From NCBI GenBank assembly GCA_965215565.1, contig CBDCDZ010000004.1, positions 288,001 through 352,000 on the forward strand: a stretch of 64,000 nucleotides of DNA, written 5' to 3'. The stretch's first letter is position 1. Each line of letters begins with the position of its first letter. The stretch is from Trueperaceae bacterium (lineage in GTDB: Bacteria > Deinococcota > Deinococci > Deinococcales > Trueperaceae). Below, piece by piece: positions 1 to 64,000 of this stretch. The notes under the pieces are model-generated. The model had not been told where the DNA came from and did not search any database. It worked only from the letters and a program-made list of their open reading frames with translations. The position numbers and the translations under genes were made by a program.

Positions 1-427
1 GAAAGTCGATGGCTTTGTTCGTCAGCTCGAACTTGACCTGACCGGGGTCGCGGTCGGGTCCTTGTCCGCCCTGACCACCGGGCTGGTTGGGGTCGCCGGG
101 CTCCTGCCCCTCTTGCGGCTTGAGGTAGCCCTCGCGCTCTAAGCGCTGCGCCAACTCCTTGACGACTTCGCCAAGCTGCGAGTCCATCCAGTCCTCGTTT
201 TCCATCGCTTGCTCGATCATCTCGTCCGAGACGAGTTCGTTGTTGATTAAAGCCTCGGCGATGGCGTCGTAGAGGTCTTGCATGGTCTGCTGATAGTTCG
301 GATCGGGGTCCCAGGGGTTGCGCTGAAAGCCCGACTCTAGAAGGCGGTCCTGAATCATCTTCATCAGGTCAGCCATATCCAAATCGTCTAAGGTGGCTTC
401 ATATTTGGAGTAACGAGTCGCGGACAT
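1..427 (-). CDS. VWA-domain-associated protein, N-terminal part (runs off window); likely partner of the upstream AAA+ ATPase
   Basis: Hand translation from ATG at 427 (AGGAG upstream): MSATRYSKYEATLDDLDMADLMKMIQDRLLESGF...; open to the window edge; usual neighbour of Mg-chelatase-like ATPases. Confidence 0.6.
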   Translation of the reverse strand, partial: MSATRYSKYEATLDDLDMADLMKMIQDRLLESGFQRNPWDPDPNYQQTMQDLYDAIAEALINNELVSDEMIEQAMENEDWMDSQLGEVVKELAQRLEREGYLKPQEGQEPGDPNQPGGQGGQGPDRDPGQVKFELTNKAIDF

Positions 428-450
428 TTGGTTCTCCTAACGGAGAGCGT

Positions 451-566
451 CTCAGCATCTCAGCTAGTCAGCTTGTTTCGTTCCACCTGCGCGGAAACTG
501 CGTAATCCGAAAACTTCGTAACAGGAAAAACCTGAAATGCCGACTAGCTGACTAGCTGATTAGCTC
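451..566. repeat. Inverted array of heptamer repeats (TCAGCTA / TAGCTGA) with a central insert
   Basis: ctcagcatctcagctagtcagc ... gccgactagctgactagctgattagc. Confidence 0.75.
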
Positions 567-569
567 TTT

Positions 570-2015
570 CTAATTCCAACGCCTACGCGCCGCTTGCCCC
601 ATATCGGGCTCCGCCGCGCTGTAGCCGCGCTCTTCGCTTCTGGCGACTTGCTTGCGGGCATAAAGACCTTCTAGAACGAATTCGGCGGCGGCAGCTAAGT
701 CGTCGCTCTCCTTGCCTTCAGCGAGTTCGCCCGCTGCGCCCATAAGTCCGGGGACGCTGCCCAAGACTTCTGGAAGCTGTTCGGTGCGGAGCGTATCGGG
801 AACCTTGAGGGTGTTATCGGTATCAAAGAACTCAGTGATGGTGCTGGTTTCTAAATTGACACCTCGGCGGCTAAAGACCTGCCCGATGGCGCGGCGCACG
901 ATGTCTTTGGCGACGACTTCGCCCCCTTTGAGTTCGCCTTCATATTCAAGCTCCAACTTCCCTGTCACCGCTGAAAGCCCTGCGTAGAGGTCGATGACGC
1001 GGGCAATCGGCGTGCTCTCGCCTAACATGTAGGCGCGGCGCTCCGCGTTACTCGCGACGTTCTCTAAAAGGCTGATGGGCAGACGCTGCGAGACGCCCGA
1101 GTGCTTGTCCACGCGGGAATCGTCGCGCGCTTGAAACGCCACCTCTTCGATGATCTCCGCGACGTACGAGGGGATTTTGACCTTGTTGCCCTCACCCGCG
1201 CTCCGCCCGAGCCACGCTTCTTGCGAAGTAATGGCCATGCTCTCCTCGACGGTGGCGGGATAGTGCGTGCGAATCTCCGAGCCGATGCGGTCTTTTAAGG
1301 GCGTGACGATCTTACCTCGCGCCGTGTAATCCTCGGGGTTGGCGCTAAAGACCATCATCACATCTAAGGGCAGGCGAATCGGGTAGCCCTTAATCTGCAC
1401 GTCGCCCTCTTGCATGATGTTGAACAGAGCGACTTGCACTTTACCGGAGAGGTCCGGGAGTTCGTTCATGGCGAAGACGCCGCGGTTGGCCCTTGGAAGA
1501 AGCCCGTAGTGGACACTTCTCTCGTCACCCATCTTCGTGCCGAGCCTGGCGGCTTTGATGGGGTCGATGTCGCCGATGATGTCGGCCACAGTGGCGTCCG
1601 GCGTAGCGAGCTTCTCGACGTAGCGGGCGTCTTTGGGGAGCCAGGTAATCGGTGTGGCGTCGCCCTCTTCCGCGACAATTTGCTTGCCGACAGCGCTGAC
1701 CGGGTTGAAGGGATCGTCGTTGAGTTCGCTCTCCGCAACCACCGGAATCTCGTCGTCTAAAAGCTCCACGAGTTGACGCAAAATGCGCGTCTTCGCCTGA
1801 CCGCGCAGTCCCAATAAGATAAAGTTGTGGCGGCTCAACAGAGCGTTGACGATTTGCGGCGTGACCGAGTTCTCGTAGCCAACGATGCCGGGGAAAATAG
1901 CTTTGTTTTCTTTCAAAAGGCAGATCAGGTTGTCGCGCAGTTCTTGCTTGACGCTGCGCCCGGACTTCGTGCTCCAGGGCGTGGCGCGGAGGTCTCCGAG
2001 TGTTGTAGCTTTCAT
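570..2015 (-). CDS. Magnesium chelatase-like AAA+ ATPase
   Basis: Walker A GLRGQAKT, LLPRANRGVFAMNELPDL, SANPEDYTARG. Confidence 0.85.
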   Translation of the reverse strand: MKATTLGDLRATPWSTKSGRSVKQELRDNLICLLKENKAIFPGIVGYENSVTPQIVNALLSRHNFILLGLRGQAKTRILRQLVELLDDEIPVVAESELNDDPFNPVSAVGKQIVAEEGDATPITWLPKDARYVEKLATPDATVADIIGDIDPIKAARLGTKMGDERSVHYGLLPRANRGVFAMNELPDLSGKVQVALFNIMQEGDVQIKGYPIRLPLDVMMVFSANPEDYTARGKIVTPLKDRIGSEIRTHYPATVEESMAITSQEAWLGRSAGEGNKVKIPSYVAEIIEEVAFQARDDSRVDKHSGVSQRLPISLLENVASNAERRAYMLGESTPIARVIDLYAGLSAVTGKLELEYEGELKGGEVVAKDIVRRAIGQVFSRRGVNLETSTITEFFDTDNTLKVPDTLRTEQLPEVLGSVPGLMGAAGELAEGKESDDLAAAAEFVLEGLYARKQVARSEERGYSAAEPDMGQAARRRWN

Positions 2016-2168
2016 GCTTTACTCCCCATATCTCCGATGGCGTGTGCTTTTTTATACATGACCATGTTCTATGTTAGCACCCCCAAAGCTGTGAGCTATG
2101 TGTAGGAGAGCGATATTGACCTTCATCGTTTGCGCTGGCGACAGGGTTGCAAAGAGCCGAGAATGAAA

Positions 2169-2624
2169 CTATTCACCGAGGTATACACGCAACTTGGTGT
2201 TGAAGAATGAAATACGCTGTAAATTTGATGATACGCAAAAAATTTGCCCTGCACAGGGGAGGCGCAGGGCACTTAGAGAGGAGATGGCGGAGGCACGGCT
2301 CAACGTCCTAGCCTCCTCGCTTAGCACTCGGCTAAACTGAGGGTAGTTTACGGGAAAGACTCTTACAAAGTTCTTACAACTGCACATCGCGAAAGTTGGG
2401 TGGAGGATTTGCAAAGAGGTTTTCACGGTAGCGATAGCGTCATCTTCGAAACCGTCTTCTACGTCGAGCCAGAAGTCGATGTCGGAGCAAGCGTCCACGC
2501 GGTTTAGGGCACCGGCACCCTCGAGCCACGCTGCGTGGATGCTCGGATGATGCGAACAGGTCTCGCGGAGCGTCTGAACGATGGCGTTTCTAGCAGAGAT
2601 GTGAATGGCGTCAGACTCGAGCAT
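2169..2624 (-). pseudogene. Truncated nucleotidyltransferase-domain protein
   Basis: N-terminal WLEGAGALNRVDACSDIDF resembles the GS...DxD NTase motif; sequence becomes non-protein-like after about aa 75. Confidence 0.55.
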
Positions 2625-2701
2625 CCGTACAAGCCTAACCTTTCGCAGTCATCGCCTGTTCAGCTTCTTTTCGCTCACACGATTCGCGTTATGCTCCCTC
2701 C

Positions 2702-3952
2702 ATGATTAGACGAGCGGAATTTTTGAGCGTCGGTACGGAACTCCTACTCGGCGAGATTGTGGATACGAACAGCGCGTGGCTCGCTCAGGATGTAGCGCGG
2801 CGCGGCGTGGACGTACTCTGGTCGCAGCGTGTTGGGGATAACTTAGGGCGCATCGTGGAAGGTCTGAATCAAGCCTTATCGCGCAGCGACTTAGTGGTGA
2901 TGTGTGGCGGCTTGGGTCCAACGGATGATGACATGAGCCGCGAAGCGATCTCGGAGGCGGTAGGGGAGACGCCCGAAGTCGATGAGGCTTTAGAGCGCAC
3001 CTTGCGCGAGTGGTTCCAGACGTTCAGCCGCACGATGCCCGAGCGCAACCTCAAACAAGCGTGGCTCATTCCCTCGGCGGAGGCGCTGCCCAACCCGTTA
3101 GGAACTGCGCCGGGGTGGTTTGTGCGCACAGGTGACGGAGCGGCTGAGAAGGTGATCGTGGCGTTGCCGGGTCCACCCAGGGAACTGCAAAGGATGTGGC
3201 TTAAAGAGGTGGTGGGGCGGCTCGAGCTGCCCCAGTCCGCCCTCTACAGCAAAACCTTCAAAACACAAGGGCTGGGCGAGTCGGCGGCGGCGGAGAAGTT
3301 GGGTGAATTGACCCTCCGAGCCAACCCGAGCGTCGCCACCTACGCCAAACGTGACGGCGTCCACGTGCGCGTGGCGGCAAAAGCGGAGACCGACGAGGAA
3401 GCCGAGCAACTTGCTGCGCCCGTCGCCAGTCAGGTGCGGGGCGCGCTGGGCTCGCGCATTTGGGGCGAGGACGACGACGAACTCGCCGCGCTCATCGTTC
3501 AGAAACTAAAAGAGAACGGCAAAACGCTCGCGCTCCTAGAAGGCGTCACGAGCGGGCTCCTTAGCGACCTCATCACCTCGGTTGCGGGCGCGCCCTCGGT
3601 TTACCCCGGCGGCGTGGTAGCCTGCGGTGCGCAGACGAAGGCAGCGTTTGGCGTGCCCGAAGAGGTTTTGGATGCGCATGGGGACGTTTCAGAGGAGACC
3701 GCTAAAGCGATGGCGAAGGCTGCTGCAGAGCGCTTTTCGTCGGACTACGGGCTCGCCACAGTAGGCGTTCCTGGTCCCTCCGAAGAGGACGGCAAACCCG
3801 TCGGCGAGATGCACCTAGCGCTCTACGACGCGGCGCAGCGTACGGGCGAGGCGCGCAGCTTCAAGCTCCCCGAGTTGGAGCGCAACTGGCTCCGCGAACG
3901 CACCGCTTACGCCGCACTCGCCTTTTTGTGGGTACATCTGCGAGATGAATAG
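2702..3952 (+). CDS. cinA: CinA family protein (MocF-like domain + PncC-like domain)
   Basis: [32 protein letters not shown]; directly upstream of recA. Confidence 0.93.
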
Positions 3953-4008
3953 TTGATTTTAGCTCAGCAGCTTCGCGCTGCTTAACCACCTATCACTTGG
4001 AGGCACTT

Positions 4009-5055
4009 ATGGACGAACAACGAAAACGCAGTTTGGACACCACCCTCTCGCAGATCGAGAAACAGTTTGGCAAAGGGGCTGTCATGCGCCTGGGCGACGA
4101 AGGGAGCCTGACCCCCCAAGGCGTCATCTCAACGGGCTCGATGTCAGTGGACTTGGCATTAGGGGTAGGCGGGGTACCGAGAGGACGGATCATCGAGGTG
4201 TACGGACCCGAGTCCGGGGGTAAAACCACGCTCTCACTTCATATCGTGGCGGAAGCGCAAAAACAAGGCGGCGTGGCTGCGTTCGTAGACGCCGAACACG
4301 CCCTGGACCCCTCCTACGCGAAAGCACTCGGCGTGGATACCGAAAACCTGCTGGTCTCGCAACCCGATACGGGCGAACAAGCCTTGGAGATCACCGAACT
4401 CCTGGTTCGTAGCGGCGCAGTGGACGTGATCGTGGTGGACTCGGTGGCTGCTCTCGTGCCCAGGGCTGAAATCGAAGGGGAGATGGGCGACTCTCACGTC
4501 GGCTTACAAGCCCGCTTGATGAGCCAAGCCTTGCGCAAGCTAACAGGTGTTTTATCCAAAAGCCACACCACGGCGATTTTTATCAACCAGATCAGAGAGA
4601 AGATCGGCGTGTTGTACGGCAACCCGGAGACGACGCCTGGGGGACGCGCCCTGAAGTTCTACTCCTCAGTCAGGATGGAAGTGAGACGTAAAGGGGACGT
4701 GAAGTCGGGCGCAGATAAGGTAGGGAACCGCACCCGGGTCAAGGTCACGAAGAACAAAGTTGCGCCGCCCTTTAAGGAAGCGGAAGTGGAGATCATGTTC
4801 GGACGGGGGATTGACAAACTCGGGGACCTGATCAACATCGCTAGTGACTTAGACATCGTGCAGAAGTCGGGCTCGTTCTATAAGTACGAGGGCAGTACGA
4901 TTGGGCAGGGCAAGGAGAAAGCGAGTACCTACCTAGAGGAGCACCCACAGCTCATCGAGGAGGTCAAGCAGAAGGTCATGGCTGCGATTCAAGGTGTGCC
5001 CTATGAGCCTAAAGTGGGTGGGGATGATGGGGACGGGGAGGCTGATGAGGAATGA
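4009..5055 (+). CDS. recA: Recombinase RecA
   Basis: [40 protein letters not shown] before ATG 4009. Confidence 0.99.
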
Positions 5056-6722
5056 ACGCCCTCCTATTCATCGTCGCGCTGCTCTTGGGCGGCGCGGTAG
5101 GGGGGGTGATCGGCTTTTTAGTGCGCCAGCGCCGCGACGAAGAGGTCACCGCGCGGGCGCAGGAGGAGGCGGCTGAGCTTAGACGCAGCGCTCAAGAGGA
5201 GGCGGAGCGCGTTGTCTCGGGGGCGCAAGCCGAACGGCGCGACCTCATCGCAGCGGAGCGCGAAAGGTTGGAGGCGGAAGCGCTTAGAGCAAGAAATATC
5301 TTAGAAGCCGATCTAGAGCGCCTTCGTCAGGTTGCCCAGGAGGACCTCTCGAGAGGTCGCACTGCCCTGGAAGAGGAACGCGCCAGCGTGCGCGAACTGC
5401 GCGACGAGGTCAAGCGCGACCGTGAGCGCGTGGACGCCTCCGAAGAGCGCCTCAACAGGCGAGGGGAGCAGCAAGACGCTCGCGCCCTGCGCCTGGACGA
5501 TCAAGAGGAACGCTTAGACGCGCGCGAAGCGGAGTTGAGGGTCAAGGCCGACGATCTCGACAAGGAGCGTGCCGAAGTCGAGCGCCAGCTCTACGAGACC
5601 GCGCAACTGACCCGCGAGGGAGCCTCCGAGATTATCCTCACCCGTCTGGACGGCGAGTTGGAGCGCGAAAAAGCCACGCGCATCCGCGCCGAACTCGACA
5701 AAGCGGACGCTGAAGCCAAGCGCAAGAGCACCAACATCATCGCGCAAGCGATTCAGCGAAGCGCGTCAGAAGTTTCTGCCGCCATCAGCGTCTCCGTCGT
5801 GCCCATTCCCAGCGACAACATGAAAGGGCGTATCATCGGGCGCGAGGGGCGCAACATCCGCGCGTTTGAAGCCCTGACGGGCGTGGACCTCATCATCGAC
5901 GACACACCCGAAGCCGTGCTGCTCAGCTCGTTTAACCCTATCCGCCGCGAGGTTGCCAAGCTCGCCCTGACCGAACTCGTCGCCGACGGGCGCATCCACC
6001 CCGCCCGCATCGAGGAGATGGTGCAAAAGGCGCAGACCGAGATGCAGTCCTATATCCGTGAGCGCGGCGACGAAGCCGCCTTAGAAGCTAACATCGTCGG
6101 CATCAAACCGGGGATGCTGCAACTCTTAGGGCGGATGCACTTTCGCACCTCTTACGGGCAAAACGTCCTCATCCACTCCGTCCAGGTGGCGTACCTCACG
6201 GGCATCATCGCTGCTGAAATCGGGCTGGACGAGAACCTAGCGCGGCGTGCCGGGCTGCTGCACGACATCGGCAAGTCCATCGACCGCGAAATCGAGGGCA
6301 CCCACACCGAAATCGGCGCGAACTTAGGGCGTCGCTTCGGTGAGTCGAAAGAGGTCATCGACGCGATTGCCCACCACCACGACTTAGAACTCGCCGAAAC
6401 GCTCTATCCGGTTATCGTCTCCGCTGCCGACGCGATTAGCGCGGCGCGTCCCGGCGCACGCCGCGAGACGTTGGAGACCTACCTCAAACGCTTGGAAGGC
6501 TTAGAGAGTATCGCCACAAGCTTCCCTGGCGTCGAAAAGTCCTACGCCATCCAAGCCGGACGCGAAATCCGCATTATCGTCGAGCCGGAAAAGGTGGACG
6601 ACGCCTCGGCCGTTCTACTCGCTAGGGATGTCGCCAACCGCATCGAGCAAGACATGGAGTATCCGGGGCAGGTTCAAGTCACCGTTGTGAGGGAATCCAG
6701 AGCGGTGCAGTACGCGAGGTAG
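5052..6722 (+). CDS. rny: Ribonuclease Y
   Basis: N-terminal TM helix, coiled coil, KH ([16 protein letters not shown]), HD (LLHDIGK). Confidence 0.97.
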
Positions 6723-6796
6723 AGAGAAAGGTTAAAGAGAAAAGGACTGAGAGAAAAGTAAAATCTTTCACCTCAGTCCTTTTCTCTTTTCTCTCG
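6722..6796. repeat. Purine-rich/pyrimidine-rich inverted repeat, possibly the terminator of cinA-recA-rny
   Basis: agagaaaaggactgag...ctcagtccttttctct. Confidence 0.6.
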
Positions 6797-6864
6797 CCTT
6801 GTACAACCTCGAGCCCCACCCCCTCCACACGGTAAACTTGGGCTATCTTCTCCCTGGAGGCTCC

Positions 6865-8958
6865 GTGCTAACGCTACCTGAAAAACTTTTATTTGTCGTT
6901 TTGGCTATGGTTTCATTTTATTTTACGTATATCGGTTTCAAACGCATCGTAGACGCGGTTCGGCGTGGCGATAAGGGCTACTATCCGCGCTTCAACCATC
7001 TGAGCGAGCGCATCGGCAAGTCTTTAGCGCGAACACTTTCGCAGGAGTCGGTCTTTAAGGATAGACCCGTCGCGAGCGCGTTTCACTCATTTATCTTTTA
7101 CGGCTTCGTCTTCTATGCGCTGGTGAATGTGATGGATGGATTGGAGGGCTTCGTCCCCGCTGCCTACCATCCCGACTGGGGCTTCGTCGGCAATGTGTAC
7201 CGCTTCGGCGCGGATATCTTTAGCGTTTTAGTCATCATCGGCGTCGTTTATTTTCTGGTCAGACGCTTTATCACGGGCGATAAGCGGTTGGCGTTCAACG
7301 AGAATACACCGCTTCATGAAAAGGTCAGAGCAGGCAGCATCAAACGTGACAGCCTCATCGTCGGCGCGTTTATTATCCTGCACGTCGGCTTTCGGCTCTT
7401 CGGCGCGGGCTACCTCTTGGCGGCGGAAGGTCACTTGGACGCTTGGCAACCCTTCGCAAGTCTGATTGCCAATATTGCAGGCTTTGGCGATAACCGCATC
7501 ATCGGCTGGCACATCGGCTGGTGGGGGGCGCTGGGGCTCATTCTCGCCTTTTTGCCGTATTTTCCGCGCAGCAAACACATTCACCTCTTCGCGGCTCCGG
7601 TGGATTACGCCTTAGAGCGTCGCTATGAGGATGGACGCGAGGTCTCGACAGGAGCGCTAGAACCGATTGACTTTGAGGACGAAACCTTAGAGCAGTTCGG
7701 CGTGGCGAAACTAGAGCACCTCCGCCAAACTCAGCTCTTGGACGCCTACGCCTGCATCCAATGCAACCGCTGCACGAACGTCTGCCCCGCGCAGCAGACG
7801 GGCAAAGCGCTCTCGCCTGCTGCCCTCGAAATCAACAAACGCTACGAACTCAACCAAGTCTCACCGCTTCTCGCGGCGGGCGAAGAAACGCCGCGCCCTG
7901 TAATGGACTTCGTGCTGGACGAAGCCTCTTTATGGGCGTGCACGGCGTGCGGAGCGTGCATGGACATCTGTCCGGTGGGTTGCAACCAGATGATCGACAT
8001 CATCGACATCCGCCGCGACCAGGTGATGATGCAAGGCGAATTTCCCGCCGAACTCGCCAATGCCTTTCGCGGCATGGAGCGCACGGGCAACCCCTGGGGC
8101 ATCTCGCAGGACAAGCGTGAAGAATGGACCCAAGATTTACCGGGATTAGAGGTTCCGACTGTCGAGCAGAACCCCGACTTCGAAGTGCTTTACTGGGTGG
8201 GCTGCGCGGGCTCCTACGACCCGCAAGCGCAAAAGACAGCGCGGTCTATGGCGTCCATTTTAGACCATGCAGATATCAACTACGCTATCTTAGGACGCGG
8301 CGAGAAGTGCACAGGCGACCCGGCGCGGCGCTCCGGCAACGAATACCTCTACTATCAGTTGGCGACCGAAAACGTGATGACCTTGAACGAGGTCTTGGTT
8401 GACCAAGCACTAGACGAGTCTAAGAAAAAGCGCGTCGTCACCACCTGCCCGCACTGCTTCAATGCCCTTCTGAACGACTATCCGCAGCTCGGTGGCGACT
8501 ACGACGTGGTGCACCACACGCAGCTTATCGAAGAGCTGATGCAAGTTGGAAAGTTGCCCCCGCTCGACCTCTCGGGTAACGTCACCTATCACGATCCTTG
8601 CTATCTGGGACGGCACAACGGCGAGTACGACGCACCTAGAAATATTTTACAAACGAGCGGCTTGAGCCTCACTGAGATGCCACGCAACCGGAACAATTCG
8701 TTCTGCTGCGGCGCGGGCGGCGCGCAGTTTTGGAAAGAGGAAGAAGCGGGAACCGAGCGCGTTTCAGAAAACCGCTACCGTGAGGCGAAGGCGACGGGCG
8801 CGGAAAAGGTGGCGACGGGCTGTCCGTTTTGTAAGGTGATGCTCTCGAGCAGCGACAGCGCCGAAGCCGAAAACGCTCCTGAAGTGGTGGACGTGGCGCA
8901 AATTGTGGCAGACCGTTTAGAGCGTATTTCAGCGCGGTTGAGGAGTGCAGCAGGTTAG
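6865..8958 (+). CDS. Membrane-bound Fe-S oxidoreductase (FadF/HdrD-like, CCG domains)
   Basis: TM N-terminus; CIQCNRCTNVCP and CTACGACMDICP; YHDPCYLGR; CCGAGG; GGAGG before GTG 6865. Confidence 0.9.
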   Translation: MLTLPEKLLFVVLAMVSFYFTYIGFKRIVDAVRRGDKGYYPRFNHLSERIGKSLARTLSQESVFKDRPVASAFHSFIFYGFVFYALVNVMDGLEGFVPAAYHPDWGFVGNVYRFGADIFSVLVIIGVVYFLVRRFITGDKRLAFNENTPLHEKVRAGSIKRDSLIVGAFIILHVGFRLFGAGYLLAAEGHLDAWQPFASLIANIAGFGDNRIIGWHIGWWGALGLILAFLPYFPRSKHIHLFAAPVDYALERRYEDGREVSTGALEPIDFEDETLEQFGVAKLEHLRQTQLLDAYACIQCNRCTNVCPAQQTGKALSPAALEINKRYELNQVSPLLAAGEETPRPVMDFVLDEASLWACTACGACMDICPVGCNQMIDIIDIRRDQVMMQGEFPAELANAFRGMERTGNPWGISQDKREEWTQDLPGLEVPTVEQNPDFEVLYWVGCAGSYDPQAQKTARSMASILDHADINYAILGRGEKCTGDPARRSGNEYLYYQLATENVMTLNEVLVDQALDESKKKRVVTTCPHCFNALLNDYPQLGGDYDVVHHTQLIEELMQVGKLPPLDLSGNVTYHDPCYLGRHNGEYDAPRNILQTSGLSLTEMPRNRNNSFCCGAGGAQFWKEEEAGTERVSENRYREAKATGAEKVATGCPFCKVMLSSSDSAEAENAPEVVDVAQIVADRLERISARLRSAAG

Positions 8959-8977
8959 AGAAGAAGCGAGTCGGTAT

Positions 8978-9040
8978 TTCAGCCGGTCAGCTAGTCAGGT
9001 TTTTGCTCTTTCTGACAAGCTGAAGTGCTGACAAGCTGAC
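8978..9040. repeat. Inverted heptamer array (TCAGCTA-type)
   Basis: tcagccggtcagctagtcagg...ctgacaagctgaagtgctgacaagctgac. Confidence 0.7.
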
Positions 9041-9098
9041 GCGCCTTCAGGACATTCGCCCTACCTCCAAATCCGCCTCGAGCTTCTATACTAAAGAC

Positions 9099-9692
9099 AT
9101 GAACCGACTCTGGCTCTTAGCCTCTCTCGCCCTGCTTTCGGTGTGCTTGGCGGTGTTCAGCTTCTACCAACTGAGCCGCGCCTCGTCCGCGGAGCTTTAC
9201 GGCACCGTCGTGGATAGCAAACCTGTGGTGGGCGAAATTGAACTGACTAACGGCGAGGGCAAGCGCGTCAAGCTCTCGGATTATCAGGGCGATGTACTTT
9301 TAGTCTTCTTCGGTTTTACGAACTGCCCCGACGTGTGCCCGATGACGATGGGACGTCTCGGCAAAATGTACCGAGATATGGGCGAACCCGACGACGTACA
9401 AGTCGCCATGATCACCGTTGACCCGGCGCACGATACGCCCGAGGTTTTGGCGAACTACGTCAGCGCGTTTCACCCTGACTTTGCGGCGCTGAGCGGCTCG
9501 CAAGCGGACATCGCGAACGCGGCGAAGACGTTTTTTGTCGGGTATAGGGGTATCGAAGATAAACAGTTCGTCCACACGGATACGGTGGCGATGCTTGACC
9601 GTGAAGGGCGGATGCGCCTCGTGTATGGTCAAGATAAAGTCAAGCATATCGGGGAAGATTTAGAGACGGTGCTAGCACAACGGGACTTCTAA
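9099..9692 (+). CDS. SCO1/SenC family copper chaperone
   Basis: FFGFTNCPDVCP, TVDPAHD, conserved His (VHT); N-terminal anchor. Confidence 0.92.
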   Translation: MNRLWLLASLALLSVCLAVFSFYQLSRASSAELYGTVVDSKPVVGEIELTNGEGKRVKLSDYQGDVLLVFFGFTNCPDVCPMTMGRLGKMYRDMGEPDDVQVAMITVDPAHDTPEVLANYVSAFHPDFAALSGSQADIANAAKTFFVGYRGIEDKQFVHTDTVAMLDREGRMRLVYGQDKVKHIGEDLETVLAQRDF

Positions 9693-10489
9693 ACGCTGAG
9701 CTTCGACGAACAGGTCTGCTCGCCTGTAGAGAGGTTGTCAAGTACCTCTTCCGGCGAGATTTTTTCTTGACGCACCTTCTCTAAACCTACTGCAAAGCCT
9801 GCTCGCTCTGACAAACCTAGCACTGGATAGCCGACCGAAGTCGCCGCTTTATCCCCATACAAACAGGCAAAGACAGTAGGGGTTTCGGTTGTGCCTGCGT
9901 AAGGCGTCACAACCTCTAAACTATAGGCAATGTCGTCAGCGTCCAGCCACTGCTCGACGCCGGCGAAGGTCAGTGCTAATCCTTCTTGCCTCAGGTGCGC
10001 TGCTAATGATTTCGGCAAGCCAGTACGTTGCTGATAGAGGGCTCTATAGACTTGCGCTAAGACCTTTTCGCTTATCTTGGGTCTCGTCACCTGTTCGCTT
10101 GTCCAAAAAAGCGTCACTGTCCAGCCTCGTGAAGCCTCCGCGCGGGTGTTGAAGCGGTGCGTCCAATCGGTGAGGTAACGGTCTGTCCAACCTCCTTGGG
10201 CGTCGTCAGCCACGACGAGACCATGTCGAAGTTCGGGGACGTGCGCCAAGCGTTCCACTGCCTCTTCTACTGCCTCCGCCGCAACTCCTTCAGCGTTCAA
10301 CTCGAGCACCCTATTCAGCGTTTCGGCTACATGCACTTTGCCCATCGGATTCAACACGCTAAGTGGCAAGACCATCTCTTGTCCACCCCCTGTCATCAGC
10401 TCGAGGTAGCATTCAAAACGTGCCCAGCCACGCGGCAGGTCATAGAGGTCGCGCTGTTGTTGTAAAAGTGGAATATGAGCGAGAGACAT
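9689..10489 (-). CDS. Conserved hypothetical protein
   Basis: Protein-like ORF; ATG 10489 chosen because the longer start lies inside MITE copy A. Confidence 0.7.
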   Translation of the reverse strand: MSLAHIPLLQQQRDLYDLPRGWARFECYLELMTGGGQEMVLPLSVLNPMGKVHVAETLNRVLELNAEGVAAEAVEEAVERLAHVPELRHGLVVADDAQGGWTDRYLTDWTHRFNTRAEASRGWTVTLFWTSEQVTRPKISEKVLAQVYRALYQQRTGLPKSLAAHLRQEGLALTFAGVEQWLDADDIAYSLEVVTPYAGTTETPTVFACLYGDKAATSVGYPVLGLSERAGFAVGLEKVRQEKISPEEVLDNLSTGEQTCSSKLSV

Positions 10490-10495
10490 AATATA

Positions 10496-10606
10496 AAGCA
10501 GTTCACAGAAGTACTGAATTGGAAGAGCGCAAGCATCATTTAAGAATATGCGTGTTCGCCCAAGTTCTCTAACGTGAGACTGGCTCAAACCAAATGATAC
10601 TTGCTA
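10496..10606 (+). mobile_element. MITE-like element, copy A (111 bp core, no insert)
   Basis: AAGCAGTTC...GATACTTGCTA flanked by TA; nearly identical to 63605-63805 apart from that copy's insert. Confidence 0.85.
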
Positions 10607-10649
10607 TAGATGTCTAGTTTGGACGCTCGGCGGGTGTTTGTCAAGGTGC

Positions 10650-10681
10650 AAAAAGCCTACAACCTTCCGGGCTGTAGGCTT
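10650..10681 (-). terminator. Intrinsic terminator of the Crp/Fnr gene
   Basis: Minus strand AAGCCTACAGCC-CGGAA-GGTTGTAGGCTT followed by TTT. Confidence 0.7.
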
Positions 10682-10686
10682 GATTA

Positions 10687-10797
10687 TAGCGGTTATCAGA
10701 AGTACTGAGCTTGAATCACGCAGATATCATCCCTTAAAGTGCGTGCTGTACGATATTTTATCTCGTGAGATTGGCTCAAACCAGATGATACCTGCTA
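10687..10797 (+). mobile_element. MITE-like element, copy B (111 bp core, no insert)
   Basis: TA-TAGCGGTT...CCAGATGATACCTGCTA-TA. Confidence 0.85.
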
Positions 10798-10815
10798 TAG
10801 TAGCGCTGTTTGAAC

Positions 10816-11466
10816 CTAAAAAGACACACTCACCGCAAAATCTGCAAGCTCTCCCTGATCGAAGCTGTAACGCCCGCGCGTACCGCTAATCACGCCTACG
10901 TCGCGCATTTCCCCCAGCGTCGCGGTAGTAGTCTCACGGGCTGCGCCCACCATCGCCGCGAAATTATCGTGGGTGAGGGGCAGCGTCAAACGAACTTGAC
11001 CCTCTTCGGAGGTGTGACCGAAGCGCTGACCCAAACGTAGAAAGGCCCTCGCTAACCGCGCGTTTACGGGCAAATCCGTATCCTCTAAGGCGTCGCGTAG
11101 ACGAGTGAGATAGAGTCCCGACGCGGCGTGCAGCGCGTCTTGAAGCTCGAGCTGTTCTTTCAACAGCACACTTACGCGCACCCTCGGTGACAGCGCCTCG
11201 GCGCTCTCCTGATACGTGTGGTGCAGCGGCGTAATCGCGCCGAGATAGTCGCCCGGTCCCACCACACTGACGATGCGCTCGCGCCCGCTCAAGAGGTCTA
11301 AGCTGAGTTTTAAGAGTCCTTCTTCGACGTGATAGACCGCGCTGGCGTCGTCGCCTAAATAATAAAGCGTGTCACCCTTGCTCAAATTCCGACTCGGATA
11401 GTCGTGCGCTGCAGGTGGCGGCGGCGGATTCCCCTGGGGATGCTGGACAAAGCTTAACGCTGACAT
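10816..11466 (-). CDS. Crp/Fnr family transcriptional regulator
   Basis: cNMP-binding-like N-terminus; HTH LTHDNFAAMVGAARETTT. Confidence 0.9.
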   Translation of the reverse strand: MSALSFVQHPQGNPPPPPAAHDYPSRNLSKGDTLYYLGDDASAVYHVEEGLLKLSLDLLSGRERIVSVVGPGDYLGAITPLHHTYQESAEALSPRVRVSVLLKEQLELQDALHAASGLYLTRLRDALEDTDLPVNARLARAFLRLGQRFGHTSEEGQVRLTLPLTHDNFAAMVGAARETTTATLGEMRDVGVISGTRGRYSFDQGELADFAVSVSF

Positions 11467-11525
11467 AAATGATTATACTCGCTGATTGTCACGCAGCGAG
11501 TATCACATGTCATGTTGAGCGCAGT

Positions 11526-12806
11526 TTAGGTCGGTGCTAGAGAGGGGGCTGCTTGATACACCACCCTACCGCGCACAAATGTTAAACGTGCCCAACCTCT
11601 TAGGGATTGAGCCTCCCACGGGCTAAATTTAGCTTTGCTTTTGAACGCTCGAGGGTCAACGGGTCGGTCTGAGTCCAAGTCAATCACCGTGAGGTCGGCG
11701 GGGTGTCCGGGCTCGAGCTTGGGCGCGTCCCAGCCCATCACTGCTGCTGGACCTTTCTGCAAGAGGTCGAGCAGTTCTTCTAACGTCAGCACACCTGCCC
11801 CCACGAGTTCGGTGTAGAGCAGCGGAAAAGTCACTTCGATGTTCGCGATGCCGAAGGGAGCCTCCAATATGTCTCGCTCTTTCTCCGCTTTCGTGTGCGG
11901 CGCGTGGTCCGTACCGATGCAGTCCACCACGCCTCGCTTCAGCGCGTCTCGCAGGTAGTCCACGTCCTCTTGCGTGCGGAGCGGCGGCGCAACTTTATAA
12001 ATAGGGTCGAAAGAGGTCAAGGTCTCGTCCGTCAAGGTGAGGTGATGCGGCGTGACCTCACAGGTGACGGGTGCGCCTTGGTCTTTGAACCATTCGACAA
12101 CCTGCATTCCGCGTTTTGAAGAGACGTGCGCAATGTGAACCCTCGTCCCCGTCATCAGCGCAATTTCGCAGTCGCGGTAGATCATCGTCGCCTCTGCTGA
12201 GATGGGATTACCCGGTAGCCCCAACCGCTGACTGACCACCCCTTCGTTCATCGCGCCGTCTTGCCGTAGCGACGGGTCTTCCGAATGCGTCTGAATAATC
12301 AAGCCGAGTTCGGCCGCATACTCACACGCGCGGCGCATCAGGTGACTGTCTACGACAGGAATCCCGTCATCCGTAATCATCACCGCGCCCGCCTCTTTCA
12401 AAGCTGCAAAGTCGGTAAGCTGTTTTCCTTGCAGACCTCTACTCAAGGTTGCCGCAGGACGCAGCCGCGCTTGTCCGATGCGCTCCGCTTTGGCGATAAG
12501 TTCCGCCACCACGCTGGGGTCGTCCACAGGTGGCGACGTATTCGCCATACTCACAACGGTTCCGTAACCGCCCGCCGCCGCCGCTCCTAGCCCCGAGCGC
12601 AAGTCCTCTTTGACCTCTTGCCCCGGCTCGCGCAGGTGGGCGTGGAGGTCGATAAGCGCAGGCGTGACGAGATTGTTTTCAGCGTCGTACGTTTCGTCTA
12701 CCTCTCCCTCTAAGTTGAAGCCTTCGATGAGACCATCTTTGAGGTAGAGGTTGGTGGAGGTGTCTGAGTCGAGAAGGTGGGCGTTTTTAACCAGAATTCT
12801 GGACAT
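11526..12806 (-). CDS. pyrC: Dihydroorotase
   Basis: DLHAHLREPG, CEVTPHHL, GTDHAPH; in pyr operon. Confidence 0.95.
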   Translation of the reverse strand: MSRILVKNAHLLDSDTSTNLYLKDGLIEGFNLEGEVDETYDAENNLVTPALIDLHAHLREPGQEVKEDLRSGLGAAAAGGYGTVVSMANTSPPVDDPSVVAELIAKAERIGQARLRPAATLSRGLQGKQLTDFAALKEAGAVMITDDGIPVVDSHLMRRACEYAAELGLIIQTHSEDPSLRQDGAMNEGVVSQRLGLPGNPISAEATMIYRDCEIALMTGTRVHIAHVSSKRGMQVVEWFKDQGAPVTCEVTPHHLTLTDETLTSFDPIYKVAPPLRTQEDVDYLRDALKRGVVDCIGTDHAPHTKAEKERDILEAPFGIANIEVTFPLLYTELVGAGVLTLEELLDLLQKGPAAVMGWDAPKLEPGHPADLTVIDLDSDRPVDPRAFKSKAKFSPWEAQSLRGWARLTFVRGRVVYQAAPSLAPT

Positions 12807-12821
12807 GTAAGCTCCTAAAAG

Positions 12822-12891
12822 AAGCTGTTAGCCATTAGCTGTTAGGTATTAGCATCGAAAGCTAACAGCTAAAGGCCAAGAGCTAATCGCT
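12822..12891. repeat. Inverted heptamer array (TTAGCTG / GCTAACA) inside the pyr operon
   Basis: gctgttagccattagctgttaggtattagc...gctaacagctaaaggccaagagctaatcgct. Confidence 0.7.
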
Positions 12892-13852
12892 ATCTTTTTC
12901 CCACTAACAGCGTATAAAGCACCGCCATCCGAATCGGCACCCCGTTCGCCACCTGCGTCTCAATCACGCTCCGCTCCGAATCTGCGAGCGTCCCCGAAAG
13001 TTCCACATCGCGGTTCATCGGTCCGGGGTGCATGATGAGCGCGTCCGGGTGAGCGTGTTTCATCACCTCTTCAGTGACTTGGTAGCGCGTTTGATATTCG
13101 GCTAAGGAGGGGAGAAGTCCTGCATTCATCCGCTCCATCTGTAAACGCAACGCCATCACCACATGTGCACCTTCGGCGGCTTCGTAAATGTTGTTCGTTA
13201 AGGTGACGTTGTATTGCTCTAACTCCTTTGGCAACAGCGTCCTCGGTCCGCAAAGCGTCACTTCCGCCCCCAATTTCGTCCAGAGTTCGACATTGGAGCG
13301 GGCGACTCTCGAGTGCATCACATCCCCGACAATCGCCAACTTCTTCCCCGCAAATCCGTCAAACCCGCTGAACTCTTTAGAAAAGGTATAGGCGTCCAAA
13401 AGCGCCTGCGTCGGATGGGCGCGGCGTCCGTCGCCTGCGTTGACAATCGCGGCGTCCGTCCATTTGGTGAGCTGATAGGGCACGCCCGCTGCACGGTGCC
13501 GCACGACGTAGAGGTCGGCTTGCATGGCGTCTACGGTCTTGAGCGTATCTTTTAAGGATTCACCTTTGCTGAGGCTCGAGCCCCCCGCCGCAAAGCTCAT
13601 CACATCCGCTGACTGCGCCCGCGCCGAGCGCTCAAAGGAGAGCCGCGTGCGCGTCGAAGGCTCAAAGAAGAGCGTGCCCACTGTAAAGCCTTGCAGCGCC
13701 GGAACCTTTTTAATCGTGCGCGTCATGACCTGCGCCATCACGTCCGCCGTGTTGAATAACGCCGTGACCTCTTCGGCGCTCCAGTCCTGCAAATCGAGCA
13801 GATGACGCTTCTTCGCCTTCGCCGCTTCGGGAACCTGCACGGTCTGAATCAT
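12890..13852 (-). CDS. pyrB: Aspartate carbamoyltransferase catalytic subunit
   Basis: [28 protein letters not shown]. Confidence 0.97.
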
Positions 13853-14394
13853 GCCAGCTCCATGAGGTCTACGCCCTCTTCACCATCTACAGATTCCAAC
13901 TTCACCTTCACAACCTCTTGCTTGCTCGTCGGCACGTTCTTGCCGACAAAGTCCGCCCGAATTGGCAGTTCCCTATGCCCCCTATCCACCAACACCGCAT
14001 ACTGGATCACCGAGGGACGCCCCATGTCGATGAGGGCGTCTAGTGCGGCCCGCGCCGTCCGCCCCGTATAGAGCACGTCGTCACAGAGCACCACGCGCAC
14101 GCCTTGGATGTCGAAGGGGACTTCCGTCCTTTTCACGACAGGTTGTAGGGCAATTTCGGAGAGGTCGTCGCGGTACAAGGTGATATCGAGCTTGCCGAGC
14201 AGCGGTTTGACGTTTTCGAAGCTCTCAATTAAACCCGCTAGATGCTCCGCAATCGGCACGCCCCGCGTGTGGATACCCACCAGCGCCAAGTTCTGTGCGC
14301 CCTTGTTACTCTCGACGATTTCGTGGGCGATGCGCGTCAAAGCGCGGTTAATTTCCGCAGTGGTCATGAGGGTGGCTTTGTGGGTCATGCTCAT
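13849..14394 (-). CDS. pyrR: PyrR attenuation protein / uracil phosphoribosyltransferase
   Basis: [35 protein letters not shown] before ATG 14394. Confidence 0.96.
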
Positions 14395-14416
14395 AGCGCA
14401 CCTCTCATGATGTGCC

Positions 14417-14441
14417 AAAAAAAAGCGCCGTCAGCGCGGCG
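14417..14441 (-). terminator. Attenuator terminator of the pyr leader
   Basis: Minus strand CGCCG-cgctga-CGGCG-C followed by 8 T. Confidence 0.75.
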
Positions 14442-14484
14442 TGAAAGGGCTTGATTGTGTGGTTGACCTCTTGCATGGTTGGTT

Positions 14485-14515
14485 CCTTTCCGGTCTCGCG
14501 GGACCGAGTTAAAGG
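14485..14515 (-). promoter_or_regulatory. PyrR-binding RNA stem-loop
   Basis: Minus strand CCUUUAAcucGGUCCCGCGAGACCggAAAGG matches the PyrR binding-loop pattern (UUUAA, RGUCCNGNGAGRCY). Confidence 0.88.
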
Positions 14516-14526
14516 GTTGTTGAAGA

Positions 14527-14555
14527 AGTGTACATTTTTTATACTTCTTCGTCAA
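14527..14555 (-). promoter_or_regulatory. Sigma70-type promoter of pyrR-pyrB-pyrC
   Basis: TTGACG-17 bp-TACACT on the minus strand just upstream of the PyrR site. Confidence 0.75.
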
Positions 14556-14618
14556 TTTGCAGAGACAGCTCGAGTTCACGTCTACTGAATCTGAGACCTA
14601 GATGATATATTTTGATAA

Positions 14619-15770
14619 ATGACCTTGAAGCAAGAACTTGGCGACATTACAACTCAGCTTGATGACTGGCTGAAAATGGGTCTCAATGAAGCGCAAACGA
14701 CTCAAGCAATCGTTCTAAGGCTTTTGCGAGCCCTTGAATATGATATTTGGAATCCTATAGAGGTGTTTGCTCAGGAAACTGGTAACGCAGGAATTCCTGA
14801 CTTTATCGTGAGTCAGCAAGGTAAACGTCGTTTCGTCATCGAGGTAAAAAAATTAAATGCCGTTTTAGACGAAAAAATGAAGACGCAGGCTGTTTCCTAC
14901 GCAAATAATCACGCTATGCGTTGGGCAATTCTTACGAACGGTTCTGAGTGGCTATTTTTCGATAGCTTTATGCAAAATAAACAAGCTCACAACCGACTCG
15001 TCCTCACCTTATCGCTAAAAGGCTTAGATTTGCAGCTTTTGACGCAGTATTTTGAGCGCTTACTTCACGCTTCAATCTGGACGAATTCCTCTAACAATGT
15101 TGAGGAGACTGCAAGAGATATTCAGGCGCATATTGAGCTAAACAGCAGACTTCAACCTCTTGCTAAGAGGCTCGAGAAACTAATGGAAGAGTATACAGTT
15201 CAAGATTTCGAAGCAGGTCTAAAGCTGGCAAAACGCCTGAACGTCTGGGATGAGGATAGCGTCAAGTTATTAGACAGTAACCTAGAAACTTTCCGACGAC
15301 TCACCATCAATACTGAAGTGGAGCACCAAGTAGACTCTGAATACGCTGGTCACGAGAAAAATGTCACCTTAGAAAATGCACTGCAACTTGGGATTCAAAA
15401 AACATCTCCTCACACTAGGAAAGAGGGTAAGTCTTCTGGACTCGAGGCATTTGTAGACAACGAAAAGGTGCAGGCGGCAAGCTGGCGAGATATTCATGCG
15501 GGGATTGCCGAGGCGTTTTTGATTTTAGGTCACGGCGAACTTCTTGAAGAAAGTGCCCACATCTACCGAAGTACTGAAGAAAGACGTATGACAAATGGGA
15601 AGACTTATCCCCCTAGTGCTTATAGAAAGCTGAGCGACGGGCGTTTTCTGTTTCTGCATTACAGTTCGAAGGACCATCTTGGGCGTATTAAAAAATTACT
15701 TCGAGCTGTGAATGCGCCATCAGGTGTTATCAGTGCCAACTACAAGGAAAACGAGTTTGCTCTACCCTAA
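14619..15770 (+). CDS. HsdR_N-like PD-(D/E)xK endonuclease with uncharacterised C-terminal domain
   Basis: PDF...VIEVKK, QAVSYA, WAILTNGSEW; AT-rich relative to flanks. Confidence 0.75.
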   Translation: MTLKQELGDITTQLDDWLKMGLNEAQTTQAIVLRLLRALEYDIWNPIEVFAQETGNAGIPDFIVSQQGKRRFVIEVKKLNAVLDEKMKTQAVSYANNHAMRWAILTNGSEWLFFDSFMQNKQAHNRLVLTLSLKGLDLQLLTQYFERLLHASIWTNSSNNVEETARDIQAHIELNSRLQPLAKRLEKLMEEYTVQDFEAGLKLAKRLNVWDEDSVKLLDSNLETFRRLTINTEVEHQVDSEYAGHEKNVTLENALQLGIQKTSPHTRKEGKSSGLEAFVDNEKVQAASWRDIHAGIAEAFLILGHGELLEESAHIYRSTEERRMTNGKTYPPSAYRKLSDGRFLFLHYSSKDHLGRIKKLLRAVNAPSGVISANYKENEFALP

Positions 15771-15828
15771 GTTTTGAGAAGAGACAGATGATAGCGCTTC
15801 TAAACCAAAACCGCACCGCCCTCGAGCC

Positions 15829-16083
15829 TCACGCCACCCTCTCCACCTCTTCCCCTACCTCATACAAAAACTCAGGCGCAAAGTCCGCACCATTCGGCCA
15901 CTCAACCGTGTTCGTCTCAGGGTTCACAGCGACTTGCTGAAATAGTTCTTTATCCTTTAGCGGTTCAAATACTTCACCGTAGAGTTCTGACTCGAGGTCA
16001 ACACGCTTACTAACGCCGTTATCAAAGGTCACGTTCAAGCAGTGTCCATCTAAAACCTCTACATCAGTTACGTGCAAAAACAT
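15829..16083 (-). CDS. DUF2442-like protein (putative antitoxin)
   Basis: VTFDNG, VFEPLKD, TVEWPNGADFAPEFLY. Confidence 0.85.
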   Translation of the reverse strand: MFLHVTDVEVLDGHCLNVTFDNGVSKRVDLESELYGEVFEPLKDKELFQQVAVNPETNTVEWPNGADFAPEFLYEVGEEVERVA

Positions 16084-16136
16084 CGTTACGATAAAGTCTC
16101 CTAATTCTCTACACTAATAGGCTCGAGCCTCTCCTC

Positions 16137-17042
16137 CTACCCAACAGCCTGCGGCGTCATCTCCTCCAACAATCTGAGTAGCGCCACATCCTTCTGCTTC
16201 GCCTCGAGCATCACATCATAGGGCTCATCGCCGCCGATTTGGTCTAGCGTGCCAGTCACTTGCAAAAAGTCGCCTAGCTCAACGAAGTCGGCGTGCGCCG
16301 TGGTGAAGTCTCTGGGCGAGGAGAGGTGAAACTTGGGGATGCGCCCGCCCCAGGTATTGACAACGCGCTCCACGAGTTCGGTAAGTCCTTCGTCCCACCT
16401 TTCACGTACAGGATTGAGCTTGTGGTGGAAGAAGTCGAAGATGACGGGCAGCCCTGCGCTTTCGCAGACGCTCAGTACGTCTTCGGTGTGAAAGGTGCGG
16501 TCATCGTTTTCTAAGGTGAGCTTACCTTTCGCCAATGGGGAGAGGAGACCGATGTTCTTCTCCAACCTCTTCAGCGCCGTAACTTTGTCGCCATAAGCGC
16601 CGCCCGCGTGCAGCGTCATGGTGCCGCTGCCGGGGTCCACCGCTTCTAAAAAGGCGGCGTGGTATTCAAGCTCCCTGACCGAAGCTGCTACGACGTTTTC
16701 CTTAGGTGAGTTGAGCACCGTGTACTGTCCGGGGTGCATGGAGAGGCGCATGGCGTGTTGCCGCGCGAAGTCGCGAATTTCCGTGAGTTCCTTTTCGAAG
16801 CGTTCAAGCCAGTTGAAGGGGAAAGCTTCGTGCGAGGCGAGTGGGATGATGGAGGAGCCGATGCGCAGAAAGTGGATGCCCTGGGTGAGGTTCCACTCGA
16901 GCATCTTTTGAAGCGTCATTAGGTTTTCGCGGGCCACGGCTTCGGCTTTCTCGCTCGTAAGGTTGGCAAGCCGTACAGTTCTACCCGTTGTATATTTTAG
17001 CGTGACGTTGGTACAGGGATAGCCCAAGTAGCGCAGTTTCAT
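16137..17042 (-). CDS. uvsE: UV damage endonuclease
   Basis: LGYPC, RLSMHPGQYTVLNSP, LENDDR, VMLEAKQKD. Confidence 0.95.
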   Translation of the reverse strand: MKLRYLGYPCTNVTLKYTTGRTVRLANLTSEKAEAVARENLMTLQKMLEWNLTQGIHFLRIGSSIIPLASHEAFPFNWLERFEKELTEIRDFARQHAMRLSMHPGQYTVLNSPKENVVAASVRELEYHAAFLEAVDPGSGTMTLHAGGAYGDKVTALKRLEKNIGLLSPLAKGKLTLENDDRTFHTEDVLSVCESAGLPVIFDFFHHKLNPVRERWDEGLTELVERVVNTWGGRIPKFHLSSPRDFTTAHADFVELGDFLQVTGTLDQIGGDEPYDVMLEAKQKDVALLRLLEEMTPQAVG

Positions 17043-17090
17043 CCGTTTACTCTAAAACGTGGGGGCGGGCTGTACCGTAAAGTGAACTAA

Positions 17091-17247
17091 GAGCAGTTCC
17101 AAAACATACTGAGACGGATGAGCGCAGATCTCTGTCCGCAAGGACTAGCGGGATTTCATCTCTGAATGTGCGTGCTAAACATTGTTCTATAGAGTGAGAG
17201 CGTTGCTCCGCATCGCTTCGCGCACTCTGACCAGATGATACCTGCTA
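17091..17247 (+). mobile_element. MITE-like element, copy C (111 bp + 25 nt + 21 nt inserts)
   Basis: GAGCAGTTCC...GATACCTGCTA-TA; 157 bp. Confidence 0.85.
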
Positions 17248-17261
17248 TAAGTTGGGTGGTC

Positions 17262-17465
17262 TCGGCAGCTAGGGCGCGAGGTTGGAGGACTTGGGCGTGC
17301 CGACGGAGGGCGGCTCGAGTACGGAGCGACTGCCCCAACATCTGGCGGCACTCCGCCGAGCACTTCCACCTCTTTCGCGCAACGCCGACAGGTCTTTGGT
17401 TGGCGGACGAACTCATCAACTTAGGTATCGCGGATGTCTTCCTCGACGCTGCCGGGTTCGCTTAG
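17262..17465 (+). pseudogene. uxaC: Frameshifted internal fragment of glucuronate isomerase
   Basis: LEDLGVPTEGG in one frame followed by IWRHSAEHFHLFRATPTGLWL in another, matching the UxaC segment LEDLGVP...IWRxFAE(H/N)xHLFRGTP. Confidence 0.7.
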
Positions 17466-17533
17466 TATGGTCCCTGACGTAAGAATTCTGATAGACTGAT
17501 GAGACAGACCAATTCGTAGCGAAAGGTAGCTCT

Positions 17534-18865
17534 ATGAAATCAACGCGCTTTATCCTCGTGCTCCTCCTCTGGAGTGGCGTGCTCGCCCAAATGTCCGAGC
17601 CAGCCGCCCAGCAGACGGGCGTCAGCGACACGGACAACCGCATCGACCTCATCCGACAGGACGCGCCCGAGCTTGCGGCGCACGGACCCTATGACATCGG
17701 CGTACGCACCCTGGACCTCGTCAACGAGGACGAACTCGACATCGTGAACGCGGCACCCGGCGAGCCGATTCCGCGCTATGACCGCCCGCTCACCGCCGAA
17801 GTTTGGTATCCCGCCGCGCTGTCTGGCGCTGAGCCGAGGGGCGAGTACGCTGCCACGACGAGAGACGGCACCCCTACTACACTCGTCGGACGCGCTGTGA
17901 GGGGCGCTGAACCCGACACCGAGGGCGCGCCCTATCCGCTCATCATCCTCTCGCACGGCTACCCCGGCAACCGCTTTTTGCTCAGTCATTTAGGTGAAAA
18001 CCTCGCCTCGAAAGGCTACGTGACGGTCTCCATCGACCACACCGACAGCACCTACAGCGACCAGGCGACGTTCGGCAGCACGCTCCTCAACCGCCCAGTG
18101 GACCAGCAATTTGTGTTAGACGAGATGGCGCGGCTTTCGCAGGAGGACAGGGGCAGCTTTTTAGCGGGGCTCGCCGACGCGGACGAGACGGGTATTGTCG
18201 GCTACTCGATGGGCGCGTACGGCGTGGTGAACCTGCTCGGGGGCGGCTTTACGCAGACGAGCGTCGAGTCAGACTACGCGCCGCCGAACGGGGTTCTCGC
18301 CCTGAGGCAAGCGGGCAACGAGGTTTATGAGGGGAGCGTAGACCCGCGCATCAAGGCGGCCGTAGCGATTGCGCCATGGGGCATGAACACCGGTTTTTGG
18401 GACGCGGAGGGGCTCGCGGGTATCGAAACACCCATCTTCTTTATGGCGGGCAGCGCTGACGACGTCTCGGGCTACCGTGAGGGGACGAAAGCGATCTTCG
18501 AGCGGGCGGTGAACGCCGAGCGCTACTTGCTCACCTTCGAAAACGCGAACCACAACGCCGCCGCACCTATCCCTGCGCCCACCGAGACGTGGGGAGAAGA
18601 GAGCTTCATGCACTACGCGGACGCGGTCTGGAACACGGTGCGCATGAACAACATCGCGCAGCATTTCGCCACCGCCTTTTTTGACCTCGAGCTTAAAAAT
18701 GACGAGGAGAAGGGCGCATACTTGGACCTACTCCGCAACGCCGAAGACGGCGTCTACGCAGTGGACGCCTCGGGCGACTTCACCGAGGAGCACACCTACT
18801 GGCGCGGTTTCCCGAACCGCACGGCGGTGGGTCTCACCTTGGACTATGAGACGCCCTCGGAATGA
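17534..18865 (+). CDS. Secreted alpha/beta hydrolase (predicted dienelactone hydrolase / PAF-AH-like)
   Basis: Signal peptide, SHGYPG, GYSMG nucleophile elbow, NANHN. Confidence 0.85.
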   Translation: MKSTRFILVLLLWSGVLAQMSEPAAQQTGVSDTDNRIDLIRQDAPELAAHGPYDIGVRTLDLVNEDELDIVNAAPGEPIPRYDRPLTAEVWYPAALSGAEPRGEYAATTRDGTPTTLVGRAVRGAEPDTEGAPYPLIILSHGYPGNRFLLSHLGENLASKGYVTVSIDHTDSTYSDQATFGSTLLNRPVDQQFVLDEMARLSQEDRGSFLAGLADADETGIVGYSMGAYGVVNLLGGGFTQTSVESDYAPPNGVLALRQAGNEVYEGSVDPRIKAAVAIAPWGMNTGFWDAEGLAGIETPIFFMAGSADDVSGYREGTKAIFERAVNAERYLLTFENANHNAAAPIPAPTETWGEESFMHYADAVWNTVRMNNIAQHFATAFFDLELKNDEEKGAYLDLLRNAEDGVYAVDASGDFTEEHTYWRGFPNRTAVGLTLDYETPSE

Positions 18866-18867
18866 GG

Positions 18868-20415
18868 TCAGGCGTCCGCTCGGTCTCCTGTTTGTAAGGG
18901 AATAGGGGCGTACCCCTGTGCGTCATAGCGCTTCGTGAGGATGTCGGTGACAGCCTCTAGTGACCCCTCACGAAAGCCGAAGCTGACAAGTGCGGGACCG
19001 GGCAAGTCGGTCACGTGGTAAGGATTCCATAAGGCGACGTGGACGAAGTCTCGGGCGTGCTCCCCTGCGTGCTGTGCAGCGACGTCAGCTAAATTCACCT
19101 CTTCGGGTTCCATGCGCGTGCGCGAGGTGGAGATGAACAGGGTCACGTCGTGACGCGCGGCGGCTGAGAGGACCGCTTCGCGGCTCGAGCCAGGCTCAGC
19201 GCGTTTGTAAAAAACGTGGCTGACACCGAAGCCTCGAGCCCTCAACATTTTTATCAGTCTCTCGGTAGGCGGCGCGAGCGTGTCACTCGCCGCGCCGCCT
19301 ACGCTATCTTCCGCCGCGATAACAACGAGGCTCATTTCGTCAAGTTCTGGCAAAGCGCCAATGAGGACGACGCCACGCCGCGCCGCCTCGGTGAGAAGCG
19401 CCCTATCACCCTCTTGCCAAGCGCTCTCAGGGTCAGGCTGAGCGGGGTAGGTATGGGCGAGCCTGCGCAGTCTCCGAAGTTTTCCCTCAACCTCTTCTTC
19501 ATCCAAGCGCCCTTCTCTCAGCGCCCGGTCAATACCTTGTAGGATGGTTTCATGTGTGCTGATAAGTCCGGCGTGGACATCAAAAAGCGGCATGTCGATA
19601 CCCGCGACCAGCGCGCGCACCACCGCCTCGGTAGGGGAGAAGAGGTCCGCGACGGCGTGCATCTCGAGCGCGTCCGTAAAGCTCACCCCGTCAAAGCCGA
19701 GGTCAACACGCAAGAGGTCCGTCATCACCGTGCGCGATAAAGTTGCCGGCAACTCAGGGTCTAAAGCGGTGATGCGCCCGTGGTAGCTCATGACGCAGGC
19801 TGCGCCCGCTCCAAACGCCTTTTTGAATGGGACGAGTTCAACCTCTTGTAAACGTTCTAGCGGTACATCCAACGTCGGCAAGCTTAGGTGCGAGTCCGTA
19901 TCCGTGTCACCGTGACCGGGAAAGTGTTTGACCGTTGCCGCGACGCCCTCGCTCTGTAAACCGCGAACGTAAGCCGCGACGTGCTCAGCGACGTGCGCGG
20001 GGTCACTCCCGAAAGACCGCTCGCCGATGACGGGATTGCGCGGGTTGTTGTTCACGTCCGCGACGGGCGCGAAGTTGACGCCCACGCCCACCGAACGCAA
20101 ACCTCTTGCGGTTGCAGCGGCAACCTTGTAGGTCAGCTCGCGGTCATTCGCCGCGCCTAGGAGCATCGTACCGGGCGAGTAAGGAACGTCCAACACCCGC
20201 ACCACACTGCCGCCCTCTTGGTCCGTAGCGATAATGAGGTCTGGTCCGAGCAATTCACGCAGTTCACTTGTCAACTCCGCTGCCTGAACGCGGTCACGGA
20301 AGTTGCGGCTGAAGAGGCACACGCCGCCTACCTTATAATTTGCAAAAAAAGCGCGTTCGTCCGGGGTGAGCGTGGGACCGGAGAGGTCAACCATCAATAC
20401 TCTGTGCGGGTTCAT
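18868..20415 (-). CDS. nagZ: GH3 beta-N-acetylhexosaminidase
   Basis: DQEGGSVVR, KHFPGHGDTDTDSH, TDALEM. Confidence 0.9.
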   Translation of the reverse strand: MNPHRVLMVDLSGPTLTPDERAFFANYKVGGVCLFSRNFRDRVQAAELTSELRELLGPDLIIATDQEGGSVVRVLDVPYSPGTMLLGAANDRELTYKVAAATARGLRSVGVGVNFAPVADVNNNPRNPVIGERSFGSDPAHVAEHVAAYVRGLQSEGVAATVKHFPGHGDTDTDSHLSLPTLDVPLERLQEVELVPFKKAFGAGAACVMSYHGRITALDPELPATLSRTVMTDLLRVDLGFDGVSFTDALEMHAVADLFSPTEAVVRALVAGIDMPLFDVHAGLISTHETILQGIDRALREGRLDEEEVEGKLRRLRRLAHTYPAQPDPESAWQEGDRALLTEAARRGVVLIGALPELDEMSLVVIAAEDSVGGAASDTLAPPTERLIKMLRARGFGVSHVFYKRAEPGSSREAVLSAAARHDVTLFISTSRTRMEPEEVNLADVAAQHAGEHARDFVHVALWNPYHVTDLPGPALVSFGFREGSLEAVTDILTKRYDAQGYAPIPLQTGDRADA

Positions 20416-20567
20416 CGTCGGCTTCCTATCCTCGAGGGGGCTCGAGTGATTTGGTTCGTGGTTCGGTAGAAACTCATGTTCCTAAAAATAGGGGCTCGAG
20501 CCCTTTTATACTGTTCTACTACCCTAGAAAAGTCATAGTTATCATCCTTGGTGAGGGCGTGCAGGGC

Positions 20568-20633
20568 GTAGGGGTAATTCATGAGTCACCCCTACATTTG
20601 CCTCCTTCTGTAACTTCCCAGCGAGGTCTACCA
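20568..20633. repeat. GTAG-type REP palindrome plus conserved ~40 bp tail, copy 1
   Basis: GTAGGGGTAATTCATGAGTCACCCCTAC-atttgcctccttctgtaac...; second copy at 31268. Confidence 0.8.
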
Positions 20634-20689
20634 GTACTAGAATCCCAGTATGTAAAGAGGTCAGCGCGTCCAACACCAATGAACCGCAT

Positions 20690-21787
20690 CTATAACCCCT
20701 GCACGTCCGCCGCGTCCCGCAGGGCGTCGCCTAAAAAGTTGAACGCCAACACCGCCACGACGATGAATAAACCGGGAATGAGCAACCACGGATAGAGCCG
20801 CAAGGTTTCAAAGTTTTGCGCGTCCGCTAGGAGCAGGCCCCAAGAGGTCATCGGCTCCTTGATGCCGAGCCCTAAAAAGGACAGGGCACTCTCGCCTAAA
20901 ATATACGCGGGCAGCGCGAGCGTCGCCGCCACAATGAGATAAGAGGTCAAGTTCGGCAAGACGTGACGGAGGATGATGGGCAAGTCGCGCACGCCCAGTG
21001 CCCGCGCCGCCTGCACGTAATCTGCCTCCCTTGCGGATAAGACTTGCCCCCGCACCACCCGCGCCAGCGCCGCCCACCCGATGAGCGACAACACCGCCAC
21101 GATGCCCACGTAGACCCACGTCGAGGGCCACGTCGCCGGAATAATCGTGGCGAGCGCCAAGAGGAGCGGCAGGCGCGGGAAGGAGAGCATCACCTCGATA
21201 AAGCGTTGCAGCGCGGTGTCGAGCAAACCGCCGTAAAAGCCGCTGACGCCCCCGACGAAAATACCGATGGAGAACGAGATGAGGATGCCGATGAGCCCCA
21301 CCGTCAGCGAGACTTGCGAGCCAACCAAGGTGCGGCTCAACACGTCGCGCCCGAAGCGGTCCGTGCCGAGTGGGAAGAAGAGACCCTCTTCGATGCCGAA
21401 GAGGTGGCGCTCGGTGCGGAAGAGCCCTAAAAAGGTGTAGGGTTCGCCCTTTACGAAAAACCTGAGCGGTTGCGGGTTCGTCTGGTCCGCTTGGTAAATA
21501 CGCTCAAAGGTGACGGGGTCTCTGGCTTGCTCTAGCGGGTACACAAAGGGACCCCGAAACTCCCCCTCGTGAAAGAGGTACAACCCCTGCGGTGGCAGGT
21601 GCGGAAAGTCGCGGTGCTGTGTGGTGATGTTGTAGGGCGCTAAGAACTGCGAAAAGAGTGCCATGAGGTACAAGAGGATAAGGGTGACGCCGCCCGCTAC
21701 GCCGACTTTAGAGCGCTTGAAGCGCCGCCAGCCGAGGCGGAAGGGGGAGACGGCACTCGAGTCTTCTCGAGTCGCATCTTTAGTCAT
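20690..21787 (-). CDS. Peptide/oligosaccharide ABC transporter permease (DppC-like)
   Basis: LGTDRFGRD, YVQAARALG, RHVLPN, LSFLGLG. Confidence 0.93.
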   Translation of the reverse strand: MTKDATREDSSAVSPFRLGWRRFKRSKVGVAGGVTLILLYLMALFSQFLAPYNITTQHRDFPHLPPQGLYLFHEGEFRGPFVYPLEQARDPVTFERIYQADQTNPQPLRFFVKGEPYTFLGLFRTERHLFGIEEGLFFPLGTDRFGRDVLSRTLVGSQVSLTVGLIGILISFSIGIFVGGVSGFYGGLLDTALQRFIEVMLSFPRLPLLLALATIIPATWPSTWVYVGIVAVLSLIGWAALARVVRGQVLSAREADYVQAARALGVRDLPIILRHVLPNLTSYLIVAATLALPAYILGESALSFLGLGIKEPMTSWGLLLADAQNFETLRLYPWLLIPGLFIVVAVLAFNFLGDALRDAADVQGL

Positions 21788-22751
21788 ACCGAATCCTCGG
21801 GTCCGCCCACGCGAGCGCCAGGTCAGCTAAGAGGTTACCGATCATTAAAAGGAGGCTGGTGAGGAGCAAAAGCGTCATCGCGACGTACTGGTCTTTAGCC
21901 AAAAGAGAATCGTAGAGAAGCCGCCCCACAGCGGGCAAGTTGAGCACAATGGAGACGATGATTGTGCCGTTGATGAGTTCGGGTAAACTCAGCCCGGCGA
22001 GGGAAATGAGCGGGTTGATCGCGTTACGGACCGCGTGGCGGTTGATGACGACGCGCTCTTTCAACCCTTTCGCCCGCGCCGTGCGTACAAAGTCCGCGCT
22101 CAGCACGTCCAGGAGGTTGGCCCGCATCTGCCGCATCACCGTGGCGATGCCCGCCGTGCCGATGGCTAAAACCGGAATCCACATGTGATTGAGAAAGTCT
22201 AAGACTTTGCCCCAACTCCAGGGCGCGCCGATATATTGCGGGCTAAAAAGTCCGCCGACTTGCGAGCCGCCGAAATTCAGCACGAGGGCGACGAGGAGCA
22301 AGGCGACTAAAAAGTCGGGGACGGCGAGACCGATATAGCCAATGAAACTCGCCACCGCGTCCGTAAAGCCGTTGCGCCGCACGGCAGTATAGATACCAAG
22401 AGGTATGGCGACGAGCCAGGAAAAGACGAGCGTCACGCCCGCCACGACAATCGCCCAAAAAAGCTGCTCCCCGACGAGGCTCGAGACCGGTCGATTCGCA
22501 AAGAATGAAAAGCCGAAGTCACCCCGCGTCACAATGCCCCAAATCCAGCGCAAGTACTGCTCGTACGCTGGTCTATCCAAGCCGAGTTGCGCTTCTAAAC
22601 GCGCTACGGTTGCCGCGCTGAAACGCGGGTCTTCAAGGTAGCGGTCCGTAAAACTCCCCGGTTGCAGTTGAATCACGGTGAAGCAGACCACCGAGACGAG
22701 GAGCAAGGTGGGGATGAAGATGAGGATGCGGCGTAAGAGGTAGTTGAGCAT
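21780..22751 (-). CDS. Peptide/oligosaccharide ABC transporter permease (DppB-like)
   Basis: GDFGFSF, FVRTARAKGL, HAVRNA. Confidence 0.93.
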   Translation of the reverse strand: MLNYLLRRILIFIPTLLLVSVVCFTVIQLQPGSFTDRYLEDPRFSAATVARLEAQLGLDRPAYEQYLRWIWGIVTRGDFGFSFFANRPVSSLVGEQLFWAIVVAGVTLVFSWLVAIPLGIYTAVRRNGFTDAVASFIGYIGLAVPDFLVALLLVALVLNFGGSQVGGLFSPQYIGAPWSWGKVLDFLNHMWIPVLAIGTAGIATVMRQMRANLLDVLSADFVRTARAKGLKERVVINRHAVRNAINPLISLAGLSLPELINGTIIVSIVLNLPAVGRLLYDSLLAKDQYVAMTLLLLTSLLLMIGNLLADLALAWADPRIRYD

Positions 22752-22760
22752 AGCTTAAAA

Positions 22761-23636
22761 TCAGTGCCTACTTCTGACAACGTCGTGAATCCAGCTCAAA
22801 TGACTTGAAACTCTGGTGTAATGTTCAACCGTGCCGTACATTTGAATAGGAATGTCACCTCTCCGTGCACGTTCATCCAGCTCTTCTGTTGGATAGCTGC
22901 TGTACGAGCTAATACCAGCAATCTTATCTCCTTCTTCGGTTGAGATAAGTGCAGGCCCGCCGCTGTCACCGGGTCCGTTGACCCCTTCCAGCGGCAAAGC
23001 GTCTACCATACCAGGTGCGTCAAAATCGAAAGCGAGCATTCCATCGGTGATTTTCGAAATGACATTTCTTGTCTGGCGAAATTTGCCGTCGTCAAGCTCG
23101 CCCCCTTGAATGATTCCCACCTTACCCGTACTAAACGCGCCCCAGCCAAGCATCGAAACTTCCTGACCAACTTCGTCATCATTTTGGTAAAGCGCTATAG
23201 GTTTGACGTGAGTTGCAGGACGCTCGAGCCTGAGAAGCGCAATATCGTGGGGACCAGCACCTTTCTCTAAAGCGGTGAATACGCTCTCTACGAATACGTT
23301 AGAGGTAGTGTCTTCACGGTGACCTCTCGCTCCACGAAAGAGCATTTTGACCTCATCAATCGCGCTACATTCTGGTGGATAAACTGCGTCAATGATTGTA
23401 TGCTCGCGGTCTGCTATCTGAATCTTAAAGGGCACTTCTTCGTAGTTGTCCTTGATCAGTAAATAAAGACAGTGCGCCGCTGTTATCGCCCACGTTTCGG
23501 CTACGAGCGTTGCCACGCCGCTCGCAGGTTGCAACTGGAAAACCGCCGGATGGTCAGCTTCGCAAGCCAAATATTCAGTTGGATTGACATCATGGCGAAT
23601 GACCACTACGTACACCTTCTCAGTCTGGACACTCAT
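22761..23636 (-). CDS. Trypsin-like (S1) serine protease
   Basis: ITAAHC, HDIALL, GDSGGP catalytic triad; lower GC than flanks. Confidence 0.88.
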   Translation of the reverse strand: MSVQTEKVYVVVIRHDVNPTEYLACEADHPAVFQLQPASGVATLVAETWAITAAHCLYLLIKDNYEEVPFKIQIADREHTIIDAVYPPECSAIDEVKMLFRGARGHREDTTSNVFVESVFTALEKGAGPHDIALLRLERPATHVKPIALYQNDDEVGQEVSMLGWGAFSTGKVGIIQGGELDDGKFRQTRNVISKITDGMLAFDFDAPGMVDALPLEGVNGPGDSGGPALISTEEGDKIAGISSYSSYPTEELDERARRGDIPIQMYGTVEHYTRVSSHLSWIHDVVRSRH

Positions 23637-23654
23637 CTACCCTAGCAATGAAAT

Positions 23655-23697
23655 AGAGAGGTCAATAGAGTCGAACCGCATCTCTATTGACCTCTCT
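23655..23697. promoter_or_regulatory. Perfect 16-bp-stem hairpin after the solute-binding gene (mRNA-stabilising element or terminator)
   Basis: AGAGAGGTCAATAGAG-11 nt-CTCTATTGACCTCTCT. Confidence 0.7.
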
Positions 23698-23700
23698 TCG

Positions 23701-25479
23701 CTACTCGCTGATGAAGTAAAGCGGCAGCGGGTTGTACCCAGGAATCACGCCTAAGCTGTAGACGAAGTTCTGCACGCGGTTGTACACGGCGGCGACGTTC
23801 GCGCCCTTAGCGATCATAATCACCGGGACGTTCTCGGCGTTGAGACGTTGCCACTCGGCGTAGAGTTCTTGGCGCTCAGCCTGGTCGGTGGAGGTGGCGG
23901 CTTCGTTGAAAATCTCGAACACGCGCGTTTCCCATTCGTCCATCGCCTCTATGTTAGCGCTGCCGCCCTCTTCGCTGGGCTGGGTGGCGCGGTGCCAGTA
24001 GTAGAGCGAGCCGCCCGGCTGCCAGATGGGTTTGCGCAGCTCGGGGTCGGGTTGGTTGCCGAAAGCGACGAGAATCGCTTCGAAGTCGCCCGCTAAGGCG
24101 GTGCCAAAGAGCGACGAGCCCTGGACGCCCTGCAAGTTGACGCGCACGCCTGCCTGGCTGAAGTCGTTTTGTAGAATCGTTGCGATGTCCGTGAAGATGG
24201 CGGAGTCCGAGTTGTAGGTGAGGGTGAACTCGAGCGGCTGTCCTTCCGAGAGGTTGCGTATCTCATCCCCGTCAGTGTCGGTATACCCGAGTTCGTCCAA
24301 CGCGGAGTTCGCCGCGTCCAAATCGAACATGTTCATGAGGTCAGTCGTGTCGGTATAAAAGGTGTTGTCTGCTGGTGCGGTGGGCGTGCCGGGAATCTCG
24401 GCTAAGCTGTTGTACACGTCGTCGATGACGCGCGCTCTATCTACGGCGTATTCCATCGCCTTGCGAAATTCAACCGAAGAGAATACCTCAGCCAGTGCTT
24501 CATTCGCTGGGTTGAAGTTAAAGGCTAAATGCGGCGGCGAGCCGAACAGCGCGTCGCTGCGAATCACGCGGAAGGGTGCGCCGTCCACCTCCCGCGACTT
24601 GAAGTCAGGAAACTGCGCCCCCGAGATGTTGAGCTGGTCGATATTGCCCGCCAAAAACTGCGCCGTTTGCGCCTCCGTGCCGGGCGTGATGAGGTACTCA
24701 ATCGTCTCGACGTAAGGAAGTTGCGTACCCGCGCTGTCCACTTTCCAATAGTTCGGGTTTTTCTGCAAGGTGACGAGTTGACCGGGCGTGTAATTTTGCA
24801 GCGTGTACGGACCTGTCCCGACGACTTCGCTCGGGTCCACGTCGGTGGGCCAGGCGTTGTTGATGTCGGCGGGCTCCGCGCCGCCCTGGACGCTAAAGCT
24901 TTCTAACTTATGCTCGGGCATGATGAAGAAGCGCTGCTGCAGCAAGAATGCGGCGGAGGCGGTCGGGAGCGTCATCCGCACCGTCATATCGTCCACCTTT
25001 TCAAAGGTGACGTTCTCCTCTTGACCGTCCAAGGTGAAGACGAACTGCGCCGCGTCGCCCGCCCGCGCTTCGGGATTCGTGATGATCTGCTCGTAGGTGA
25101 AGATCACGTCGTCGGCATCAAAGGGTTCGCCGTCACTCCAGGTGACGCCTTCGCGCAGATTGAAGGTGTAGACGGTGCCGTCCTCGGAGATGTCCCACGA
25201 GGCGGCTAGCGCGGGCTCTAACTCGTACGTCTCTAAGTTGAACTCGACTAAGCTGTCAAACATCTGCTGCGACAAGGTCTGCGAGACGCTGCTGACTTCG
25301 CCGTAGTAAAAGAAGCGCGGCGGGGCGTCGTCGAGCGCTAGAGTAAGCGTGCCGCCCGCTTCGCCAGGGGTGATGTCCAGAGCGCTGTAGTCGGGGATGG
25401 TTTTGGGCTGAGCGAAGGCTGCGCTGCTCAGCAAAAAGGCGAGCAGCAGAATTAGGGCTGGATAGACGGAACGCTTCAT
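23701..25479 (-). CDS. ABC transporter substrate-binding protein, family 5
   Basis: Signal peptide, PALAASWDISEDG, LREGVTWSDG, VGTGPY. Confidence 0.93.
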   Translation of the reverse strand: MKRSVYPALILLLAFLLSSAAFAQPKTIPDYSALDITPGEAGGTLTLALDDAPPRFFYYGEVSSVSQTLSQQMFDSLVEFNLETYELEPALAASWDISEDGTVYTFNLREGVTWSDGEPFDADDVIFTYEQIITNPEARAGDAAQFVFTLDGQEENVTFEKVDDMTVRMTLPTASAAFLLQQRFFIMPEHKLESFSVQGGAEPADINNAWPTDVDPSEVVGTGPYTLQNYTPGQLVTLQKNPNYWKVDSAGTQLPYVETIEYLITPGTEAQTAQFLAGNIDQLNISGAQFPDFKSREVDGAPFRVIRSDALFGSPPHLAFNFNPANEALAEVFSSVEFRKAMEYAVDRARVIDDVYNSLAEIPGTPTAPADNTFYTDTTDLMNMFDLDAANSALDELGYTDTDGDEIRNLSEGQPLEFTLTYNSDSAIFTDIATILQNDFSQAGVRVNLQGVQGSSLFGTALAGDFEAILVAFGNQPDPELRKPIWQPGGSLYYWHRATQPSEEGGSANIEAMDEWETRVFEIFNEAATSTDQAERQELYAEWQRLNAENVPVIMIAKGANVAAVYNRVQNFVYSLGVIPGYNPLPLYFISE

Positions 25480-25510
25480 ACATCCTCCTTGGAGCTATCG
25501 TTGGTACTCT

Positions 25511-25539
25511 AGCCTATACCAATACAAGACCATTTGCAA
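25511..25539 (-). promoter_or_regulatory. Promoter TTGCAA-17-TAGGCT overlapped by a putative GntR operator (25513-25532)
   Basis: Minus strand TGGT-N5-ATTGGTATAGG, also present at 36552-36571. Confidence 0.6.
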
Positions 25540-25624
25540 TCGTCCTACTACTTTTGTGTGGTAGGTGATTTGTCCGGTTTATAGGTTGTGAGGTTAAAGG
25601 TCGCAAGATTGATATACGAGCAAG

Positions 25625-25652
25625 AGGGGCTCGAGTCTAAACTCGAGCCCCT
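25625..25652. repeat. Double-CTCGAG palindrome, left of the TA module
   Basis: AGGGGCTCGAG-TCTAAA-CTCGAGCCCCT. Confidence 0.85.
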
Positions 25653-25702
25653 AGATAACGCTCTCCCTTTGAGGTGCAGACACCGTGAAACAGTACGGGC
25701 GC

Positions 25703-26110
25703 TCAACCTGCTGGTAGCAGTATCACCTTTGGACCTTTACCTTTGTACTTTGCCATATCACTGTCTGTAGTGTAGAGCGTATCCGCCCCAGCCGACAAAG
25801 CCGAGCCGAGAATGAGACTGTCCGCCATCGACAGGCCGTTGCCGTGCGCGATGCGGGCAGCTCGCTCGACTAATACGTGACTGTCTCGGTCCAAATAGAT
25901 TACACGGCACAAACTAGGCAAGAGCGCTAGGAGTTTTTCGGTGCGTCCCTGTTCGGTTACTCCTTTAAGCGCGAGGCGGCGCAACTCGTACAGAGAGACA
26001 ACACTTATGATCAGTTTTTGATTGCGCGCCCGAGCCGTAGCCCATACCTCGGCAGCCTGAGTGTTGGCGCTAAGGTACGCGACGAAAAAGCCAGTGTCGC
26101 ACGCGCTCAA
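25703..26110 (-). CDS. vapC: PIN-domain toxin (VapC family)
   Basis: CDTG, SLYEL, SMADS, TTDSD acidic residues; start overlaps the antitoxin stop. Confidence 0.88.
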   Translation of the reverse strand: MSACDTGFFVAYLSANTQAAEVWATARARNQKLIISVVSLYELRRLALKGVTEQGRTEKLLALLPSLCRVIYLDRDSHVLVERAARIAHGNGLSMADSLILGSALSAGADTLYTTDSDMAKYKGKGPKVILLPAG

Positions 26111-26328
26111 GTGTCACGAATCTCCCGCAAAGCCTCTTTGTAGGTAGGCTTTGCGAATCCCTCTCCTACCAGCGCTTCTAGCGCCACGTAAGCTTCGTCT
26201 TCCTCGAGCTGCTCGAGCCTGAGCTTCACAGCTTTAGAGACAAAGGCGGACATCGACTCGTTTAAGCTCCGCGCTTTGGTCTGCGCTTCGCTGGCGAGTT
26301 GGTCGTCTAGGGTTGTGGTGATGCGCAT
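26107..26328 (-). CDS. Ribbon-helix-helix antitoxin (VapB-like)
   Basis: MRITTTLDDQL RHH-type start; directly upstream of the PIN gene. Confidence 0.8.
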   Translation of the reverse strand: MRITTTLDDQLASEAQTKARSLNESMSAFVSKAVKLRLEQLEEDEAYVALEALVGEGFAKPTYKEALREIRDT

Positions 26329-26508
26329 AAGTCACTCCTCTGCATACAAATGTGCCTACTCGCTTGCAGCATTGTAGCACATACCAAGAAGCCTCGAGGC
26401 TCACCCAGGATGGAAGTGGGTACGGGTAAAGGTACGCCTGAGCCCACAGGTCAAGCCGAAGAAAACACCTGCTCCCAGCCCTAGCAAGGGTTTACAAGAC
26501 AAGAAGGA

Positions 26509-26536
26509 AGGGGCTCGAGCTTAGACTCGAGCCCCT
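26509..26536. repeat. Double-CTCGAG palindrome, right of the TA module
   Basis: AGGGGCTCGAG-CTTAGA-CTCGAGCCCCT; 27/28 match to the reverse complement of 25625-25652. Confidence 0.85.
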
Positions 26537-26537
26537 C

Positions 26538-27920
26538 TCAACCCCTTACATCACCTAAATCTTTTCGAGGAGTGGTGGGGCTGACATGATGCCGTCGTAG
26601 CAGCGTAAGCCCGACAATGCCTGCAACGACGTAGCCCGCGCCTTGCACATTGATAACCAGTCCTACGCCGAGTGAATCGCCTAGCACGGCCGCTAGCCCC
26701 ATACCGGTGAGGTTGAAAAGTGCCATCGTCGCGCCATAGGCTCCGAAGACGCGCCCCCTAAAACTATCTTCGACACCCGTTTGGAGGAGCGTGAGCAGTC
26801 CAGCGCTGTAGGCGGATACCGGCACTCCAGCCAGAGCGATCAGTAAAAGTGCGGGTAGAACACCGGGGATAAAGTAGGGGTAGTTGAAAATCATTAGGTC
26901 GATGATCCCTAAGCTGAGCCCGCCCCAGCCCAACAGCCGGTGCGGTGCCGTGCGCCCGGCTAGCCCCGAAGTTAGCACGCCGCCGCCGATGCCGCCGACA
27001 GCTTGCGCTGACATGAGCCACCCTACCGCCGCCGCTTCCCCTCGCAACACTTCGGTTACAAAAGGGATAAAGAGCACTGCCATCACGCCTTCGCCTACGG
27101 AGGCGGCGGCAACGATGAGAAAGAGCAGGCGTATCATACGGTCACCGATGACGCGCTCAAGCCCCTCGAGCCACGCTCGCCACATCCCTCTAAGCCCGGC
27201 TAGCATGTCCGTCTGTTCTAAATTCACTTGCGCTGGAGCAGTTTTCGTTTGAACGAGCGCCACACACCCAGCCGCCACGAGAAAGGACGCCGCGTCGAGA
27301 ACGACAACCCCCGATAAGCCCACCCCTCCCACAACTACGCCGCCGAGGGCAGGGCCGACGAGCCGCGCCAAGTTGTTGTTGAGCGCGTTGAGCGCGTTTG
27401 CAGCGGCAAGCTGCTCCTTTTGAACTACGCTCGGCAAAAAGGCGTTCTCGGCAGGGATGAAAAAGCGGTTGATGATCGCTTGAACGAAGGCAACCCCGTA
27501 GACGAGCCAGAGCCAACCCGTAGAGGGTACAAGGGCTAGAGGAAGCACTGCAGCGCAGGACAACAAGTTGGTCACGATCAGAGTGCGCCGCCGGTCCCAG
27601 CGGTCCACGAAGATACCCGCTACCGAGCCGAGCAGGATGCGAGGCAGCGTGCCCGCCATGAAGATCAAGCCGGTCGCAAGCGTCGAGCCCGTCGTGTTGA
27701 AGACGTAAACGGGTAGACCGATCTGCAGCGCCCAGCCACCCATCATCGAGACCAGTCCGCCCCACCAAAGCAGGGCGAAATCTCGGTTCGCTGTCAAAAG
27801 GTCGCGCGGTCCTATCGCCGCAAGCGAACCTCGTCGCGCGTTACGTACGTCACGCTGCTCAGCCGCGTGCTGCAAACGTTCTCTGTAGCGCCGCCGCGCC
27901 TCTCTTCCGTCGAACCTCAT
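26538..27920 (-). CDS. MFS transporter (DHA3/macrolide-efflux-like)
   Basis: About 12 hydrophobic segments, GIFVDRWDRRR, FRGRVFG; start uncertain. Confidence 0.88.
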   Translation of the reverse strand: MRFDGREARRRYRERLQHAAEQRDVRNARRGSLAAIGPRDLLTANRDFALLWWGGLVSMMGGWALQIGLPVYVFNTTGSTLATGLIFMAGTLPRILLGSVAGIFVDRWDRRRTLIVTNLLSCAAVLPLALVPSTGWLWLVYGVAFVQAIINRFFIPAENAFLPSVVQKEQLAAANALNALNNNLARLVGPALGGVVVGGVGLSGVVVLDAASFLVAAGCVALVQTKTAPAQVNLEQTDMLAGLRGMWRAWLEGLERVIGDRMIRLLFLIVAAASVGEGVMAVLFIPFVTEVLRGEAAAVGWLMSAQAVGGIGGGVLTSGLAGRTAPHRLLGWGGLSLGIIDLMIFNYPYFIPGVLPALLLIALAGVPVSAYSAGLLTLLQTGVEDSFRGRVFGAYGATMALFNLTGMGLAAVLGDSLGVGLVINVQGAGYVVAGIVGLTLLRRHHVSPTTPRKDLGDVRG

Positions 27921-27950
27921 ACTTCTAGCGTCGGTGCTATCCTACTGCAG

Positions 27951-28631
27951 ATGAAAGACTCAAATTCGAGTAGGACAGCTAAGGGTTTCTACACCGTGAC
28001 CGATACGAAACAAGCGGCGCTGCTGACAGGAGCAACCAGCAAAGCGTTCTTCAAGCCGTTCTTGGCGCGAGAATGCAGCGTGAGTCAGGCTGCTGCAGAG
28101 GTGGGCTGTCAGCTCAACACGATGCTCTACCGGGTCAAGGTGTTTCTGGACGTGGGCCTACTCACCGTCGTGCGCGAAGAGAAGCGGGTGGGGCGAGCCA
28201 TCAAAATCTACCGCTCGGTTCATGATGCCTACCTCATTCCTGACGGCGTAACCCCCTACGCTGACCTAGAAGAGCGCCTGAAGCAGCAGATCAAGCCTTT
28301 TTGGGAGACGCTCATGCGTTCGCTCGCGCGTACCTACCGTGAGCGCGGCTGGGGCGGACAGACCCTCCGCCGCACGGCTGAAGGGGTGGTGACGACGAGC
28401 CTAGCGATTAAAGAGGTTGCTCCGACAGACTTCTGGTCAGCCGAGCCCCCTTACGAGGTGTATTCGGACGTGGGGCTTCATCTCACGCCGGAAGAGGCGG
28501 AAGCCCTGGCGTACCGGTTACTCGAGTTGCTCAAAGATACCTCAAAAAATGTGGCGAAGCAGGGAAAGAAGCAGGGAAAACGGTACGCCTTACAGGTAGC
28601 GTTGGTGCCAGTGGATGAGCGAGAGGGTTGA
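27951..28631 (+). CDS. Winged-HTH (ArsR-like) regulator, divergent from the MFS gene
   Basis: SVSQAAAEVG...LYRVKVFLDVGLL HTH; TATCCT 7 nt before ATG 27951. Confidence 0.75.
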   Translation: MKDSNSSRTAKGFYTVTDTKQAALLTGATSKAFFKPFLARECSVSQAAAEVGCQLNTMLYRVKVFLDVGLLTVVREEKRVGRAIKIYRSVHDAYLIPDGVTPYADLEERLKQQIKPFWETLMRSLARTYRERGWGGQTLRRTAEGVVTTSLAIKEVAPTDFWSAEPPYEVYSDVGLHLTPEEAEALAYRLLELLKDTSKNVAKQGKKQGKRYALQVALVPVDEREG

Positions 28632-28659
28632 GTCGGCTTGGTCGGGACCTCCTTTCTTA

Positions 28660-28842
28660 TAGCACCACAACATACTGAGACAGTTGAGCGCAGACCTCTG
28701 TCCGCAAGGACTAGCGTTACGGGCAGGCCGCCCTGCCGTTGCGGGATTTCATCCCTCGAAGTGCGCGCTAGACTGTTCATTTCTCCCTAAGGGTGTCTCT
28801 GACCAGCTCCGACCAACGGGAGACAGACTTTGATACCTGCTA
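28660..28842 (+). mobile_element. MITE-like element, copy D (multiple nested inserts)
   Basis: TA-TAGCACC...GATACCTGCTA; shares the 25-nt insert with copy C, which here holds a further 27-nt insert. Confidence 0.8.
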
Positions 28843-29919
28843 TTACATCTCTTCGCGCCTGCCCATTTCCTGCGCCACAGCCTCATAAAACGCTCTACGT
28901 AAGGCGTGAATATTCTGTCCCCTCTTTCGGTGCGGATGCACGCGGTTCGTGAGCAGCACCGCGAACCATCCCTGCACGGGGTCTATCCACAAACTCGTAC
29001 CTGTAAAACCTGTGTGACCGTAAGCAGACGAACTCGCGAGGCTGCCGACGCTCGAGCCCACCCCACCAAGCTGCCATCCTAGCCCTCTCCTCACGCCGTC
29101 CGCCTCGACGTGCACCAAAACCGCCTCACGGAGTAGCGTCTCACTCCCTAACCTCTTATCCAGTTTCAACCAGGCTTGCGCGTAATAGGCAATGTCTTGC
29201 GCCGTGCCGAAGAGCCCGGCGTGTCCAGCAACCCCGTCCATTACAAAAGCGTTCTCGTCGTGGACGACGCCCCCCAGCATCGTGCCGCGCCAGCCGCAAT
29301 CCTCAGTGGCGGCTACCGGGACGTTATGAAGAGGTCCGAAGGAGAGGTGGGACAACTCGAGCGGCTCAAAAATATGCGCCCCTGCAAATTCATCTAACCG
29401 CTGTTTGCTCACCCGCTCCACCACCGCGCCCAAGAGGATGAAGCCTAAATCGCTGTAAACGTAGGTCGGCTCTCCCAAAGAGGTCTGCAACACGTTGGCG
29501 AGCGCCGTGCGCCGTTCACTGACCTGAGCAAAGAGCGGCGTCCAAGCGGGCAGCCCGGACGTGTGCGTGAGGAGTTGTCTGAGCGTCACGTCGGCGAGAG
29601 AAGGTGACTGCGCCCAGCCTGCGTTACTGAAAAAGCGACTGACGGGGTGCTCGAGCCTCACCTCTCCCGCATCTACCAGATGCAGAATGCTCGGCAAGGT
29701 CGCGACGACTTTGGTGAGCGAAGCCAAGTCGAAGCGCGTGTCCAGCGTGACCGCTTCGCCACCAGATTCTTCACTAGAACTATCGCTGTAGCGCCTCACG
29801 CCTGTGGCTGCGACGATATCGTAGTGGTTCAGCGTGCCCGCAACGGCAACCGCACAGGGAATCTCGCCCTTCGCTACGGCGTCTGTTAGGAGGGCTCGAG
29901 CCTCACCGAAAGGTCTCAC
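28843..29919 (-). CDS. Beta-lactamase-family serine hydrolase (AmiE-like candidate)
   Basis: FDLASLTK (SxxK), LLTHTSGL, YSD, GHTGFTGT, LTNRVHP. Confidence 0.85.
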   Translation of the reverse strand: MRPFGEARALLTDAVAKGEIPCAVAVAGTLNHYDIVAATGVRRYSDSSSEESGGEAVTLDTRFDLASLTKVVATLPSILHLVDAGEVRLEHPVSRFFSNAGWAQSPSLADVTLRQLLTHTSGLPAWTPLFAQVSERRTALANVLQTSLGEPTYVYSDLGFILLGAVVERVSKQRLDEFAGAHIFEPLELSHLSFGPLHNVPVAATEDCGWRGTMLGGVVHDENAFVMDGVAGHAGLFGTAQDIAYYAQAWLKLDKRLGSETLLREAVLVHVEADGVRRGLGWQLGGVGSSVGSLASSSAYGHTGFTGTSLWIDPVQGWFAVLLTNRVHPHRKRGQNIHALRRAFYEAVAQEMGRREEM

Positions 29920-30043
29920 ATCAGCCTGCTAGCTCGAGGTGAAAAGAAGGTGTACCGTTTCGTGGTTGCGAAAATGGGTTCGCGTCTCTCACAAATAGTC
30001 TGTTGCCGAATACGTAAGTGGTACACCGCCGGCGAGAAAGAGG

Positions 30044-31195
30044 TCACGGCGTCGCCACGCTGAGCTTTCCTGCGATGACGGCGCGGCGTGCGCCCGTCGC
30101 GTTCGGCAAGGTATTCGGGAGACCGTGCCGCGCGAAACAACCCATCACAGCGAAGGCGAGGGCTTCACGGTCTTTGGCGTTCCAGCCTAAGTCAGCGAAC
30201 GTATTGACATTTGTTGTGAGACGTTCGCGCAGCATAGCTACGAGCGTCGCGTTAAACGTGCCGCCTCCAGCAAAGATGATTTCATCCACGTGAGGGACGA
30301 AGCGTTCGTACGCCTCTGCGATGGACGCGGCGGTGAAGGCGGTCAGGGTGGCGATGAGGTCGTCAGGTTCCAACCTCTTTAAGGGGACCTCTTTCTCCAC
30401 CTCCGCAAGCGTGAAGACCTCTCGCCCCGTCGTCTTAGGCGGCGGACGCTGCAAGTAAGGGTGCGCTATGAGGTCGGAGAGCACTTTGTCATCGACTTGA
30501 CCTCTCGCGGCGTGGCGTCCGTCTGGGTCGTACTCGAGTCCATAAAACTTCTCCATCGCCTCGTCAATCAGACAGTTGGCGGGTCCGGTGTCAAACGCAA
30601 AAACTTCGTTCGGGTCGCCGTTCGCAGGCAAATAGGTGAGGTTCGAAATGCCGCCTAAGTTGTGAATAGCCCGCGCCACACCGGGCTCGTGAAAGAGTTG
30701 AAAGTCGCCGAACGCAACTAGCGGCGCACCCTGTCCGCCCGCCGCCATGTCCCCCTGCCGAAAGTCTGAGTAGGCCGGGACGCGGCAGCGCTCCGCGACG
30801 AGGCTCGCTTCACCGAGTTGGAGGGTGCTAAGGGTGTGCCAGCCTCTCGAGTCGTCTTTCAGAGGGATGTGATAGATCGTCTGCCCAGAGAGCGCGACTA
30901 AATCTATATGCTCGTCTGCGCTTTCCTGCACCTCTAGGGCGAGGTCCGCGTAAGCGTGACCTACCTCGGCGTGAAGCTGGGTGAGGAGCGCAACATCTGA
31001 GGTTGCGGGACGCATAGCGTGGCGCAGTCTACCTCGTAAGGCGGAGGGGTAGGGCGTTGAAGCCCTCGCTAGGACGCGCCACTCGAGCTTGCCGCCCTCA
31101 CGCGCCAGCCGCACGAGCACCGCGTCCACGCCGTCGAGCGAGGTGCCCGACATCAGCGCTAAGACGTTGAGGGGTGGCAAGGTTACATCTTTCAT
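30044..31195 (-). CDS. anmK: Anhydro-N-acetylmuramic acid kinase
   Basis: MSGTSLDGVD, DFRQGDMAAGGQGAPL, NLGGISN, FDTGPAN, PKTTGRE. Confidence 0.95.
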   Translation of the reverse strand: MKDVTLPPLNVLALMSGTSLDGVDAVLVRLAREGGKLEWRVLARASTPYPSALRGRLRHAMRPATSDVALLTQLHAEVGHAYADLALEVQESADEHIDLVALSGQTIYHIPLKDDSRGWHTLSTLQLGEASLVAERCRVPAYSDFRQGDMAAGGQGAPLVAFGDFQLFHEPGVARAIHNLGGISNLTYLPANGDPNEVFAFDTGPANCLIDEAMEKFYGLEYDPDGRHAARGQVDDKVLSDLIAHPYLQRPPPKTTGREVFTLAEVEKEVPLKRLEPDDLIATLTAFTAASIAEAYERFVPHVDEIIFAGGGTFNATLVAMLRERLTTNVNTFADLGWNAKDREALAFAVMGCFARHGLPNTLPNATGARRAVIAGKLSVATP

Positions 31196-31267
31196 ACTGT
31201 GTCATTCATACTGCTCAACCTCTTTGAATTTTGCACAATCATCTTTCTTTGCGAGGGAGTGTGCGGC

Positions 31268-31338
31268 GTAGGGGTGATTCATGAATCACCCCTACTGCAT
31301 TTGCCTCTTTCTGTGACTTTTCTAGCGTGGTCTAACCA
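31268..31338. repeat. GTAG-type REP palindrome plus tail, copy 2
   Basis: Perfect GTAGGGGTGATTCATGAATCACCCCTAC plus atttgcctctttctgtgac... Confidence 0.8.
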
Positions 31339-31341
31339 TAC

Positions 31342-32124
31342 TTAGCGGTACGCCTGCCACTCCGGTTCGTGCTCGAAAATCCAGCGGTAGTAGTCCTGTC
31401 CTTGTAACTCCGTCGCGGCGGCTTCGTCCACGATGACTTTGCAGTTCGGGTGGAGTTGCAGCGCCGTCGCGCTGATCATGGCGGTAATGGGACCCTCCGT
31501 AGCTTTCGCCAGGATGGACGCTTTGCGCTCACCTGTCACGAGCATGACGATCTCTTTCGCCTCTAAAATCGTACCGACGCCCATCGTGAGTGCCCGTTCG
31601 GGAACGTGTTCCGCGCCGCCGAAAAACTCGGCGTTCTGCTCCCGCGTCGTGGGCGTGAGTGCTTTGTCTCTGGTGCGCGACATGAGCGAGGAGAGCGGCT
31701 CGTTGAAACCGATGTGTCCCGTTTCGCCTAGTCCCAGAAGCTGAAGGTCGATGCCGTCCGCCGTTTTGATGCTCGCTTCGAAGCGGCGGCATTCGGCGTC
31801 CAGGTCAGGGGCGACGCCGTTGGGCAGATGGGTGTGATCGGGGTTGATGTCCACGTGGTCGAAGAGGTGCTCTTTCATATAAGCGTGATACGAGCGCGGG
31901 TCGTCCGGGGTCAAGCCGACGTATTCGTCTAAATTAAAGGTGCGGCACGCTGAGAACTCGAGCCCCTGTTCACAGTACTTGACGAGTTCGCGGTACACAC
32001 TCTCCATCGTGCGCCCGGTGGCGCACCCTAAAACGAGGTTGGGCTTGCGGCGGAGCCTCTCAGCGACGAGCGCGGCGCAGAGCGTGGCGGCGGCTTCGGC
32101 GCTGGGGCGGATGACGAGGTCCAC
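31342..32124 (-). CDS. nagB: Glucosamine-6-phosphate deaminase
   Basis: LGCATGRT, FNLDEYVG, GHIGFNEP, ALTMGVGTI. Confidence 0.96.
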   Translation of the reverse strand: MDLVIRPSAEAAATLCAALVAERLRRKPNLVLGCATGRTMESVYRELVKYCEQGLEFSACRTFNLDEYVGLTPDDPRSYHAYMKEHLFDHVDINPDHTHLPNGVAPDLDAECRRFEASIKTADGIDLQLLGLGETGHIGFNEPLSSLMSRTRDKALTPTTREQNAEFFGGAEHVPERALTMGVGTILEAKEIVMLVTGERKASILAKATEGPITAMISATALQLHPNCKVIVDEAAATELQGQDYYRWIFEHEPEWQAYR

Positions 32125-32125
32125 G

Positions 32126-33028
32126 CTAGCCCTGCGCTCTTTCTTGCGCCTTCTCCAAAGCGTCGCGCAGACGCGGATACCGCGCCAAGAGGTCGCGGCT
32201 GGCTTCGGGGGAGAGGTCCGTTTCGAGCCTCAAGATCGCCTCGCTTATACTCCAATTCGTTTCGCGCAGCACCTCTTCCACCTGGGCGCTTGGTTTGCCC
32301 GTCGCCGTCAGTACCATCTGTACCGCCCTTTTATAGAGCTTGTCGTTGACGGGCTTCATCCCCACCATGAGGTTTTTATAGACGCCGCCGAGTTCGGGCA
32401 TGACGGCGGTGGAGAGGGCGTTGAGGGCAACTTTTTGCGCGGTTCCCGCCGCTAAGCGCGTCGAGCCAGCGATGACTTCGGGTCCGGTGGCTAAGAGGAC
32501 GGGGCTCTCGGCAACGTTGAGGAGCCTCGAGCCGGGGTTGTTCGCGATGCCGACTGTAAACGCGCCTCTTGACCGGGCTTCTTCCACACCCGCCACCGTG
32601 TAAGGCGTCCCTCCGCTCGCGGCTAAGCCGATGACCGCGTCCCTATCATCTACTTCAGCTTGACGTACGGCGTCGCGGGCGGCGTTTTCGTCGTCTTCCG
32701 CGCCCTCTTGCGCCTGTTTGCCAGCTTCTTCGCCTCCAGCGAGCAATACGACGGTTCGGTTAAACCCGAACGTCGGCGGCAGTTCGGCGGCGTCTTGCAG
32801 CGCTAAACGCCCCGACGTGCCCGCACCGATGTAGACGAGCCTACCGCCTAAGGTCAAGCGTTCGCGGATGCCAGCGGCGGCGTTCGTAAGCTCGGGTAAG
32901 GCGTGAGCCACCGCTTCCACTGCGCGTTGATTCGCTCCGGTAAGAACCTCGAGCCTTCTCTCTAAGCTCCACGTATCGAACCGCTCGAAGTTCTTGTCAA
33001 CCTCTTCGGTAAAGCTAACTCTCGTCAT
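32126..33028 (-). CDS. murQ: N-acetylmuramic acid 6-phosphate etherase
   Basis: GAGTSGRL, DAAELPPTF, EGAED, GPEVIAGSTRL; start at MTRVSFTEE. Confidence 0.93.
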   Translation of the reverse strand: MTRVSFTEEVDKNFERFDTWSLERRLEVLTGANQRAVEAVAHALPELTNAAAGIRERLTLGGRLVYIGAGTSGRLALQDAAELPPTFGFNRTVVLLAGGEEAGKQAQEGAEDDENAARDAVRQAEVDDRDAVIGLAASGGTPYTVAGVEEARSRGAFTVGIANNPGSRLLNVAESPVLLATGPEVIAGSTRLAAGTAQKVALNALSTAVMPELGGVYKNLMVGMKPVNDKLYKRAVQMVLTATGKPSAQVEEVLRETNWSISEAILRLETDLSPEASRDLLARYPRLRDALEKAQERAQG

Positions 33029-33035
33029 AAAACCT

Positions 33036-33767
33036 CTAAGCTCGCAGCTCGAGCAGTAGCCGGTACCTATCGCTGCGGTAGGCGCTGCGCACGTATTCGA
33101 AGGGTTGCGTGTCCATGAAGGTGGTGCGCTCAAGCGCCAACACGGGCGTGGTCTCGGAAATCGCCAGCATGTCGCGCTCGCCTCTGAGCGGCAAGCGGGC
33201 GCTGATGGCTTGTTTCGCGCCGGTCGGCACGACGCCGAACTGGGTCTGCAAGGTTTCATAGAGGCTGCTCGTTGACTTGAGCAGGTCACGGGAGAGGTCC
33301 AGATACGGCGGTGAGAGGTGCGACACTTGCAGGGCTAAGGGCTCGTCGTCGGCGGTGCGTAAGCGGCTGATGCGCAAAACAGTAGCCATTTCCTCCAACG
33401 CCAAAGCGTGAGCAACCTCTTCATCGGCTGAAACCTGCTCAATGCCTAAGAGCACGCTGCCGGGTTTGAAACCTAAGAGTTGCGCCTCGTCGGTGAAACC
33501 CTGGACGCGGTCTACGGTCTGCTCGAGCCTCCTCCCCAACACATACGTCCCCGAGCCGCGCCGCTGCTCGACATAGTGCGCCGCCGCGAGTTCCTCCAAG
33601 GCGCGGCGCACCGTCATGCGCGAGAGCCCCAGACGCTCGGCCAACACGCGCTCGGACGGGAGCGCCCTGCCCGCCTTGAACTCGCCCGCGCGAATGGCGC
33701 GTTTGAGCTGCTCGGTGAGTTGCAAGTAGGCTGGCGTAGGGAGCGTTTTGTTGATATCTAGGGTCAC
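33036..33767 (-). CDS. GntR/HutC family regulator (NagR/NagQ-like)
   Basis: LPSERVLAE, SRMTVRRAL, GSGTYV, UTRA-type C-terminus. Confidence 0.92.
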   Translation of the reverse strand: MTLDINKTLPTPAYLQLTEQLKRAIRAGEFKAGRALPSERVLAERLGLSRMTVRRALEELAAAHYVEQRRGSGTYVLGRRLEQTVDRVQGFTDEAQLLGFKPGSVLLGIEQVSADEEVAHALALEEMATVLRISRLRTADDEPLALQVSHLSPPYLDLSRDLLKSTSSLYETLQTQFGVVPTGAKQAISARLPLRGERDMLAISETTPVLALERTTFMDTQPFEYVRSAYRSDRYRLLLELRA

Positions 33768-34690
33768 GGGTTCGCCTCTCGCTCGCTTGCGGCTCCTGCC
33801 AGCTCGAGCGCGAGTCTAGCCGCTGCCCGCACAGGTTCGCCCGAGACGCACTTCAAAGAACTGCTCGTGGGTAGGTGACGCTCGAGCGCCGCCGCGACAA
33901 TACGATTCTGAGCAATGCCACCTGAAAAGACGACGGGTAGAGGTTCGCCTAAGCGCGTGAAGATAGTCTGCGCCAGCACCGCGAGTTCTGCGCCCGCTCG
34001 CTCTAAAATCTCTGTCGCCGCTTCGTCGCCTGCCTCCGCAGCTAGGGCGACAGCGGGGACAAGTGCGGCGACCTGACGCCGCCCGCCGCCGTAGACCACC
34101 TCGATGATGTCGTCCCAAAACTCGCTTCCTAACGCTCTATAGACCTCTCGCGCAAGAGGTCTCGTGTCGGGTTGCCCACGCTTATCGAACCAGCGCAGCA
34201 CCTGTCTCAACCCCTGCTGACCGATCCAGAAGCCGCCGCCCGCGTCGTCGATGAGGTAGCCGTAGCCGCCCGCCCGAACGACTTCTCCCCCCAAGCTCAC
34301 GTGATAGGCGATGCTGCCCGTGCCCGCGTAGACGAGCACGCCTTCACTCGGACCCAGCACGCTCGCGTACGCTACGGACATATCATTGTCTAAACGCACT
34401 TGTTCGGGACCCAGCTCGAGCGCACGGCAAATCTCACGCTGGAGCGTCTCGGCGGCGGGCGTATCCTTGTGAAGTCCAGTGATGCCCCCTACAACCGCGT
34501 CCGGTTGCGCAATCTTAGCAGCGCTCTGGAGCACCTCTTGCAAACGTCCCAAGTTCTCCGCTCGCCCCTCGTCTGTAAAGATGTGACCCGTGATAGGCGG
34601 CGCACTGCCCGAGCCAACTTCGTGACCCTGTTCGTCCAGCAAAAGCCAGCGGCTGCTCGAGCCCCCCGTGTCCAGCCCCAAACCGATCAT
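33764..34690 (-). CDS. BadF/BadG-type N-acetylhexosamine kinase
   Basis: GLDTGGSSS, AGTGS, RAGGYGYLIDDAGGGFWIG. Confidence 0.88.
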   Translation of the reverse strand: MIGLGLDTGGSSSRWLLLDEQGHEVGSGSAPPITGHIFTDEGRAENLGRLQEVLQSAAKIAQPDAVVGGITGLHKDTPAAETLQREICRALELGPEQVRLDNDMSVAYASVLGPSEGVLVYAGTGSIAYHVSLGGEVVRAGGYGYLIDDAGGGFWIGQQGLRQVLRWFDKRGQPDTRPLAREVYRALGSEFWDDIIEVVYGGGRRQVAALVPAVALAAEAGDEAATEILERAGAELAVLAQTIFTRLGEPLPVVFSGGIAQNRIVAAALERHLPTSSSLKCVSGEPVRAAARLALELAGAASEREANP

Positions 34691-35355
34691 GTGTTCTCCG
34701 GTACAGCGGTAACGAAGCGTCTGGTGATTTCTGTAGGATTTGTAATCGCCGTGCCGATGACGACGGCGTGGGCTCCTGAGTCGAACGCTCGAGCGACTTG
34801 CTCAGGGGTCCAGAAGCGCCCCTCTGCAACGACGGGAAGGTCCACCGCCCGGACGAGTTCGCGCAAGAGGTCAAAGTCCGGTGTGTCCGTGCACGTCGTA
34901 TAAGAGGTATAGCCCGAGAGCGTCGTAGAGACGTAGTCCGCGCCCGCCTCGGCAGCGGCGACGCCCTCTTCCAAGGTGGCAATATCCGCGAAGATAGGGC
35001 GCTGCAACTCAGCCCTGACCTTATTCAGAAACCCTTCTCCTTCGGGATGCGCCCTCAAAGTGGTGTCGATGGCGACGAGGTCCGCACCCGCCTCCGCTAT
35101 CGCCCTGGCACTTTCTAGCGTCGGCGTGATGTAGGGCTCGAAATCGGAAAGCTCGAGCTTCCATAGCCCAATAAGAGGCAGGCTGCTCACCTCTTTGATC
35201 GCCCGAATATCCTCTGGACCATTCGCCCTGAGCGCCGCTGCGCCGCCCAACTCCGCCGCCTTCGCCATCGCCGCCATGAACACAGGACCGTGCAAGGGAC
35301 TCCCCGGCTGCGCCTGACACGACACGATGAGACCTCTTGGAAGAATTTCGTCCAC
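34687..35355 (-). CDS. nanE: N-acetylmannosamine-6-phosphate 2-epimerase
   Basis: GLIVSCQA, YITPT, TTLSGYT, AEGR, GTAIT. Confidence 0.93.
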   Translation of the reverse strand: MDEILPRGLIVSCQAQPGSPLHGPVFMAAMAKAAELGGAAALRANGPEDIRAIKEVSSLPLIGLWKLELSDFEPYITPTLESARAIAEAGADLVAIDTTLRAHPEGEGFLNKVRAELQRPIFADIATLEEGVAAAEAGADYVSTTLSGYTSYTTCTDTPDFDLLRELVRAVDLPVVAEGRFWTPEQVARAFDSGAHAVVIGTAITNPTEITRRFVTAVPENT

Positions 35356-35356
35356 C

Positions 35357-36481
35357 TCAGCCCACCACCTTGTGACCCGCAACGTAGACCTCTAAAACTT
35401 GCAAGTCGTCATCCAAAAGAATGAGGTCCGCGCGTTTGCCCACCTCTAAACGCCCTCTATCCGTCAGACCTAGATAGCGAGCGGGCACGTCCGACAAGAG
35501 CGTGCTGACCTGCGCTAACGGTACGCCTACGTTGTAAGCGTTGCGTAGAGCTTGGTCAAGCGTCAACACGCTGCCTGCTAGCGTGCCGCCCTCTAAACGC
35601 GCCGCGCCTTCTGAAACCGTCACAGTTTGTCCGCCTAGCTCCGTCTCACCTTCTCGTAGACCACATGCCCGAATCGCATCGGTGATGAGGTGCAGACGTT
35701 CAGGTTTAGCGCTCAGCGCAGCTAAAAAGCTACCCGGATGGACGTGGTGCGTGTCGAGGATGAGTTCGGCGTAGGCGTCTCTTTCCGCAAGCGCCGCGCC
35801 GACTGCGCCGGGTGCGCGGCTTTCTAAGGCGCTCATCGCGTTATAGAGGTGGGTAAAGCCGACTACGCCGCCGACTTCTCGAGCCTTGTTGATAAGAGTT
35901 CTAACCTCCTCAAACGTCGCATTCGTATGTCCAATACTTACGCGCACACCCGCTTGTGCAAAGTGCTTTGCGGCTCGAAGCGCACCAGCAATCTCGGGTG
36001 CTAAGGTCACGAGCTTGACAATACCAAGGTCTAACACCTCTCGGACGTGTTCGGCGGTTGGCTCTAACGTATGCGCAGGCTGCGCCCCCAACCGCTCCGG
36101 GCTGATGAAGGGACCTTCCAAATGTGCGCCAGGGATGCTCGGCAGCGTCTCATCTCCCTGCCCCGCAACCTCTTTCACGCCGCGCAGTGCACCTAAAACC
36201 TCTTCCCAAGGATTTGTCATCGTCGTTGGCAGAAGCGTCGTCGTGCCGCGCTGGAGGTGAAAACGAGCCAGCGTGCGCACGCCCTGTGCGCCGTCCATCG
36301 TGTCGCCGCCATCGCCACCGTGTACGTGGGTGTCGATGAAACCCGGCAGGATGTACGGACCGCCCGCTGCCACCGTAGATGTCGCTGTAAAAAGGTTGAG
36401 CGCTTCGATCTGTTCGTCAAAGCGCACTTCGCCCATCCGAACGCCACCGGAAGAAACGAGTTGACCCCTTAGCTTTGTCAT
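35357..36481 (-). CDS. nagA: N-acetylglucosamine-6-phosphate deacetylase
   Basis: PGFIDTHVHG, HLEGPFI, THLYNAM, LAGS. Confidence 0.95.
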   Translation of the reverse strand: MTKLRGQLVSSGGVRMGEVRFDEQIEALNLFTATSTVAAGGPYILPGFIDTHVHGGDGGDTMDGAQGVRTLARFHLQRGTTTLLPTTMTNPWEEVLGALRGVKEVAGQGDETLPSIPGAHLEGPFISPERLGAQPAHTLEPTAEHVREVLDLGIVKLVTLAPEIAGALRAAKHFAQAGVRVSIGHTNATFEEVRTLINKAREVGGVVGFTHLYNAMSALESRAPGAVGAALAERDAYAELILDTHHVHPGSFLAALSAKPERLHLITDAIRACGLREGETELGGQTVTVSEGAARLEGGTLAGSVLTLDQALRNAYNVGVPLAQVSTLLSDVPARYLGLTDRGRLEVGKRADLILLDDDLQVLEVYVAGHKVVG

Positions 36482-36544
36482 TTTCGAGCCCGCCACGCGC
36501 ATCTATTCCTACCGAACTCACCACGCCATCTTTCCATTTTGCCT

Positions 36545-36606
36545 AGTATACCCTATACCAATCCCTTACCACTACTTGACAACTTGTGCACCGTGCGCGG
36601 TACAAT
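36545..36606. promoter_or_regulatory. Divergent promoter region (nagA / sugar SBP) with a putative GntR operator at 36552-36571
   Basis: TATACT on minus strand (36545-36550); TTGACA (36576)...TACAAT (36601) on plus strand with a 19-bp spacer. Confidence 0.55.
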
Positions 36607-36658
36607 ATTCGGAGCAGCGTCACAACAATTATGTAGGAATATTCCAAGGAGGTAGAAC

Positions 36659-37909
36659 GTGAAGCGTTGGCTTTCGGTTTTGTTGGTTGCGTTTTTGGTG
36701 TCGGTAGGGACGGCGCAGGCGCAAGAAGAGGTTGAACTCGAGATGTGGACCCTCGCCCTCTCGCCCACCTTTGACGACTACATCAACGGCGTCATCTCTG
36801 AATTTGAGGAGGAGGTTTCGAACGAGGAGCGCACCGTCACGGTCAACTGGGTAGACCTTCCTGACGGCGGCTTCCCGGACAAGTTCTTTGCCTCTATCGC
36901 TGCAGGCGAAGCGCCCGACGTGGTGAACCTCAATACCGCAAGGATGCGCACCGCCGTGCGTGAAGACGCGCTCGTCAACCTCTCCGAAGCGGCAACGGAG
37001 GAGCAACTGAGCATCTACTTCCCTTCACTCTTAGAGTCCTCCTCAGTCGAGGGCAACGTCTACGCCTTCCCCTGGTATCAAGCGCCCACCATCCTGATGT
37101 ACAACAAATCTCTATTCGAAGAGGCGGGGCTTGACCCGGAAGCTGCGCCCGGTAGCTACGAAGAGGTCTTTGGCGCGGCGCTTTCCATCCGCGAGGGGCT
37201 CCTCCTAGACGGCATCAACCTCTTGCCCTTCCCGGAGGATTGGCTTGTTCAGAACGATGTCCCAATTCTCAACGAGGACGACACCGCCGCTGCCTTCAAT
37301 ACTCCTGAGGGCGTCGCCGCGCTGCAGACTTACATGGACGCCGTCGAAAACCGCGCTATTAGCCGCGAGACGATCAGCAACACCACCGACGAGGCGGGCT
37401 ACCAAAACGCCATCGGCGACTTCGCCGGCGGACAGGTCGCCATGCTGGTCTCGGGACCCCAGTTTTTGCGCACCGTCGAGTCGGACGGTCCCGACGTGTA
37501 CGAGAACTTAGGACTCGCGCCGTATCCGCAAACCGAAACGGGCATCATCCCCAACGCGATTCAGAACATGGTGGTCCCTGCGGCGAGCGACAACGTCGAG
37601 CTTGCGGTTGAACTCGCCAACTGGATGACGAACGACGAGAACCAGCTTGCATTCGCCAAGCTCGTCTCCATCTTCCCCTCCACCATAGAAGCCGCCCAAG
37701 ACCCCTTCTTCTGCTCGGACCAGGAGAGCTTAGAAGGACGTGCCCGCTGCATCCAAGCGGAGTCGGTGGAGCGCAGCTTCGACAACCAGGTGCGCACCGA
37801 CATCAGAGACGCCATCCGCCGCCAGTTCGCCGAGGCGATGCTCGGGCAAAAAGACGCGGAGACCGCGTTAAGTGAGGCGGAGTCGGCGGTGAATAATATT
37901 CTGCAGTAG
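36659..37909 (+). CDS. Sugar ABC transporter substrate-binding protein (CUT1)
   Basis: Signal peptide, AAGEAPDVV, YAFPWY, YNKSLFEEAG; AAGGAGG RBS. Confidence 0.92.
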   Translation: MKRWLSVLLVAFLVSVGTAQAQEEVELEMWTLALSPTFDDYINGVISEFEEEVSNEERTVTVNWVDLPDGGFPDKFFASIAAGEAPDVVNLNTARMRTAVREDALVNLSEAATEEQLSIYFPSLLESSSVEGNVYAFPWYQAPTILMYNKSLFEEAGLDPEAAPGSYEEVFGAALSIREGLLLDGINLLPFPEDWLVQNDVPILNEDDTAAAFNTPEGVAALQTYMDAVENRAISRETISNTTDEAGYQNAIGDFAGGQVAMLVSGPQFLRTVESDGPDVYENLGLAPYPQTETGIIPNAIQNMVVPAASDNVELAVELANWMTNDENQLAFAKLVSIFPSTIEAAQDPFFCSDQESLEGRARCIQAESVERSFDNQVRTDIRDAIRRQFAEAMLGQKDAETALSEAESAVNNILQ

Positions 37910-37957
37910 GAGGGGCTCGAGTTGCCTAATAGCTTACCTGGAATAGAGTTTTTTATA

Positions 37958-38041
37958 GGGAGCAATGAGTTGAAAGCAATGAGCAATGAGTGAAGACCAA
38001 AACCTTTAGACTCATTGCTCATTGCTCGGTACTTATTGCTA
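37958..38041. repeat. GCAATGA heptamer-arm palindrome, copy 1
   Basis: gagcaatgagttgaaagcaatgagcaatgag...ctcattgctcattgctc. Confidence 0.85.
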
Positions 38042-38067
38042 TCATTCTCAGAAATAGACACTTATTA

Positions 38068-38173
38068 TAGCCATTTCACTTATCGTTGCACCACTGCAAA
38101 TATCATCCCTGAACGTGCGTGCTAGGCGATGTTCTTTCCAGTGAGAGTGTAGCTGACCAGATGATACCTGCTA
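38068..38173 (+). mobile_element. MITE-like element, copy E
   Basis: TA-TAGCC...tgaccagatgatacctgcta; internal aacgtgcgtgct...gtgagagt core. Confidence 0.8.
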
Positions 38174-38204
38174 TTAGTCTCGAGGCTTAAAAGAAAGACA
38201 TCCC

Positions 38205-39140
38205 TTGGCTACTTCTGCAAAATCCGTCCCCTCGACTCCCGCTCGCGCCGCCAAGCTCCGGCGCGAGGCGAGCTTCGGGTGGCTCATGGTCTCGCCCGCA
38301 CTTCTCATCTTTTCGGCGTTCGTGCTCTTTCCCATCCTCGTCGGTCTCCCTCTCGCTTTCTTTGAAGTGACGATTCGCCGCGCCGGGGTTGACCTCGACT
38401 GGGTAGGTCTGTCGCACTTTCGCCGCTTGGCGAGCGACGCGAACTTCTGGAGCGCCATGTGGCACTCGCTTCTCTACCTCTTGGTAGTGCCGCCCTTACA
38501 ACTCTTCTCCATCGTCTTGGCGGTCTTGCTCAATCAGAAGTTGCCGGGGACGGTGGTCTTTCGGACGATGTACTACATCCCTGTCGTGACCTCGATTGTG
38601 GCGGTGGGCATCACGTGGCGGCTCATCTATCAAGATAGAGGGGTCGTCAACGGTTTACTCGCGTCACTGGGCGTGATTCATCCCTTGGACCCTATTGGCT
38701 TTTTGTCTGACCCAAACGTGGCGCTATGGGCAGTCATGAGTGTGACGCTCTGGAAGGGCATCGGCTACTACATGGTTATCTATCTGGCGGGATTGCAGGG
38801 CATTCCGAAAGAACTCACCGAGGCGGCGCGCATCGACGGCGCGGGCTACGCGCAAAGTGTTTGGTTCGTGACGATTCCGCTCTTGCGCCCGTTCGTCCTT
38901 CTGTGCAGCCTCCTCTCGACGATTGCCGCGTTGCGCGTGTTCGACGAGGTCTGGGTCATGACAAAAGGTGGACCTGTCGGCTCGACGTCGGTGGCAAACA
39001 CGTACCTTTACCGGACGGGCTTCGAGCAAGTTCAATACGGCTATGCGGCGGCGGTGGGTCTAGCCATCGGCGTGGTGGTGCTCATCGTGTCGGTGGCGGT
39101 GTTTATCTTCAATCGGCGCGGCGGGGTGAGGGCGTATTAG
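38205..39140 (+). CDS. Carbohydrate ABC permease (MalF-like)
   Basis: YLAGLQGIPKELTEAARIDGA EAA motif. Confidence 0.92.
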   Translation: MATSAKSVPSTPARAAKLRREASFGWLMVSPALLIFSAFVLFPILVGLPLAFFEVTIRRAGVDLDWVGLSHFRRLASDANFWSAMWHSLLYLLVVPPLQLFSIVLAVLLNQKLPGTVVFRTMYYIPVVTSIVAVGITWRLIYQDRGVVNGLLASLGVIHPLDPIGFLSDPNVALWAVMSVTLWKGIGYYMVIYLAGLQGIPKELTEAARIDGAGYAQSVWFVTIPLLRPFVLLCSLLSTIAALRVFDEVWVMTKGGPVGSTSVANTYLYRTGFEQVQYGYAAAVGLAIGVVVLIVSVAVFIFNRRGGVRAY

Positions 39141-39187
39141 GGAGACCCAGTTGCGCAATAACCCGTTTAGGATGCGGTTTCTTATAG

Positions 39188-39291
39188 GGAGCAATCCCCT
39201 TTCGGGGACGAACGGTGAGTTGAAAGCAATGAGCAATGAGTCTAAAGGCTCTATTTTTCACTCATTGCTCATTGCTCGTTGCTCATTGCTA
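39188..39291. repeat. GCAATGA heptamer-arm palindrome, copy 2 (with a 21-nt insert)
   Basis: gagcaat[cccctttcggggacgaacggt]gagttgaaagcaatgag... Confidence 0.85.
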
Positions 39292-39331
39292 AAATATCCA
39301 TGCGAGTTTCAAACGAGTCCAAGGTCCGTGT

Positions 39332-40150
39332 ATGACTAAAGCGTTACGCTGGACGCTCCTCTACGCGCTCCTCCTCTTCTTCGCGCTGGTCTCCGTCGGT
39401 CCTTTCTTGTGGCTCGTCTCGACGTCACTCAAGTCGGGCAACGTCTTCGCCTATCCGCCGCAGCTTTTACCCGAAGAGCCGACGTTAGAGGCGTATATCA
39501 CCGTCTGGAACGCCCAAGACATGCCCCGCTTTCTGTGGAACACCGTGCTCATCACCTTTTGGGGCGTATTTGCGAACGTGGCGCTCTCGTCCACGGCGGG
39601 CTACGCTCTGGCGCGGGTGCGCTTTCCGGGGCGCAACATTATCTTCGGGCTCATCTTGTCTACGCTCGTTTTGCCCGACACGGTGGGCATCATCGTCAAC
39701 TTCATCACGCTGGCGCGGCTCGGGCTCATCAATACGATCATCGGCGTGGTGCTACCTTACGCGGTGGTGGCGGTCAATATCTTTATCATGCGGCAAGCCT
39801 TTATCGGCATCCCGAGCGAGCTAGAAGACGCCGCCCGTATCGACGGGGCGAGCGCGTTCGGCATCTGGTGGCGCATCATGCTGCCACTGGTGCGCCCTGC
39901 CTTGATGACGGTGGTAATCTTTCAGTTCGTCAACATGTGGAACCTCTACATCTGGCCCCTCATCGTGTTACAAGACCCGGACAAGTATCCGCTGTCGGTA
40001 GCGATTGCCAGTTTGACGCAAGGGGAGCTGTCGCTGAACTTTTCGAACATCGCGGCGGCGACGGTGATTTCAATTGTTCCGGTAATCATCTTGTTTTTAG
40101 CCTTACAGCGCTACTTTATCGAAGGCTTAGCGGGCTCGGTGAAAGGGTGA
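39332..40150 (+). CDS. Carbohydrate ABC permease (MalG-like)
   Basis: IPSELEDAARIDGA, GSVKG C-terminus. Confidence 0.93.
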   Translation: MTKALRWTLLYALLLFFALVSVGPFLWLVSTSLKSGNVFAYPPQLLPEEPTLEAYITVWNAQDMPRFLWNTVLITFWGVFANVALSSTAGYALARVRFPGRNIIFGLILSTLVLPDTVGIIVNFITLARLGLINTIIGVVLPYAVVAVNIFIMRQAFIGIPSELEDAARIDGASAFGIWWRIMLPLVRPALMTVVIFQFVNMWNLYIWPLIVLQDPDKYPLSVAIASLTQGELSLNFSNIAAATVISIVPVIILFLALQRYFIEGLAGSVKG

Positions 40151-40162
40151 AGTCGGGCTGAC

Positions 40163-41647
40163 GTGACCCTCCTCCTCGTCCCCCCCGACACGCGCCCGCC
40201 GACGCTGGCGTTTCCCCGTAACCTCGCTCTAGCTGTTGGCTTGAACGTTCTTGTCCCGCCACCGAACGCGCTCAACACAATCAACGAACCCGGCGATACT
40301 GAAGTTTTGCGTGAATGGCTTTTGGACAACGCCGCTGACGCTTCGCTTCTTATCGTGTCGCTCGAGACCCTCACCTTGGGCGGCATGATTCCGGCGCGGC
40401 GGGTAGATACTTCTTCGGAAGAGGTAAAGGAGAGGCTCGAGCTTTTACGAACCCTAAAAGAGGTCAATCCTGAGCTGCGCACCTTAGCGCACGGCGTCAT
40501 CGTACGTGTGGCTCACGATAATGATCCAATAGAAGAAAAGTCTTACTACGGCGTGTGGGGTGACGCTTTGCGGCGCTACTCTGAGCTGAGTGACCGCGCT
40601 TCAAGAGGTGAAGACGTTTCTTTGGAGACAAGCGAGCTACCCGAAGAGATTTTAGAGGACTGGCTCACCACGCGGCGGCGCAACCATCGGCTTCACCTAG
40701 ACGCTTTGGACCTCGTAGCGGAAGGAGTGCTAGAACACCTGTGTTTGACGTTGGACGACACGAGCACCTACGGACTCGCCGCGCAGGACAGGCGGGGGTT
40801 AGAAGCGAAAACGGATAACTTGGGTTTGTGGTCACAGGTAGATATCTACCCTGGTGCAGATGAGGTTTCCGCGACTCTGTTAGCAAGAGCGCTCAATCCC
40901 GAACCCCTTAGAGTAGCGGTGTGCTATCCGAATGCAAAGAGTCCTTTAGTAGAACTGCGCTACGAAGACCGCTGTCTGGGTGAACTCGTCAAGGCGCACG
41001 TGCGGGCAGCGCGCGCGGTAGAGGTTGAGCGTGTCGAGGACGCCGACCTTATCTTGGCGGTGAACGCGCCCGCACTGAAACAAGGAGAGGTGCAGCCGGA
41101 TTACGCGAATGTAGACACCGCTGAGCGACACTTGCCGTTATTTGTAGAGAGCGTGAAAGGGTGGTTGGGGCAAGGCACCCCCGTCACCCTCGCCGACGTC
41201 GCCTACGCCAACGGAGCCGAAGCGCGGCTCATGAGGTTGCTCGCCGCACAAATACGGCTGAGTGACCTCTCCGGTTTTAGCGCGTGGAATACGGCGGGCA
41301 ATTCGCTGGGTGGCGCGTTGGCGCAAGGACTGCTTGCACATAGGATAGAAAACCAGGAGAAATGGCTCGAGCTGCGTTTCAACCGCTTCGTGGACGACTA
41401 CCTCTACCAAACTCACGTCCGCGCCGAAGTTTATATAGCGTTGCCCAATCCCGACCCCTTCGACCTCGGTGAGCAAGTCGAGCAAGCCGAAATTATGATC
41501 GATGAGCGCATTCGACCTCTCGCTGAAACCCTTTGGGCTGAGCATTTCGCAGATGAAACGCACGACCTCGTCTGGCAGCCTGCCCGCCTCGCCTGGGCGC
41601 GTCTCTTTACGGGAGTGTTTGGGCTCGAGGTGAAAGCGAGAGCGTAA
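40163..41647 (+). CDS. DUF4127-like protein
   Basis: VPPDTRP, GGMIPAR, YPGADE, YED, ADVAYANG, SAWNTAGNSLG, DDYLYQ. Confidence 0.8.
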   Translation: MTLLLVPPDTRPPTLAFPRNLALAVGLNVLVPPPNALNTINEPGDTEVLREWLLDNAADASLLIVSLETLTLGGMIPARRVDTSSEEVKERLELLRTLKEVNPELRTLAHGVIVRVAHDNDPIEEKSYYGVWGDALRRYSELSDRASRGEDVSLETSELPEEILEDWLTTRRRNHRLHLDALDLVAEGVLEHLCLTLDDTSTYGLAAQDRRGLEAKTDNLGLWSQVDIYPGADEVSATLLARALNPEPLRVAVCYPNAKSPLVELRYEDRCLGELVKAHVRAARAVEVERVEDADLILAVNAPALKQGEVQPDYANVDTAERHLPLFVESVKGWLGQGTPVTLADVAYANGAEARLMRLLAAQIRLSDLSGFSAWNTAGNSLGGALAQGLLAHRIENQEKWLELRFNRFVDDYLYQTHVRAEVYIALPNPDPFDLGEQVEQAEIMIDERIRPLAETLWAEHFADETHDLVWQPARLAWARLFTGVFGLEVKARA

Positions 41648-41674
41648 TATGTTTAGGGATTCTGACGGCGTTCG

Positions 41675-41696
41675 ACAAGGGGTTGAAACCCCTTGT
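41675..41696. repeat. Short REP-like palindrome
   Basis: ACAAGGGG-TTGAAA-CCCCTTGT; related copy near 58817-58836. Confidence 0.6.
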
Positions 41697-41781
41697 TTAG
41701 GAGGAGAGCGATGTGTGGCAGGCTTTTTCAATTCACTTCTGAGATGTATAGAGGCGCTGATAACGCGCACTTCTCACCTTT

Positions 41782-44652
41782 ATGCTGACCCTCCAGCAAC
41801 GCCTCGTTCGCGCTCAAGCGCGAGTTCATGAGCTGTCACTTTGGAAGGTGAGAGCACATGTGCAAATAGAGGGCTGGCGCTGGGACGGTCAACCGCTTCA
41901 AATCGACGAGGCTTGGCCCAAGCGTGAAGGCGTTCACCATCTGACCTGTGAAAAGGTGCGTGTACCGGACGACTGGAACTTGGACGAGAGTTTTCTGCAT
42001 CTGAACGTGGGCGGCGAGAGCTTATTGAGCTTGGAGTACGAGGGAGAGACCGAACGCTTCGGCCTCAACTCGCACCATGAACACTTTCCACTTCTAGGAC
42101 GAAATTTCTCTATTCACACCGAGTCCGTCGCTCGCTTTGAATTCGGCGTGCCGAACCCTGACCCGCGTTTGGAGGTGGCGCGGCTCGAGTGGCGAGACAG
42201 CGCGGTTGACTCTCTGGTGCGTCTCTTGAGTTTGACGCTCGAGACCGCCGAGTGCCTGCCCGACCATGAAGTCGCGCCGCTGCTCATCAAGGCTGCCGAA
42301 CGCGCAGTTCAAATGGTGGCGTTGCCCTCGCACACCCCTCTTTACACCGCCCGCACCCTCGGAGAGTTCGACACGCCGCCTATTTGGAGCGCGCCCGACG
42401 TTGACAGCCATCCTGCTGGACTGAGTAAGGGTGAGCGTGAGAGTGTACGCCGAGCGCAGGGGACCTTGGAGGAAGACCTCGCGCAACTCCGCACCTGGTT
42501 TCCCAAAGTCGGTAAGCTCTGTCTCACCGGACACGCGCACCTAGACCTTGCCTGGCTCTGGCCCCTGGACGAATCCAAACGCAAAGCGCGGCGCACCGCC
42601 TATACCCAACTCGCGCTGATGAAACGTTACCCCGAGTTTCGCTTCAACCAGTCCTCGGCGCAGTGGTATGCGTGGTTGGAGGAGGACGCCGACCTCTTCA
42701 GAGGGATTCAAGCGGCGGTGCAAAGAGGTCAGTGGGAAGTCGTGGGCGGCATGTGGGTGGAGCCCGACATGAACCTCTTAGCGGGCGAGTCGGTGGTGCG
42801 GCAGCTTCTCTATGGGCAGCGGTATTTTGAAAAGCACTTCGGCGCGACATGCGACACGGCGTGGCTCCCGGATTGCTTCGGCTTCTCGGGCGCGGTGCCG
42901 CAGCTTTTGCGGGGCGCAGGCATCCGCAACTTCTTCACGGCGAAACTCAACTGGAATGAGACGACGAAGTTTCCGCACGACCTCTTCTGGTGGGAGGGCT
43001 TAGACGGGTCCAGCGTGCTCACCCACACCCTCGACAACAAGCCTTTCGGCGAGGGCTACAACGGACTTGTGCGCCCCGAATCGCTGCTGCGCACGTGGGG
43101 CAACTACCGCGGCAAGACGGCTCACCGCGAGAGCCTCTTTGCGGCGGGCTGGGGCGACGGCGGCGGCGGTCCGACGCCGGACATGCTCGAGGATGCCCGC
43201 GCCATGACCCACCTGCCCGTCGTACCCGAAGCGACGTGGGGCAGCGTGAGCGACTTCTTCGCCCGTGCAAGAGAGAGCGCCGAGCGCGAGCCCATTTCCT
43301 TGTGGCAAGGCGAGATGTACTTGGAGTTTCACCGGGGCACGTACACCTCGCAGGAGCGCACCAAAAACCTCCACCGCCGCGCCGAGGTTGCGCTCGTGGA
43401 GGCGGAAAAGGACTCGAGCCTCGCTTATATCCGAAATCAGAGCGAGCAAGAGGTTAGTAGGGAAGAGGTCTACCCGAAAACGCTCGAGCAAGAGTGGCGA
43501 ACTGTCCTCCTCAGCGAGTTTCACGACGTGTTACCGGGCACCTCCATACGCGAGGTTTACGAAGAGATCGAGCCACTACTAGAGAAAACGCTGGAGGAGG
43601 TGTTGGCGTCGTTGCCGCCTACCGAAGAGGTCCACAATCCTGATATACAACAATCCGAAGTAGAACAAGAGGTGCGGCAGGGTGGGCTCGAGAACGAGCA
43701 CCTCCGCGCCACCTTTTCATCCTCCGGGCACCTCACCAGTTTGTTCGACAAACGCGCCGAACGCGAACTGCTTAGTGAGCCCAGTAACGCGCTTTGGGTC
43801 TACCCAGACAAGCCGCGCCGCTGGGACGCCTGGGACGTTGAAGACTTACACGCTTCCTATAGCGCTCCCGGTGAGCCGTTGCACGCGGAGTACGTCGAAG
43901 TCGTAGAGGAGGGTCTGGCGGTTCACTACGTTTTTCGCGAGAGTCGCATTGTGCAAACGCACCGCTTAGCTGGGAGGCGCCTCGAGGTGCAGACTGAACT
44001 CGAGTGGCGCGAGCGGCGGCACCGGCTGAATGCGACGTTCGGTCTGCGCGGAACCGGCCAGGTTCTTACAGGTACGGCGTTCGGCTTTCACACCCGCTCA
44101 CCGCTTTTGACGGATTTGGCGCGTCAAGCGAAGTTCGAAGTGCCGATGCAAGGCTTTGCGGCGCTTTTAGGAACGGATGGTTACGCGCCCGCGCTCCTTG
44201 CGAGCGGGCGTTACGGTCTCTCGCTCCGTTCACTCGGGAGGACGACGGAACTCGCCCTATCGCTCCTCCGCTCACCCGTCTACCCGGACCCCTACGCCGA
44301 CGAAGGTGCGCACACCTTTCATTACGCGCTCACGGCGGGTCACTTCGCGCAGGGCGAGGTTCACGCGGAACTAGCGGCGCTGGAGAACCGTTCGACCTCC
44401 GCACTCGAGTGGCTGGGGCTGGACCCGAAAGGAGCGTTAGAGCTAGCCGCGCTCAAAAGAGCCGAAGACGGGAATGGGCTTATTGCTCGGTTTGCGGAGC
44501 GTTTCGGGCTCTACACTGCACCCTTTGAGAGGCTCGAGCTAAAGGGCTGGCGCGTCCAAGAGGTTGACCTCTTAGAAGGTGAGCTTGAAACGACCTCTTT
44601 CGACTTCGCCCCCTTTCAGGTGCGCTCGTACCACTTGACCGAGGATGACTGA
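41782..44652 (+). CDS. GH38 alpha-mannosidase
   Basis: GHAHLDLAWLW, WLPDCFG, GWGDGGGGP, YLEFHRGTYTSQ, FHDVLPGTSI. Confidence 0.92.
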   Translation: MLTLQQRLVRAQARVHELSLWKVRAHVQIEGWRWDGQPLQIDEAWPKREGVHHLTCEKVRVPDDWNLDESFLHLNVGGESLLSLEYEGETERFGLNSHHEHFPLLGRNFSIHTESVARFEFGVPNPDPRLEVARLEWRDSAVDSLVRLLSLTLETAECLPDHEVAPLLIKAAERAVQMVALPSHTPLYTARTLGEFDTPPIWSAPDVDSHPAGLSKGERESVRRAQGTLEEDLAQLRTWFPKVGKLCLTGHAHLDLAWLWPLDESKRKARRTAYTQLALMKRYPEFRFNQSSAQWYAWLEEDADLFRGIQAAVQRGQWEVVGGMWVEPDMNLLAGESVVRQLLYGQRYFEKHFGATCDTAWLPDCFGFSGAVPQLLRGAGIRNFFTAKLNWNETTKFPHDLFWWEGLDGSSVLTHTLDNKPFGEGYNGLVRPESLLRTWGNYRGKTAHRESLFAAGWGDGGGGPTPDMLEDARAMTHLPVVPEATWGSVSDFFARARESAEREPISLWQGEMYLEFHRGTYTSQERTKNLHRRAEVALVEAEKDSSLAYIRNQSEQEVSREEVYPKTLEQEWRTVLLSEFHDVLPGTSIREVYEEIEPLLEKTLEEVLASLPPTEEVHNPDIQQSEVEQEVRQGGLENEHLRATFSSSGHLTSLFDKRAERELLSEPSNALWVYPDKPRRWDAWDVEDLHASYSAPGEPLHAEYVEVVEEGLAVHYVFRESRIVQTHRLAGRRLEVQTELEWRERRHRLNATFGLRGTGQVLTGTAFGFHTRSPLLTDLARQAKFEVPMQGFAALLGTDGYAPALLASGRYGLSLRSLGRTTELALSLLRSPVYPDPYADEGAHTFHYALTAGHFAQGEVHAELAALENRSTSALEWLGLDPKGALELAALKRAEDGNGLIARFAERFGLYTAPFERLELKGWRVQEVDLLEGELETTSFDFAPFQVRSYHLTEDD

Positions 44653-46135
44653 GACGCTAAAAGCTGACGTCGCCATCATCGGTGGCAGTTTAGGCGGTGT
44701 CGCCGCCGCGCTCGCGGCGTGTGAGGCAGGCTGTACCGTCATCTTGAGTGAAGAGACGGACCTCTTGGGTGGACAGCTCAGCGCTCAGGGCGTCTCGGCG
44801 TTAGATGAGCACGAACGTATCGAAACGCACGCCAACGCCCGCTATTTGACGTTGCGCCGCCGCATCCGTGAGCATTACGTCAAAAGAGGTGCGCCGCGCT
44901 TCATGCCGGATGGTCAACCGCTCAACCCCGGCAACGCTTGGGTCAGTCGGCTCTGCTTCGAACCTCTTGTCGGCACTAAGGTGATACGCAAAATGCTCCG
45001 TCCGTTTGAGCGAGCGGGGCGGCTCAAGATACTGTTAGAGCATCGCCCCGTCGCCGCTAAAGTCATAGGTGAAGAGGTGCGAGAGGTGAGGCTCGAGGCT
45101 CCACATACGCACACTACTATCCGCGCCGACCTCTTCCTAGACGCCACCGACTTGGGCGACCTGCTCCCGCTGACCCACACGCCGTTCGTCATGGGCGCAG
45201 AATCTCGGTTTGATACAGGCGAACCTCACGCGCCCGATGTGGCGAAACCGAATGAGGTGCAGAGCTTCACCGCCTGCTTCGCAGTCGAGTATTGCCCCGG
45301 CGAGTCGCACGTGATTCCTAAGCCCGAAGGGTACGAAACGCTCCGGGACGCTCAGCCTTACAGCTTGAGCTTGGACATCGGCACGGGGCAAGAAAAGCAT
45401 TTCAAGATGTTCTCCGAGGGCGAAAACGGCGAACTCCCATTCTGGACGTACCGCCGCTTACTCGACGCGAAACTTCTGAACCTTTCGAACGACGTTGCGC
45501 TGATCAACTGGGCGAGCAATGATTACAGCGAGGTGAGTCTGTTAGAAGATTACGAACGCGCTTGGGCAGAAGCCAAACGCCTCTCGCTGGGCTTCCTCTA
45601 CTGGCTCCAGACCGAAGCCCCTCGAGACGAAGGCGGGCAGGGCTATCCTGAATTTAAGTTGCGCCCCGACGTAATGGGAACTTCGGACGGACTCGCCAAA
45701 GCGCCCTACGTCCGTGAACCGCGGCGGATTATCGGCTTGGAGCGCGTTTTAGAACAACACCTCACGGACGCTCACGATTGGCGCACGCCCGTCGCTATCG
45801 GCTGGTATCCGCTTGACTTGCACCCTTGCGTGGGCAACCCGGAGCGCTCCATGTATCATCCTACGCGCCCTTTCACCCTCCCGCTCGGCACACTGATTCC
45901 GAAGACGCGCCCAAATCTCTTAGCCGCGTGCAAAAACGTCAGCACGACGCACCTGAGTAACGGCGCGTGCCGCGTCCACCACGTCGAGTGGGCGTTAGGC
46001 GAGGCGGCGGGTGCCGTGGCGGCGCTCTGCGTTAGGGAGCGGTGCACGCTGCATGAGGTCTACGCTTCAAAGAGGTTACAAAAGAGGTTGGTTGAGCGCT
46101 TTGCGCAGCAAGATATCCTCACCTCGTGGACGTGA
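44645..46135 (+). CDS. FAD-dependent oxidoreductase
   Basis: IIGGSLGGVAAA, DATDLGD, PYVREPRRI, THLSNGACRVH. Confidence 0.87.
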   Translation: MTETLKADVAIIGGSLGGVAAALAACEAGCTVILSEETDLLGGQLSAQGVSALDEHERIETHANARYLTLRRRIREHYVKRGAPRFMPDGQPLNPGNAWVSRLCFEPLVGTKVIRKMLRPFERAGRLKILLEHRPVAAKVIGEEVREVRLEAPHTHTTIRADLFLDATDLGDLLPLTHTPFVMGAESRFDTGEPHAPDVAKPNEVQSFTACFAVEYCPGESHVIPKPEGYETLRDAQPYSLSLDIGTGQEKHFKMFSEGENGELPFWTYRRLLDAKLLNLSNDVALINWASNDYSEVSLLEDYERAWAEAKRLSLGFLYWLQTEAPRDEGGQGYPEFKLRPDVMGTSDGLAKAPYVREPRRIIGLERVLEQHLTDAHDWRTPVAIGWYPLDLHPCVGNPERSMYHPTRPFTLPLGTLIPKTRPNLLAACKNVSTTHLSNGACRVHHVEWALGEAAGAVAALCVRERCTLHEVYASKRLQKRLVERFAQQDILTSWT

Positions 46136-46164
46136 CGCTGAATTGAATGAGGTAGCGTTCAAGA

Positions 46165-46773
46165 TTAGCGGAGTCTCTGTCCCATGTAGACCTCTTTGGG
46201 CTCCTCGAGTAAAACCTCGAAGCCCATTTTCTTATAAAACTCGAAAGCTCCCCGGTTACTCGCCCCCAAACCGAGGTGCACCCCCGCTGAGCCGCGCCGC
46301 CTGAGTTCGCCCAGCAGCGTTTCCATCAGCTTGCGTCCCCAACCTTGACCTTGTGCGCGCGGTAAGAGGTCGATGTGGAGGTGCGAGGGGTACGCACTCA
46401 AATCGATGGGTTTGGAGAGGTCGGGGTGATGAATCCTACTGTAGAGGCGTTCAGAGGATGTCCAGCTCTCCGGGTTTCCTGTCGGATTAGGCAGCTCGGC
46501 TTGTAGCGGGGGGAGCCACTCGAGCCGATACCTCTTATTAAACCTCTTCGTGTCCAGTGCGCCGAGGATGTAGCCTATAACCTCTTCTTTATCCGTAAGC
46601 ATAAAGGCGAGTGCGGGCTCGAGCGTCACGTAGGGTCCCGCGTAGAGGTGTCCTAAGATATCAGGGTCATCATAAAGTTCGCTAGCGTCGTCTCCCGAGT
46701 CGCCTGTACAGAGGCAGATGTCGTAGACTGCGCTCAAGTCTCGCGCGTCATAAGGGCGGATGGAGAAAGCCAT
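46165..46773 (-). CDS. GNAT acetyltransferase (O-GlcNAcase HAT-like-domain family)
   Basis: YDICLCTG, YAGPY..LEP, YPSHLHIDLLP, QGQGWG, FYKKMGF. Confidence 0.85.
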   Translation of the reverse strand: MAFSIRPYDARDLSAVYDICLCTGDSGDDASELYDDPDILGHLYAGPYVTLEPALAFMLTDKEEVIGYILGALDTKRFNKRYRLEWLPPLQAELPNPTGNPESWTSSERLYSRIHHPDLSKPIDLSAYPSHLHIDLLPRAQGQGWGRKLMETLLGELRRRGSAGVHLGLGASNRGAFEFYKKMGFEVLLEEPKEVYMGQRLR

Positions 46774-46820
46774 GCTCAAGTTTAGACCTTCGCGCATCCT
46801 CGAACCTTGCCTTATGCGGA

Positions 46821-46952
46821 TAGCAGTTCCATAACCTATTGAGACAGAATGTAGCAGGTATCATCACCGAACGTGCGTGTTAAACGGTGTTTTATAAAGT
46901 GGGAGTGTTGCTTCGCATAACTTCGTTCACTCTGACTAGATGATACCTGCTA
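46821..46952 (+). mobile_element. MITE-like element, copy F (111 + 21 nt)
   Basis: TAGCAGTTCC...GATACCTGCTA; 132 bp. Confidence 0.85.
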
Positions 46953-47015
46953 AAAATTATGTCGTGCAACCTCGTATTACCTCTTCTGAGCAAGACTTCG
47001 CGATAAGGTGAAAGG

Positions 47016-47966
47016 GTGAAAGAGGGTCGTCAAAAGAGGTGTTGTAGCCCTTCGCGTTCAGCAAGTGAGGCTCGGGTCGGCTCGAGCGAGGATAGCGTTG
47101 CAAAAAGCCCGGTGAGCAGTTCCGCAAAAGGAATGGTTTACCTTGAAGGCGGGAGCTTTCTCATGGGCACGGACGAGCCGACGTTTCCCGCCGACGGTGA
47201 GGGTCCGGTGCGCGAGGTGACGCTCTCGCCTTTTTGGATAGGACCTTTTGCCGTTACTAACGCGCAGTTCGCGGCGTTTGTAGAGGCGACGGGTTACGTG
47301 AGTGAAGCGGAGCGCTACGGCTGGTCTTTCGTATTCTACCAGTTCTTACCCGAAGACGCGCCGCCGACACAGGGCGTCGCCAACACCCCTTGGTGGCGAC
47401 AGGTCTTCGGCGCATCGTGGAGAAATCCCGAGGGTCCGCACTCGTCGGTGGATGGACGTCTGAATCACCCTGTCATCCATGTCTCTTGGAATGATGCTAC
47501 GGCTTATGCACGCTGGGCGGGCAAACGCTTACCGACGGAAGCGGAGTGGGAATACGCGGCGCGAGGGGGGCTCGAGCAAAATACCTATCCTTGGGGCGAC
47601 CGCTTGGTCCCCAATAAAAAGCACCGCTGCAACATCTGGCAAGGAACCTTCCCGAGCAAGAACACCGCCAAGGACGGCTTCGTCGGCACCGCGCCCGTGG
47701 ACGCCTTTGCGCCCAACGGCTACGGGCTCTACAACGTGACGGGCAACACCTGGGAGTGGTGCGCGGATTGGTGGGGCACTGAGCACGCAAAAGGGCCTCA
47801 CCTCAACCCGTGCGGACCCGAAGAGGGTCAGGCAAAGGTCATCAAGGGTGGCTCTTACCTCTGCCACGCTTCGTACTGTAACCGCTATAGGGTCGCGGCG
47901 CGGACGAGCAATACGCCGGACAGCACAACAGGACACATGGGCTTTCGGGTGGTGCGGGATGCTTGA
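47016..47966 (+). CDS. Formylglycine-generating enzyme (SUMF1 family)
   Basis: VTNAQF, RLPTEAEWEYAARGG, GGSYLCHASYCNRYRVAAR with both catalytic Cys. Confidence 0.93.
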   Translation: MKEGRQKRCCSPSRSASEARVGSSEDSVAKSPVSSSAKGMVYLEGGSFLMGTDEPTFPADGEGPVREVTLSPFWIGPFAVTNAQFAAFVEATGYVSEAERYGWSFVFYQFLPEDAPPTQGVANTPWWRQVFGASWRNPEGPHSSVDGRLNHPVIHVSWNDATAYARWAGKRLPTEAEWEYAARGGLEQNTYPWGDRLVPNKKHRCNIWQGTFPSKNTAKDGFVGTAPVDAFAPNGYGLYNVTGNTWEWCADWWGTEHAKGPHLNPCGPEEGQAKVIKGGSYLCHASYCNRYRVAARTSNTPDSTTGHMGFRVVRDA

Positions 47967-48017
47967 GGGATGAGGCTGAGGTACTTACCGAGAAGTCCGA
48001 ACGCGGTAGCTTGGAAA

Positions 48018-48282
48018 GAGCAATGAGAAAAGACAGCGATGAGTACCGAGCAATCCCCTTTTGGGGTTACGCAGTCTTCCGAAGGAAACGAACGGTGAGC
48101 AATGAGTAAAAACTGAAGACTTTAGACTCACTACTCACCGTTTCGTTTCGTCGCTTTGCTCCCACTAGGCGAAAACTTCATAATCGTTCCTTCGGCTAGT
48201 GGCTAGCGGGAGCGCACCACGCGACAGCGTATGCGACTGTACTGCGTAACCAGTTCGACTGAGTTGCTTTCAACTCATTGCT
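48018..48282. repeat. GCAATGA heptamer-arm palindrome, copy 3, with many nested inserts
   Basis: gagcaat[ccccttttgggg(ttacgcagtcttccgaaggaa)acgaacggt]gagcaatgag...ttgctttcaactcattgct. Confidence 0.8.
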
Positions 48283-48345
48283 AAACCACATGCAAGCACC
48301 GAACAAACGTAAATTGATGAGTCACAAATCATACTGGGGGACAAT

Positions 48346-48657
48346 ATGAAACACGTACAAATGCAACTCGGCGGTAGCGGCAGCTTCAAGGTCATCGCGG
48401 AGGCGAGCCACTCGCAAGTCGCGGTGATGACGTTGGGGGTAAACGAGAGTGTAGGTGGACCGAATAACGTTCACAACTCGAGTGAACAGTGGCTCTACGT
48501 CGTCTCCGGTGTAGGCGAAGCTGTCGTCGCGGGGGAACGGGTGGACCTGTCGAAGGGTAGCCTCTTGCTCATCGAAGCGGGCGAAGGGCATGAGATTGTC
48601 AATACCGGGGACGAGCCGCTCAGGACGCTGAACGTCTACGCGCCGCCGGAGTACTGA
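48346..48657 (+). CDS. Cupin domain protein
   Basis: NVHNSSEQWLYVVSG, GEGHEIVNTG. Confidence 0.88.
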   Translation: MKHVQMQLGGSGSFKVIAEASHSQVAVMTLGVNESVGGPNNVHNSSEQWLYVVSGVGEAVVAGERVDLSKGSLLLIEAGEGHEIVNTGDEPLRTLNVYAPPEY

Positions 48658-48975
48658 TTGTTACGACGTTCACATCACGGCTTCTGGCGGGCACTCCGCG
48701 AAACGAACTTGTAGGTTCTTGTTGAGAACGCTCAGGGGAGACGGCTCAGGGACGCAGCGTCCGTAGCGTCCGCCCCTCACGTTCGCTGAGCCAATCCACC
48801 TCTTCCGTGCCCGCTCCAAAATGTTTTATACTCTAAATAGTGAAGTTCAATTCTCTCTAAACTCCGAATGCTGGTGCTGACCTCTACGCTGTGCCCTTCA
48901 CTATTCGAATTAAGAAGGAGGTCGAGGCGGAGTTGTTGACCTTTATAAATTTACTCGAGCAGATGAGGTGCCGAA

Positions 48976-51900
48976 ATGACGAGCAAGCAAGACCGTTTTG
49001 TGCAGAAGTTACGTGTAGCAAGGTGGACGGGTAGAGGCGCGCTATTTGCCTTCGTATTCGTACTCGTCGCAACAGGAATGTGGGGCGCAGCCCAAAGTGC
49101 GGCGTTAGAAACGCTCGACCTCAATGAGTTGGACAGTTCGCCTGCGCGTGTTGAGGTGTCGCCTGACTATCTCACCATCATCGAGTTCGAGGGGATGAGT
49201 GTCGAGAGCGCATTGTCGGGGCGCTCTGATCAGATCACCACACAGATCGCTGACAACATCATCAGCGTCAGGGCGAACCAAGAGGAGGTCAATACCGACC
49301 TCTTCGTCCGGGTGGGCGGGCGCACGGCGCTCTTCAGGCTCGTCTCCAATCCGTCTGCGCAGAGTCCGAAGCGCTACGTCGTAAGCGACGAGCAGCCACC
49401 CGAGCGGAGCTTACAGGGCAGCCGTGCGCCCGGCGGTCTCTCCAGACCTGCCGACACCGGGTTGCCGCCTCCACCTCCCGGTCTGACTTTAAGGGTAAGT
49501 GCCTACCGCCCCAATCCTGAGGCGGTGGTGATTCAGTATGCGCTCACGAACAACACGGCGTATCCTATCGTCAACGATCCGCTGCGCCTGCGCGTCTACC
49601 TCGAGGGGGTCACGAGGGAGTACGAACGCACCGCGTCGCCTACCCCAGGGCGCGCGGGGCGTCTCGCTATGGGTGAGTCTGAGTATGGTCAAATTGTTGT
49701 CCCCGGTGTTCCTGCCAACGCGGAGAGCCTAGAGCTTGAGTGGATGCTGGTTGCGATTGGACCGGGCACGGTCTACCAAGCGACGAGCGATCTGCTCGTC
49801 GCCCTGGGCGAAAAGACGCCGGGTGTTGCTTCAGACGCAGAAACGTCCGAAGCGCCCGTTGCGTCTTCCGGGGGCGCACCCGGAGGAACACCCTTCGCTG
49901 ACGCAGCCCCCGCTACAGAATCCGTTACGGAGCAACCTACGGGAGGTGCGCCCAGCACTGCACAGAGGACGGATGGACCTAGCGGCCTCACTGAGGCGCA
50001 AGTGGCGTCTGAAACGCTCGTGCTGAGCGCCGACGCTTTTGACGGCGGGGACGACGCTTGGTGGGTCTACACAGATTCGGCGGCGGAGGCGGTACGCGAG
50101 AGCGGGGACAGCGAGGCTTGCGTTCTAGTGACTGGCGGAGGCTCGGAGCTTTGGGACGTCGCCTTTGGGCGCTCCGGCGTAGCGCTCAGGGAAGCGCAGC
50201 AGTACCTGCTGAGCTTCGACGCTCGAGCGGACAAGCCCGTCACGTTCCGCTCAGCCGTAGGTATCGACAGCGCGCCCTGGACGGAAACGTTCGCACAGGT
50301 GGACACCTTAGGACCTGAAATGCAGAACTTTACCTACGCTTTTAGCGCGCGGCGCGACTTTGAAAACAACCGCCTAGCGTTCTATCTCGGGCAGAATGAA
50401 ACCGCGCCGTACCGCGTTTGCTTCGACAACGTGGTCTTGGCTGAGGTCGTCGGACCGTCCGCGGACGCCGCGCTTAGTGGTGACGACGCTGACTCCGCTC
50501 AGGCTCGAGCCGACGAGCAACCTGAGACGCAAGACCTAACGGACATAGAAACCGCGCCTGTGGACCGGGCGACGCCTCCCACGGATTCAATCGCCGACTC
50601 AACTGACGCTCCAACCGACGTTCCTGCACAGAATCAGGGACCGGCTCAGGTGCTGATCGATGAGAGCTTTAGCGAGGCGGCAGCGCCAGCGTGGTCGGTG
50701 TACGCTGCGCCGCCCGGACAGGGGGACATTGAGGGTGCAGTCGAGGACGGCGCGTTTTGCTCCGTGACTACGAACGCGGGAAGCGAACATTGGAACGTCG
50801 GCGTGTTGCGCGAGTCGCTGTCTCTAACGAACGGGAAGACCTACACACTGAGTTTCTCCGCGCGCGCTGATAAACCCATATCGCTGCGCCCCGCCGTCAC
50901 CCTCAACGACCAACCCTGGGCTGAGATTTTCGGGGAAGACCAGCAGTTGAGTGCGGAGATGCAGACCTATTCCTACACCTTTGACGCGGCTGGCATCGAG
51001 GAGGACGGTTGGCTCGTCTTCTTCCTGGGTGGCAACGGCGACGTGCCCTACAGGGTCTGTTTCGACAATATTGTGCTCGCCGAGGCTGACGTGCCCGTAG
51101 CAGAAACGGCAGACGCGCCCGCCGCGGCAGGGTTTTTCCTGAACGAGACTTTTGAGGGTGAAGCCGCCGCTTGGGAGGAGTACACTATCCAGCAAGCCGA
51201 GATGACTTACGAGGTCAGTGACGGCGAGGCGTGCACCGTGACGAGCGACGGGGGCAGCGCCATCTGGGACGTCGGTCTCGTGCGCGAAGCCCTGCCTTTC
51301 GAGGATGATCAGGCCTACACCCTGACGTTCGACGCCTACGCGGACCGCCCTATGCTGATACGTTCAGCCATCACCCTCGACGAGGTTCCCTGGACGGAAG
51401 TTTTCGGGCAGACGCAGGAGTTGAGTATGGAGACGCGCTCCTACGGATACTCGTTTGACGCGGTGGGGTTGGAGCGGGGCGGACGGCTCATCTTCTTCTT
51501 GGGGGGCAGCGACGACACGCCCTACAGGGTGTGCTTTGACAACGTCACCATCACCCCTACGCCGGGCGAAGGCGCGCTGGCACCTACGGATAGCAACCCG
51601 TCCGCAGCATCTGAAAGCGCGCAGATGAACGCTGCGGGCGATCAGCGCAGCGCGATGCTCGTCACCGGGGCAGCCAGCTCCAGCGAGAACGACGCACTCC
51701 TAGCACGCTACCTCGCGCAACTCGGCTTCAACGTTCAGATGGAGGACGCCGCCTCAGTTCTGGACGCTGATATTCGCGGGGCAGATGTAGTAGTCGTCTC
51801 GCCCTCTGTCAGCGAAGGCGAGATAGGCACGTTGTTCCGAGATGCGGCGGTGCCTATCGTCACCTCCTCAGCCGACCTCTTCGGTCTTATGGGCATGACG

Positions 51901-52266
51901 GGCGACACCCGCTCGATCTACTACGGGAACGAAGACAGCGTCGCGCTCCAGTTCGTCACTTCTGAGCATCCTCTAAGCGCAGGGCTCTCCGGTCCGGTCC
52001 TCGTCCTGAACGAGCCTCACGAACTCGCTTGGGGAACGCCGAGCTTAGGCGCGACGGTGGTTGCGACGATTCCTGGCGACGAGACGAAAGCCACGATTTT
52101 CGCCTACGAAGCGGGTGCGCCGATGGTGGGCATCACCGCACCTGCGCGCCGCGTCGGTCTCTTTCACGGTGCGAGTGGCACATATAATGACGACGCTTGG
52201 GCACTCTTTAGCGCGGCGGTCGAATGGGCTGCCCAGACCTCGGTACCGGACGCAGCGTCCAACTAA
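48976..52266 (+). CDS. Large secreted protein: VirB9/TraN-like N-terminal region, three CBM4_9-like repeats, C-terminal alpha/beta domain
   Basis: Signal peptide; three repeats W(D/N)V...Y.L(S/T)F.A.AD.P...PW.E.F...F(F/Y)LG....PYRVCFDN; Pro/Ala/Thr-rich linkers. Confidence 0.75.
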   Translation: MTSKQDRFVQKLRVARWTGRGALFAFVFVLVATGMWGAAQSAALETLDLNELDSSPARVEVSPDYLTIIEFEGMSVESALSGRSDQITTQIADNIISVRANQEEVNTDLFVRVGGRTALFRLVSNPSAQSPKRYVVSDEQPPERSLQGSRAPGGLSRPADTGLPPPPPGLTLRVSAYRPNPEAVVIQYALTNNTAYPIVNDPLRLRVYLEGVTREYERTASPTPGRAGRLAMGESEYGQIVVPGVPANAESLELEWMLVAIGPGTVYQATSDLLVALGEKTPGVASDAETSEAPVASSGGAPGGTPFADAAPATESVTEQPTGGAPSTAQRTDGPSGLTEAQVASETLVLSADAFDGGDDAWWVYTDSAAEAVRESGDSEACVLVTGGGSELWDVAFGRSGVALREAQQYLLSFDARADKPVTFRSAVGIDSAPWTETFAQVDTLGPEMQNFTYAFSARRDFENNRLAFYLGQNETAPYRVCFDNVVLAEVVGPSADAALSGDDADSAQARADEQPETQDLTDIETAPVDRATPPTDSIADSTDAPTDVPAQNQGPAQVLIDESFSEAAAPAWSVYAAPPGQGDIEGAVEDGAFCSVTTNAGSEHWNVGVLRESLSLTNGKTYTLSFSARADKPISLRPAVTLNDQPWAEIFGEDQQLSAEMQTYSYTFDAAGIEEDGWLVFFLGGNGDVPYRVCFDNIVLAEADVPVAETADAPAAAGFFLNETFEGEAAAWEEYTIQQAEMTYEVSDGEACTVTSDGGSAIWDVGLVREALPFEDDQAYTLTFDAYADRPMLIRSAITLDEVPWTEVFGQTQELSMETRSYGYSFDAVGLERGGRLIFFLGGSDDTPYRVCFDNVTITPTPGEGALAPTDSNPSAASESAQMNAAGDQRSAMLVTGAASSSENDALLARYLAQLGFNVQMEDAASVLDADIRGADVVVVSPSVSEGEIGTLFRDAAVPIVTSSADLFGLMGMTGDTRSIYYGNEDSVALQFVTSEHPLSAGLSGPVLVLNEPHELAWGTPSLGATVVATIPGDETKATIFAYEAGAPMVGITAPARRVGLFHGASGTYNDDAWALFSAAVEWAAQTSVPDAASN

Positions 52267-53036
52267 AAACGGCGCGTTACGGCGATCTGACCTTTCTCGA
52301 AATTAAAGAGCGCGCCGATAACGGTTGCGTCGCCATCGTTCCTACGGGCTGCACGGAGCAACAGGGACCCCACCTGAGCGTGGACTTTGACACGTGGTTT
52401 GCCGAAACGTTCATGAACGCGGTATCTGAGTACGCAAAAGAGCATTACGGTGTATGTTCTCTCGTGCTTCCTGCCCTACCCTACGGTCCCACACCGGAGC
52501 ATCGTCACTTCGGCTACGGCTACATCGACATACCTCAAACGCTTCACCAAGACCTGATAAGAGCAACGGTCAAGTCTTTGTCAGAACAGGGTTTTACGCG
52601 CATCATCTTGTGGCGCGGTTGCGGCGCTCATCAGCTTCAAGGTGTGGCTGACGAAATCAATGCTCACTCAGAAGACTTGGAGGTTTTTGTCCCCGACGCC
52701 CCCTATCATGAAAGCTGGTGCCGCATCGGTGATCCAAGCGTTCCCGGTGGACACGCCGACAGTTTCACGACCTCGCTCGCCCTCTATCTGCGCCCCGAAA
52801 GCGTTCGGGAAGATAAAATTGTCAACCCAAATAGCGCGGCGGTTGACTGGGATGACCCGCAGTTGGACTTCGCTCAATATTCGGCTACGGGTGTAATCGG
52901 CGACCCGACGCACGCCAGCACCGAGCTTGGAGAAAAGCTCTGGCGTGACATCGTTAAGAGCACGGCGCAGCTTCTAAAGAGGATTGCTCTGGGTGATGTT
53001 GCGCCTTTAAGCGTCACGTATGGTAGTCCGCGTTGA
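52224..53036 (+). CDS. Creatininase-family protein (divergent; start uncertain)
   Basis: PTGCTEQQGPHL, LPYGPTPEH, GHAD, TGVIGDPTHAS.ELG. Confidence 0.75.
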   Translation: MGCPDLGTGRSVQLKTARYGDLTFLEIKERADNGCVAIVPTGCTEQQGPHLSVDFDTWFAETFMNAVSEYAKEHYGVCSLVLPALPYGPTPEHRHFGYGYIDIPQTLHQDLIRATVKSLSEQGFTRIILWRGCGAHQLQGVADEINAHSEDLEVFVPDAPYHESWCRIGDPSVPGGHADSFTTSLALYLRPESVREDKIVNPNSAAVDWDDPQLDFAQYSATGVIGDPTHASTELGEKLWRDIVKSTAQLLKRIALGDVAPLSVTYGSPR

Positions 53037-54162
53037 TCCGCACGTAGTCTGCCGAGAGGTCACAACCCCACGCTGCCCCCGACGCTGTTCCAACACCCAG
53101 ATCAACCTCAATGAAGAGGCCGGGCGCGTCCATCTTACGGGAGACCTCTTTCGCGTCAAACGCCCTAGCCTCGCCGCAGTACACCTCTTGACCTTGCACG
53201 CGAACCGAGAGTTTAGCGAGGTCGAGCGCCACGCCTGACGCGCCCACTGAACTGAGGATACGTCCCCAGTTCGGATCGTTGCCGTGCGCCGCTGCTTTGA
53301 CCAAAGGGCTGAGCACGACCGCCCGCGCCGCGCGCCGCGCTTCGGCTTCACTGTCTGCACCGCTGACCTGGACGGTAAGGAGCTTCGTCGCGCCTTCGCC
53401 GTCTCTGGCGATCTGTTTGGCTAAGTCTTGACAGACGCTGAGGAGCGCACGCTTGACCTCTTCAGTATCGGCTGGGATTCGTTGGCTCGAGAGCACCACC
53501 GCCGTGTCATTGGGCGAGGTGTCCCCGTCCACCGTCACCTGATTGAAGCTCTGATTCACAACGCCGAGCCACATCTCGCGCAGGACCTCTCGTGGTACGT
53601 CCGCGTCCGTTAGAACGAACGCCAACATCGTCGCCATGTTCGGATGAATCATCCCGGAGCCTTTAGCGACGCCGACGACGCGCGCGCCCCCGGAGAGGTC
53701 CACCTCAGCCGTTTTAAGGACGAGGTCAGTGGTGAGAATCGCTGCGGCGATAGGGTCTACCTCTTCGGATAACTCGAGGTTCGGAAGTGCTGCCTCGATT
53801 TTATCGACGGGTAGAGCGTGACCGATGACGCCGGTGCTGAGCGTCAAGACCTCTTGAGCGGTAACGCCCAACCTCTTCGCCACCGCCGCTACAAAAGCCT
53901 CGTTCGCCGCCACGTCCCCTCGCGCCGCGCAGTTGGCGTTGCCGCTGTTGATGGCAACGGCGCGGACCTCGCTGCCCTCTTCGTACCGCTGACGATTCCG
54001 AATCACGAAAGGCGCTTTAAGCGTATTCGTCGTAGAAGCGAGCGCCCAACTCAGCCCGCCCTCTCCAAAGATGAGTGCCAAATCTGGCTTACCTGACGCT
54101 TTGATGCCCGCTGCAACGCCCGCCCCGCGAAACCCTTTCGGTAGCTTCACAGATACACTCAC
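53014..54162 (-). CDS. argJ: Ornithine acetyltransferase
   Basis: NSGNAN, KGSGMIHPNMATML, DGDTSPND, DGEGATK. Confidence 0.97.
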   Translation of the reverse strand: MSVSVKLPKGFRGAGVAAGIKASGKPDLALIFGEGGLSWALASTTNTLKAPFVIRNRQRYEEGSEVRAVAINSGNANCAARGDVAANEAFVAAVAKRLGVTAQEVLTLSTGVIGHALPVDKIEAALPNLELSEEVDPIAAAILTTDLVLKTAEVDLSGGARVVGVAKGSGMIHPNMATMLAFVLTDADVPREVLREMWLGVVNQSFNQVTVDGDTSPNDTAVVLSSQRIPADTEEVKRALLSVCQDLAKQIARDGEGATKLLTVQVSGADSEAEARRAARAVVLSPLVKAAAHGNDPNWGRILSSVGASGVALDLAKLSVRVQGQEVYCGEARAFDAKEVSRKMDAPGLFIEVDLGVGTASGAAWGCDLSADYVRINADYHT

Positions 54163-55262
54163 GGCCACACCCCCTGCGTGAAAAGCCCGAGCGTCTCCTC
54201 GAAACCCATCATCAGGTTGAAGTTGTGTATGGCTTGTCCTGCCGCGCCCTTACCCAAGTTGTCGATGACCGCTATCGCCACGACTTGCCCGCTCCGCTTA
54301 TCGAAGCGCACGCTCATGACGCATCTGTCGCCTCCATAAACCGCTTTGGTCTGCGGCAAATCGGTCTGCACGCTGATGAGGGGTTCGTTTTGATAGAAGT
54401 CGTGGTAAAGCTCGAGTAAACTCTCATCACTAAGCGGTCTATCCGTCTCCTCGGGTCTCGTGTGGCAGGTCGCTAAAATCCCCCGCGTCATCGGCACGAG
54501 GTGCGGCGAAAGGGTCACGATAGGTTTGCCAAACGCCTCGTGCGTCTCCAAATGTCGCCCACCTTTTTGTCTCGCGCGCTGCGCTCGCCCCAACGTCGCC
54601 TCGATTTCTGCGATATGGCGGTGCGTTCCCGCCACCTTGTACGGCCGCATGTTCTCGTTGAGTTCGGAGTAGTGCAGCCCCAAACTAGGGCTGCGCCCCG
54701 CTCCCGACACGCCCGAGGCGTTGCTGATGACGGTGTCTCTTCCGAGAAGTCCGTGTGCGGCGAGCGGCGCGAGGGCGAGGATGGCGGCTGTCGCGTTACA
54801 CCCTGGATTGGCGATAAGCTCTGCGCCTTTTAGCTCGCCCCGGTGAAGCTCGACGAGACCGTACACCGCGCGTTCGTAAAGCTCGGGGTGGGGATGTTCG
54901 CCGTACCAATGCGCGTACTCGTCTGGCGGCAAGCGGAAGTCGGCGGAGAGGTCGATGACCTTACAGCCCGCGTCTAACGCCTTTTTGACGAGTGGTGCAG
55001 TTGCGCCGTGCGGAGTGGCGCAGAAGAGAACGTCGCAGGATTCGGTGACAGCGTCGTTGTCTTGAAAGGTCAAGTCTGAGAAGTGCCCGGTGAGTTGCGG
55101 CCAACATGCGCTGACGGGTTGGGCTAGGAACTGCCTCGAGGCGATCCCCGTCACCTCTACACAAGGATGAACCGCCAGCCGCCTAAGCAAGCCCGCCCCG
55201 CCGTAGCCGCTCGCGCCCAAAATACCGACTTTGACTTTGGAAGAGGTGTTGGAATCTGCCAC
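54159..55262 (-). CDS. argC: N-acetyl-gamma-glutamyl-phosphate reductase
   Basis: GASGYGG, DLSADFRL, ANPGC, DNLGKGAAGQA. Confidence 0.96.
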   Translation of the reverse strand: MADSNTSSKVKVGILGASGYGGAGLLRRLAVHPCVEVTGIASRQFLAQPVSACWPQLTGHFSDLTFQDNDAVTESCDVLFCATPHGATAPLVKKALDAGCKVIDLSADFRLPPDEYAHWYGEHPHPELYERAVYGLVELHRGELKGAELIANPGCNATAAILALAPLAAHGLLGRDTVISNASGVSGAGRSPSLGLHYSELNENMRPYKVAGTHRHIAEIEATLGRAQRARQKGGRHLETHEAFGKPIVTLSPHLVPMTRGILATCHTRPEETDRPLSDESLLELYHDFYQNEPLISVQTDLPQTKAVYGGDRCVMSVRFDKRSGQVVAIAVIDNLGKGAAGQAIHNFNLMMGFEETLGLFTQGVWP

Positions 55263-55263
55263 G

Positions 55264-56214
55264 CTAATCCCTCAAAAGCTGAAAGAGAATCGCTTTATGT
55301 GCGTGTAGCCTGTTCTCCGCCTGGTCGAAGACGCGGCTGCGCTCGTGGTAAACGGCTTCTTCGGTGCACTCCTCGCCGTAGTGCGCGGGCAAGTCGTGCA
55401 TGAAAATACCTCTTTCGGAGAGGTCAGCAAACCACTCTGGCGTCACCGTGTAGCCCGCGAACGCCTCCCTGCGCCGCTCGGTCTCCTCCTCTTGCCCCAT
55501 AGAAATCCACACGTCGGTATAGAGAACATCGGCACCTCTCACTGCTTTACGCGGGTCTCTTTCGATGGTCACGTCCGCGCCGCTCTCTCTCGCCTGTTCC
55601 AGCACCCCTTCATCTGGGTCGAACCCTTCCGGGCAGACGATGGTTAGGGAGGTCCCTGCGTGCATCGCCGCATACAGGTGCGAGTTGGCGACGTTGTTGC
55701 CGTCGCCCACAAAGCAGACCTTGACGCCCTCCAACACACCAAATTCCTCTTTAAGCGTGAGGTAGTCCGCCGTGAGTTGACAGGGGTGCACCAAATCCGA
55801 GAGCCCATTGATGATCGGCACGTGTGCATAGCGGGCGAGTTCTACCAATGTGCCGTGCCCGTAGGTCCGCGCCATGATGCCCTCCACCCAGCGCTCCAAG
55901 TTGTGCGCCACATCTTTAATCGTTTCGCGCACGCCCCAGCCGATGTAGTTCTGGCTCAGCAAGACCGAGTGCCCGCCAAGTTGGTACATGGCGATGTCGA
56001 AGGTCGAGCGGGTGCGTAAGGACTGCTTCTCGAAGATCATCGCAATGGTTTTGCCCTGCAAGTAAAGAGGTCGTTCGCCGCGCTTGAAGTTGTTTTTCAT
56101 GATGTGGGCGCTCTGCAAAAGCCCTTCGAACTCCTCTTTAGAGAGATCGGCGAGGGAGAGGAGGTCGCGCCCTTTGAGGCTGTCAACGGCGGGTACGTCG
56201 GCGGTTGTGGTCAT
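55264..56214 (-). CDS. argF: Ornithine carbamoyltransferase
   Basis: FEKQSLRTR, HPCQ, GDGNNVA, DVWISMG, QAENR; GGAAGG before ATG 56214. Confidence 0.95.
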   Translation of the reverse strand: MTTTADVPAVDSLKGRDLLSLADLSKEEFEGLLQSAHIMKNNFKRGERPLYLQGKTIAMIFEKQSLRTRSTFDIAMYQLGGHSVLLSQNYIGWGVRETIKDVAHNLERWVEGIMARTYGHGTLVELARYAHVPIINGLSDLVHPCQLTADYLTLKEEFGVLEGVKVCFVGDGNNVANSHLYAAMHAGTSLTIVCPEGFDPDEGVLEQARESGADVTIERDPRKAVRGADVLYTDVWISMGQEEETERRREAFAGYTVTPEWFADLSERGIFMHDLPAHYGEECTEEAVYHERSRVFDQAENRLHAHKAILFQLLRD

Positions 56215-56311
56215 TAAAGTTCCTTCCGGGTCCAAGTGTGTTGAAAACTCGAGTCCCAAGAAACCGATAGTATATGCAGCGAGGTGTATAAATCAAGCAA
56301 ATAAAGGAAAT

Positions 56312-56806
56312 TTAGTTATCGTTGGCGATGAGAACATTTAGTGTCTCCTGTGCCTGTATTCGCGCTTGCAGGTCTGCTCGACCTGGTTGTTCTTCAATTT
56401 GCTTTTTAGCGCTTTGTAGGTTGATGCCATTAGCATTGCGCTCCAGCTTTTGTCTAATTACAGGGCTATCGTACTTCGCTTCGCGGATAGTCCAAGCGGT
56501 ATCGTATCGCACCCAAGCCTCCGGGTCTGACAATTTGTCCGTTAGCGCTTCTTTAAGCCCTGGCACATCGAACATCTGAGAGTGACGACATGCGCTTATA
56601 GCAATACGCCTGACAATCATGTTCGGGTGTTCAAAAAGCTCGTTAATTAGTCGCGCAATAACTTTCTCCTGTTTGGGTAGCTCGGAAAACGCCACGGAAA
56701 GCTGAATCATATCAATTGGCATTATCGGAAAGCTACTACCAAGTTTTATCGATTTAGCGGCTAATCGGTCAAAGCGAGAAAGCATGTTCACAGTTGGCAG
56801 CTTCAA
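56312..56806 (-). CDS. HEAT-repeat protein
   Basis: HPNMIVRRIAI, LSDPEAWVRYDTAW; AT-rich; start uncertain. Confidence 0.65.
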   Translation of the reverse strand: MKLPTVNMLSRFDRLAAKSIKLGSSFPIMPIDMIQLSVAFSELPKQEKVIARLINELFEHPNMIVRRIAISACRHSQMFDVPGLKEALTDKLSDPEAWVRYDTAWTIREAKYDSPVIRQKLERNANGINLQSAKKQIEEQPGRADLQARIQAQETLNVLIANDN

Positions 56807-56807
56807 T

Positions 56808-57947
56808 CTAAACTCCTAACATCCCCAAATACCACCCCGCCAGCGCGTCCCCGTAAAACAGCGCAATCAGCCCACCAATCGCCAGGTACGGACCAAACGG
56901 AACCACCCGTCCGCCGCCAAACGCTTTAAGCGTAAGCCCGCCCGCCGCGCCAATAAAGAACGATAAGAGGAGCGCCACCAAGAGGTTCTGCCAACCCAGC
57001 ATCACGCCTAAAACCGCCGCGAGCTTCACGTCACCAAAACCCATCGCGACGGGCTCGTCATCCTCTTCGTTGAGTACACCTTCTTCGTTTGGCGCTTTAC
57101 CGAGTAGGTCCAAAATCCACCAATACACCGCCCCTAAAACCGCTACCGAGCCCGCCGCCGCTAACGAGCCACTAAGCGAACTGATGCCGAGGTAGACGCT
57201 ACCCGCGCCGAGCGCTAGCACCCATAAGCCGTAAAGAAGAGGTTCGGAGAGCCTGAGCGTGCGGCGTGTGACGAGGTTAGCGACGACGGACGCAGCCGCG
57301 AGCACTAGGCCGACGGTCCAGCCGCCCAGCGCGCCGCCTACAAACGCCACGTTCACCTGGTCCAAACCGATAGGGAAGAGCCGCTCTTTGGTGTCAGCAA
57401 AGCGGCGCAGCACGAGCGCGCCCAAGCGGTTGATCAGCACGATGATACCCGCGCCTAACGCGCCGCCAAAGAGTGCTGCTTGCAGGCTCGGTAAGCCGCC
57501 AGGCGTCGCGTAGAAAAAGCTGCCCAGAAGCCCTACGGCGATAGCGGGTAACGTCAAACTGTCGGGCAGGATGTACTCGTCGATGTCAATCGCCGACATC
57601 ATCACGAGCATGGCGTAAATCGCGGCGAGGATAAACGCGGTTAAGCCGTACTGCTCGATGGGGTAGCGCAGCGCAATCAGTACGAAACCGAGCGCGGTGA
57701 TCGCTTCAATTAAAGGATAGCGTAGCGCGATGCCCTCTTTGCAGCCCCGGCAGCGTCCGCGCAGGGCGAGCCAGGAGAAAATGGGAACGAGGTCCAAAAC
57801 GGTCAGTGGGCGCTCACAGTTCGGGCAGTGTGAGCCGGGGAAGGCGATGGACTCGCCGCGCGGCACGCGGTAGATCACGACGTTGGCGAATGAGCCGATT
57901 AAAGCGCCTAGTACGCCAAGCAGTGAGACAGTAACGAGGGTCAACAT
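56808..57947 (-). CDS. pilD: Prepilin peptidase / methyltransferase
   Basis: GSFANVVIYR, SHCPNC, GRCRGC, IDIDEYILPD, MGFGDVKL, PFGPYL. Confidence 0.93.
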   Translation of the reverse strand: MLTLVTVSLLGVLGALIGSFANVVIYRVPRGESIAFPGSHCPNCERPLTVLDLVPIFSWLALRGRCRGCKEGIALRYPLIEAITALGFVLIALRYPIEQYGLTAFILAAIYAMLVMMSAIDIDEYILPDSLTLPAIAVGLLGSFFYATPGGLPSLQAALFGGALGAGIIVLINRLGALVLRRFADTKERLFPIGLDQVNVAFVGGALGGWTVGLVLAAASVVANLVTRRTLRLSEPLLYGLWVLALGAGSVYLGISSLSGSLAAAGSVAVLGAVYWWILDLLGKAPNEEGVLNEEDDEPVAMGFGDVKLAAVLGVMLGWQNLLVALLLSFFIGAAGGLTLKAFGGGRVVPFGPYLAIGGLIALFYGDALAGWYLGMLGV

Positions 57948-58046
57948 AAGGGGCATTATAGGTTTGGGGAGGGTATTTATGGCGTGTGATTTTGGGCATT
58001 TGCGGCTTACGAGGTGCAGCGGTCACTGATATTTCGTAGCGTCTGC

Positions 58047-58096
58047 GTCAGCTAATCAGCGTTTTAGGAATTAAAAGCTGACGTGCTGAAATGCTA
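58047..58096. repeat. Inverted heptamer array (TCAGC-type)
   Basis: tcagctaatcagc...gctgacgtgctgaaatgct. Confidence 0.6.
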
Positions 58097-58202
58097 CTTT
58101 CTATCCCAGCCAAAAGAATCCAACCAACGTTAAGCATATCGTGAAGCCCGTAACGGTTTTTAAGAGGATGCATTCTCATCCTCCCCTCGGTATACTGCCC
58201 CC

Positions 58203-58697
58203 ATGAAGCGATTTTTACCCGTTACTCTACTCGTAAGCCTTCTCTCTCTCTTCGCGCTCGGCGCGGCGCAGGACGAACTCAACATCGCCTTTGTGGACGC
58301 GGGCGCGGTTTTAGCGGCGCATCCCGCCGGGGCGCAGGCGCAGCAGTTGGAGGAGCAAGCCAGAACCGAACTCGGCGAGATTCAAGCGAACGTCGCGCCG
58401 CTCCTAGAGCGTCTCAACGCGGGCGAAGAGCTGACCGCTGAGGAGCGCAGCACCTTAGACCTCTCGCAGCGCACCTATCAGGAGACCCAAGCGCGTTACC
58501 GCGAGGAGATTCAAGCGACAATTCAACCCGCAGAAGAGGCGGTGGACGCAATTATTCAAGAAATCGCTCAGACGAACGGCTACACGCTCGTGCTTAACCA
58601 AGGGGTCGCGGCAAGCTCGGCGCTCGTCGTCTACGCGGCGGAGGGCTTTCCCAACATCACCCAAGAGGTCATCGACCGCGTCAACGCGGGCGGCTAG
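58203..58697 (+). CDS. OmpH/Skp family periplasmic chaperone
   Basis: Signal peptide, IAFVD, coiled coil, GYTLVL...VVYA...NITQEV. Confidence 0.88.
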   Translation: MKRFLPVTLLVSLLSLFALGAAQDELNIAFVDAGAVLAAHPAGAQAQQLEEQARTELGEIQANVAPLLERLNAGEELTAEERSTLDLSQRTYQETQARYREEIQATIQPAEEAVDAIIQEIAQTNGYTLVLNQGVAASSALVVYAAEGFPNITQEVIDRVNAGG

Positions 58698-58700
58698 AGA

Positions 58701-58816
58701 TAGCAGGTATCATCTGGTTTGAAACACTCTCACTTTTGACAACATTGTGCAGCACGCACATTCTGAGATGAGGTTCCGTTACAGCAAGCTGTGAAATCTG
58801 CGCTTATCCGTCTCAG
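58701..58816 (-). mobile_element. MITE-like element, copy G (24-nt insert; one end replaced)
   Basis: TAGCAGGTATCATCTGG...cgcttatccgtctcag followed by an AAGGGG..CCCTT palindrome. Confidence 0.8.
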
Positions 58817-58854
58817 CAAGGGGTTGAAGTCCCTTATACGAAGTCCAGGCGGCG

Positions 58855-59595
58855 CTAAGCGTCGCCCTCTTTTTTAGCTTGTAGTGTCTTCAAAAAGGTT
58901 CTGTCAGCGTTGGTGAGGTTCGCGTGCTCGAGCAAATCCGGTCTCCGCGCCAGCGTGCGTTCTAATGCCCGTTCGCGCCGCCACCTCTCGACGTTCGCGT
59001 GGTGTCCACTCGTCAAGATTTCGGGGATGCCCATACCTTCATATTCAGCCGGACGGGTGTATTCGGGGTAGTCCAAGAGCCCTGTCGAGAACGAATCCTG
59101 CTCATAACTTTGCGCGTCGCCCAACACGCCCGGCACGAGCCGCGCCGTCGCTTCAATCAGCGCTAGCGCCGCGATTTCGCCGCCCATGAGCACGTAATCG
59201 CCGATGCTGACCTCTTTGATGACGAAAGACTCCACCCTCGCGTCAAACCCCTCATAGCGTCCTGAAAGTAAACAAAGGTGCTCTTTCGCCGCCAAATCCT
59301 CTGCCATCTTTTGCGTGAAGGGTTCGCCAGCAGGGGAGAGCAGAATCACCTCATCGGGCAGCGATTCCCTTTTGACCGCTTCAATCGCCCGCGCCGCAAC
59401 GTCCACCCGAATGACCATCCCCGCGCCGCCGCCATAAGGTGTGTCGTCCACGTTTCGGTGCTTATTCTCGGCGTAGTCGCGCAAATCGCGCACGTCGAAG
59501 CTGAGGTGTCCGTTTTTCACGGCGCGTCCTAAGAGGGCTTCTTCGGTCCAAGGACGCAAGAGGTTGGGGAAGAGGGTGAGGAGGGTGTATTTCAT
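58855..59595 (-). CDS. trmD: tRNA (guanine-N1)-methyltransferase
   Basis: [35 protein letters not shown]. Confidence 0.97.
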
Positions 59596-60105
59596 TTAGC
59601 TAGGTTCGAGCAACCCCTCCGGCGCATTTTCGATCACGATACCCTCGTCGCTAATTTCCACATAATCGGCTTGGAGCGGCACCAGATATTCTTCACCTTC
59701 GTGGAGAATTGCCAAGAGGTCTTGGAAGCCTGCGGAGATCACGTCGACGACTTCGCCGAAGGCTTCGCCGTCCACGTATACGGGAAGCTCGAGCAATAGT
59801 TCTAAATAGAACCCCTCTTCGGGCTCGGGTAGGTCTTCAGCCCTCGCGTAGACCTCTTCATTGACGAGGGGTTTGGCTTGTTCGATTTTGGTAATGCCCC
59901 CGAGATACACCACTGTTTGACCACCGACGCGCCGCACCTGCGTCAGTCTGCGCTCGCCCAAACTCGTGACGAAAACGCGCTCCAGCTTGAAGATCGCCTC
60001 CGCCTCCGCCTGACCCAAACCGTAAAAACGGAGACCCCCGGCGAGTTGGAAGGTCTTTCCCAACGTGCCGAGGAGCAGGGCGTTTTCGGGCGGTTCTACT
60101 GCCAC
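59596..60105 (-). CDS. rimM: 16S rRNA processing protein
   Basis: Position in rpsP-khpA-rimM-trmD; LPEPEEGFY, PRC-barrel-like C-terminus. Confidence 0.9.
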   Translation of the reverse strand: MAVEPPENALLLGTLGKTFQLAGGLRFYGLGQAEAEAIFKLERVFVTSLGERRLTQVRRVGGQTVVYLGGITKIEQAKPLVNEEVYARAEDLPEPEEGFYLELLLELPVYVDGEAFGEVVDVISAGFQDLLAILHEGEEYLVPLQADYVEISDEGIVIENAPEGLLEPS

Positions 60106-60112
60106 GTGCTAG

Positions 60113-60343
60113 TTAATCAATGAGGTGAACGTCGACGCGCTGCCGCCCGTCTGCAGCGGCGCGGGCGAGCGTGCGGATGCTGTTGATCAGGCGTCCGCCG
60201 CGCCCGATGATGCGCCCCGCGTCACCCTCCGCACAGTGAATCTCGATGTGGACGCCGCGCGCGTCGGCGCGCGACTCGACGCGGAGCTTGTCGGGCTCCT
60301 CCACGAGATTTTGTAAGGCGAAGGTAACAAGTTCTAGGGGCAT
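60113..60343 (-). CDS. khpA: KH-domain RNA-binding protein
   Basis: GRIIGRGGRLINSIRT. Confidence 0.9.
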   Translation of the reverse strand: MPLELVTFALQNLVEEPDKLRVESRADARGVHIEIHCAEGDAGRIIGRGGRLINSIRTLARAAADGRQRVDVHLID

Positions 60344-60351
60344 GGCTCGCT

Positions 60352-60654
60352 CTACGCGCTCGCTTGCGTTCTCGCTTCGTAGGCGCTCGAGCGCTTCGCT
60401 TGAACCTTGCCCACCGTGACGCCGGACTTCTCTAAGAGCCGAATGGCTGCGCCCGTGGGCTGCGCGCCCTGCGAGAGCCAGTGCTCCGCGCGTTCGACGT
60501 CGATTTTAAGAGGCGTTTCGCTCTTTTCGCGCGGGTCGTAGTAGCCGAGCGACTCGATGTAGTCGCCGCTACGCTTGGTGCGGGCGTCGGTGACGACGAC
60601 GCGGTAGTGGGGGTTCTTTTTTGCGCCAAGGCGCGTTAAACGGATTTTAACCAT
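60352..60654 (-). CDS. rpsP: 30S ribosomal protein S16
   Basis: [30 protein letters not shown]. Confidence 0.98.
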
Positions 60655-60697
60655 GCTGTTTCCTCTTTCCTGAATGTTAGAGATACTCAGTTCTGCC

Positions 60698-60963
60698 GGA
60701 CGGTTCTCTTAATGTTTACTGATCTTGCACCACGCAGATTTCACGGTCTCATTGTAACGGAACCTCATCTTTTGATGTGCGTCCGAGGCGATACCTTCTA
60801 GGCTAGGTGTGTTGCTTCGCCTAGCGGGAGCGGGACCACGCAACTTAACTTCGTTCACTATGACCAGATGACATCCCGCTCTCAGGCAAAGCCGGTCCGC
60901 TAGGCTCTGCCTGAGAGCGGGATGGCTTACGGCTGAGCGCGAAGCCTACGAAGTAACCTGCTA
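60698..60963 (+). mobile_element. MITE-like element, copy H (most heavily nested), between ffh and rpsP
   Basis: cgcagatttc...tcatc, gatgtgcgt, tgaccagatga[insert]cctgcta; left end approximate. Confidence 0.75.
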
Positions 60964-60976
60964 TCAGTGTACACTA

Positions 60977-62284
60977 TCAGCGCCCTAGACTGCGTCCCAT
61001 CCCTCTACCGGGTTGACGCTTGCCCATCTTTTTCATCATCTTCTTCATCTGCTCGTAGTTCTTCATCAGGCGGTTGATGTCCTGGACGCTCGTCCCCGAG
61101 CCCGCCGCGATGCGTTTGCGGCGGCTCGCGTTCAACACCTTGGGTCTGCGCCGCTCTTTTTCCGTCATGGACGAGATAATGGCTTCGATGCGGGCGATTT
61201 CGCCCTCGTCGATGTCTGCGCCGCCCAACATCTTGCTCGCGCCGGGAATCATCTTGAGAATGTCGGTGAACGAGCCCATCTTCTTGATCTTTTGCATCTG
61301 GGTAAGCATGTCCTGCAGGGTGAAATCCTTGAGGCTCGTGACCTCGTCGTCGTCGCCCTCTAAGACTTTCGCCTTTTCGATGAGCGTCATCACGTCGCCC
61401 ATGCCGAGGATGCGGCCCGCCACGCGGTCGGGGTAGAAGGGCTCTAAGCCGTCTATTTTCTCGCTCATCCCCGCGAAGTAGATGGGCTTGCCCGTGACGT
61501 GCTTCGCGGAGAGCGCTGCGCCGCCCCGCGCGTCGCCGTCGAGTTTCGTCATGATGAGACCCGAGACGCCCACGCGCGCGTCGAAGGCGGTGGCGACGGG
61601 CAGCGTTTGCTGTCCGGTCATGGCGTCCACGACGAGCATCGCCTCGTTAGGCTCTAGCGCGTCTTTAAGCTCAGCAAGCGCGTCCATGAGGTTTTCGTCG
61701 ATCTGCAAACGCCCCGCCGTGTCCACGATGATGAGGTCGCGGTAGTTCGTCTTGAGGTAGGCTTGCAGGCGCTCTTTGGTGCGCCCCGGCGCTTCGTCGT
61801 CCTCGACTTCTAAAACGGGCACGCTGATCTGCTGACCCAACACGCGGAGTTGGTCACGCGCTGCCGGGCGCTGCGTGTCCGCCGCGATGAGAAGAGGTCT
61901 ACGTCCCTGCGCTTTGTATTTGTACGCGAGCTTGCCCGCTGTCGTCGTCTTACCAGCACCCTGCAAACCCATGAGCATCCACACGTTTTGCTCGCTCTGG
62001 AGGCTAGGCTGCGCCGCCTTGCCGCCTAAGATATCCACAAGCTCGTCGTGGACGATGGAGATTACGCGCTGCTCGGGTTGGAGTGACATCAAAACTTCGG
62101 AGCCGGTGGCTTTCTCTTGAACGCGCCTGGTGAACTCGCGAGCGACTTCCAAGTTGACGTCCGCCTCTAAGAGCGCCACGCGCACCTCGCGGAGCGCTGT
62201 TTTAACCTCCGCCTCGGTCAGTTTGCCGCGCCCGCGCAGCGAATCGAATACACCTTGTAGCCTGTCGCCTAAACTCTCAAACAT
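60977..62284 (-). CDS. ffh: Signal recognition particle protein
   Basis: [31 protein letters not shown]. Confidence 0.98.
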
Positions 62285-62414
62285 ATGGGTTCCTTACCGT
62301 CTAAAGAAAGACCGCTCCCTACCCTAGCGTACTCATGTAGGCGGGGTCAAGGCGTGGTGAGGCTCGAGATTGGCAAAGGTGCGCCTGACCCGCAGCATAC
62401 GGCTAGCCTAGTAA

Positions 62415-62594
62415 TAGCAGGTATCATCTAGTTTGAGTGTACGTAAGTTTTGCGAAGCAACGCTCACACCGTAAATAGCGCTGTTGCTAGGCAGCAAACT
62501 TGCGTAACTAGCGCGCACATTCCGAGATGAAATCCCGCTAGCCTTGACAGGCTGAGATCTGCGCTCATCCGTCTCAGTATGTTTGGAACTGCTA
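62415..62594 (-). mobile_element. MITE-like element, copy I (three inserts)
   Basis: TAGCAGGTATCATC...GGAACTGCTA-TA; 180 bp. Confidence 0.85.
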
Positions 62595-62598
62595 TAAG

Positions 62599-63090
62599 AT
62601 GCAGAGCGTGAGCGCCTACACCCTCCTCTACGCGCTGAGCGTCGTTCTCATCAATCCCTGGGGTGACGGGTGCGATCTGGACCGCCCCTAAAGTGTACGT
62701 CTTGACCGCGATCTTGCTCCTCAACGGCTTCTTTCTCAGCCGCTGTGAGCTGCTCGAGCTAGGGGCCGCTTGGCGGCGTTCCTGAGCGTCACGCTCATCC
62801 TGACGCTCGCGCTCGTCAGTTTAACGCGGCGGTGGCTGCGCCCGGAACTCGTGTGGGCTGTACTCGGCGCGGCGGGCTTCACTTTCTACGCCGCGCTGCT
62901 AGGCTACCTCCTGCTCGTCACCGCCCGGGGTCCCGCTGCGCCTTTAGAGGTGTTCACCGTCGTCTACCTCGGCTTCACCTTGACCTGGTACGACGCGGCG
63001 CAGTTTAGCCACCTCCCGGAGAGCGAACGGACCACCGATATCCCCACCGATACGTTTCCAGTCACCGGGCTCAACACCGGGTCCATCAGC
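62599..63090 (+). pseudogene. Frameshifted, internally deleted O-antigen-ligase-like membrane protein
   Basis: LINPWG then frameshift then IWTAPKVYVL, hydrophobic remnants, GFTLTWY. Confidence 0.5.
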
Positions 63091-63139
63091 GTCTTCACGG
63101 ACTCGAGTGACACCACGTCACGCAGCCTCTCAGCGTCCC

Positions 63140-63293
63140 CGCGCTTGGCATGGTCGCCCTCAACTCCCAAGAGGTCCCGCGCTAATTTCTGATGGTGGGT
63201 GCGGTCGTTGTCACGGTGCCCATCATAGTGCTCTTCTTCTGGTTCGAGAAGTATCTGGTTAGCAGGCTCACAGCGGGCGGGGTTAAGGAGTGA
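63140..63293 (+). pseudogene. C-terminal fragment of a MalG-type permease
   Basis: LNSQEVPR* then LMVGAVVVTVPIIVLFFWFEKYLVSRLTAGGVKE*. Confidence 0.65.
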
Positions 63294-63339
63294 AGCAACA
63301 CTCTTACTTATAAGAACATCGTTTCCTTTTGCTGCGCAA

Positions 63340-63505
63340 AAACTACGTAATCGGAAAACTGCGTCTGCTCGCTCACGCGGAGCAACTTTTAGAAATGTAG
63401 CGTGCACTTGATTGTGATGAAGTTCCGTTACAGTAAAGCTGTGAAATCTGCGGAGAAGTGTTGCTTCGCATAGTTGCACTCAAGCAATGAAACGTGGAAA
63501 TGCTA
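63340..63505 (-). mobile_element. Degenerate MITE-like element, copy J
   Basis: gatgaagttccgttacagtaaagctgtgaaatctgcg as in copy G; gtgttgcttcgcat module; GCTA end. Confidence 0.6.
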
Positions 63506-63604
63506 TTTCAAGCGCTTCGGTTGCATTCAGCTCGAGCAAAACAGCGCGGTCAAATGACTCAAAGCCGCGCTGTCTCGCTTAAACTATAGACCCTGTTCAG
63601 GCTA

Positions 63605-63805
63605 AAGCAGTTCACAGAAGTACTGAATTGGAAGAGCGCTTACGAAGTTTTGCCCCCGGCAAAAGCCTCAGTTCGAAGAACCATCCCGCTCTCAGGCAAA
63701 GCCTAGCGAGACGGCTTCGCCTGAGAGCGGGATTTCATTTAAGAATGTGCGTGCTCACCCAAGTTCTCTAAGGTGAGACTGGCTCAAACCAAATGATACT
63801 TGCTA
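63605..63805 (+). mobile_element. MITE-like element, copy K (copy-A subfamily with ~90 nt insert)
   Basis: Flanks almost identical to copy A. Confidence 0.88.
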
Positions 63806-63810
63806 TATTT

Positions 63811-63902
63811 ATACGAAATTGCAGGGTTTACTTACCCTCACTGGGGACGTTGGAGCTTACCACCACAGATGGGCTTGCAAACTAAGCCATGCAACCTCGT
63901 AT
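63811..63902. mobile_element. Second MITE-like family with imperfect 13-bp terminal inverted repeats
   Basis: ATACGAAATTGCA ... TGCAACCTCGTAT; right end repeated at 46965-46980. Confidence 0.5.
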
Positions 63903-64000
63903 TACGTCTTCAGCGTTGGATGTTGCTCACTCACCGTCCGTCAATCCGCACGGAGGGTACTCAATAACGTAGCTCGGCATACCCGGACTACCGCTATCAA

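Follow-up and report, generated by a model that had tools for sequence, protein, structure and literature searches.

The window, that is, the whole stretch of 64,000 bases analysed here, contained 105 CTCGAG sites (1.64 per kb), of which 104 lay within 2520–63476 and the remaining one at 63531–63536 (Table 1). The initial annotation had put the number at about 100 by hand count, against about 20 expected from base composition at 58% G+C. The count was nearly right and a plain composition estimate agreed with the expectation; dinucleotide-preserving shuffles (n = 100) gave a mean of 32.49 (sd 6.30, maximum 45), and none of the 100 reached 105. The O/E ratio in the window was 3.19 under a Markov model of order 1 and 2.96 under order 2. 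The word was absent from recA and ffh, as had been pointed out; of the 48 called ORFs lying wholly or partly in the window, 10 were free of it. Besides the tabulated pair, close pairs were found at 21756/21766, 25630/25642, 26203/26212, and 26514/26526. Genome-wide, the spacings of close pairs were near chance (about 10.5 expected per distance) except at multiples of three, with 25 pairs at 12 bases.

Table 1. CTCGAG sites and selected genes of the window.
Feature	Position	Strand	Basis
105 dispersed CTCGAG sites	2520..63536	.	Site list and shuffles; window's share of the genome total
recA, 0 CTCGAG	3997..5055	+	TIGR02012 recA, 547 bits
CTCGAG pair, 10 bases apart	20431..20446	.	Site positions
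956-aa ORF, 10 CTCGAG sites (highest count per ORF in the window)	41782..44652	+	Per-ORF count; no more than a weak glycoside hydrolase family match
ffh, 0 CTCGAG	60977..62284	-	TIGR00959 ffh, 557 bits

The whole genome (G000) carried 6,990 CTCGAG sites in 4,491,056 bases (1.55 per kb). The O/E ratios for Markov orders 1 to 4 were 2.89, 2.61, 2.15, and 1.34, and the word topped all 64 six-base palindromes at every order. The value at order 4 was just 1.34, though the 5-mers underlying that model are themselves inflated by CTCGAG. Its core TCGA was close to expectation (O/E 1.03–1.08), and the other NTCGAN contexts ranged from 0.76 to 1.17, save for the palindromes ATCGAT and GTCGAC at 0.31. 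Genome-wide, G stood at position −1 of 50% and C at +1 of 49% of the sites, GCTCGAGC occurred 1,642 times, and no conserved positions were found further out. The two flanking bases co-occurred at 23.5% of sites versus the 24.5% expected (0.50 × 0.49), which indicated that the half-sites were independent. A longer repeat or mobile element was ruled out, since nothing was conserved past the two flanking bases, and so was palindrome extension via template switching, as the flanks were mutually independent.

Reading frame, codon use and placement

Gene calls came from a rough in-house set of 3,426 ORFs covering 79% of G000. The sites had been described as lying in different frames and in intergenic gaps, and this was confirmed: the frames CTC GAG, nCT CGA Gnn, and nnC TCG AGn held 3,463, 427, and 1,427 sites, respectively, and gaps of up to 300 bases held 444 sites in 211 kb (2.1 per kb, O/E 5.35, first among all hexamers). 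Shuffling of synonymous codons (n = 20) gave 2,849, 64, and 307 sites for the same frames, with a total of 3,219 (sd 39) against 5,317 observed, so that the two off-frame classes were in 6.7- and 4.7-fold excess. Under frame-specific Markov models of orders 1–3, the O/E ratios were 1.4–1.9, 3.8–13.6, and 2.6–4.2. Among the 4,096 hexamers, five were enriched in all frames, namely CTCGAG and the four that make up AAGAGGT.

The excess might be a by-product of preferred Leu and Glu codons (CTC and GAG), combined with restriction avoidance of GAGCTC, CTTGAG, and other words that would funnel the sequence into CTCGAG. The CTC GAG frame indeed held 65% of the coding sites, CTC made up 39% of Leu codons and GAG 64% of Glu codons, and GAGCTC was reduced to 62 sites genome-wide (O/E 0.03). 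Glu after CTC was encoded by GAG in 92% of cases versus 63% elsewhere, CTT before GAG fell to 1% versus 12% elsewhere, and this avoidance of alternatives explains part of the in-frame excess; the in-frame O/E was 0.87 in the most codon-biased quarter of the ORFs. However, the off-frame excess uses the rare codon CGA (6% of Arg), the intergenic excess was 5.4-fold, and conservation in non-coding DNA was specific to the motif. The by-product reading was thus largely refuted by the codon shuffle, the frame-specific Markov models, and the intergenic excess, and we consider it very improbable. The initial annotation had named in advance the outcome that would speak against its own HIP1-like reading, the loss of the enrichment once Leu-Glu codon pairs and TCGA frequency were controlled; the excess persisted after the codon shuffle, the frame-specific models of orders 1–3, and the order-3 Markov model, which contains TCGA. 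The excess lies at the DNA level, not the protein level, and likely results from a pressure exerted on the word as DNA and not on the encoded proteins. Such a weak pressure would be opposed by constraint: the excess fell as codon bias rose, the O/E over the codon shuffle being 2.47 for the 10% of ORFs whose codon use was least typical and 1.24 for the top quarter.

The sites showed a Poisson-like scatter (spacing CV 0.97; variance/mean 0.96–1.03 from 1 to 50 kb), and each sixteenth of the chromosome held 402–456 of them; in evenness, the word ranked 6–12 among 207 abundant hexamers. No periodicity was detected, including the range of 10–90 kb (top spectral power 11.7 versus 14.6 at the 95% permutation level). 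Intergenic density did not differ among convergent, divergent, and tandem gaps, which ruled out a terminator or promoter element.

The excess extended over all three frames, the intergenic DNA, the chromosome, the three small replicons, and a 52-kb mobile element. The small replicons (C1–C3) and the Tn7-like element carried 1.5–2.5 sites per kb, with order-1 O/E ratios of 5.9, 4.0, 7.1, and 2.6 versus 2.85 for the chromosome. Slow amelioration of foreign DNA was ruled out for CTCGAG, as mobile DNA and atypical ORFs were richer in it, not poorer. AAGAGGT is a second, non-palindromic word that behaves like CTCGAG in the same genus. On C1–C3 and the Tn7-like element it dropped to 0.17–0.31 versus 1.43 per kb, which indicated that this genus-specific excess is missing there. 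No preferred spacing between the two words was found, and a composite signal was rejected.

A Chi-like recombination signal read by AddAB is another conceivable role, and G000 encodes an AddB-like protein with an adjacent AddA-like protein. However, Chi is defined by its orientation, which a palindrome lacks, and no skew between replichores was seen for GCTCGAG/CTCGAGC (16 bins). AddB-like matches were detected in 32 of the 151 genomes of the order, including 14/36 in family f1 (mostly in genera without CTCGAG excess), 9/36 in the CTCGAG-avoiding family f2, and 1/19 in the hyper-rich family f5; the survey used the G000 AddB-like protein as its one query and may miss divergent AddB. A Chi-like function is therefore regarded as highly unlikely.

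Conservation and spread among relatives

Two sister species, G001 (third-position divergence 0.317) and G002, were compared with G000; CTCGAG density was 1.55, 1.57, and 1.57 per kb in the three species. In DNA classed as non-coding, which takes in uncalled genes and RNA genes, 39 sites were shared with G001 while 16 and 5 were private, and the conserved fraction of 0.79 versus 0.43 overall ranked first among 105 words. At 52 non-coding sites, 13 of which lay in one 4.3-kb stretch, the motif positions were 88% identical versus 77% for the flanks. The small non-coding sample against G002 gave 11 shared and 8 and 9 private sites (p 0.09). The coding conservation of CTCGAG ranked 15/481 (G001) and 2/175 (G002). 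GAG after CTC was retained in 133/141 cases versus 2,181/2,724 elsewhere (p 5e-6); CTC before GAG was retained no more than elsewhere (120/156 versus 2,154/2,835), and conservation was not raised in the frame nCT CGA Gnn (6 shared, 15 and 16 private). CTCGAG sites were thus slower to change than their flanking positions and other synonymous sites. Gene order was scrambled, and the compared stretches held only 26 three-way orthologues, so that gains and losses were unpolarised and the excess may also be an ancestral relic that has since decayed in parallel.

Neutral, context-dependent repair or gene-conversion bias was considered as an explanation without function, in which mismatches within the word would be corrected toward it in genomes that are probably multi-copy. 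It accords with Poisson placement free of positional preference, with an excess that is strongest where constraint is weakest and higher on small replicons, with the turnover of off-frame sites at constant density in three species, and with the similar behaviour in the genus of the non-palindromic AAGAGGT. Against it, we know of no enzyme with such a bias for CTCGAG, Vsr is absent from G000, and the one-step neighbours of the word were only mildly depleted (order-2 O/E 0.61–1.13). Moreover, the conservation of HIP1 sites has been taken by Xu et al. (2018, PMC5861425) as counting against replenishment by biased repair, and CTCGAG is conserved too. We regard this neutral bias as possible but doubtful. 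A corrective repair bias would also slow the loss of CTCGAG, which softens the argument from conservation.

The comparison with other Deinococcota that had been proposed was carried out on the 151 genomes of the order, which were graded from avoidance through neutrality and 3-fold excess to above 50-fold. CTCGAG ranged from ten-fold avoided to about 6 per kb; f2 was the avoiding family and f5 the hyper-rich one. Within its order, G000 is a mild case of CTCGAG excess.

Methyltransferases and restriction systems

A HIP1-type model would have the sites marked by a CTCGAG-specific methyltransferase, and then created and kept either by methyl-directed repair or because methylated sites are selected for. 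Relatives offered some support. XhoI-family nucleases were found in 6 of the 151 genomes, together with two unrelated types of partner methylase (gamma and beta). The gamma-type partner (44–63% identity) occurred in the four f1 genomes G023, G063, G106, and G110, as well as in G026, G038, G076, G071, and G052, and three of those four f1 genomes showed the highest CTCGAG:CTCGAC ratios (11–19). The beta-type partner (62–66% identity) was present without the nuclease in 15 of the 22 genomes of genus g14, where a 148-kb sample contained 158 TCGA sites, 152 of them as CTCGAG. According to Elhai (2015, PMC4390886), frequent alternative HIPs were always accompanied by a matching methylase.

Against this model, searches of G000 (99.99% complete) returned no match to C5 methylases (PF00145), Vsr (PF03852), or XhoI-family nucleases (PF04555), and the two XhoI-linked methylases gave local matches of 22–46%, with no close homologue. 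Approximately 13 N6/N4 methylases were encoded, whose specificity is not legible from sequence. The comparison across the genus covered six stand-alone enzymes, apart from three of HsdM type and three of fused type IIG; none of the six had an orthologue in both sister species, though CTCGAG density was common to all three: L002 was found in G001 only, and L001, L003, L004, and L021 in neither sister. The link to a methyltransferase or methyl-directed repair suggested in the initial annotation was thus unsupported in G000.

An orphan D12-class adenine methylase located between hisA and a TetR gene in G000 had homologues (54–59% identical) in 8 of the 19 f5 genomes and in G128, in keeping with the methylation model. 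Its support as the driver failed, however, because it was broken by a 155-base repeat insertion in G001, G002 had just a 30% relative, and the CTCGAG O/E was 0.21 at 80 loci of other phyla with 48–64% identical homologues. Similarly, a TaqI/Eco57I-like methylase of 615 aa, whose closest relative of solved structure was M.BseCI (E 7.6e-9), was rejected as the cause, since it was found in 25/151 genomes but in none of f5, f3, or g14. Escape from TCGA restriction, as in g14, was inapplicable to G000 given its near-neutral TCGA frequency. The spread of CTCGAG across the order is independent of any single methylase, and we consider the methylation model unlikely for G000.

XhoI/PaeR7I restriction-modification shares the word and its components occur in relatives, but restriction usually depletes its site, whereas G000 enriches it and lacks both the nuclease and any close homologue of either partner methylase. 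VSP repair with Dcm (CCWGG) in enterobacteria ties repair to a methylated word, raising that word and lowering its deamination products. Unlike that case, G000 lacks Vsr and a C5 methylase, and CTTGAG/CTCAAG were only mildly low (O/E 0.62–0.95).

Likeness to HIP1 and uptake sequences

For thirty years, highly iterated palindromes have posed an unsolved puzzle, and nearly all work on them has dealt with cyanobacteria. CTCGAG is a milder counterpart of cyanobacterial HIP1 (GCGATCGC). Like HIP1 and the alternative HIPs as described in PMC4390886 and PMC5861425, it is a short, over-represented G+C-rich palindrome that occurs in all frames and between genes, with conserved sites and preferred G...C flanks. 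HIP1 sites are conserved within and between ORFs and are 15- to 300-fold over-abundant according to Xu, Lawrence, and Durand (2018, PMC5861425). CTCGAG, by comparison, is a different word in a different phylum, reaches approximately 3-fold (about 5-fold in intergenic DNA), lacks the 10–90 kb periodicity, and has no cognate methyltransferase found in G000 or shared in the genus. The HIP1-like behaviour claimed in the initial annotation therefore stood for frame independence, the non-coding peak, persistence after codon control, and interspecies conservation, and did not extend to the size of the excess or to periodicity; for the methyltransferase link, no support was found in G000. Our literature search, limited in extent, found no paper describing a CTCGAG excess.

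An uptake or recombination signal had been the other option in the initial annotation. The DUS of Neisseria and the USS of Pasteurellaceae are also similar in having about one site per kb, strands alike, frame independence, conservation, and lineage specificity; under a drive by uptake and recombination, the word would likewise be placed at random and be scarcer where constraint is strong. They are 9–12 bases long and not palindromic, and we know of no case of sequence-specific uptake in the phylum of the CTCGAG host. Unlike uptake sequences, CTCGAG showed a greater excess, and not a reduced one, in atypical ORFs and mobile DNA. comEA was present in G000; comEC was in two pieces, a Competence-domain part and a metallo-beta-lactamase part, which lay 52 kb apart on either side of Tn7-like genes, so that an uptake-based drive would not be expected to act now in this strain.

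CTCGAG is thus over-represented and conserved as a DNA word. The explanation we favour, at a probability of roughly one in three, is a weak pressure acting across the genome, under which the duplex word is favoured wherever the coding sequence leaves room for it. The gene pool of most of the order would share this pressure, and in the genus of G000 it is predicted to operate without a dedicated methyltransferase. We speculated that one protein might read the palindrome as a dimer, each half-site independently preferring GGCTC, during DNA exchange or repair; copies with CTCGAG would then have the advantage in uptake, in retention, or as templates for repair. The outcome would be a molecular drive or self-DNA watermark, of the kind suggested for uptake sequences and recently also for HIP1 (Rodriguez-Cruz et al., 2026, PMC13756078). 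Such a pressure could be either selection or biased repair. The reader protein is hypothetical, and no candidate was identified in the analysis of G000. A more specific version, which we hold to be rather unlikely, would make CTCGAG a watermark that needs no methylation and is shared across the gene pool of most Deinococcales: a putative, conserved protein would read the duplex in exchange or repair, circulating chromosomes, plasmids, and transposons would accumulate and keep the word, and the ten-fold-avoiding family would have made it a target. If true, this would be a second phylum-scale case after HIP1, dissectable by comparing neighbouring lineages in which the word is avoided, unbiased, or in 3-fold or 50-fold excess.

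More generally, a similar signal occurs here in another phylum, with another word, graded among relatives and apparently without a methyltransferase shared in the genus. This gradient, together with cultivable and transformable relatives, would make origins by methylation, DNA uptake, and repair bias separable. For annotation, AAGAGGT statistics separate native from recently acquired DNA, while CTCGAG statistics do not. In practical terms, XhoI sites are far commoner than expected.

Abundance and reading frame of CTCGAG

The window contains 105 CTCGAG sites, compared with a mean of 32.5 and a maximum of 45 in 100 dinucleotide-preserving shuffles. The whole genome (G000; 4,491,056 bases in four contigs, 58% G+C) holds 6,990 sites, with a density of 1.55 per kb for the chromosome and of 1.83–2.49 per kb for the three small contigs. 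The observed/expected (O/E) ratios were 2.89, 2.61, 2.15, and 1.34 under Markov orders 1–4, respectively. CTCGAG ranked first among the 64 six-base palindromes at each of these orders and third among all hexamers at order 2. The over-representation described in the initial annotation, which likened the word to cyanobacterial HIP1, was thus confirmed. Most other six-base palindromes were depleted, several to an extreme degree, among them GGCGCC (0.02) and GAGCTC (0.03–0.04). Genome-wide there were only 56 GGCGCC, 62 GAGCTC, 25 GCATGC, 58 CAGCTG, 39 TTTAAA, and 115 ACGCGT sites, and the O/E of GGCC was 0.17. CTCGAG was preceded by G in 50% and followed by C in 49% of sites, with a weaker G/C preference at −2/+2; genome-wide flank composition revealed no longer consensus beyond these near flanks, and the two flanks were independent (GCTCGAGC 23.5% vs. 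24.5% expected).

Crude gene calls, made from ORFs of at least 90 codons and their codon-use scores, yielded 3,426 ORFs covering 79% of the genome; synonymous codons were then shuffled 20 times inside each ORF as a codon control. The observed sites exceeded the shuffled ones in the frames CTC GAG (3,463 vs. 2,849), nCT CGA Gnn (427 vs. 64), and nnC TCG AGn (1,427 vs. 307). Frame-specific Markov models of orders 1–3 gave O/E ratios of 1.4–1.9, 3.8–13.6, and 2.6–4.2, respectively. At orders 2 and 3, an enrichment of 1.35-fold or more in every one of the three frames was seen for only five hexamers, namely CTCGAG plus four that jointly spell AAGAGGT/ACCTCTT. In intergenic gaps of up to 300 bases between called ORFs (211 kb, 50% G+C), CTCGAG was the top hexamer, with 444 sites (2.1 per kb, O/E 5.35), and its density was the same whether the gap was convergent, divergent, or tandem.

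Glutamate following a CTC codon was encoded by GAG in 92% of cases (63% elsewhere), and CTT made up 1% ahead of GAG compared with 12% elsewhere; part of the in-frame signal therefore reflects avoidance of CTT before GAG. A by-product of codon usage is nevertheless largely excluded as the explanation of the CTCGAG excess, because the excess over synonymous shuffling occurs in all frames and the O/E in gaps is 5.35. The codon shuffles, the frame-specific models, the gaps, and the use of GAG after CTC together indicate that the excess survives control for Leu-Glu codon-pair usage and TCGA frequency, and it did not vanish as it should have if these were its source. The O/E over the codon shuffle fell steadily from 2.47 in the least codon-typical tenth of ORFs to 1.24 in the quarter with the most typical codon use, and the absence of CTCGAG from recA and ffh is consistent with this trend.

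Placement, conservation and mobile DNA

Each sixteenth of the chromosome carried 402–456 sites. The coefficient of variation of spacing was 0.97, the variance/mean of counts was 0.96–1.03 in bins of 1 to 50 kb, and among periods of 5 to 200 kb none rose above the 95% permutation level. CTCGAG ranked 6th to 12th in evenness among 207 similarly abundant hexamers, and its density was 1.52–1.72 per kb in every G+C class of 10-kb windows.

Stretches of 400 and 215 kb were compared from two sister species of the same genus, G001 and the more distant G002, respectively. Gene order was scrambled among the three species, with 26 three-way orthologues in the fetched stretches; G000 and G001 shared 248 orthologues (median amino-acid identity 89%, third-position divergence 31.7%). 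CTCGAG occurred at 1.57 per kb in both sister species. In non-coding alignments with G001, 39 sites were shared and 16 and 5 were private; the conserved fraction of 0.79 (0.43 for all hexamers) ranked first of 105 words, followed by AAGAGG and ACCTCT. Across 52 non-coding sites, motif positions were 88% identical, compared with 77% in the 15-base flanks. The small non-coding sample against G002 showed no significant conservation. Coding sites ranked 15th of 481 words (G001) and 2nd of 175 (G002). Synonymous GAG was retained after CTC in 133 of 141 cases (2,181 of 2,724 elsewhere, p = 5e-6), and TCG within the motif in 63 of 74 (671 of 908 elsewhere, p = 0.04); no such advantage was seen for CGA within the motif (8 of 19) or for CTC before GAG (120 of 156). 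The nCT CGA Gnn sites turned over rapidly between G000 and G001 (6 shared, 15 and 16 private).

The second iterated word, AAGAGGT/ACCTCTT, had ~6,300 copies genome-wide (1.4 per kb vs. 0.15 for a control word; 1.73 in the window). All three reading frames showed its enrichment, the two strands carried it equally in each of the 16 chromosome bins, and it ranked among the best conserved hexamers between the sister species. Its excess was found in G000, G001, and G002 and was absent from samples of four other genomes of the order (G015, G026, G016, and G128). A dispersed repeat family with the core GATGATACCTGC (~300 copies) and related 12-mers also occurs genome-wide.

On all three small contigs, as well as on a Tn7-like element of 52 kb, CTCGAG occurred at 1.5–2.5 per kb. 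The element splits comEC, placing its metallo-beta-lactamase part 52 kb from the N-terminal part. These DNAs look recently arrived, since AAGAGGT is scarce on them, without excess, and they are less purged of GAGCTC than the chromosome. That they are already rich in CTCGAG suggests that its abundance is a feature of the gene pool at large.

Coordinates of the features and stretches discussed
Feature	Locus	Genome position
Window		G000:C4:288001-352000
comEA and N-terminal part of comEC, then Tn7-like genes (Mu-type transposase, TniB, TniQ); metallo-beta-lactamase part of ComEC 52 kb away	L187:9584-11658, L186:8773-9462	G000:C4:3660773-3715658
148-kb sample of genus g14	L022-L029	G015:C1:1-147640
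Six stand-alone methylases of G000	L001, L002, L003, L004, L020, L021	
D12-class methylase, G000	L105:6400-7400	
D12-class methylase, G001 orthologue	L102:5800-7000	
D12 homologues in other phyla	L106-L185	

These observations show that the pressure acts on the DNA word CTCGAG itself, since the excess is frame-independent, strongest under least constraint, randomly placed, slowly lost, stable in three species, and present in mobile DNA. We tentatively propose, with a probability of roughly one in three, a weak drive or selection by a protein that would recognize the palindrome in duplex form while DNA is being exchanged or repaired; the duplex GGCTCGAGCC is named as bait for seeking such a reader. 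A repair bias without function is a somewhat less probable source of the same pressure.

CTCGAG across the order Deinococcales

In 151 genomes of the order, CTCGAG was counted against CTCGAC, of equal composition. About two thirds of the genomes in f1, the family of G000, were unbiased (ratio 0.7–1.3), and the rest ranged from 1.8 to 19 (G000, 3.2). Family f5 had 12,000–35,000 sites per genome, about 5–7 per kb, and the O/E reached 57 in a 100-kb sample with 46% G+C. Family f2 had 37–1,193 sites against several-fold more CTCGAC, indicating avoidance, which was about ten-fold in nearly all 36 genomes; neither an XhoI-family nuclease nor an XhoI-linked methylase was found in these 36. Genus g14 (22 genomes, 1.9–2.5 Mb) had ~2,000 CTCGAG and 5–63 CTCGAC sites per genome, and TCGA was almost purged except within CTCGAG (152 of 158 TCGA sites in the 148-kb sample). 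The other genera of family f4 had 2.3–3.4 CTCGAG per kb.

A role like that of Chi is largely excluded, as an AddB-like gene, present in 32 of 151 genomes (9 of 36 in f2, 1 of 19 in f5), was not associated with the CTCGAG excess. No paper on CTCGAG in Deinococcales turned up in the literature searched, and Elhai (2015; PMC4390886) makes no mention of CTCGAG or Deinococcus.

Methyltransferases and nucleases

A mechanism tied to methylation, of the kind suggested for HIP1, is unlikely to be the cause. XhoI-family nucleases occurred in six of the 151 genomes. Beside them lay, in family f3, a beta-class methylase of 340 aa and, in G023, where the nuclease is broken, a TaqI-like (gamma-type) methylase. 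The beta type (62–66% identity) was found in 15 of 22 g14 genomes, which lack the nuclease, one g38 genome, 13 of 23 f3 genomes, and G022; in g14 it would shield CTCGAG from a TCGA-specific nuclease. The gamma type (44–63% identity) was found in nine genomes.

G000 yielded no match to C5 methylases, Vsr, or XhoI-family nucleases. It encodes ~13 N6/N4 methylases: four beta-class, two D12-class, one stand-alone TaqI/Eco57I-like, three HsdM-like, and three fused type IIG. The follow-up across the genus covered six stand-alone enzymes. The suggested link with an XhoI-type methyltransferase was not supported, given that G000 lacks the nuclease, both XhoI-linked methylase types have no more than local similarity in it, and none of the six enzymes occurs in both sister species. 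A cognate CTCGAG methylase in G000 is unlikely; sequence alone does not reveal the specificity of such enzymes.

One D12 methylase, flanked by hisA and a TetR gene, appears to be an orphan; homologues with 54–59% identity, also unaccompanied, were found in 8 of 19 f5 genomes and G128. G002 has no orthologue, and that of G001 is interrupted by a frame-breaking 155-base insertion of tandem copies of a unit found once in G000, possibly reflecting phase variation or decay. Eighty loci from other phyla with 48–64% identical homologues contained 36 CTCGAG sites vs. 170 expected, and were also poor in many other palindromes. This widely transferred family, often on small contigs or plasmids, spans cyanobacteria, candidate-phyla bacteria, Bacteroidota, Armatimonadota, an archaeal lineage, and others.

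Avoided words outnumber methylases in G000. Leucine before GAG is almost never CTT, and CTG is halved there, so that CTTGAG and CTGGAG show in-frame avoidance genome-wide; the three fused type IIG enzymes might target these two words.

Follow-up and report, generated by a model that had tools for sequence, protein, structure and literature searches.

SDR5-like two-hairpin micro-elements in a Trueperaceae genome and their possible insertion as folded DNA strands

Introduction

The window analyzed here (the whole stretch of 64,000 nt) contains scattered copies of a 111-nt repeat that differ by inserts of 17-27 nt. Are these inserts mobile, and how would DNA this small be moved? The first-pass annotation proposed a candidate new system of hairpin modules that enter repeats and each other by an RNA- or ssDNA-templated route. 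Alignment of the copies, genome-wide searches, and comparison with known systems suggest that the modules are an SDR5-like family.

Modules in the window

Three classes of modules were distinguished. Type I modules start with T at the 5' end and comprise a lead, a 2-bp GN(N)A mini-hairpin, a spacer, and a second hairpin that runs right up to the 3' end. In type II (C...T), the insert takes the place of one target A; the third class is a 27-nt module with a single hairpin. Module lengths range from 17 to 27 nt, with a mode of 21-24. Their boundaries, and their presence or absence in each copy, are as follows.

10496..10606, plus strand: host repeat copy A, 111 nt, empty at all sites
10687..10797, plus strand: host copy B, 111 nt, empty
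17091..17247, plus strand: host copy C, two inserts
17130..17155, plus strand: type II module of copy C (C...T, hairpin and AGCGGGA tail), replacing one core-site A (26-for-1)
17204..17224, minus strand: type I module of copy C, 21 nt, lead 3 / spacer 2, 5' of AC, parsed as TGC-GC.GAA.GC-GA-TGC.GGA.GCA
28660..28842, plus strand: host copy D
28696..28748, plus strand: type II core module of copy D with a 27-nt module nested inside; otherwise the same core insert as in copy C
28717..28743, plus strand: the nested 27-nt single-hairpin module; 27 exact copies in the genome, 3-nt GCG register ambiguity
28807..28830, plus strand: type II module near the right end of copy D, replacing the A of CCAG[A]TGAT
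38068..38173, plus strand: host copy E, variant left end, empty
39196..39216, plus strand: 21-nt hairpin insert in a GAGCAAT heptamer array; site empty for the type I module that fills 48067
46821..46952, plus strand: host copy F
46909..46929, minus strand: type I module of copy F, 21 nt, lead 3 / spacer 2
48067..48087, plus strand: type I module, 21 nt, lead 2 / spacer 1, in an unrelated heptamer array (48055-48096); same site filled in the related genome G001
48203..48240, plus strand: stack of CTAGCGGG-type (type II-like) modules in a heptamer-array host, right end approximate
58701..58819, minus strand: host copy G, truncated on the left and carrying type II 58772-58795
60718..60963, plus strand: host copy H, type II 60740-60764, a minus-strand type I module (about 60813-60857) interrupted by type II 60821-60845, and a nested stack at the right end
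62415..62594, minus strand: host copy I, type I 62438-62459 (plus), type I 62485-62507 (minus), type II 62531-62556 (minus)
63287..63505, minus strand: host copy J, type I 63462-63482, type II 63421-63445, and type I 63328-63350 within the loop of another type I
63605..63805, plus strand: host copy K, with type I 63640-63662 and type II modules stacked three deep at 63667-63734

All modules and copies listed in the first-pass annotation are present, including the empty core of copy B (copy A is empty too), the 27-nt module inside the core module of copy D, and the CTAGCGGG module within the 21-nt module of copy H, with a similar one starting at 48203. Three readings were revised. The 25-nt and 24-nt core modules both exist (copies C and D; a 24-25-nt variant in G, H, and J) but form a single class, type II, each replacing a host A. 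The GTTGCT module had been read on the wrong strand and corresponds to type I on the minus strand. The recurrent TTACG start is the lead TT followed by the start of the first hairpin; in copy H, TTACG is nothing more than a type II hairpin read as its reverse complement. A short-read contig across copy H (60541-61050) shows zero differences, and the run may be the source sample. Copy A, just outside the range covered by that annotation, is the nearest relative of copy K, and the type II module at 28807..28830 was absent from its list.

The host repeat

The 111-nt host has two features of DDE-type MITEs: short terminal inverted repeats (TAGCAG...CTGCTA) and a 3-bp target duplication, which flanks 42 of 105 copies where 3.1 are expected. 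Orthologous empty sites for the host exist in relatives. No autonomous transposase partner was found among 600-2200-bp candidates with matching ends; the ends of IS630, IS1, IS5, and IS3 do not match those of the host. The host is also a target of an IS110 element.

Genome-wide, 261 full host copies were scored, and 129 of them hold inserts of 17-27 nt at fixed sites, with up to three levels of nesting. Filled and empty copies are intermixed on the host tree, and the copies are mosaics: for each of the six site pairs, all four combinations of presence and absence occur. No short co-conversion tracts were apparent among host copies, identity showing no clear decay over distance.

Insertion sites and precision

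One module family has 132 strict genome-wide matches, far more than expected by chance: 2 Mb of 4th-order Markov sequence, searched on both strands, gave 0. Recurring type I copies number 347. Across 41 distinct contexts, type I modules enter 5' of A(C)(G) and duplicate no target bases (+1 A 31/41, +2 C 26/41, +3 G 31/41). In empty/filled pairs, microhomology is absent in 119 of 162, and A comes next in 154. Modules nest in other repeats and in each other; one exact 21-mer occurs in four unrelated flanks, and one module lies inside a dead IS1 reading frame. Type II entry sites include CCAG[A]TGAT and TTCGC[A]TAAC. Recurrent insertion is very probable, and the proposal of mobile, nesting, SDR-like elements outside Nostocaceae stands, with the same module in unrelated hosts and filled and empty copies interleaved on the host tree.

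Other insertion preferences were sought. No replichore bias was detected (68/131; 16/38 outside the main host), with an origin set by weak GC skew and hosts that have re-transposed. Cut sites are not enriched next to hairpins (16/41 vs 154/448 other A's, p 0.61), and C at -4 in 10 of 41 contexts does not support a topoisomerase-like reading. The suggestion that modules might lie in frame in coding sequences was not borne out: by eye, no in-frame insertion into genes was seen, and recurring modules overlap only repeat-borne spurious ORFs or ORF ends. Viral contigs gave 15 pattern matches (1 with a 4-bp stem) and a plasmid blastn search gave 4 at E about 10, all taken as chance.

Type I anatomy

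The lead is one nucleotide longer than the spacer in 62 of the 68 parsed unique type I modules (76 unique, 8 unparsed; among those parsed, 4 are T-run ambiguous and 2 break the rule), giving lead/spacer classes 3/2, 2/1, and 1/0. Lead and spacer covary (TGA/TA 33, TGC/GA 13, TGG/CA 12, of 102 copies), as do the stems of hairpin 1 (AC/GT 95, GC/GC 26, CT/AG 17, AT/AT 7, CC/GG 5, GT/AC 4, of 162). The search filter itself required the T start and a GN(N)A loop in hairpin 1. The loop type of hairpin 2 was not selected for when the stem is >=4, and GNA/GNNA loops occur in 45 of 96 second hairpins, compared with 815 of 11,943 background hairpins (6.8%) and 4/96 on the other strand. Triloops account for 70 of the 96, and GNRA tetraloops for none. 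Type I loops are thus DNA-type. In the available text of PMC13037366, GNA mini-hairpins made of DNA show exceptional stability and exonuclease resistance, and those made of RNA much less.

From this layout, type I modules are predicted to form a nicked dumbbell. In nearest-neighbor folding, the full two-hairpin fold appears only for the circular form, mostly at positive energy; with DNA parameters it was read by eye in about 15 of 25 circular modules, and with RNA parameters in 5 of 25. Type II and 27-nt modules do not fit the dumbbell layout.

Relation to known systems

Small dispersed repeats of Nostocaceae were reportedly described by Elhai et al. in 2008 as nested elements of 21-27 nt. To our knowledge, the function and enzyme of one such family, SDR5 (covered in the available portions of PMC4390886, PMC5861425, and PMC13756078), are unexplained. 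The modules show the characters of this known kind: a dispersed size of 21-27 nt, precise insertion at fixed sites, nesting, and the secondary structure of SDR5. Nostoc HIP1 inserts (SDR5), examined in plasmid sequence independently of the 2008 structure model, parse as a 3-nt lead, GNA hairpin, 2-nt spacer, and flush second hairpin, followed by A. SDR5 and type I share the 21-nt length, T start, 2-bp stem of the first hairpin, compensatory stem changes, and precise entry 5' of A without duplication. Because the Nostoc HIP1 insert has this same anatomy, the modules are, judged from sequence, an SDR5-like family in Trueperaceae. The link to Nostoc is stronger than the first-pass annotation proposed, and its "candidate new system" does not hold in the categorical sense, as the modules belong to a described, unexplained kind.

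Unlike SDR5, which targets HIP1 (not among the over-represented 8-mers of this genome), the Trueperaceae modules enter MITEs and heptamer arrays at A(C)(G). They come from the phylum Deinococcota, differ in primary sequence, and add lead/spacer classes 2/1 and 1/0 and a second, A-replacing class. Only the fold and a few heads are common to these very short elements. Two points are new, namely the structural rule and a direct comparison that matches SDR5; figures or supplements of the 2008 work may hold part of the two-hairpin reading. A literature search that reached few subscription journals returned no such elements in Deinococcota and no mini-hairpin or dumbbell reading of SDRs.

IS200/IS605 peel-and-paste elements and their miniature derivatives also have ssDNA hairpin ends and insert precisely without duplication. 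The modules are far smaller, have their specificity 3' of the cut on the folded strand, and lack a guide tetranucleotide match and lagging-strand bias (compared via the available text of PMC6006769). No TnpA-IS200 gene was found in the three carrier genomes. REP/RAYT (TnpA-REP) systems are closer in size, with short ssDNA hairpins of about 23 nt (PMC8266576, PMC6006769, available parts). They resemble the modules in this, in having cuts before T or A, and in lacking target duplication, and a subclass-2.4-like RAYT is present. However, the modules lack the conserved GTAG at the 5' hairpin foot, and the pair closing their GN(N)A loop varies; they also have no C 5' of cuts and have fixed ends. 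They are not clustered around the RAYT gene, which has its own separate family of GTAG REPs.

Candidate enzymes

The RAYT gene is flanked by mutS and mutL in G000 (C4:3590032-3590556) and G001. In G002 it was not found, and an apparent deletion scar occupies that place. A PF01797 search missed this stand-alone RAYT, a misleading negative; in G000 it scores 73 bits against NF047646, whose cut-off is 80. According to the part of PMC8266576 available, RAYTs cleave on the 5' side of T or A. Under the C^T/C^A rule, C stands at -1 in only 6 of 41 module contexts; the 3' junction is AA in 28/41, and guide complementarity occurs in 9/41. RAYT homologues also occur in 21 other genomes of 61 lacking the module pattern. 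The proposed correlation of modules with RAYT/HUH or reverse transcriptase genes was not established. The RAYT, genus-acquired, is the best local candidate enzyme, but its C^T/C^A rule fails.

Among 24 ORFs with module clusters on both sides, the printed N-termini revealed no obvious enzyme candidate. Three GIY-YIG genes and one four-helix-bundle gene were rejected because modules do not flank them, and a Uma2 expansion (33-35 copies) because it also occurs in non-carriers such as G005, G018, and family f5.

Proposed mechanism and alternatives

The reading preferred here, at a probability of about 0.5, is that the modules are SDR5-like non-autonomous micro-elements that move as a folded single DNA strand joined 5' of A by an HUH-type enzyme, possibly the RAYT. 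Hairpin 1 would stack on hairpin 2, so that the 5' T meets the 3' end with one extra base. A structure-reading single-strand transesterase would then exchange strands at the nick of this predicted dumbbell, or at a sealed mini-circle, placing the module at N^A(C)(G). Most copies may have arisen passively, as the host MITE transposed and its copies recombined with one another. Modules were not observed as free circles or in excised form. The ssDNA intermediate is probable, whereas an HUH-family catalyst is doubtful.

Of the two templated routes first proposed, ssDNA is favored over RNA because the loops are DNA-type and no reverse transcriptase was found in two of the three carrier genomes. Copying of transcripts, by reverse transcription or RNA-mediated recombination, would fit the four reverse transcriptase gene copies in G001, the GCAA or GTAA loops of a few type II hairpins, and the fixed bases 3' of the insert, which resemble a priming site. 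It is nonetheless improbable, given the prevailing triloops, the lack of any RVT_1 match in G000 (99.99% complete) or G002, the weakness of 2-bp stems in RNA (PMC13037366, in the text available), 0 Rfam matches in the window, and host orientation unrelated to flanking genes. Still less probable is placement of type II modules by the IS110 bridge recombinase, seven identical elements of which sit at GCAGGTA-TC-ATCTGG of the host MITE, the TC core that type II also uses, with homologues in the module carriers G001, G002, and G208 and none found in G005 or G034. The A that type II replaces is retained by IS110, and type II also enters CCAG[A]TGAT and TTCGC[A]TAAC, which lack the IS110 target; module junctions mismatch the putative donor guides, and type I has no tie to IS110.

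Loss from ancestral long forms, with each module confined to one site, would explain why module variants partly follow host subfamilies, but this scenario is largely refuted and the least credible of all. The base before the first TC is C in 62 of 71 parsed filled cores and A in 159 of 173 parsed unfilled ones (C in 7, T in 2), so the empty copies are not deletion products. Moreover, identical modules occupy unrelated hosts, including the dead IS1 reading frame, and a single ancestor would require dozens of nested modules. A more serious, though still unlikely, alternative would need no dedicated enzyme: 17-24-nt dumbbells that resist nucleases, released as DNA is damaged or processed, would be caught at nicks by ligase, topoisomerase, or end-joining during host repair, and recombination among repeats would do the remainder. 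The exonuclease resistance of mini-hairpins (PMC13037366, as available), the mosaic host copies, and the absence of a module-tied gene among the 24 flanked ORFs are consistent with such capture. Against it, exact recurring ends and the A(C)(G) rule in 41 contexts, and also in Nostoc, suggest specific catalysis. The carriers form a narrow clade (3/301 genomes with >4 matches), yet repair enzymes are universal.

Significance

Tentatively, SDR5-type elements may be cross-phylum mobile DNAs of 17-24 nt, defined by fold and not by sequence: self-templated nicked dumbbells of two GNA mini-hairpins that could close into tiny covalent circles and be inserted 5' of an A by a putative structure-specific transesterase common to Nostocaceae, Trueperaceae, and any other lineages with such nests. 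The same anatomy in a second phylum, with 125 natural sequence variants, yields explicit rules: a 5' T, a GNA mini-hairpin, one extra base, a flush second hairpin, and an ^A target. These rules make the movement of such elements a question for an oligonucleotide assay. If a structure-reading enzyme inserts 21-nt folded DNA scarlessly, this would be a new DNA chemistry and a possible tool for precise insertion.

Modules within a host MITE

Copies A-K in the window are members of a single repeat, which is, judged from its sequence, a DDE-type MITE. A genome search anchored on the right end found 441 places, 305 with the left end and 105 at the modal length of 111 nt. The repeat ends in short terminal inverted repeats, and a 3-bp target duplication flanks 42 of the 105 modal-length hosts (shuffled mean 3.1, maximum 9). 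The same duplication is visible against orthologous empty sites in two close relatives, G001 (same genus) and G002. The MITE is present in both and weak in G005, and was not found in 57 other relatives. No autonomous partner was found in the source genome, G000 (4.49 Mb, 99.99% complete), where the window is C4 288001-352000.

Every insert listed in the first-pass annotation, which had proposed nested hairpin micro-modules of 21-27 nt, was located in the sequence. All four scored sites are empty in 132 of the 261 full-length hosts; individually, they are filled in 34, 73, 76, and 60 hosts. A strict definition of one module family has 132 matches, and none in 2 Mb of simulated DNA. Empty/filled pairs were also sought without a reference, giving 1,232 non-tandem indels of 14-35 nt. 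Most of these are random matches or duplications; 162 show a two-hairpin pattern, type I.

The window's 30 scanned proteins are ordinary housekeeping, transport, and metabolic ones, and an Rfam search of the window gave no matches. A low-GC gene (window 14619-15770) has a type I restriction HsdR N-terminal region as its sole domain. Genome-wide, there are 33 Uma2 (PF05685) genes, and several palindromic hexamers are strongly avoided (e.g., GGCGCC, 39 observed vs. 3661 expected), unlike CTCGAG, which is abundant.

Type I modules

On the correct strand, a type I module opens with a 5′ T lead (1-3 nt), followed by a 2-bp stem with a GN(N)A loop, a spacer (0-2 nt), and a second hairpin whose last base is also the last base of the module. 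The 5′ T and GN(N)A first loop were imposed by the filter, the other features were not. First-stem pairs covary (AC/GT 95, GC/GC 26, CT/AG 17, AT/AT 7, CC/GG 5, GT/AC 4; n = 162). Of 68 unique sequences that parsed, 62 have a lead equal to the spacer plus one base (3/2, 25; 2/1, 33; 1/0, 4), four are ambiguous (T run), and two are contrary; 8 of 76 sequences were unparsed. Among 102 copies of the 3/2 class, 59 have a lead and spacer that pair, with compensatory changes, and the rest are mismatched, mainly T.T. The simplest reading of this fold would be a nicked dumbbell that has a single additional base next to the nick.

Second-hairpin loops are GNA or GNNA in 45 of 96 sequences (stems ≥4) vs. 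815 of 11,943 background hairpins from the first 1.5 Mb. The reverse-strand loop form occurs in 4 of the 96, triloops in 70, and GNRA tetraloops in none. According to one review, GNA is the sole triloop among 64 to give an extraordinarily stable, exonuclease-resistant DNA mini-hairpin, RNA counterparts are much weaker, and standard folding models do not explain these structures (PMC13037366). For type I, such models back the two-hairpin fold weakly.

Insertion is precise, with microhomology absent in 119 of 162 pairs and A immediately 3′ in 154. Recurring type I copies number 347 (125 sequences) in 52 contexts. After 11 contexts were discarded by eye as host or REP pieces, 41 were left (312 copies), with target A at +1 in 31, C at +2 in 26, and G at +3 in 31. 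A single exact 21-mer was found in four unrelated flanks, a dead IS1 reading frame is interrupted by one module, and heptamer arrays with inserts in G001 have empty orthologues in G000. Module variants partly follow host subfamilies. On a FastTree phylogeny of host backbones, a weak tree from a short alignment, the four sites need 28, 57, 58, and 52 changes, near the shuffled means (32.6, 64.2, 66.1, and 54.5), and all four presence/absence combinations occur for each of six site pairs. This pattern points to repeated insertion, to exchange between host copies by recombination, or to both. The idea that modules might also lie in-frame within coding sequences was not borne out: by eye and on crude ORF calls, no recurring module falls inside any long gene.

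Type II modules and neighboring repeats

The 24- and 25-nt core inserts, earlier described as two different modules, are both present and both type II. Type II modules, including the CTAGCGGG module, start with C (some T), end with T (some C), and swap out one target A. The base before the first TC is C in 62 of 71 parsed filled cores, and A in 159, C in 7, G in 5, and T in 2 of 173 parsed unfilled cores. The same swap is seen at two further host sites (19 filled vs. 269 empty; 15 vs. 240), and the type I module of copy H contains another example. Because filled and unfilled sites differ in the replaced A, empty hosts are not deletion products of filled hosts. Neither type II nor the 27-nt single-hairpin module follows the dumbbell rule.

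Larger palindromic inserts (100-190 nt), near C4 609900 and 4098850 in G000, occupy a host site used by type I modules. Tandem arrays of heptamers (GAGCAAT, GCTGACTA, and others like them), with an inverted arrangement, lie at window 37950-38041, 39190-39291, and 48020-48290, and also at 452-569, 8971-9040, and 12820-12889; several hold their own 21-22-nt hairpin inserts. They resemble cyanobacterial STRRs. Further repeats in the window (20566-20595, 31266-31295, and 41678-41697) are REPs of the GTAG type and a family of AAGGGG...CCCCTT palindromes, with 33 and 144 pattern matches in the genome, respectively; no nested modules were seen in either.

The 111-nt host MITE carries an IS110-family element:

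C4 3105967-3107204: IS110-family element (L048; PF01548, PF02371), with six identical copies elsewhere
C4 3341785 and C4 160173: two truncated IS110 left ends

All seven elements and both left ends sit at one site of the MITE, with a TC core, and no other insertion sites were found. Read from sequence, the left ends hold stretches matching target and donor, like bridge-RNA guides as modeled in PMC11208160. In a homologue from another genome, G208 (75% identical), guide and target change in concert. The element uses a mobile MITE as its landing pad.

Relation to SDR5 and distribution

SDR5 of Nostoc is described in two reports (PMC4390886; PMC13756078) as a 21-nt repeat that interrupts HIP1 after its third base and has no known function. 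In 150 kb of two Nostoc plasmids, five HIP1 inserts each have a T lead of 3, GC-GNA-GC, a spacer of 2, a flush GNA hairpin, and then A. Over the whole plasmid records, one plasmid has at least 4 such inserts and the other has more than 15 (by eye, among the matches listed), including compensatory variants. Type I modules share this layout (T lead, GNA mini-hairpin, spacer one base shorter than the lead, flush second hairpin, then A) and so would work like SDR5, but they target A(C)(G) in Trueperaceae rather than HIP1 in Nostoc. Target and host clade aside, they show the SDR features that could be checked. The modules belong to a known but unexplained kind of element.

Type I head matches number 86 in G000, 35 in G001, 34 in G002, and at most 4 in each of 298 other Deinococcota genomes. 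The 3/2-class pattern gives 77, 24, and 19, with 5 in G208, 1 in G218, and none across 106 further members of the family; these patterns are sequence-specific, and other module sequence families would escape them. Of 13 metagenome matches, six, all from one assembly, show a related MITE with a module at the corresponding position, and the remaining seven look like chance.

Candidate enzymes and alternative explanations

One stand-alone RAYT is a candidate:

C4 3590032-3590556, minus strand: RAYT between mutS and mutL, overlapping both (L063; L072, L073)

Its motifs are subclass-2.4-like (table in PMC6006769), and an internal REP is present. A RAYT at the same place in G001 is 78% identical. 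In G002, mutL starts from the RAYT's ATG, apparently the RAYT's first codons, and the gene appears deleted; none is present there in G005 and G034. RAYTs cut 5′ of T or A (PMC8266576). The module ^T and ^A junctions fit these cuts, but not the 5′ C and the pairing with the tag that RAYTs require. Homologues occur in 23 of 61 genomes (one, G035, unpublished), most without the module pattern. The RAYT remains no more than a candidate for the module enzyme. Separately, a 1322-aa Eco57I-like restriction-modification ORF (L009; C4 3784710-3788675, minus strand) contains an in-frame insertion of a Y1/RAYT domain with REP palindromes.

The modules are real and mobile. We consider it about an even bet (probability roughly 0.5), and the best reading, that they are SDR5-like elements that likely travel as folded single-stranded DNA and would be amplified by host transposition and recombination. 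Placement by repair capture is a tentative, rather unlikely alternative. Movement by an RNA route is improbable: neither G000 nor G002 yielded a reverse transcriptase. A 618-637-aa open frame with an RT domain occurs in four copies (L023, L025-L027) in G001 only. Placement of type II modules by IS110, which lands on the same MITE, is still more doubtful. Hardly credible at all is deletion of long forms to make the short copies, given that unfilled cores keep A where filled ones have C. A structural rule confirmed across two phyla puts the mechanism within reach of oligonucleotide tests.
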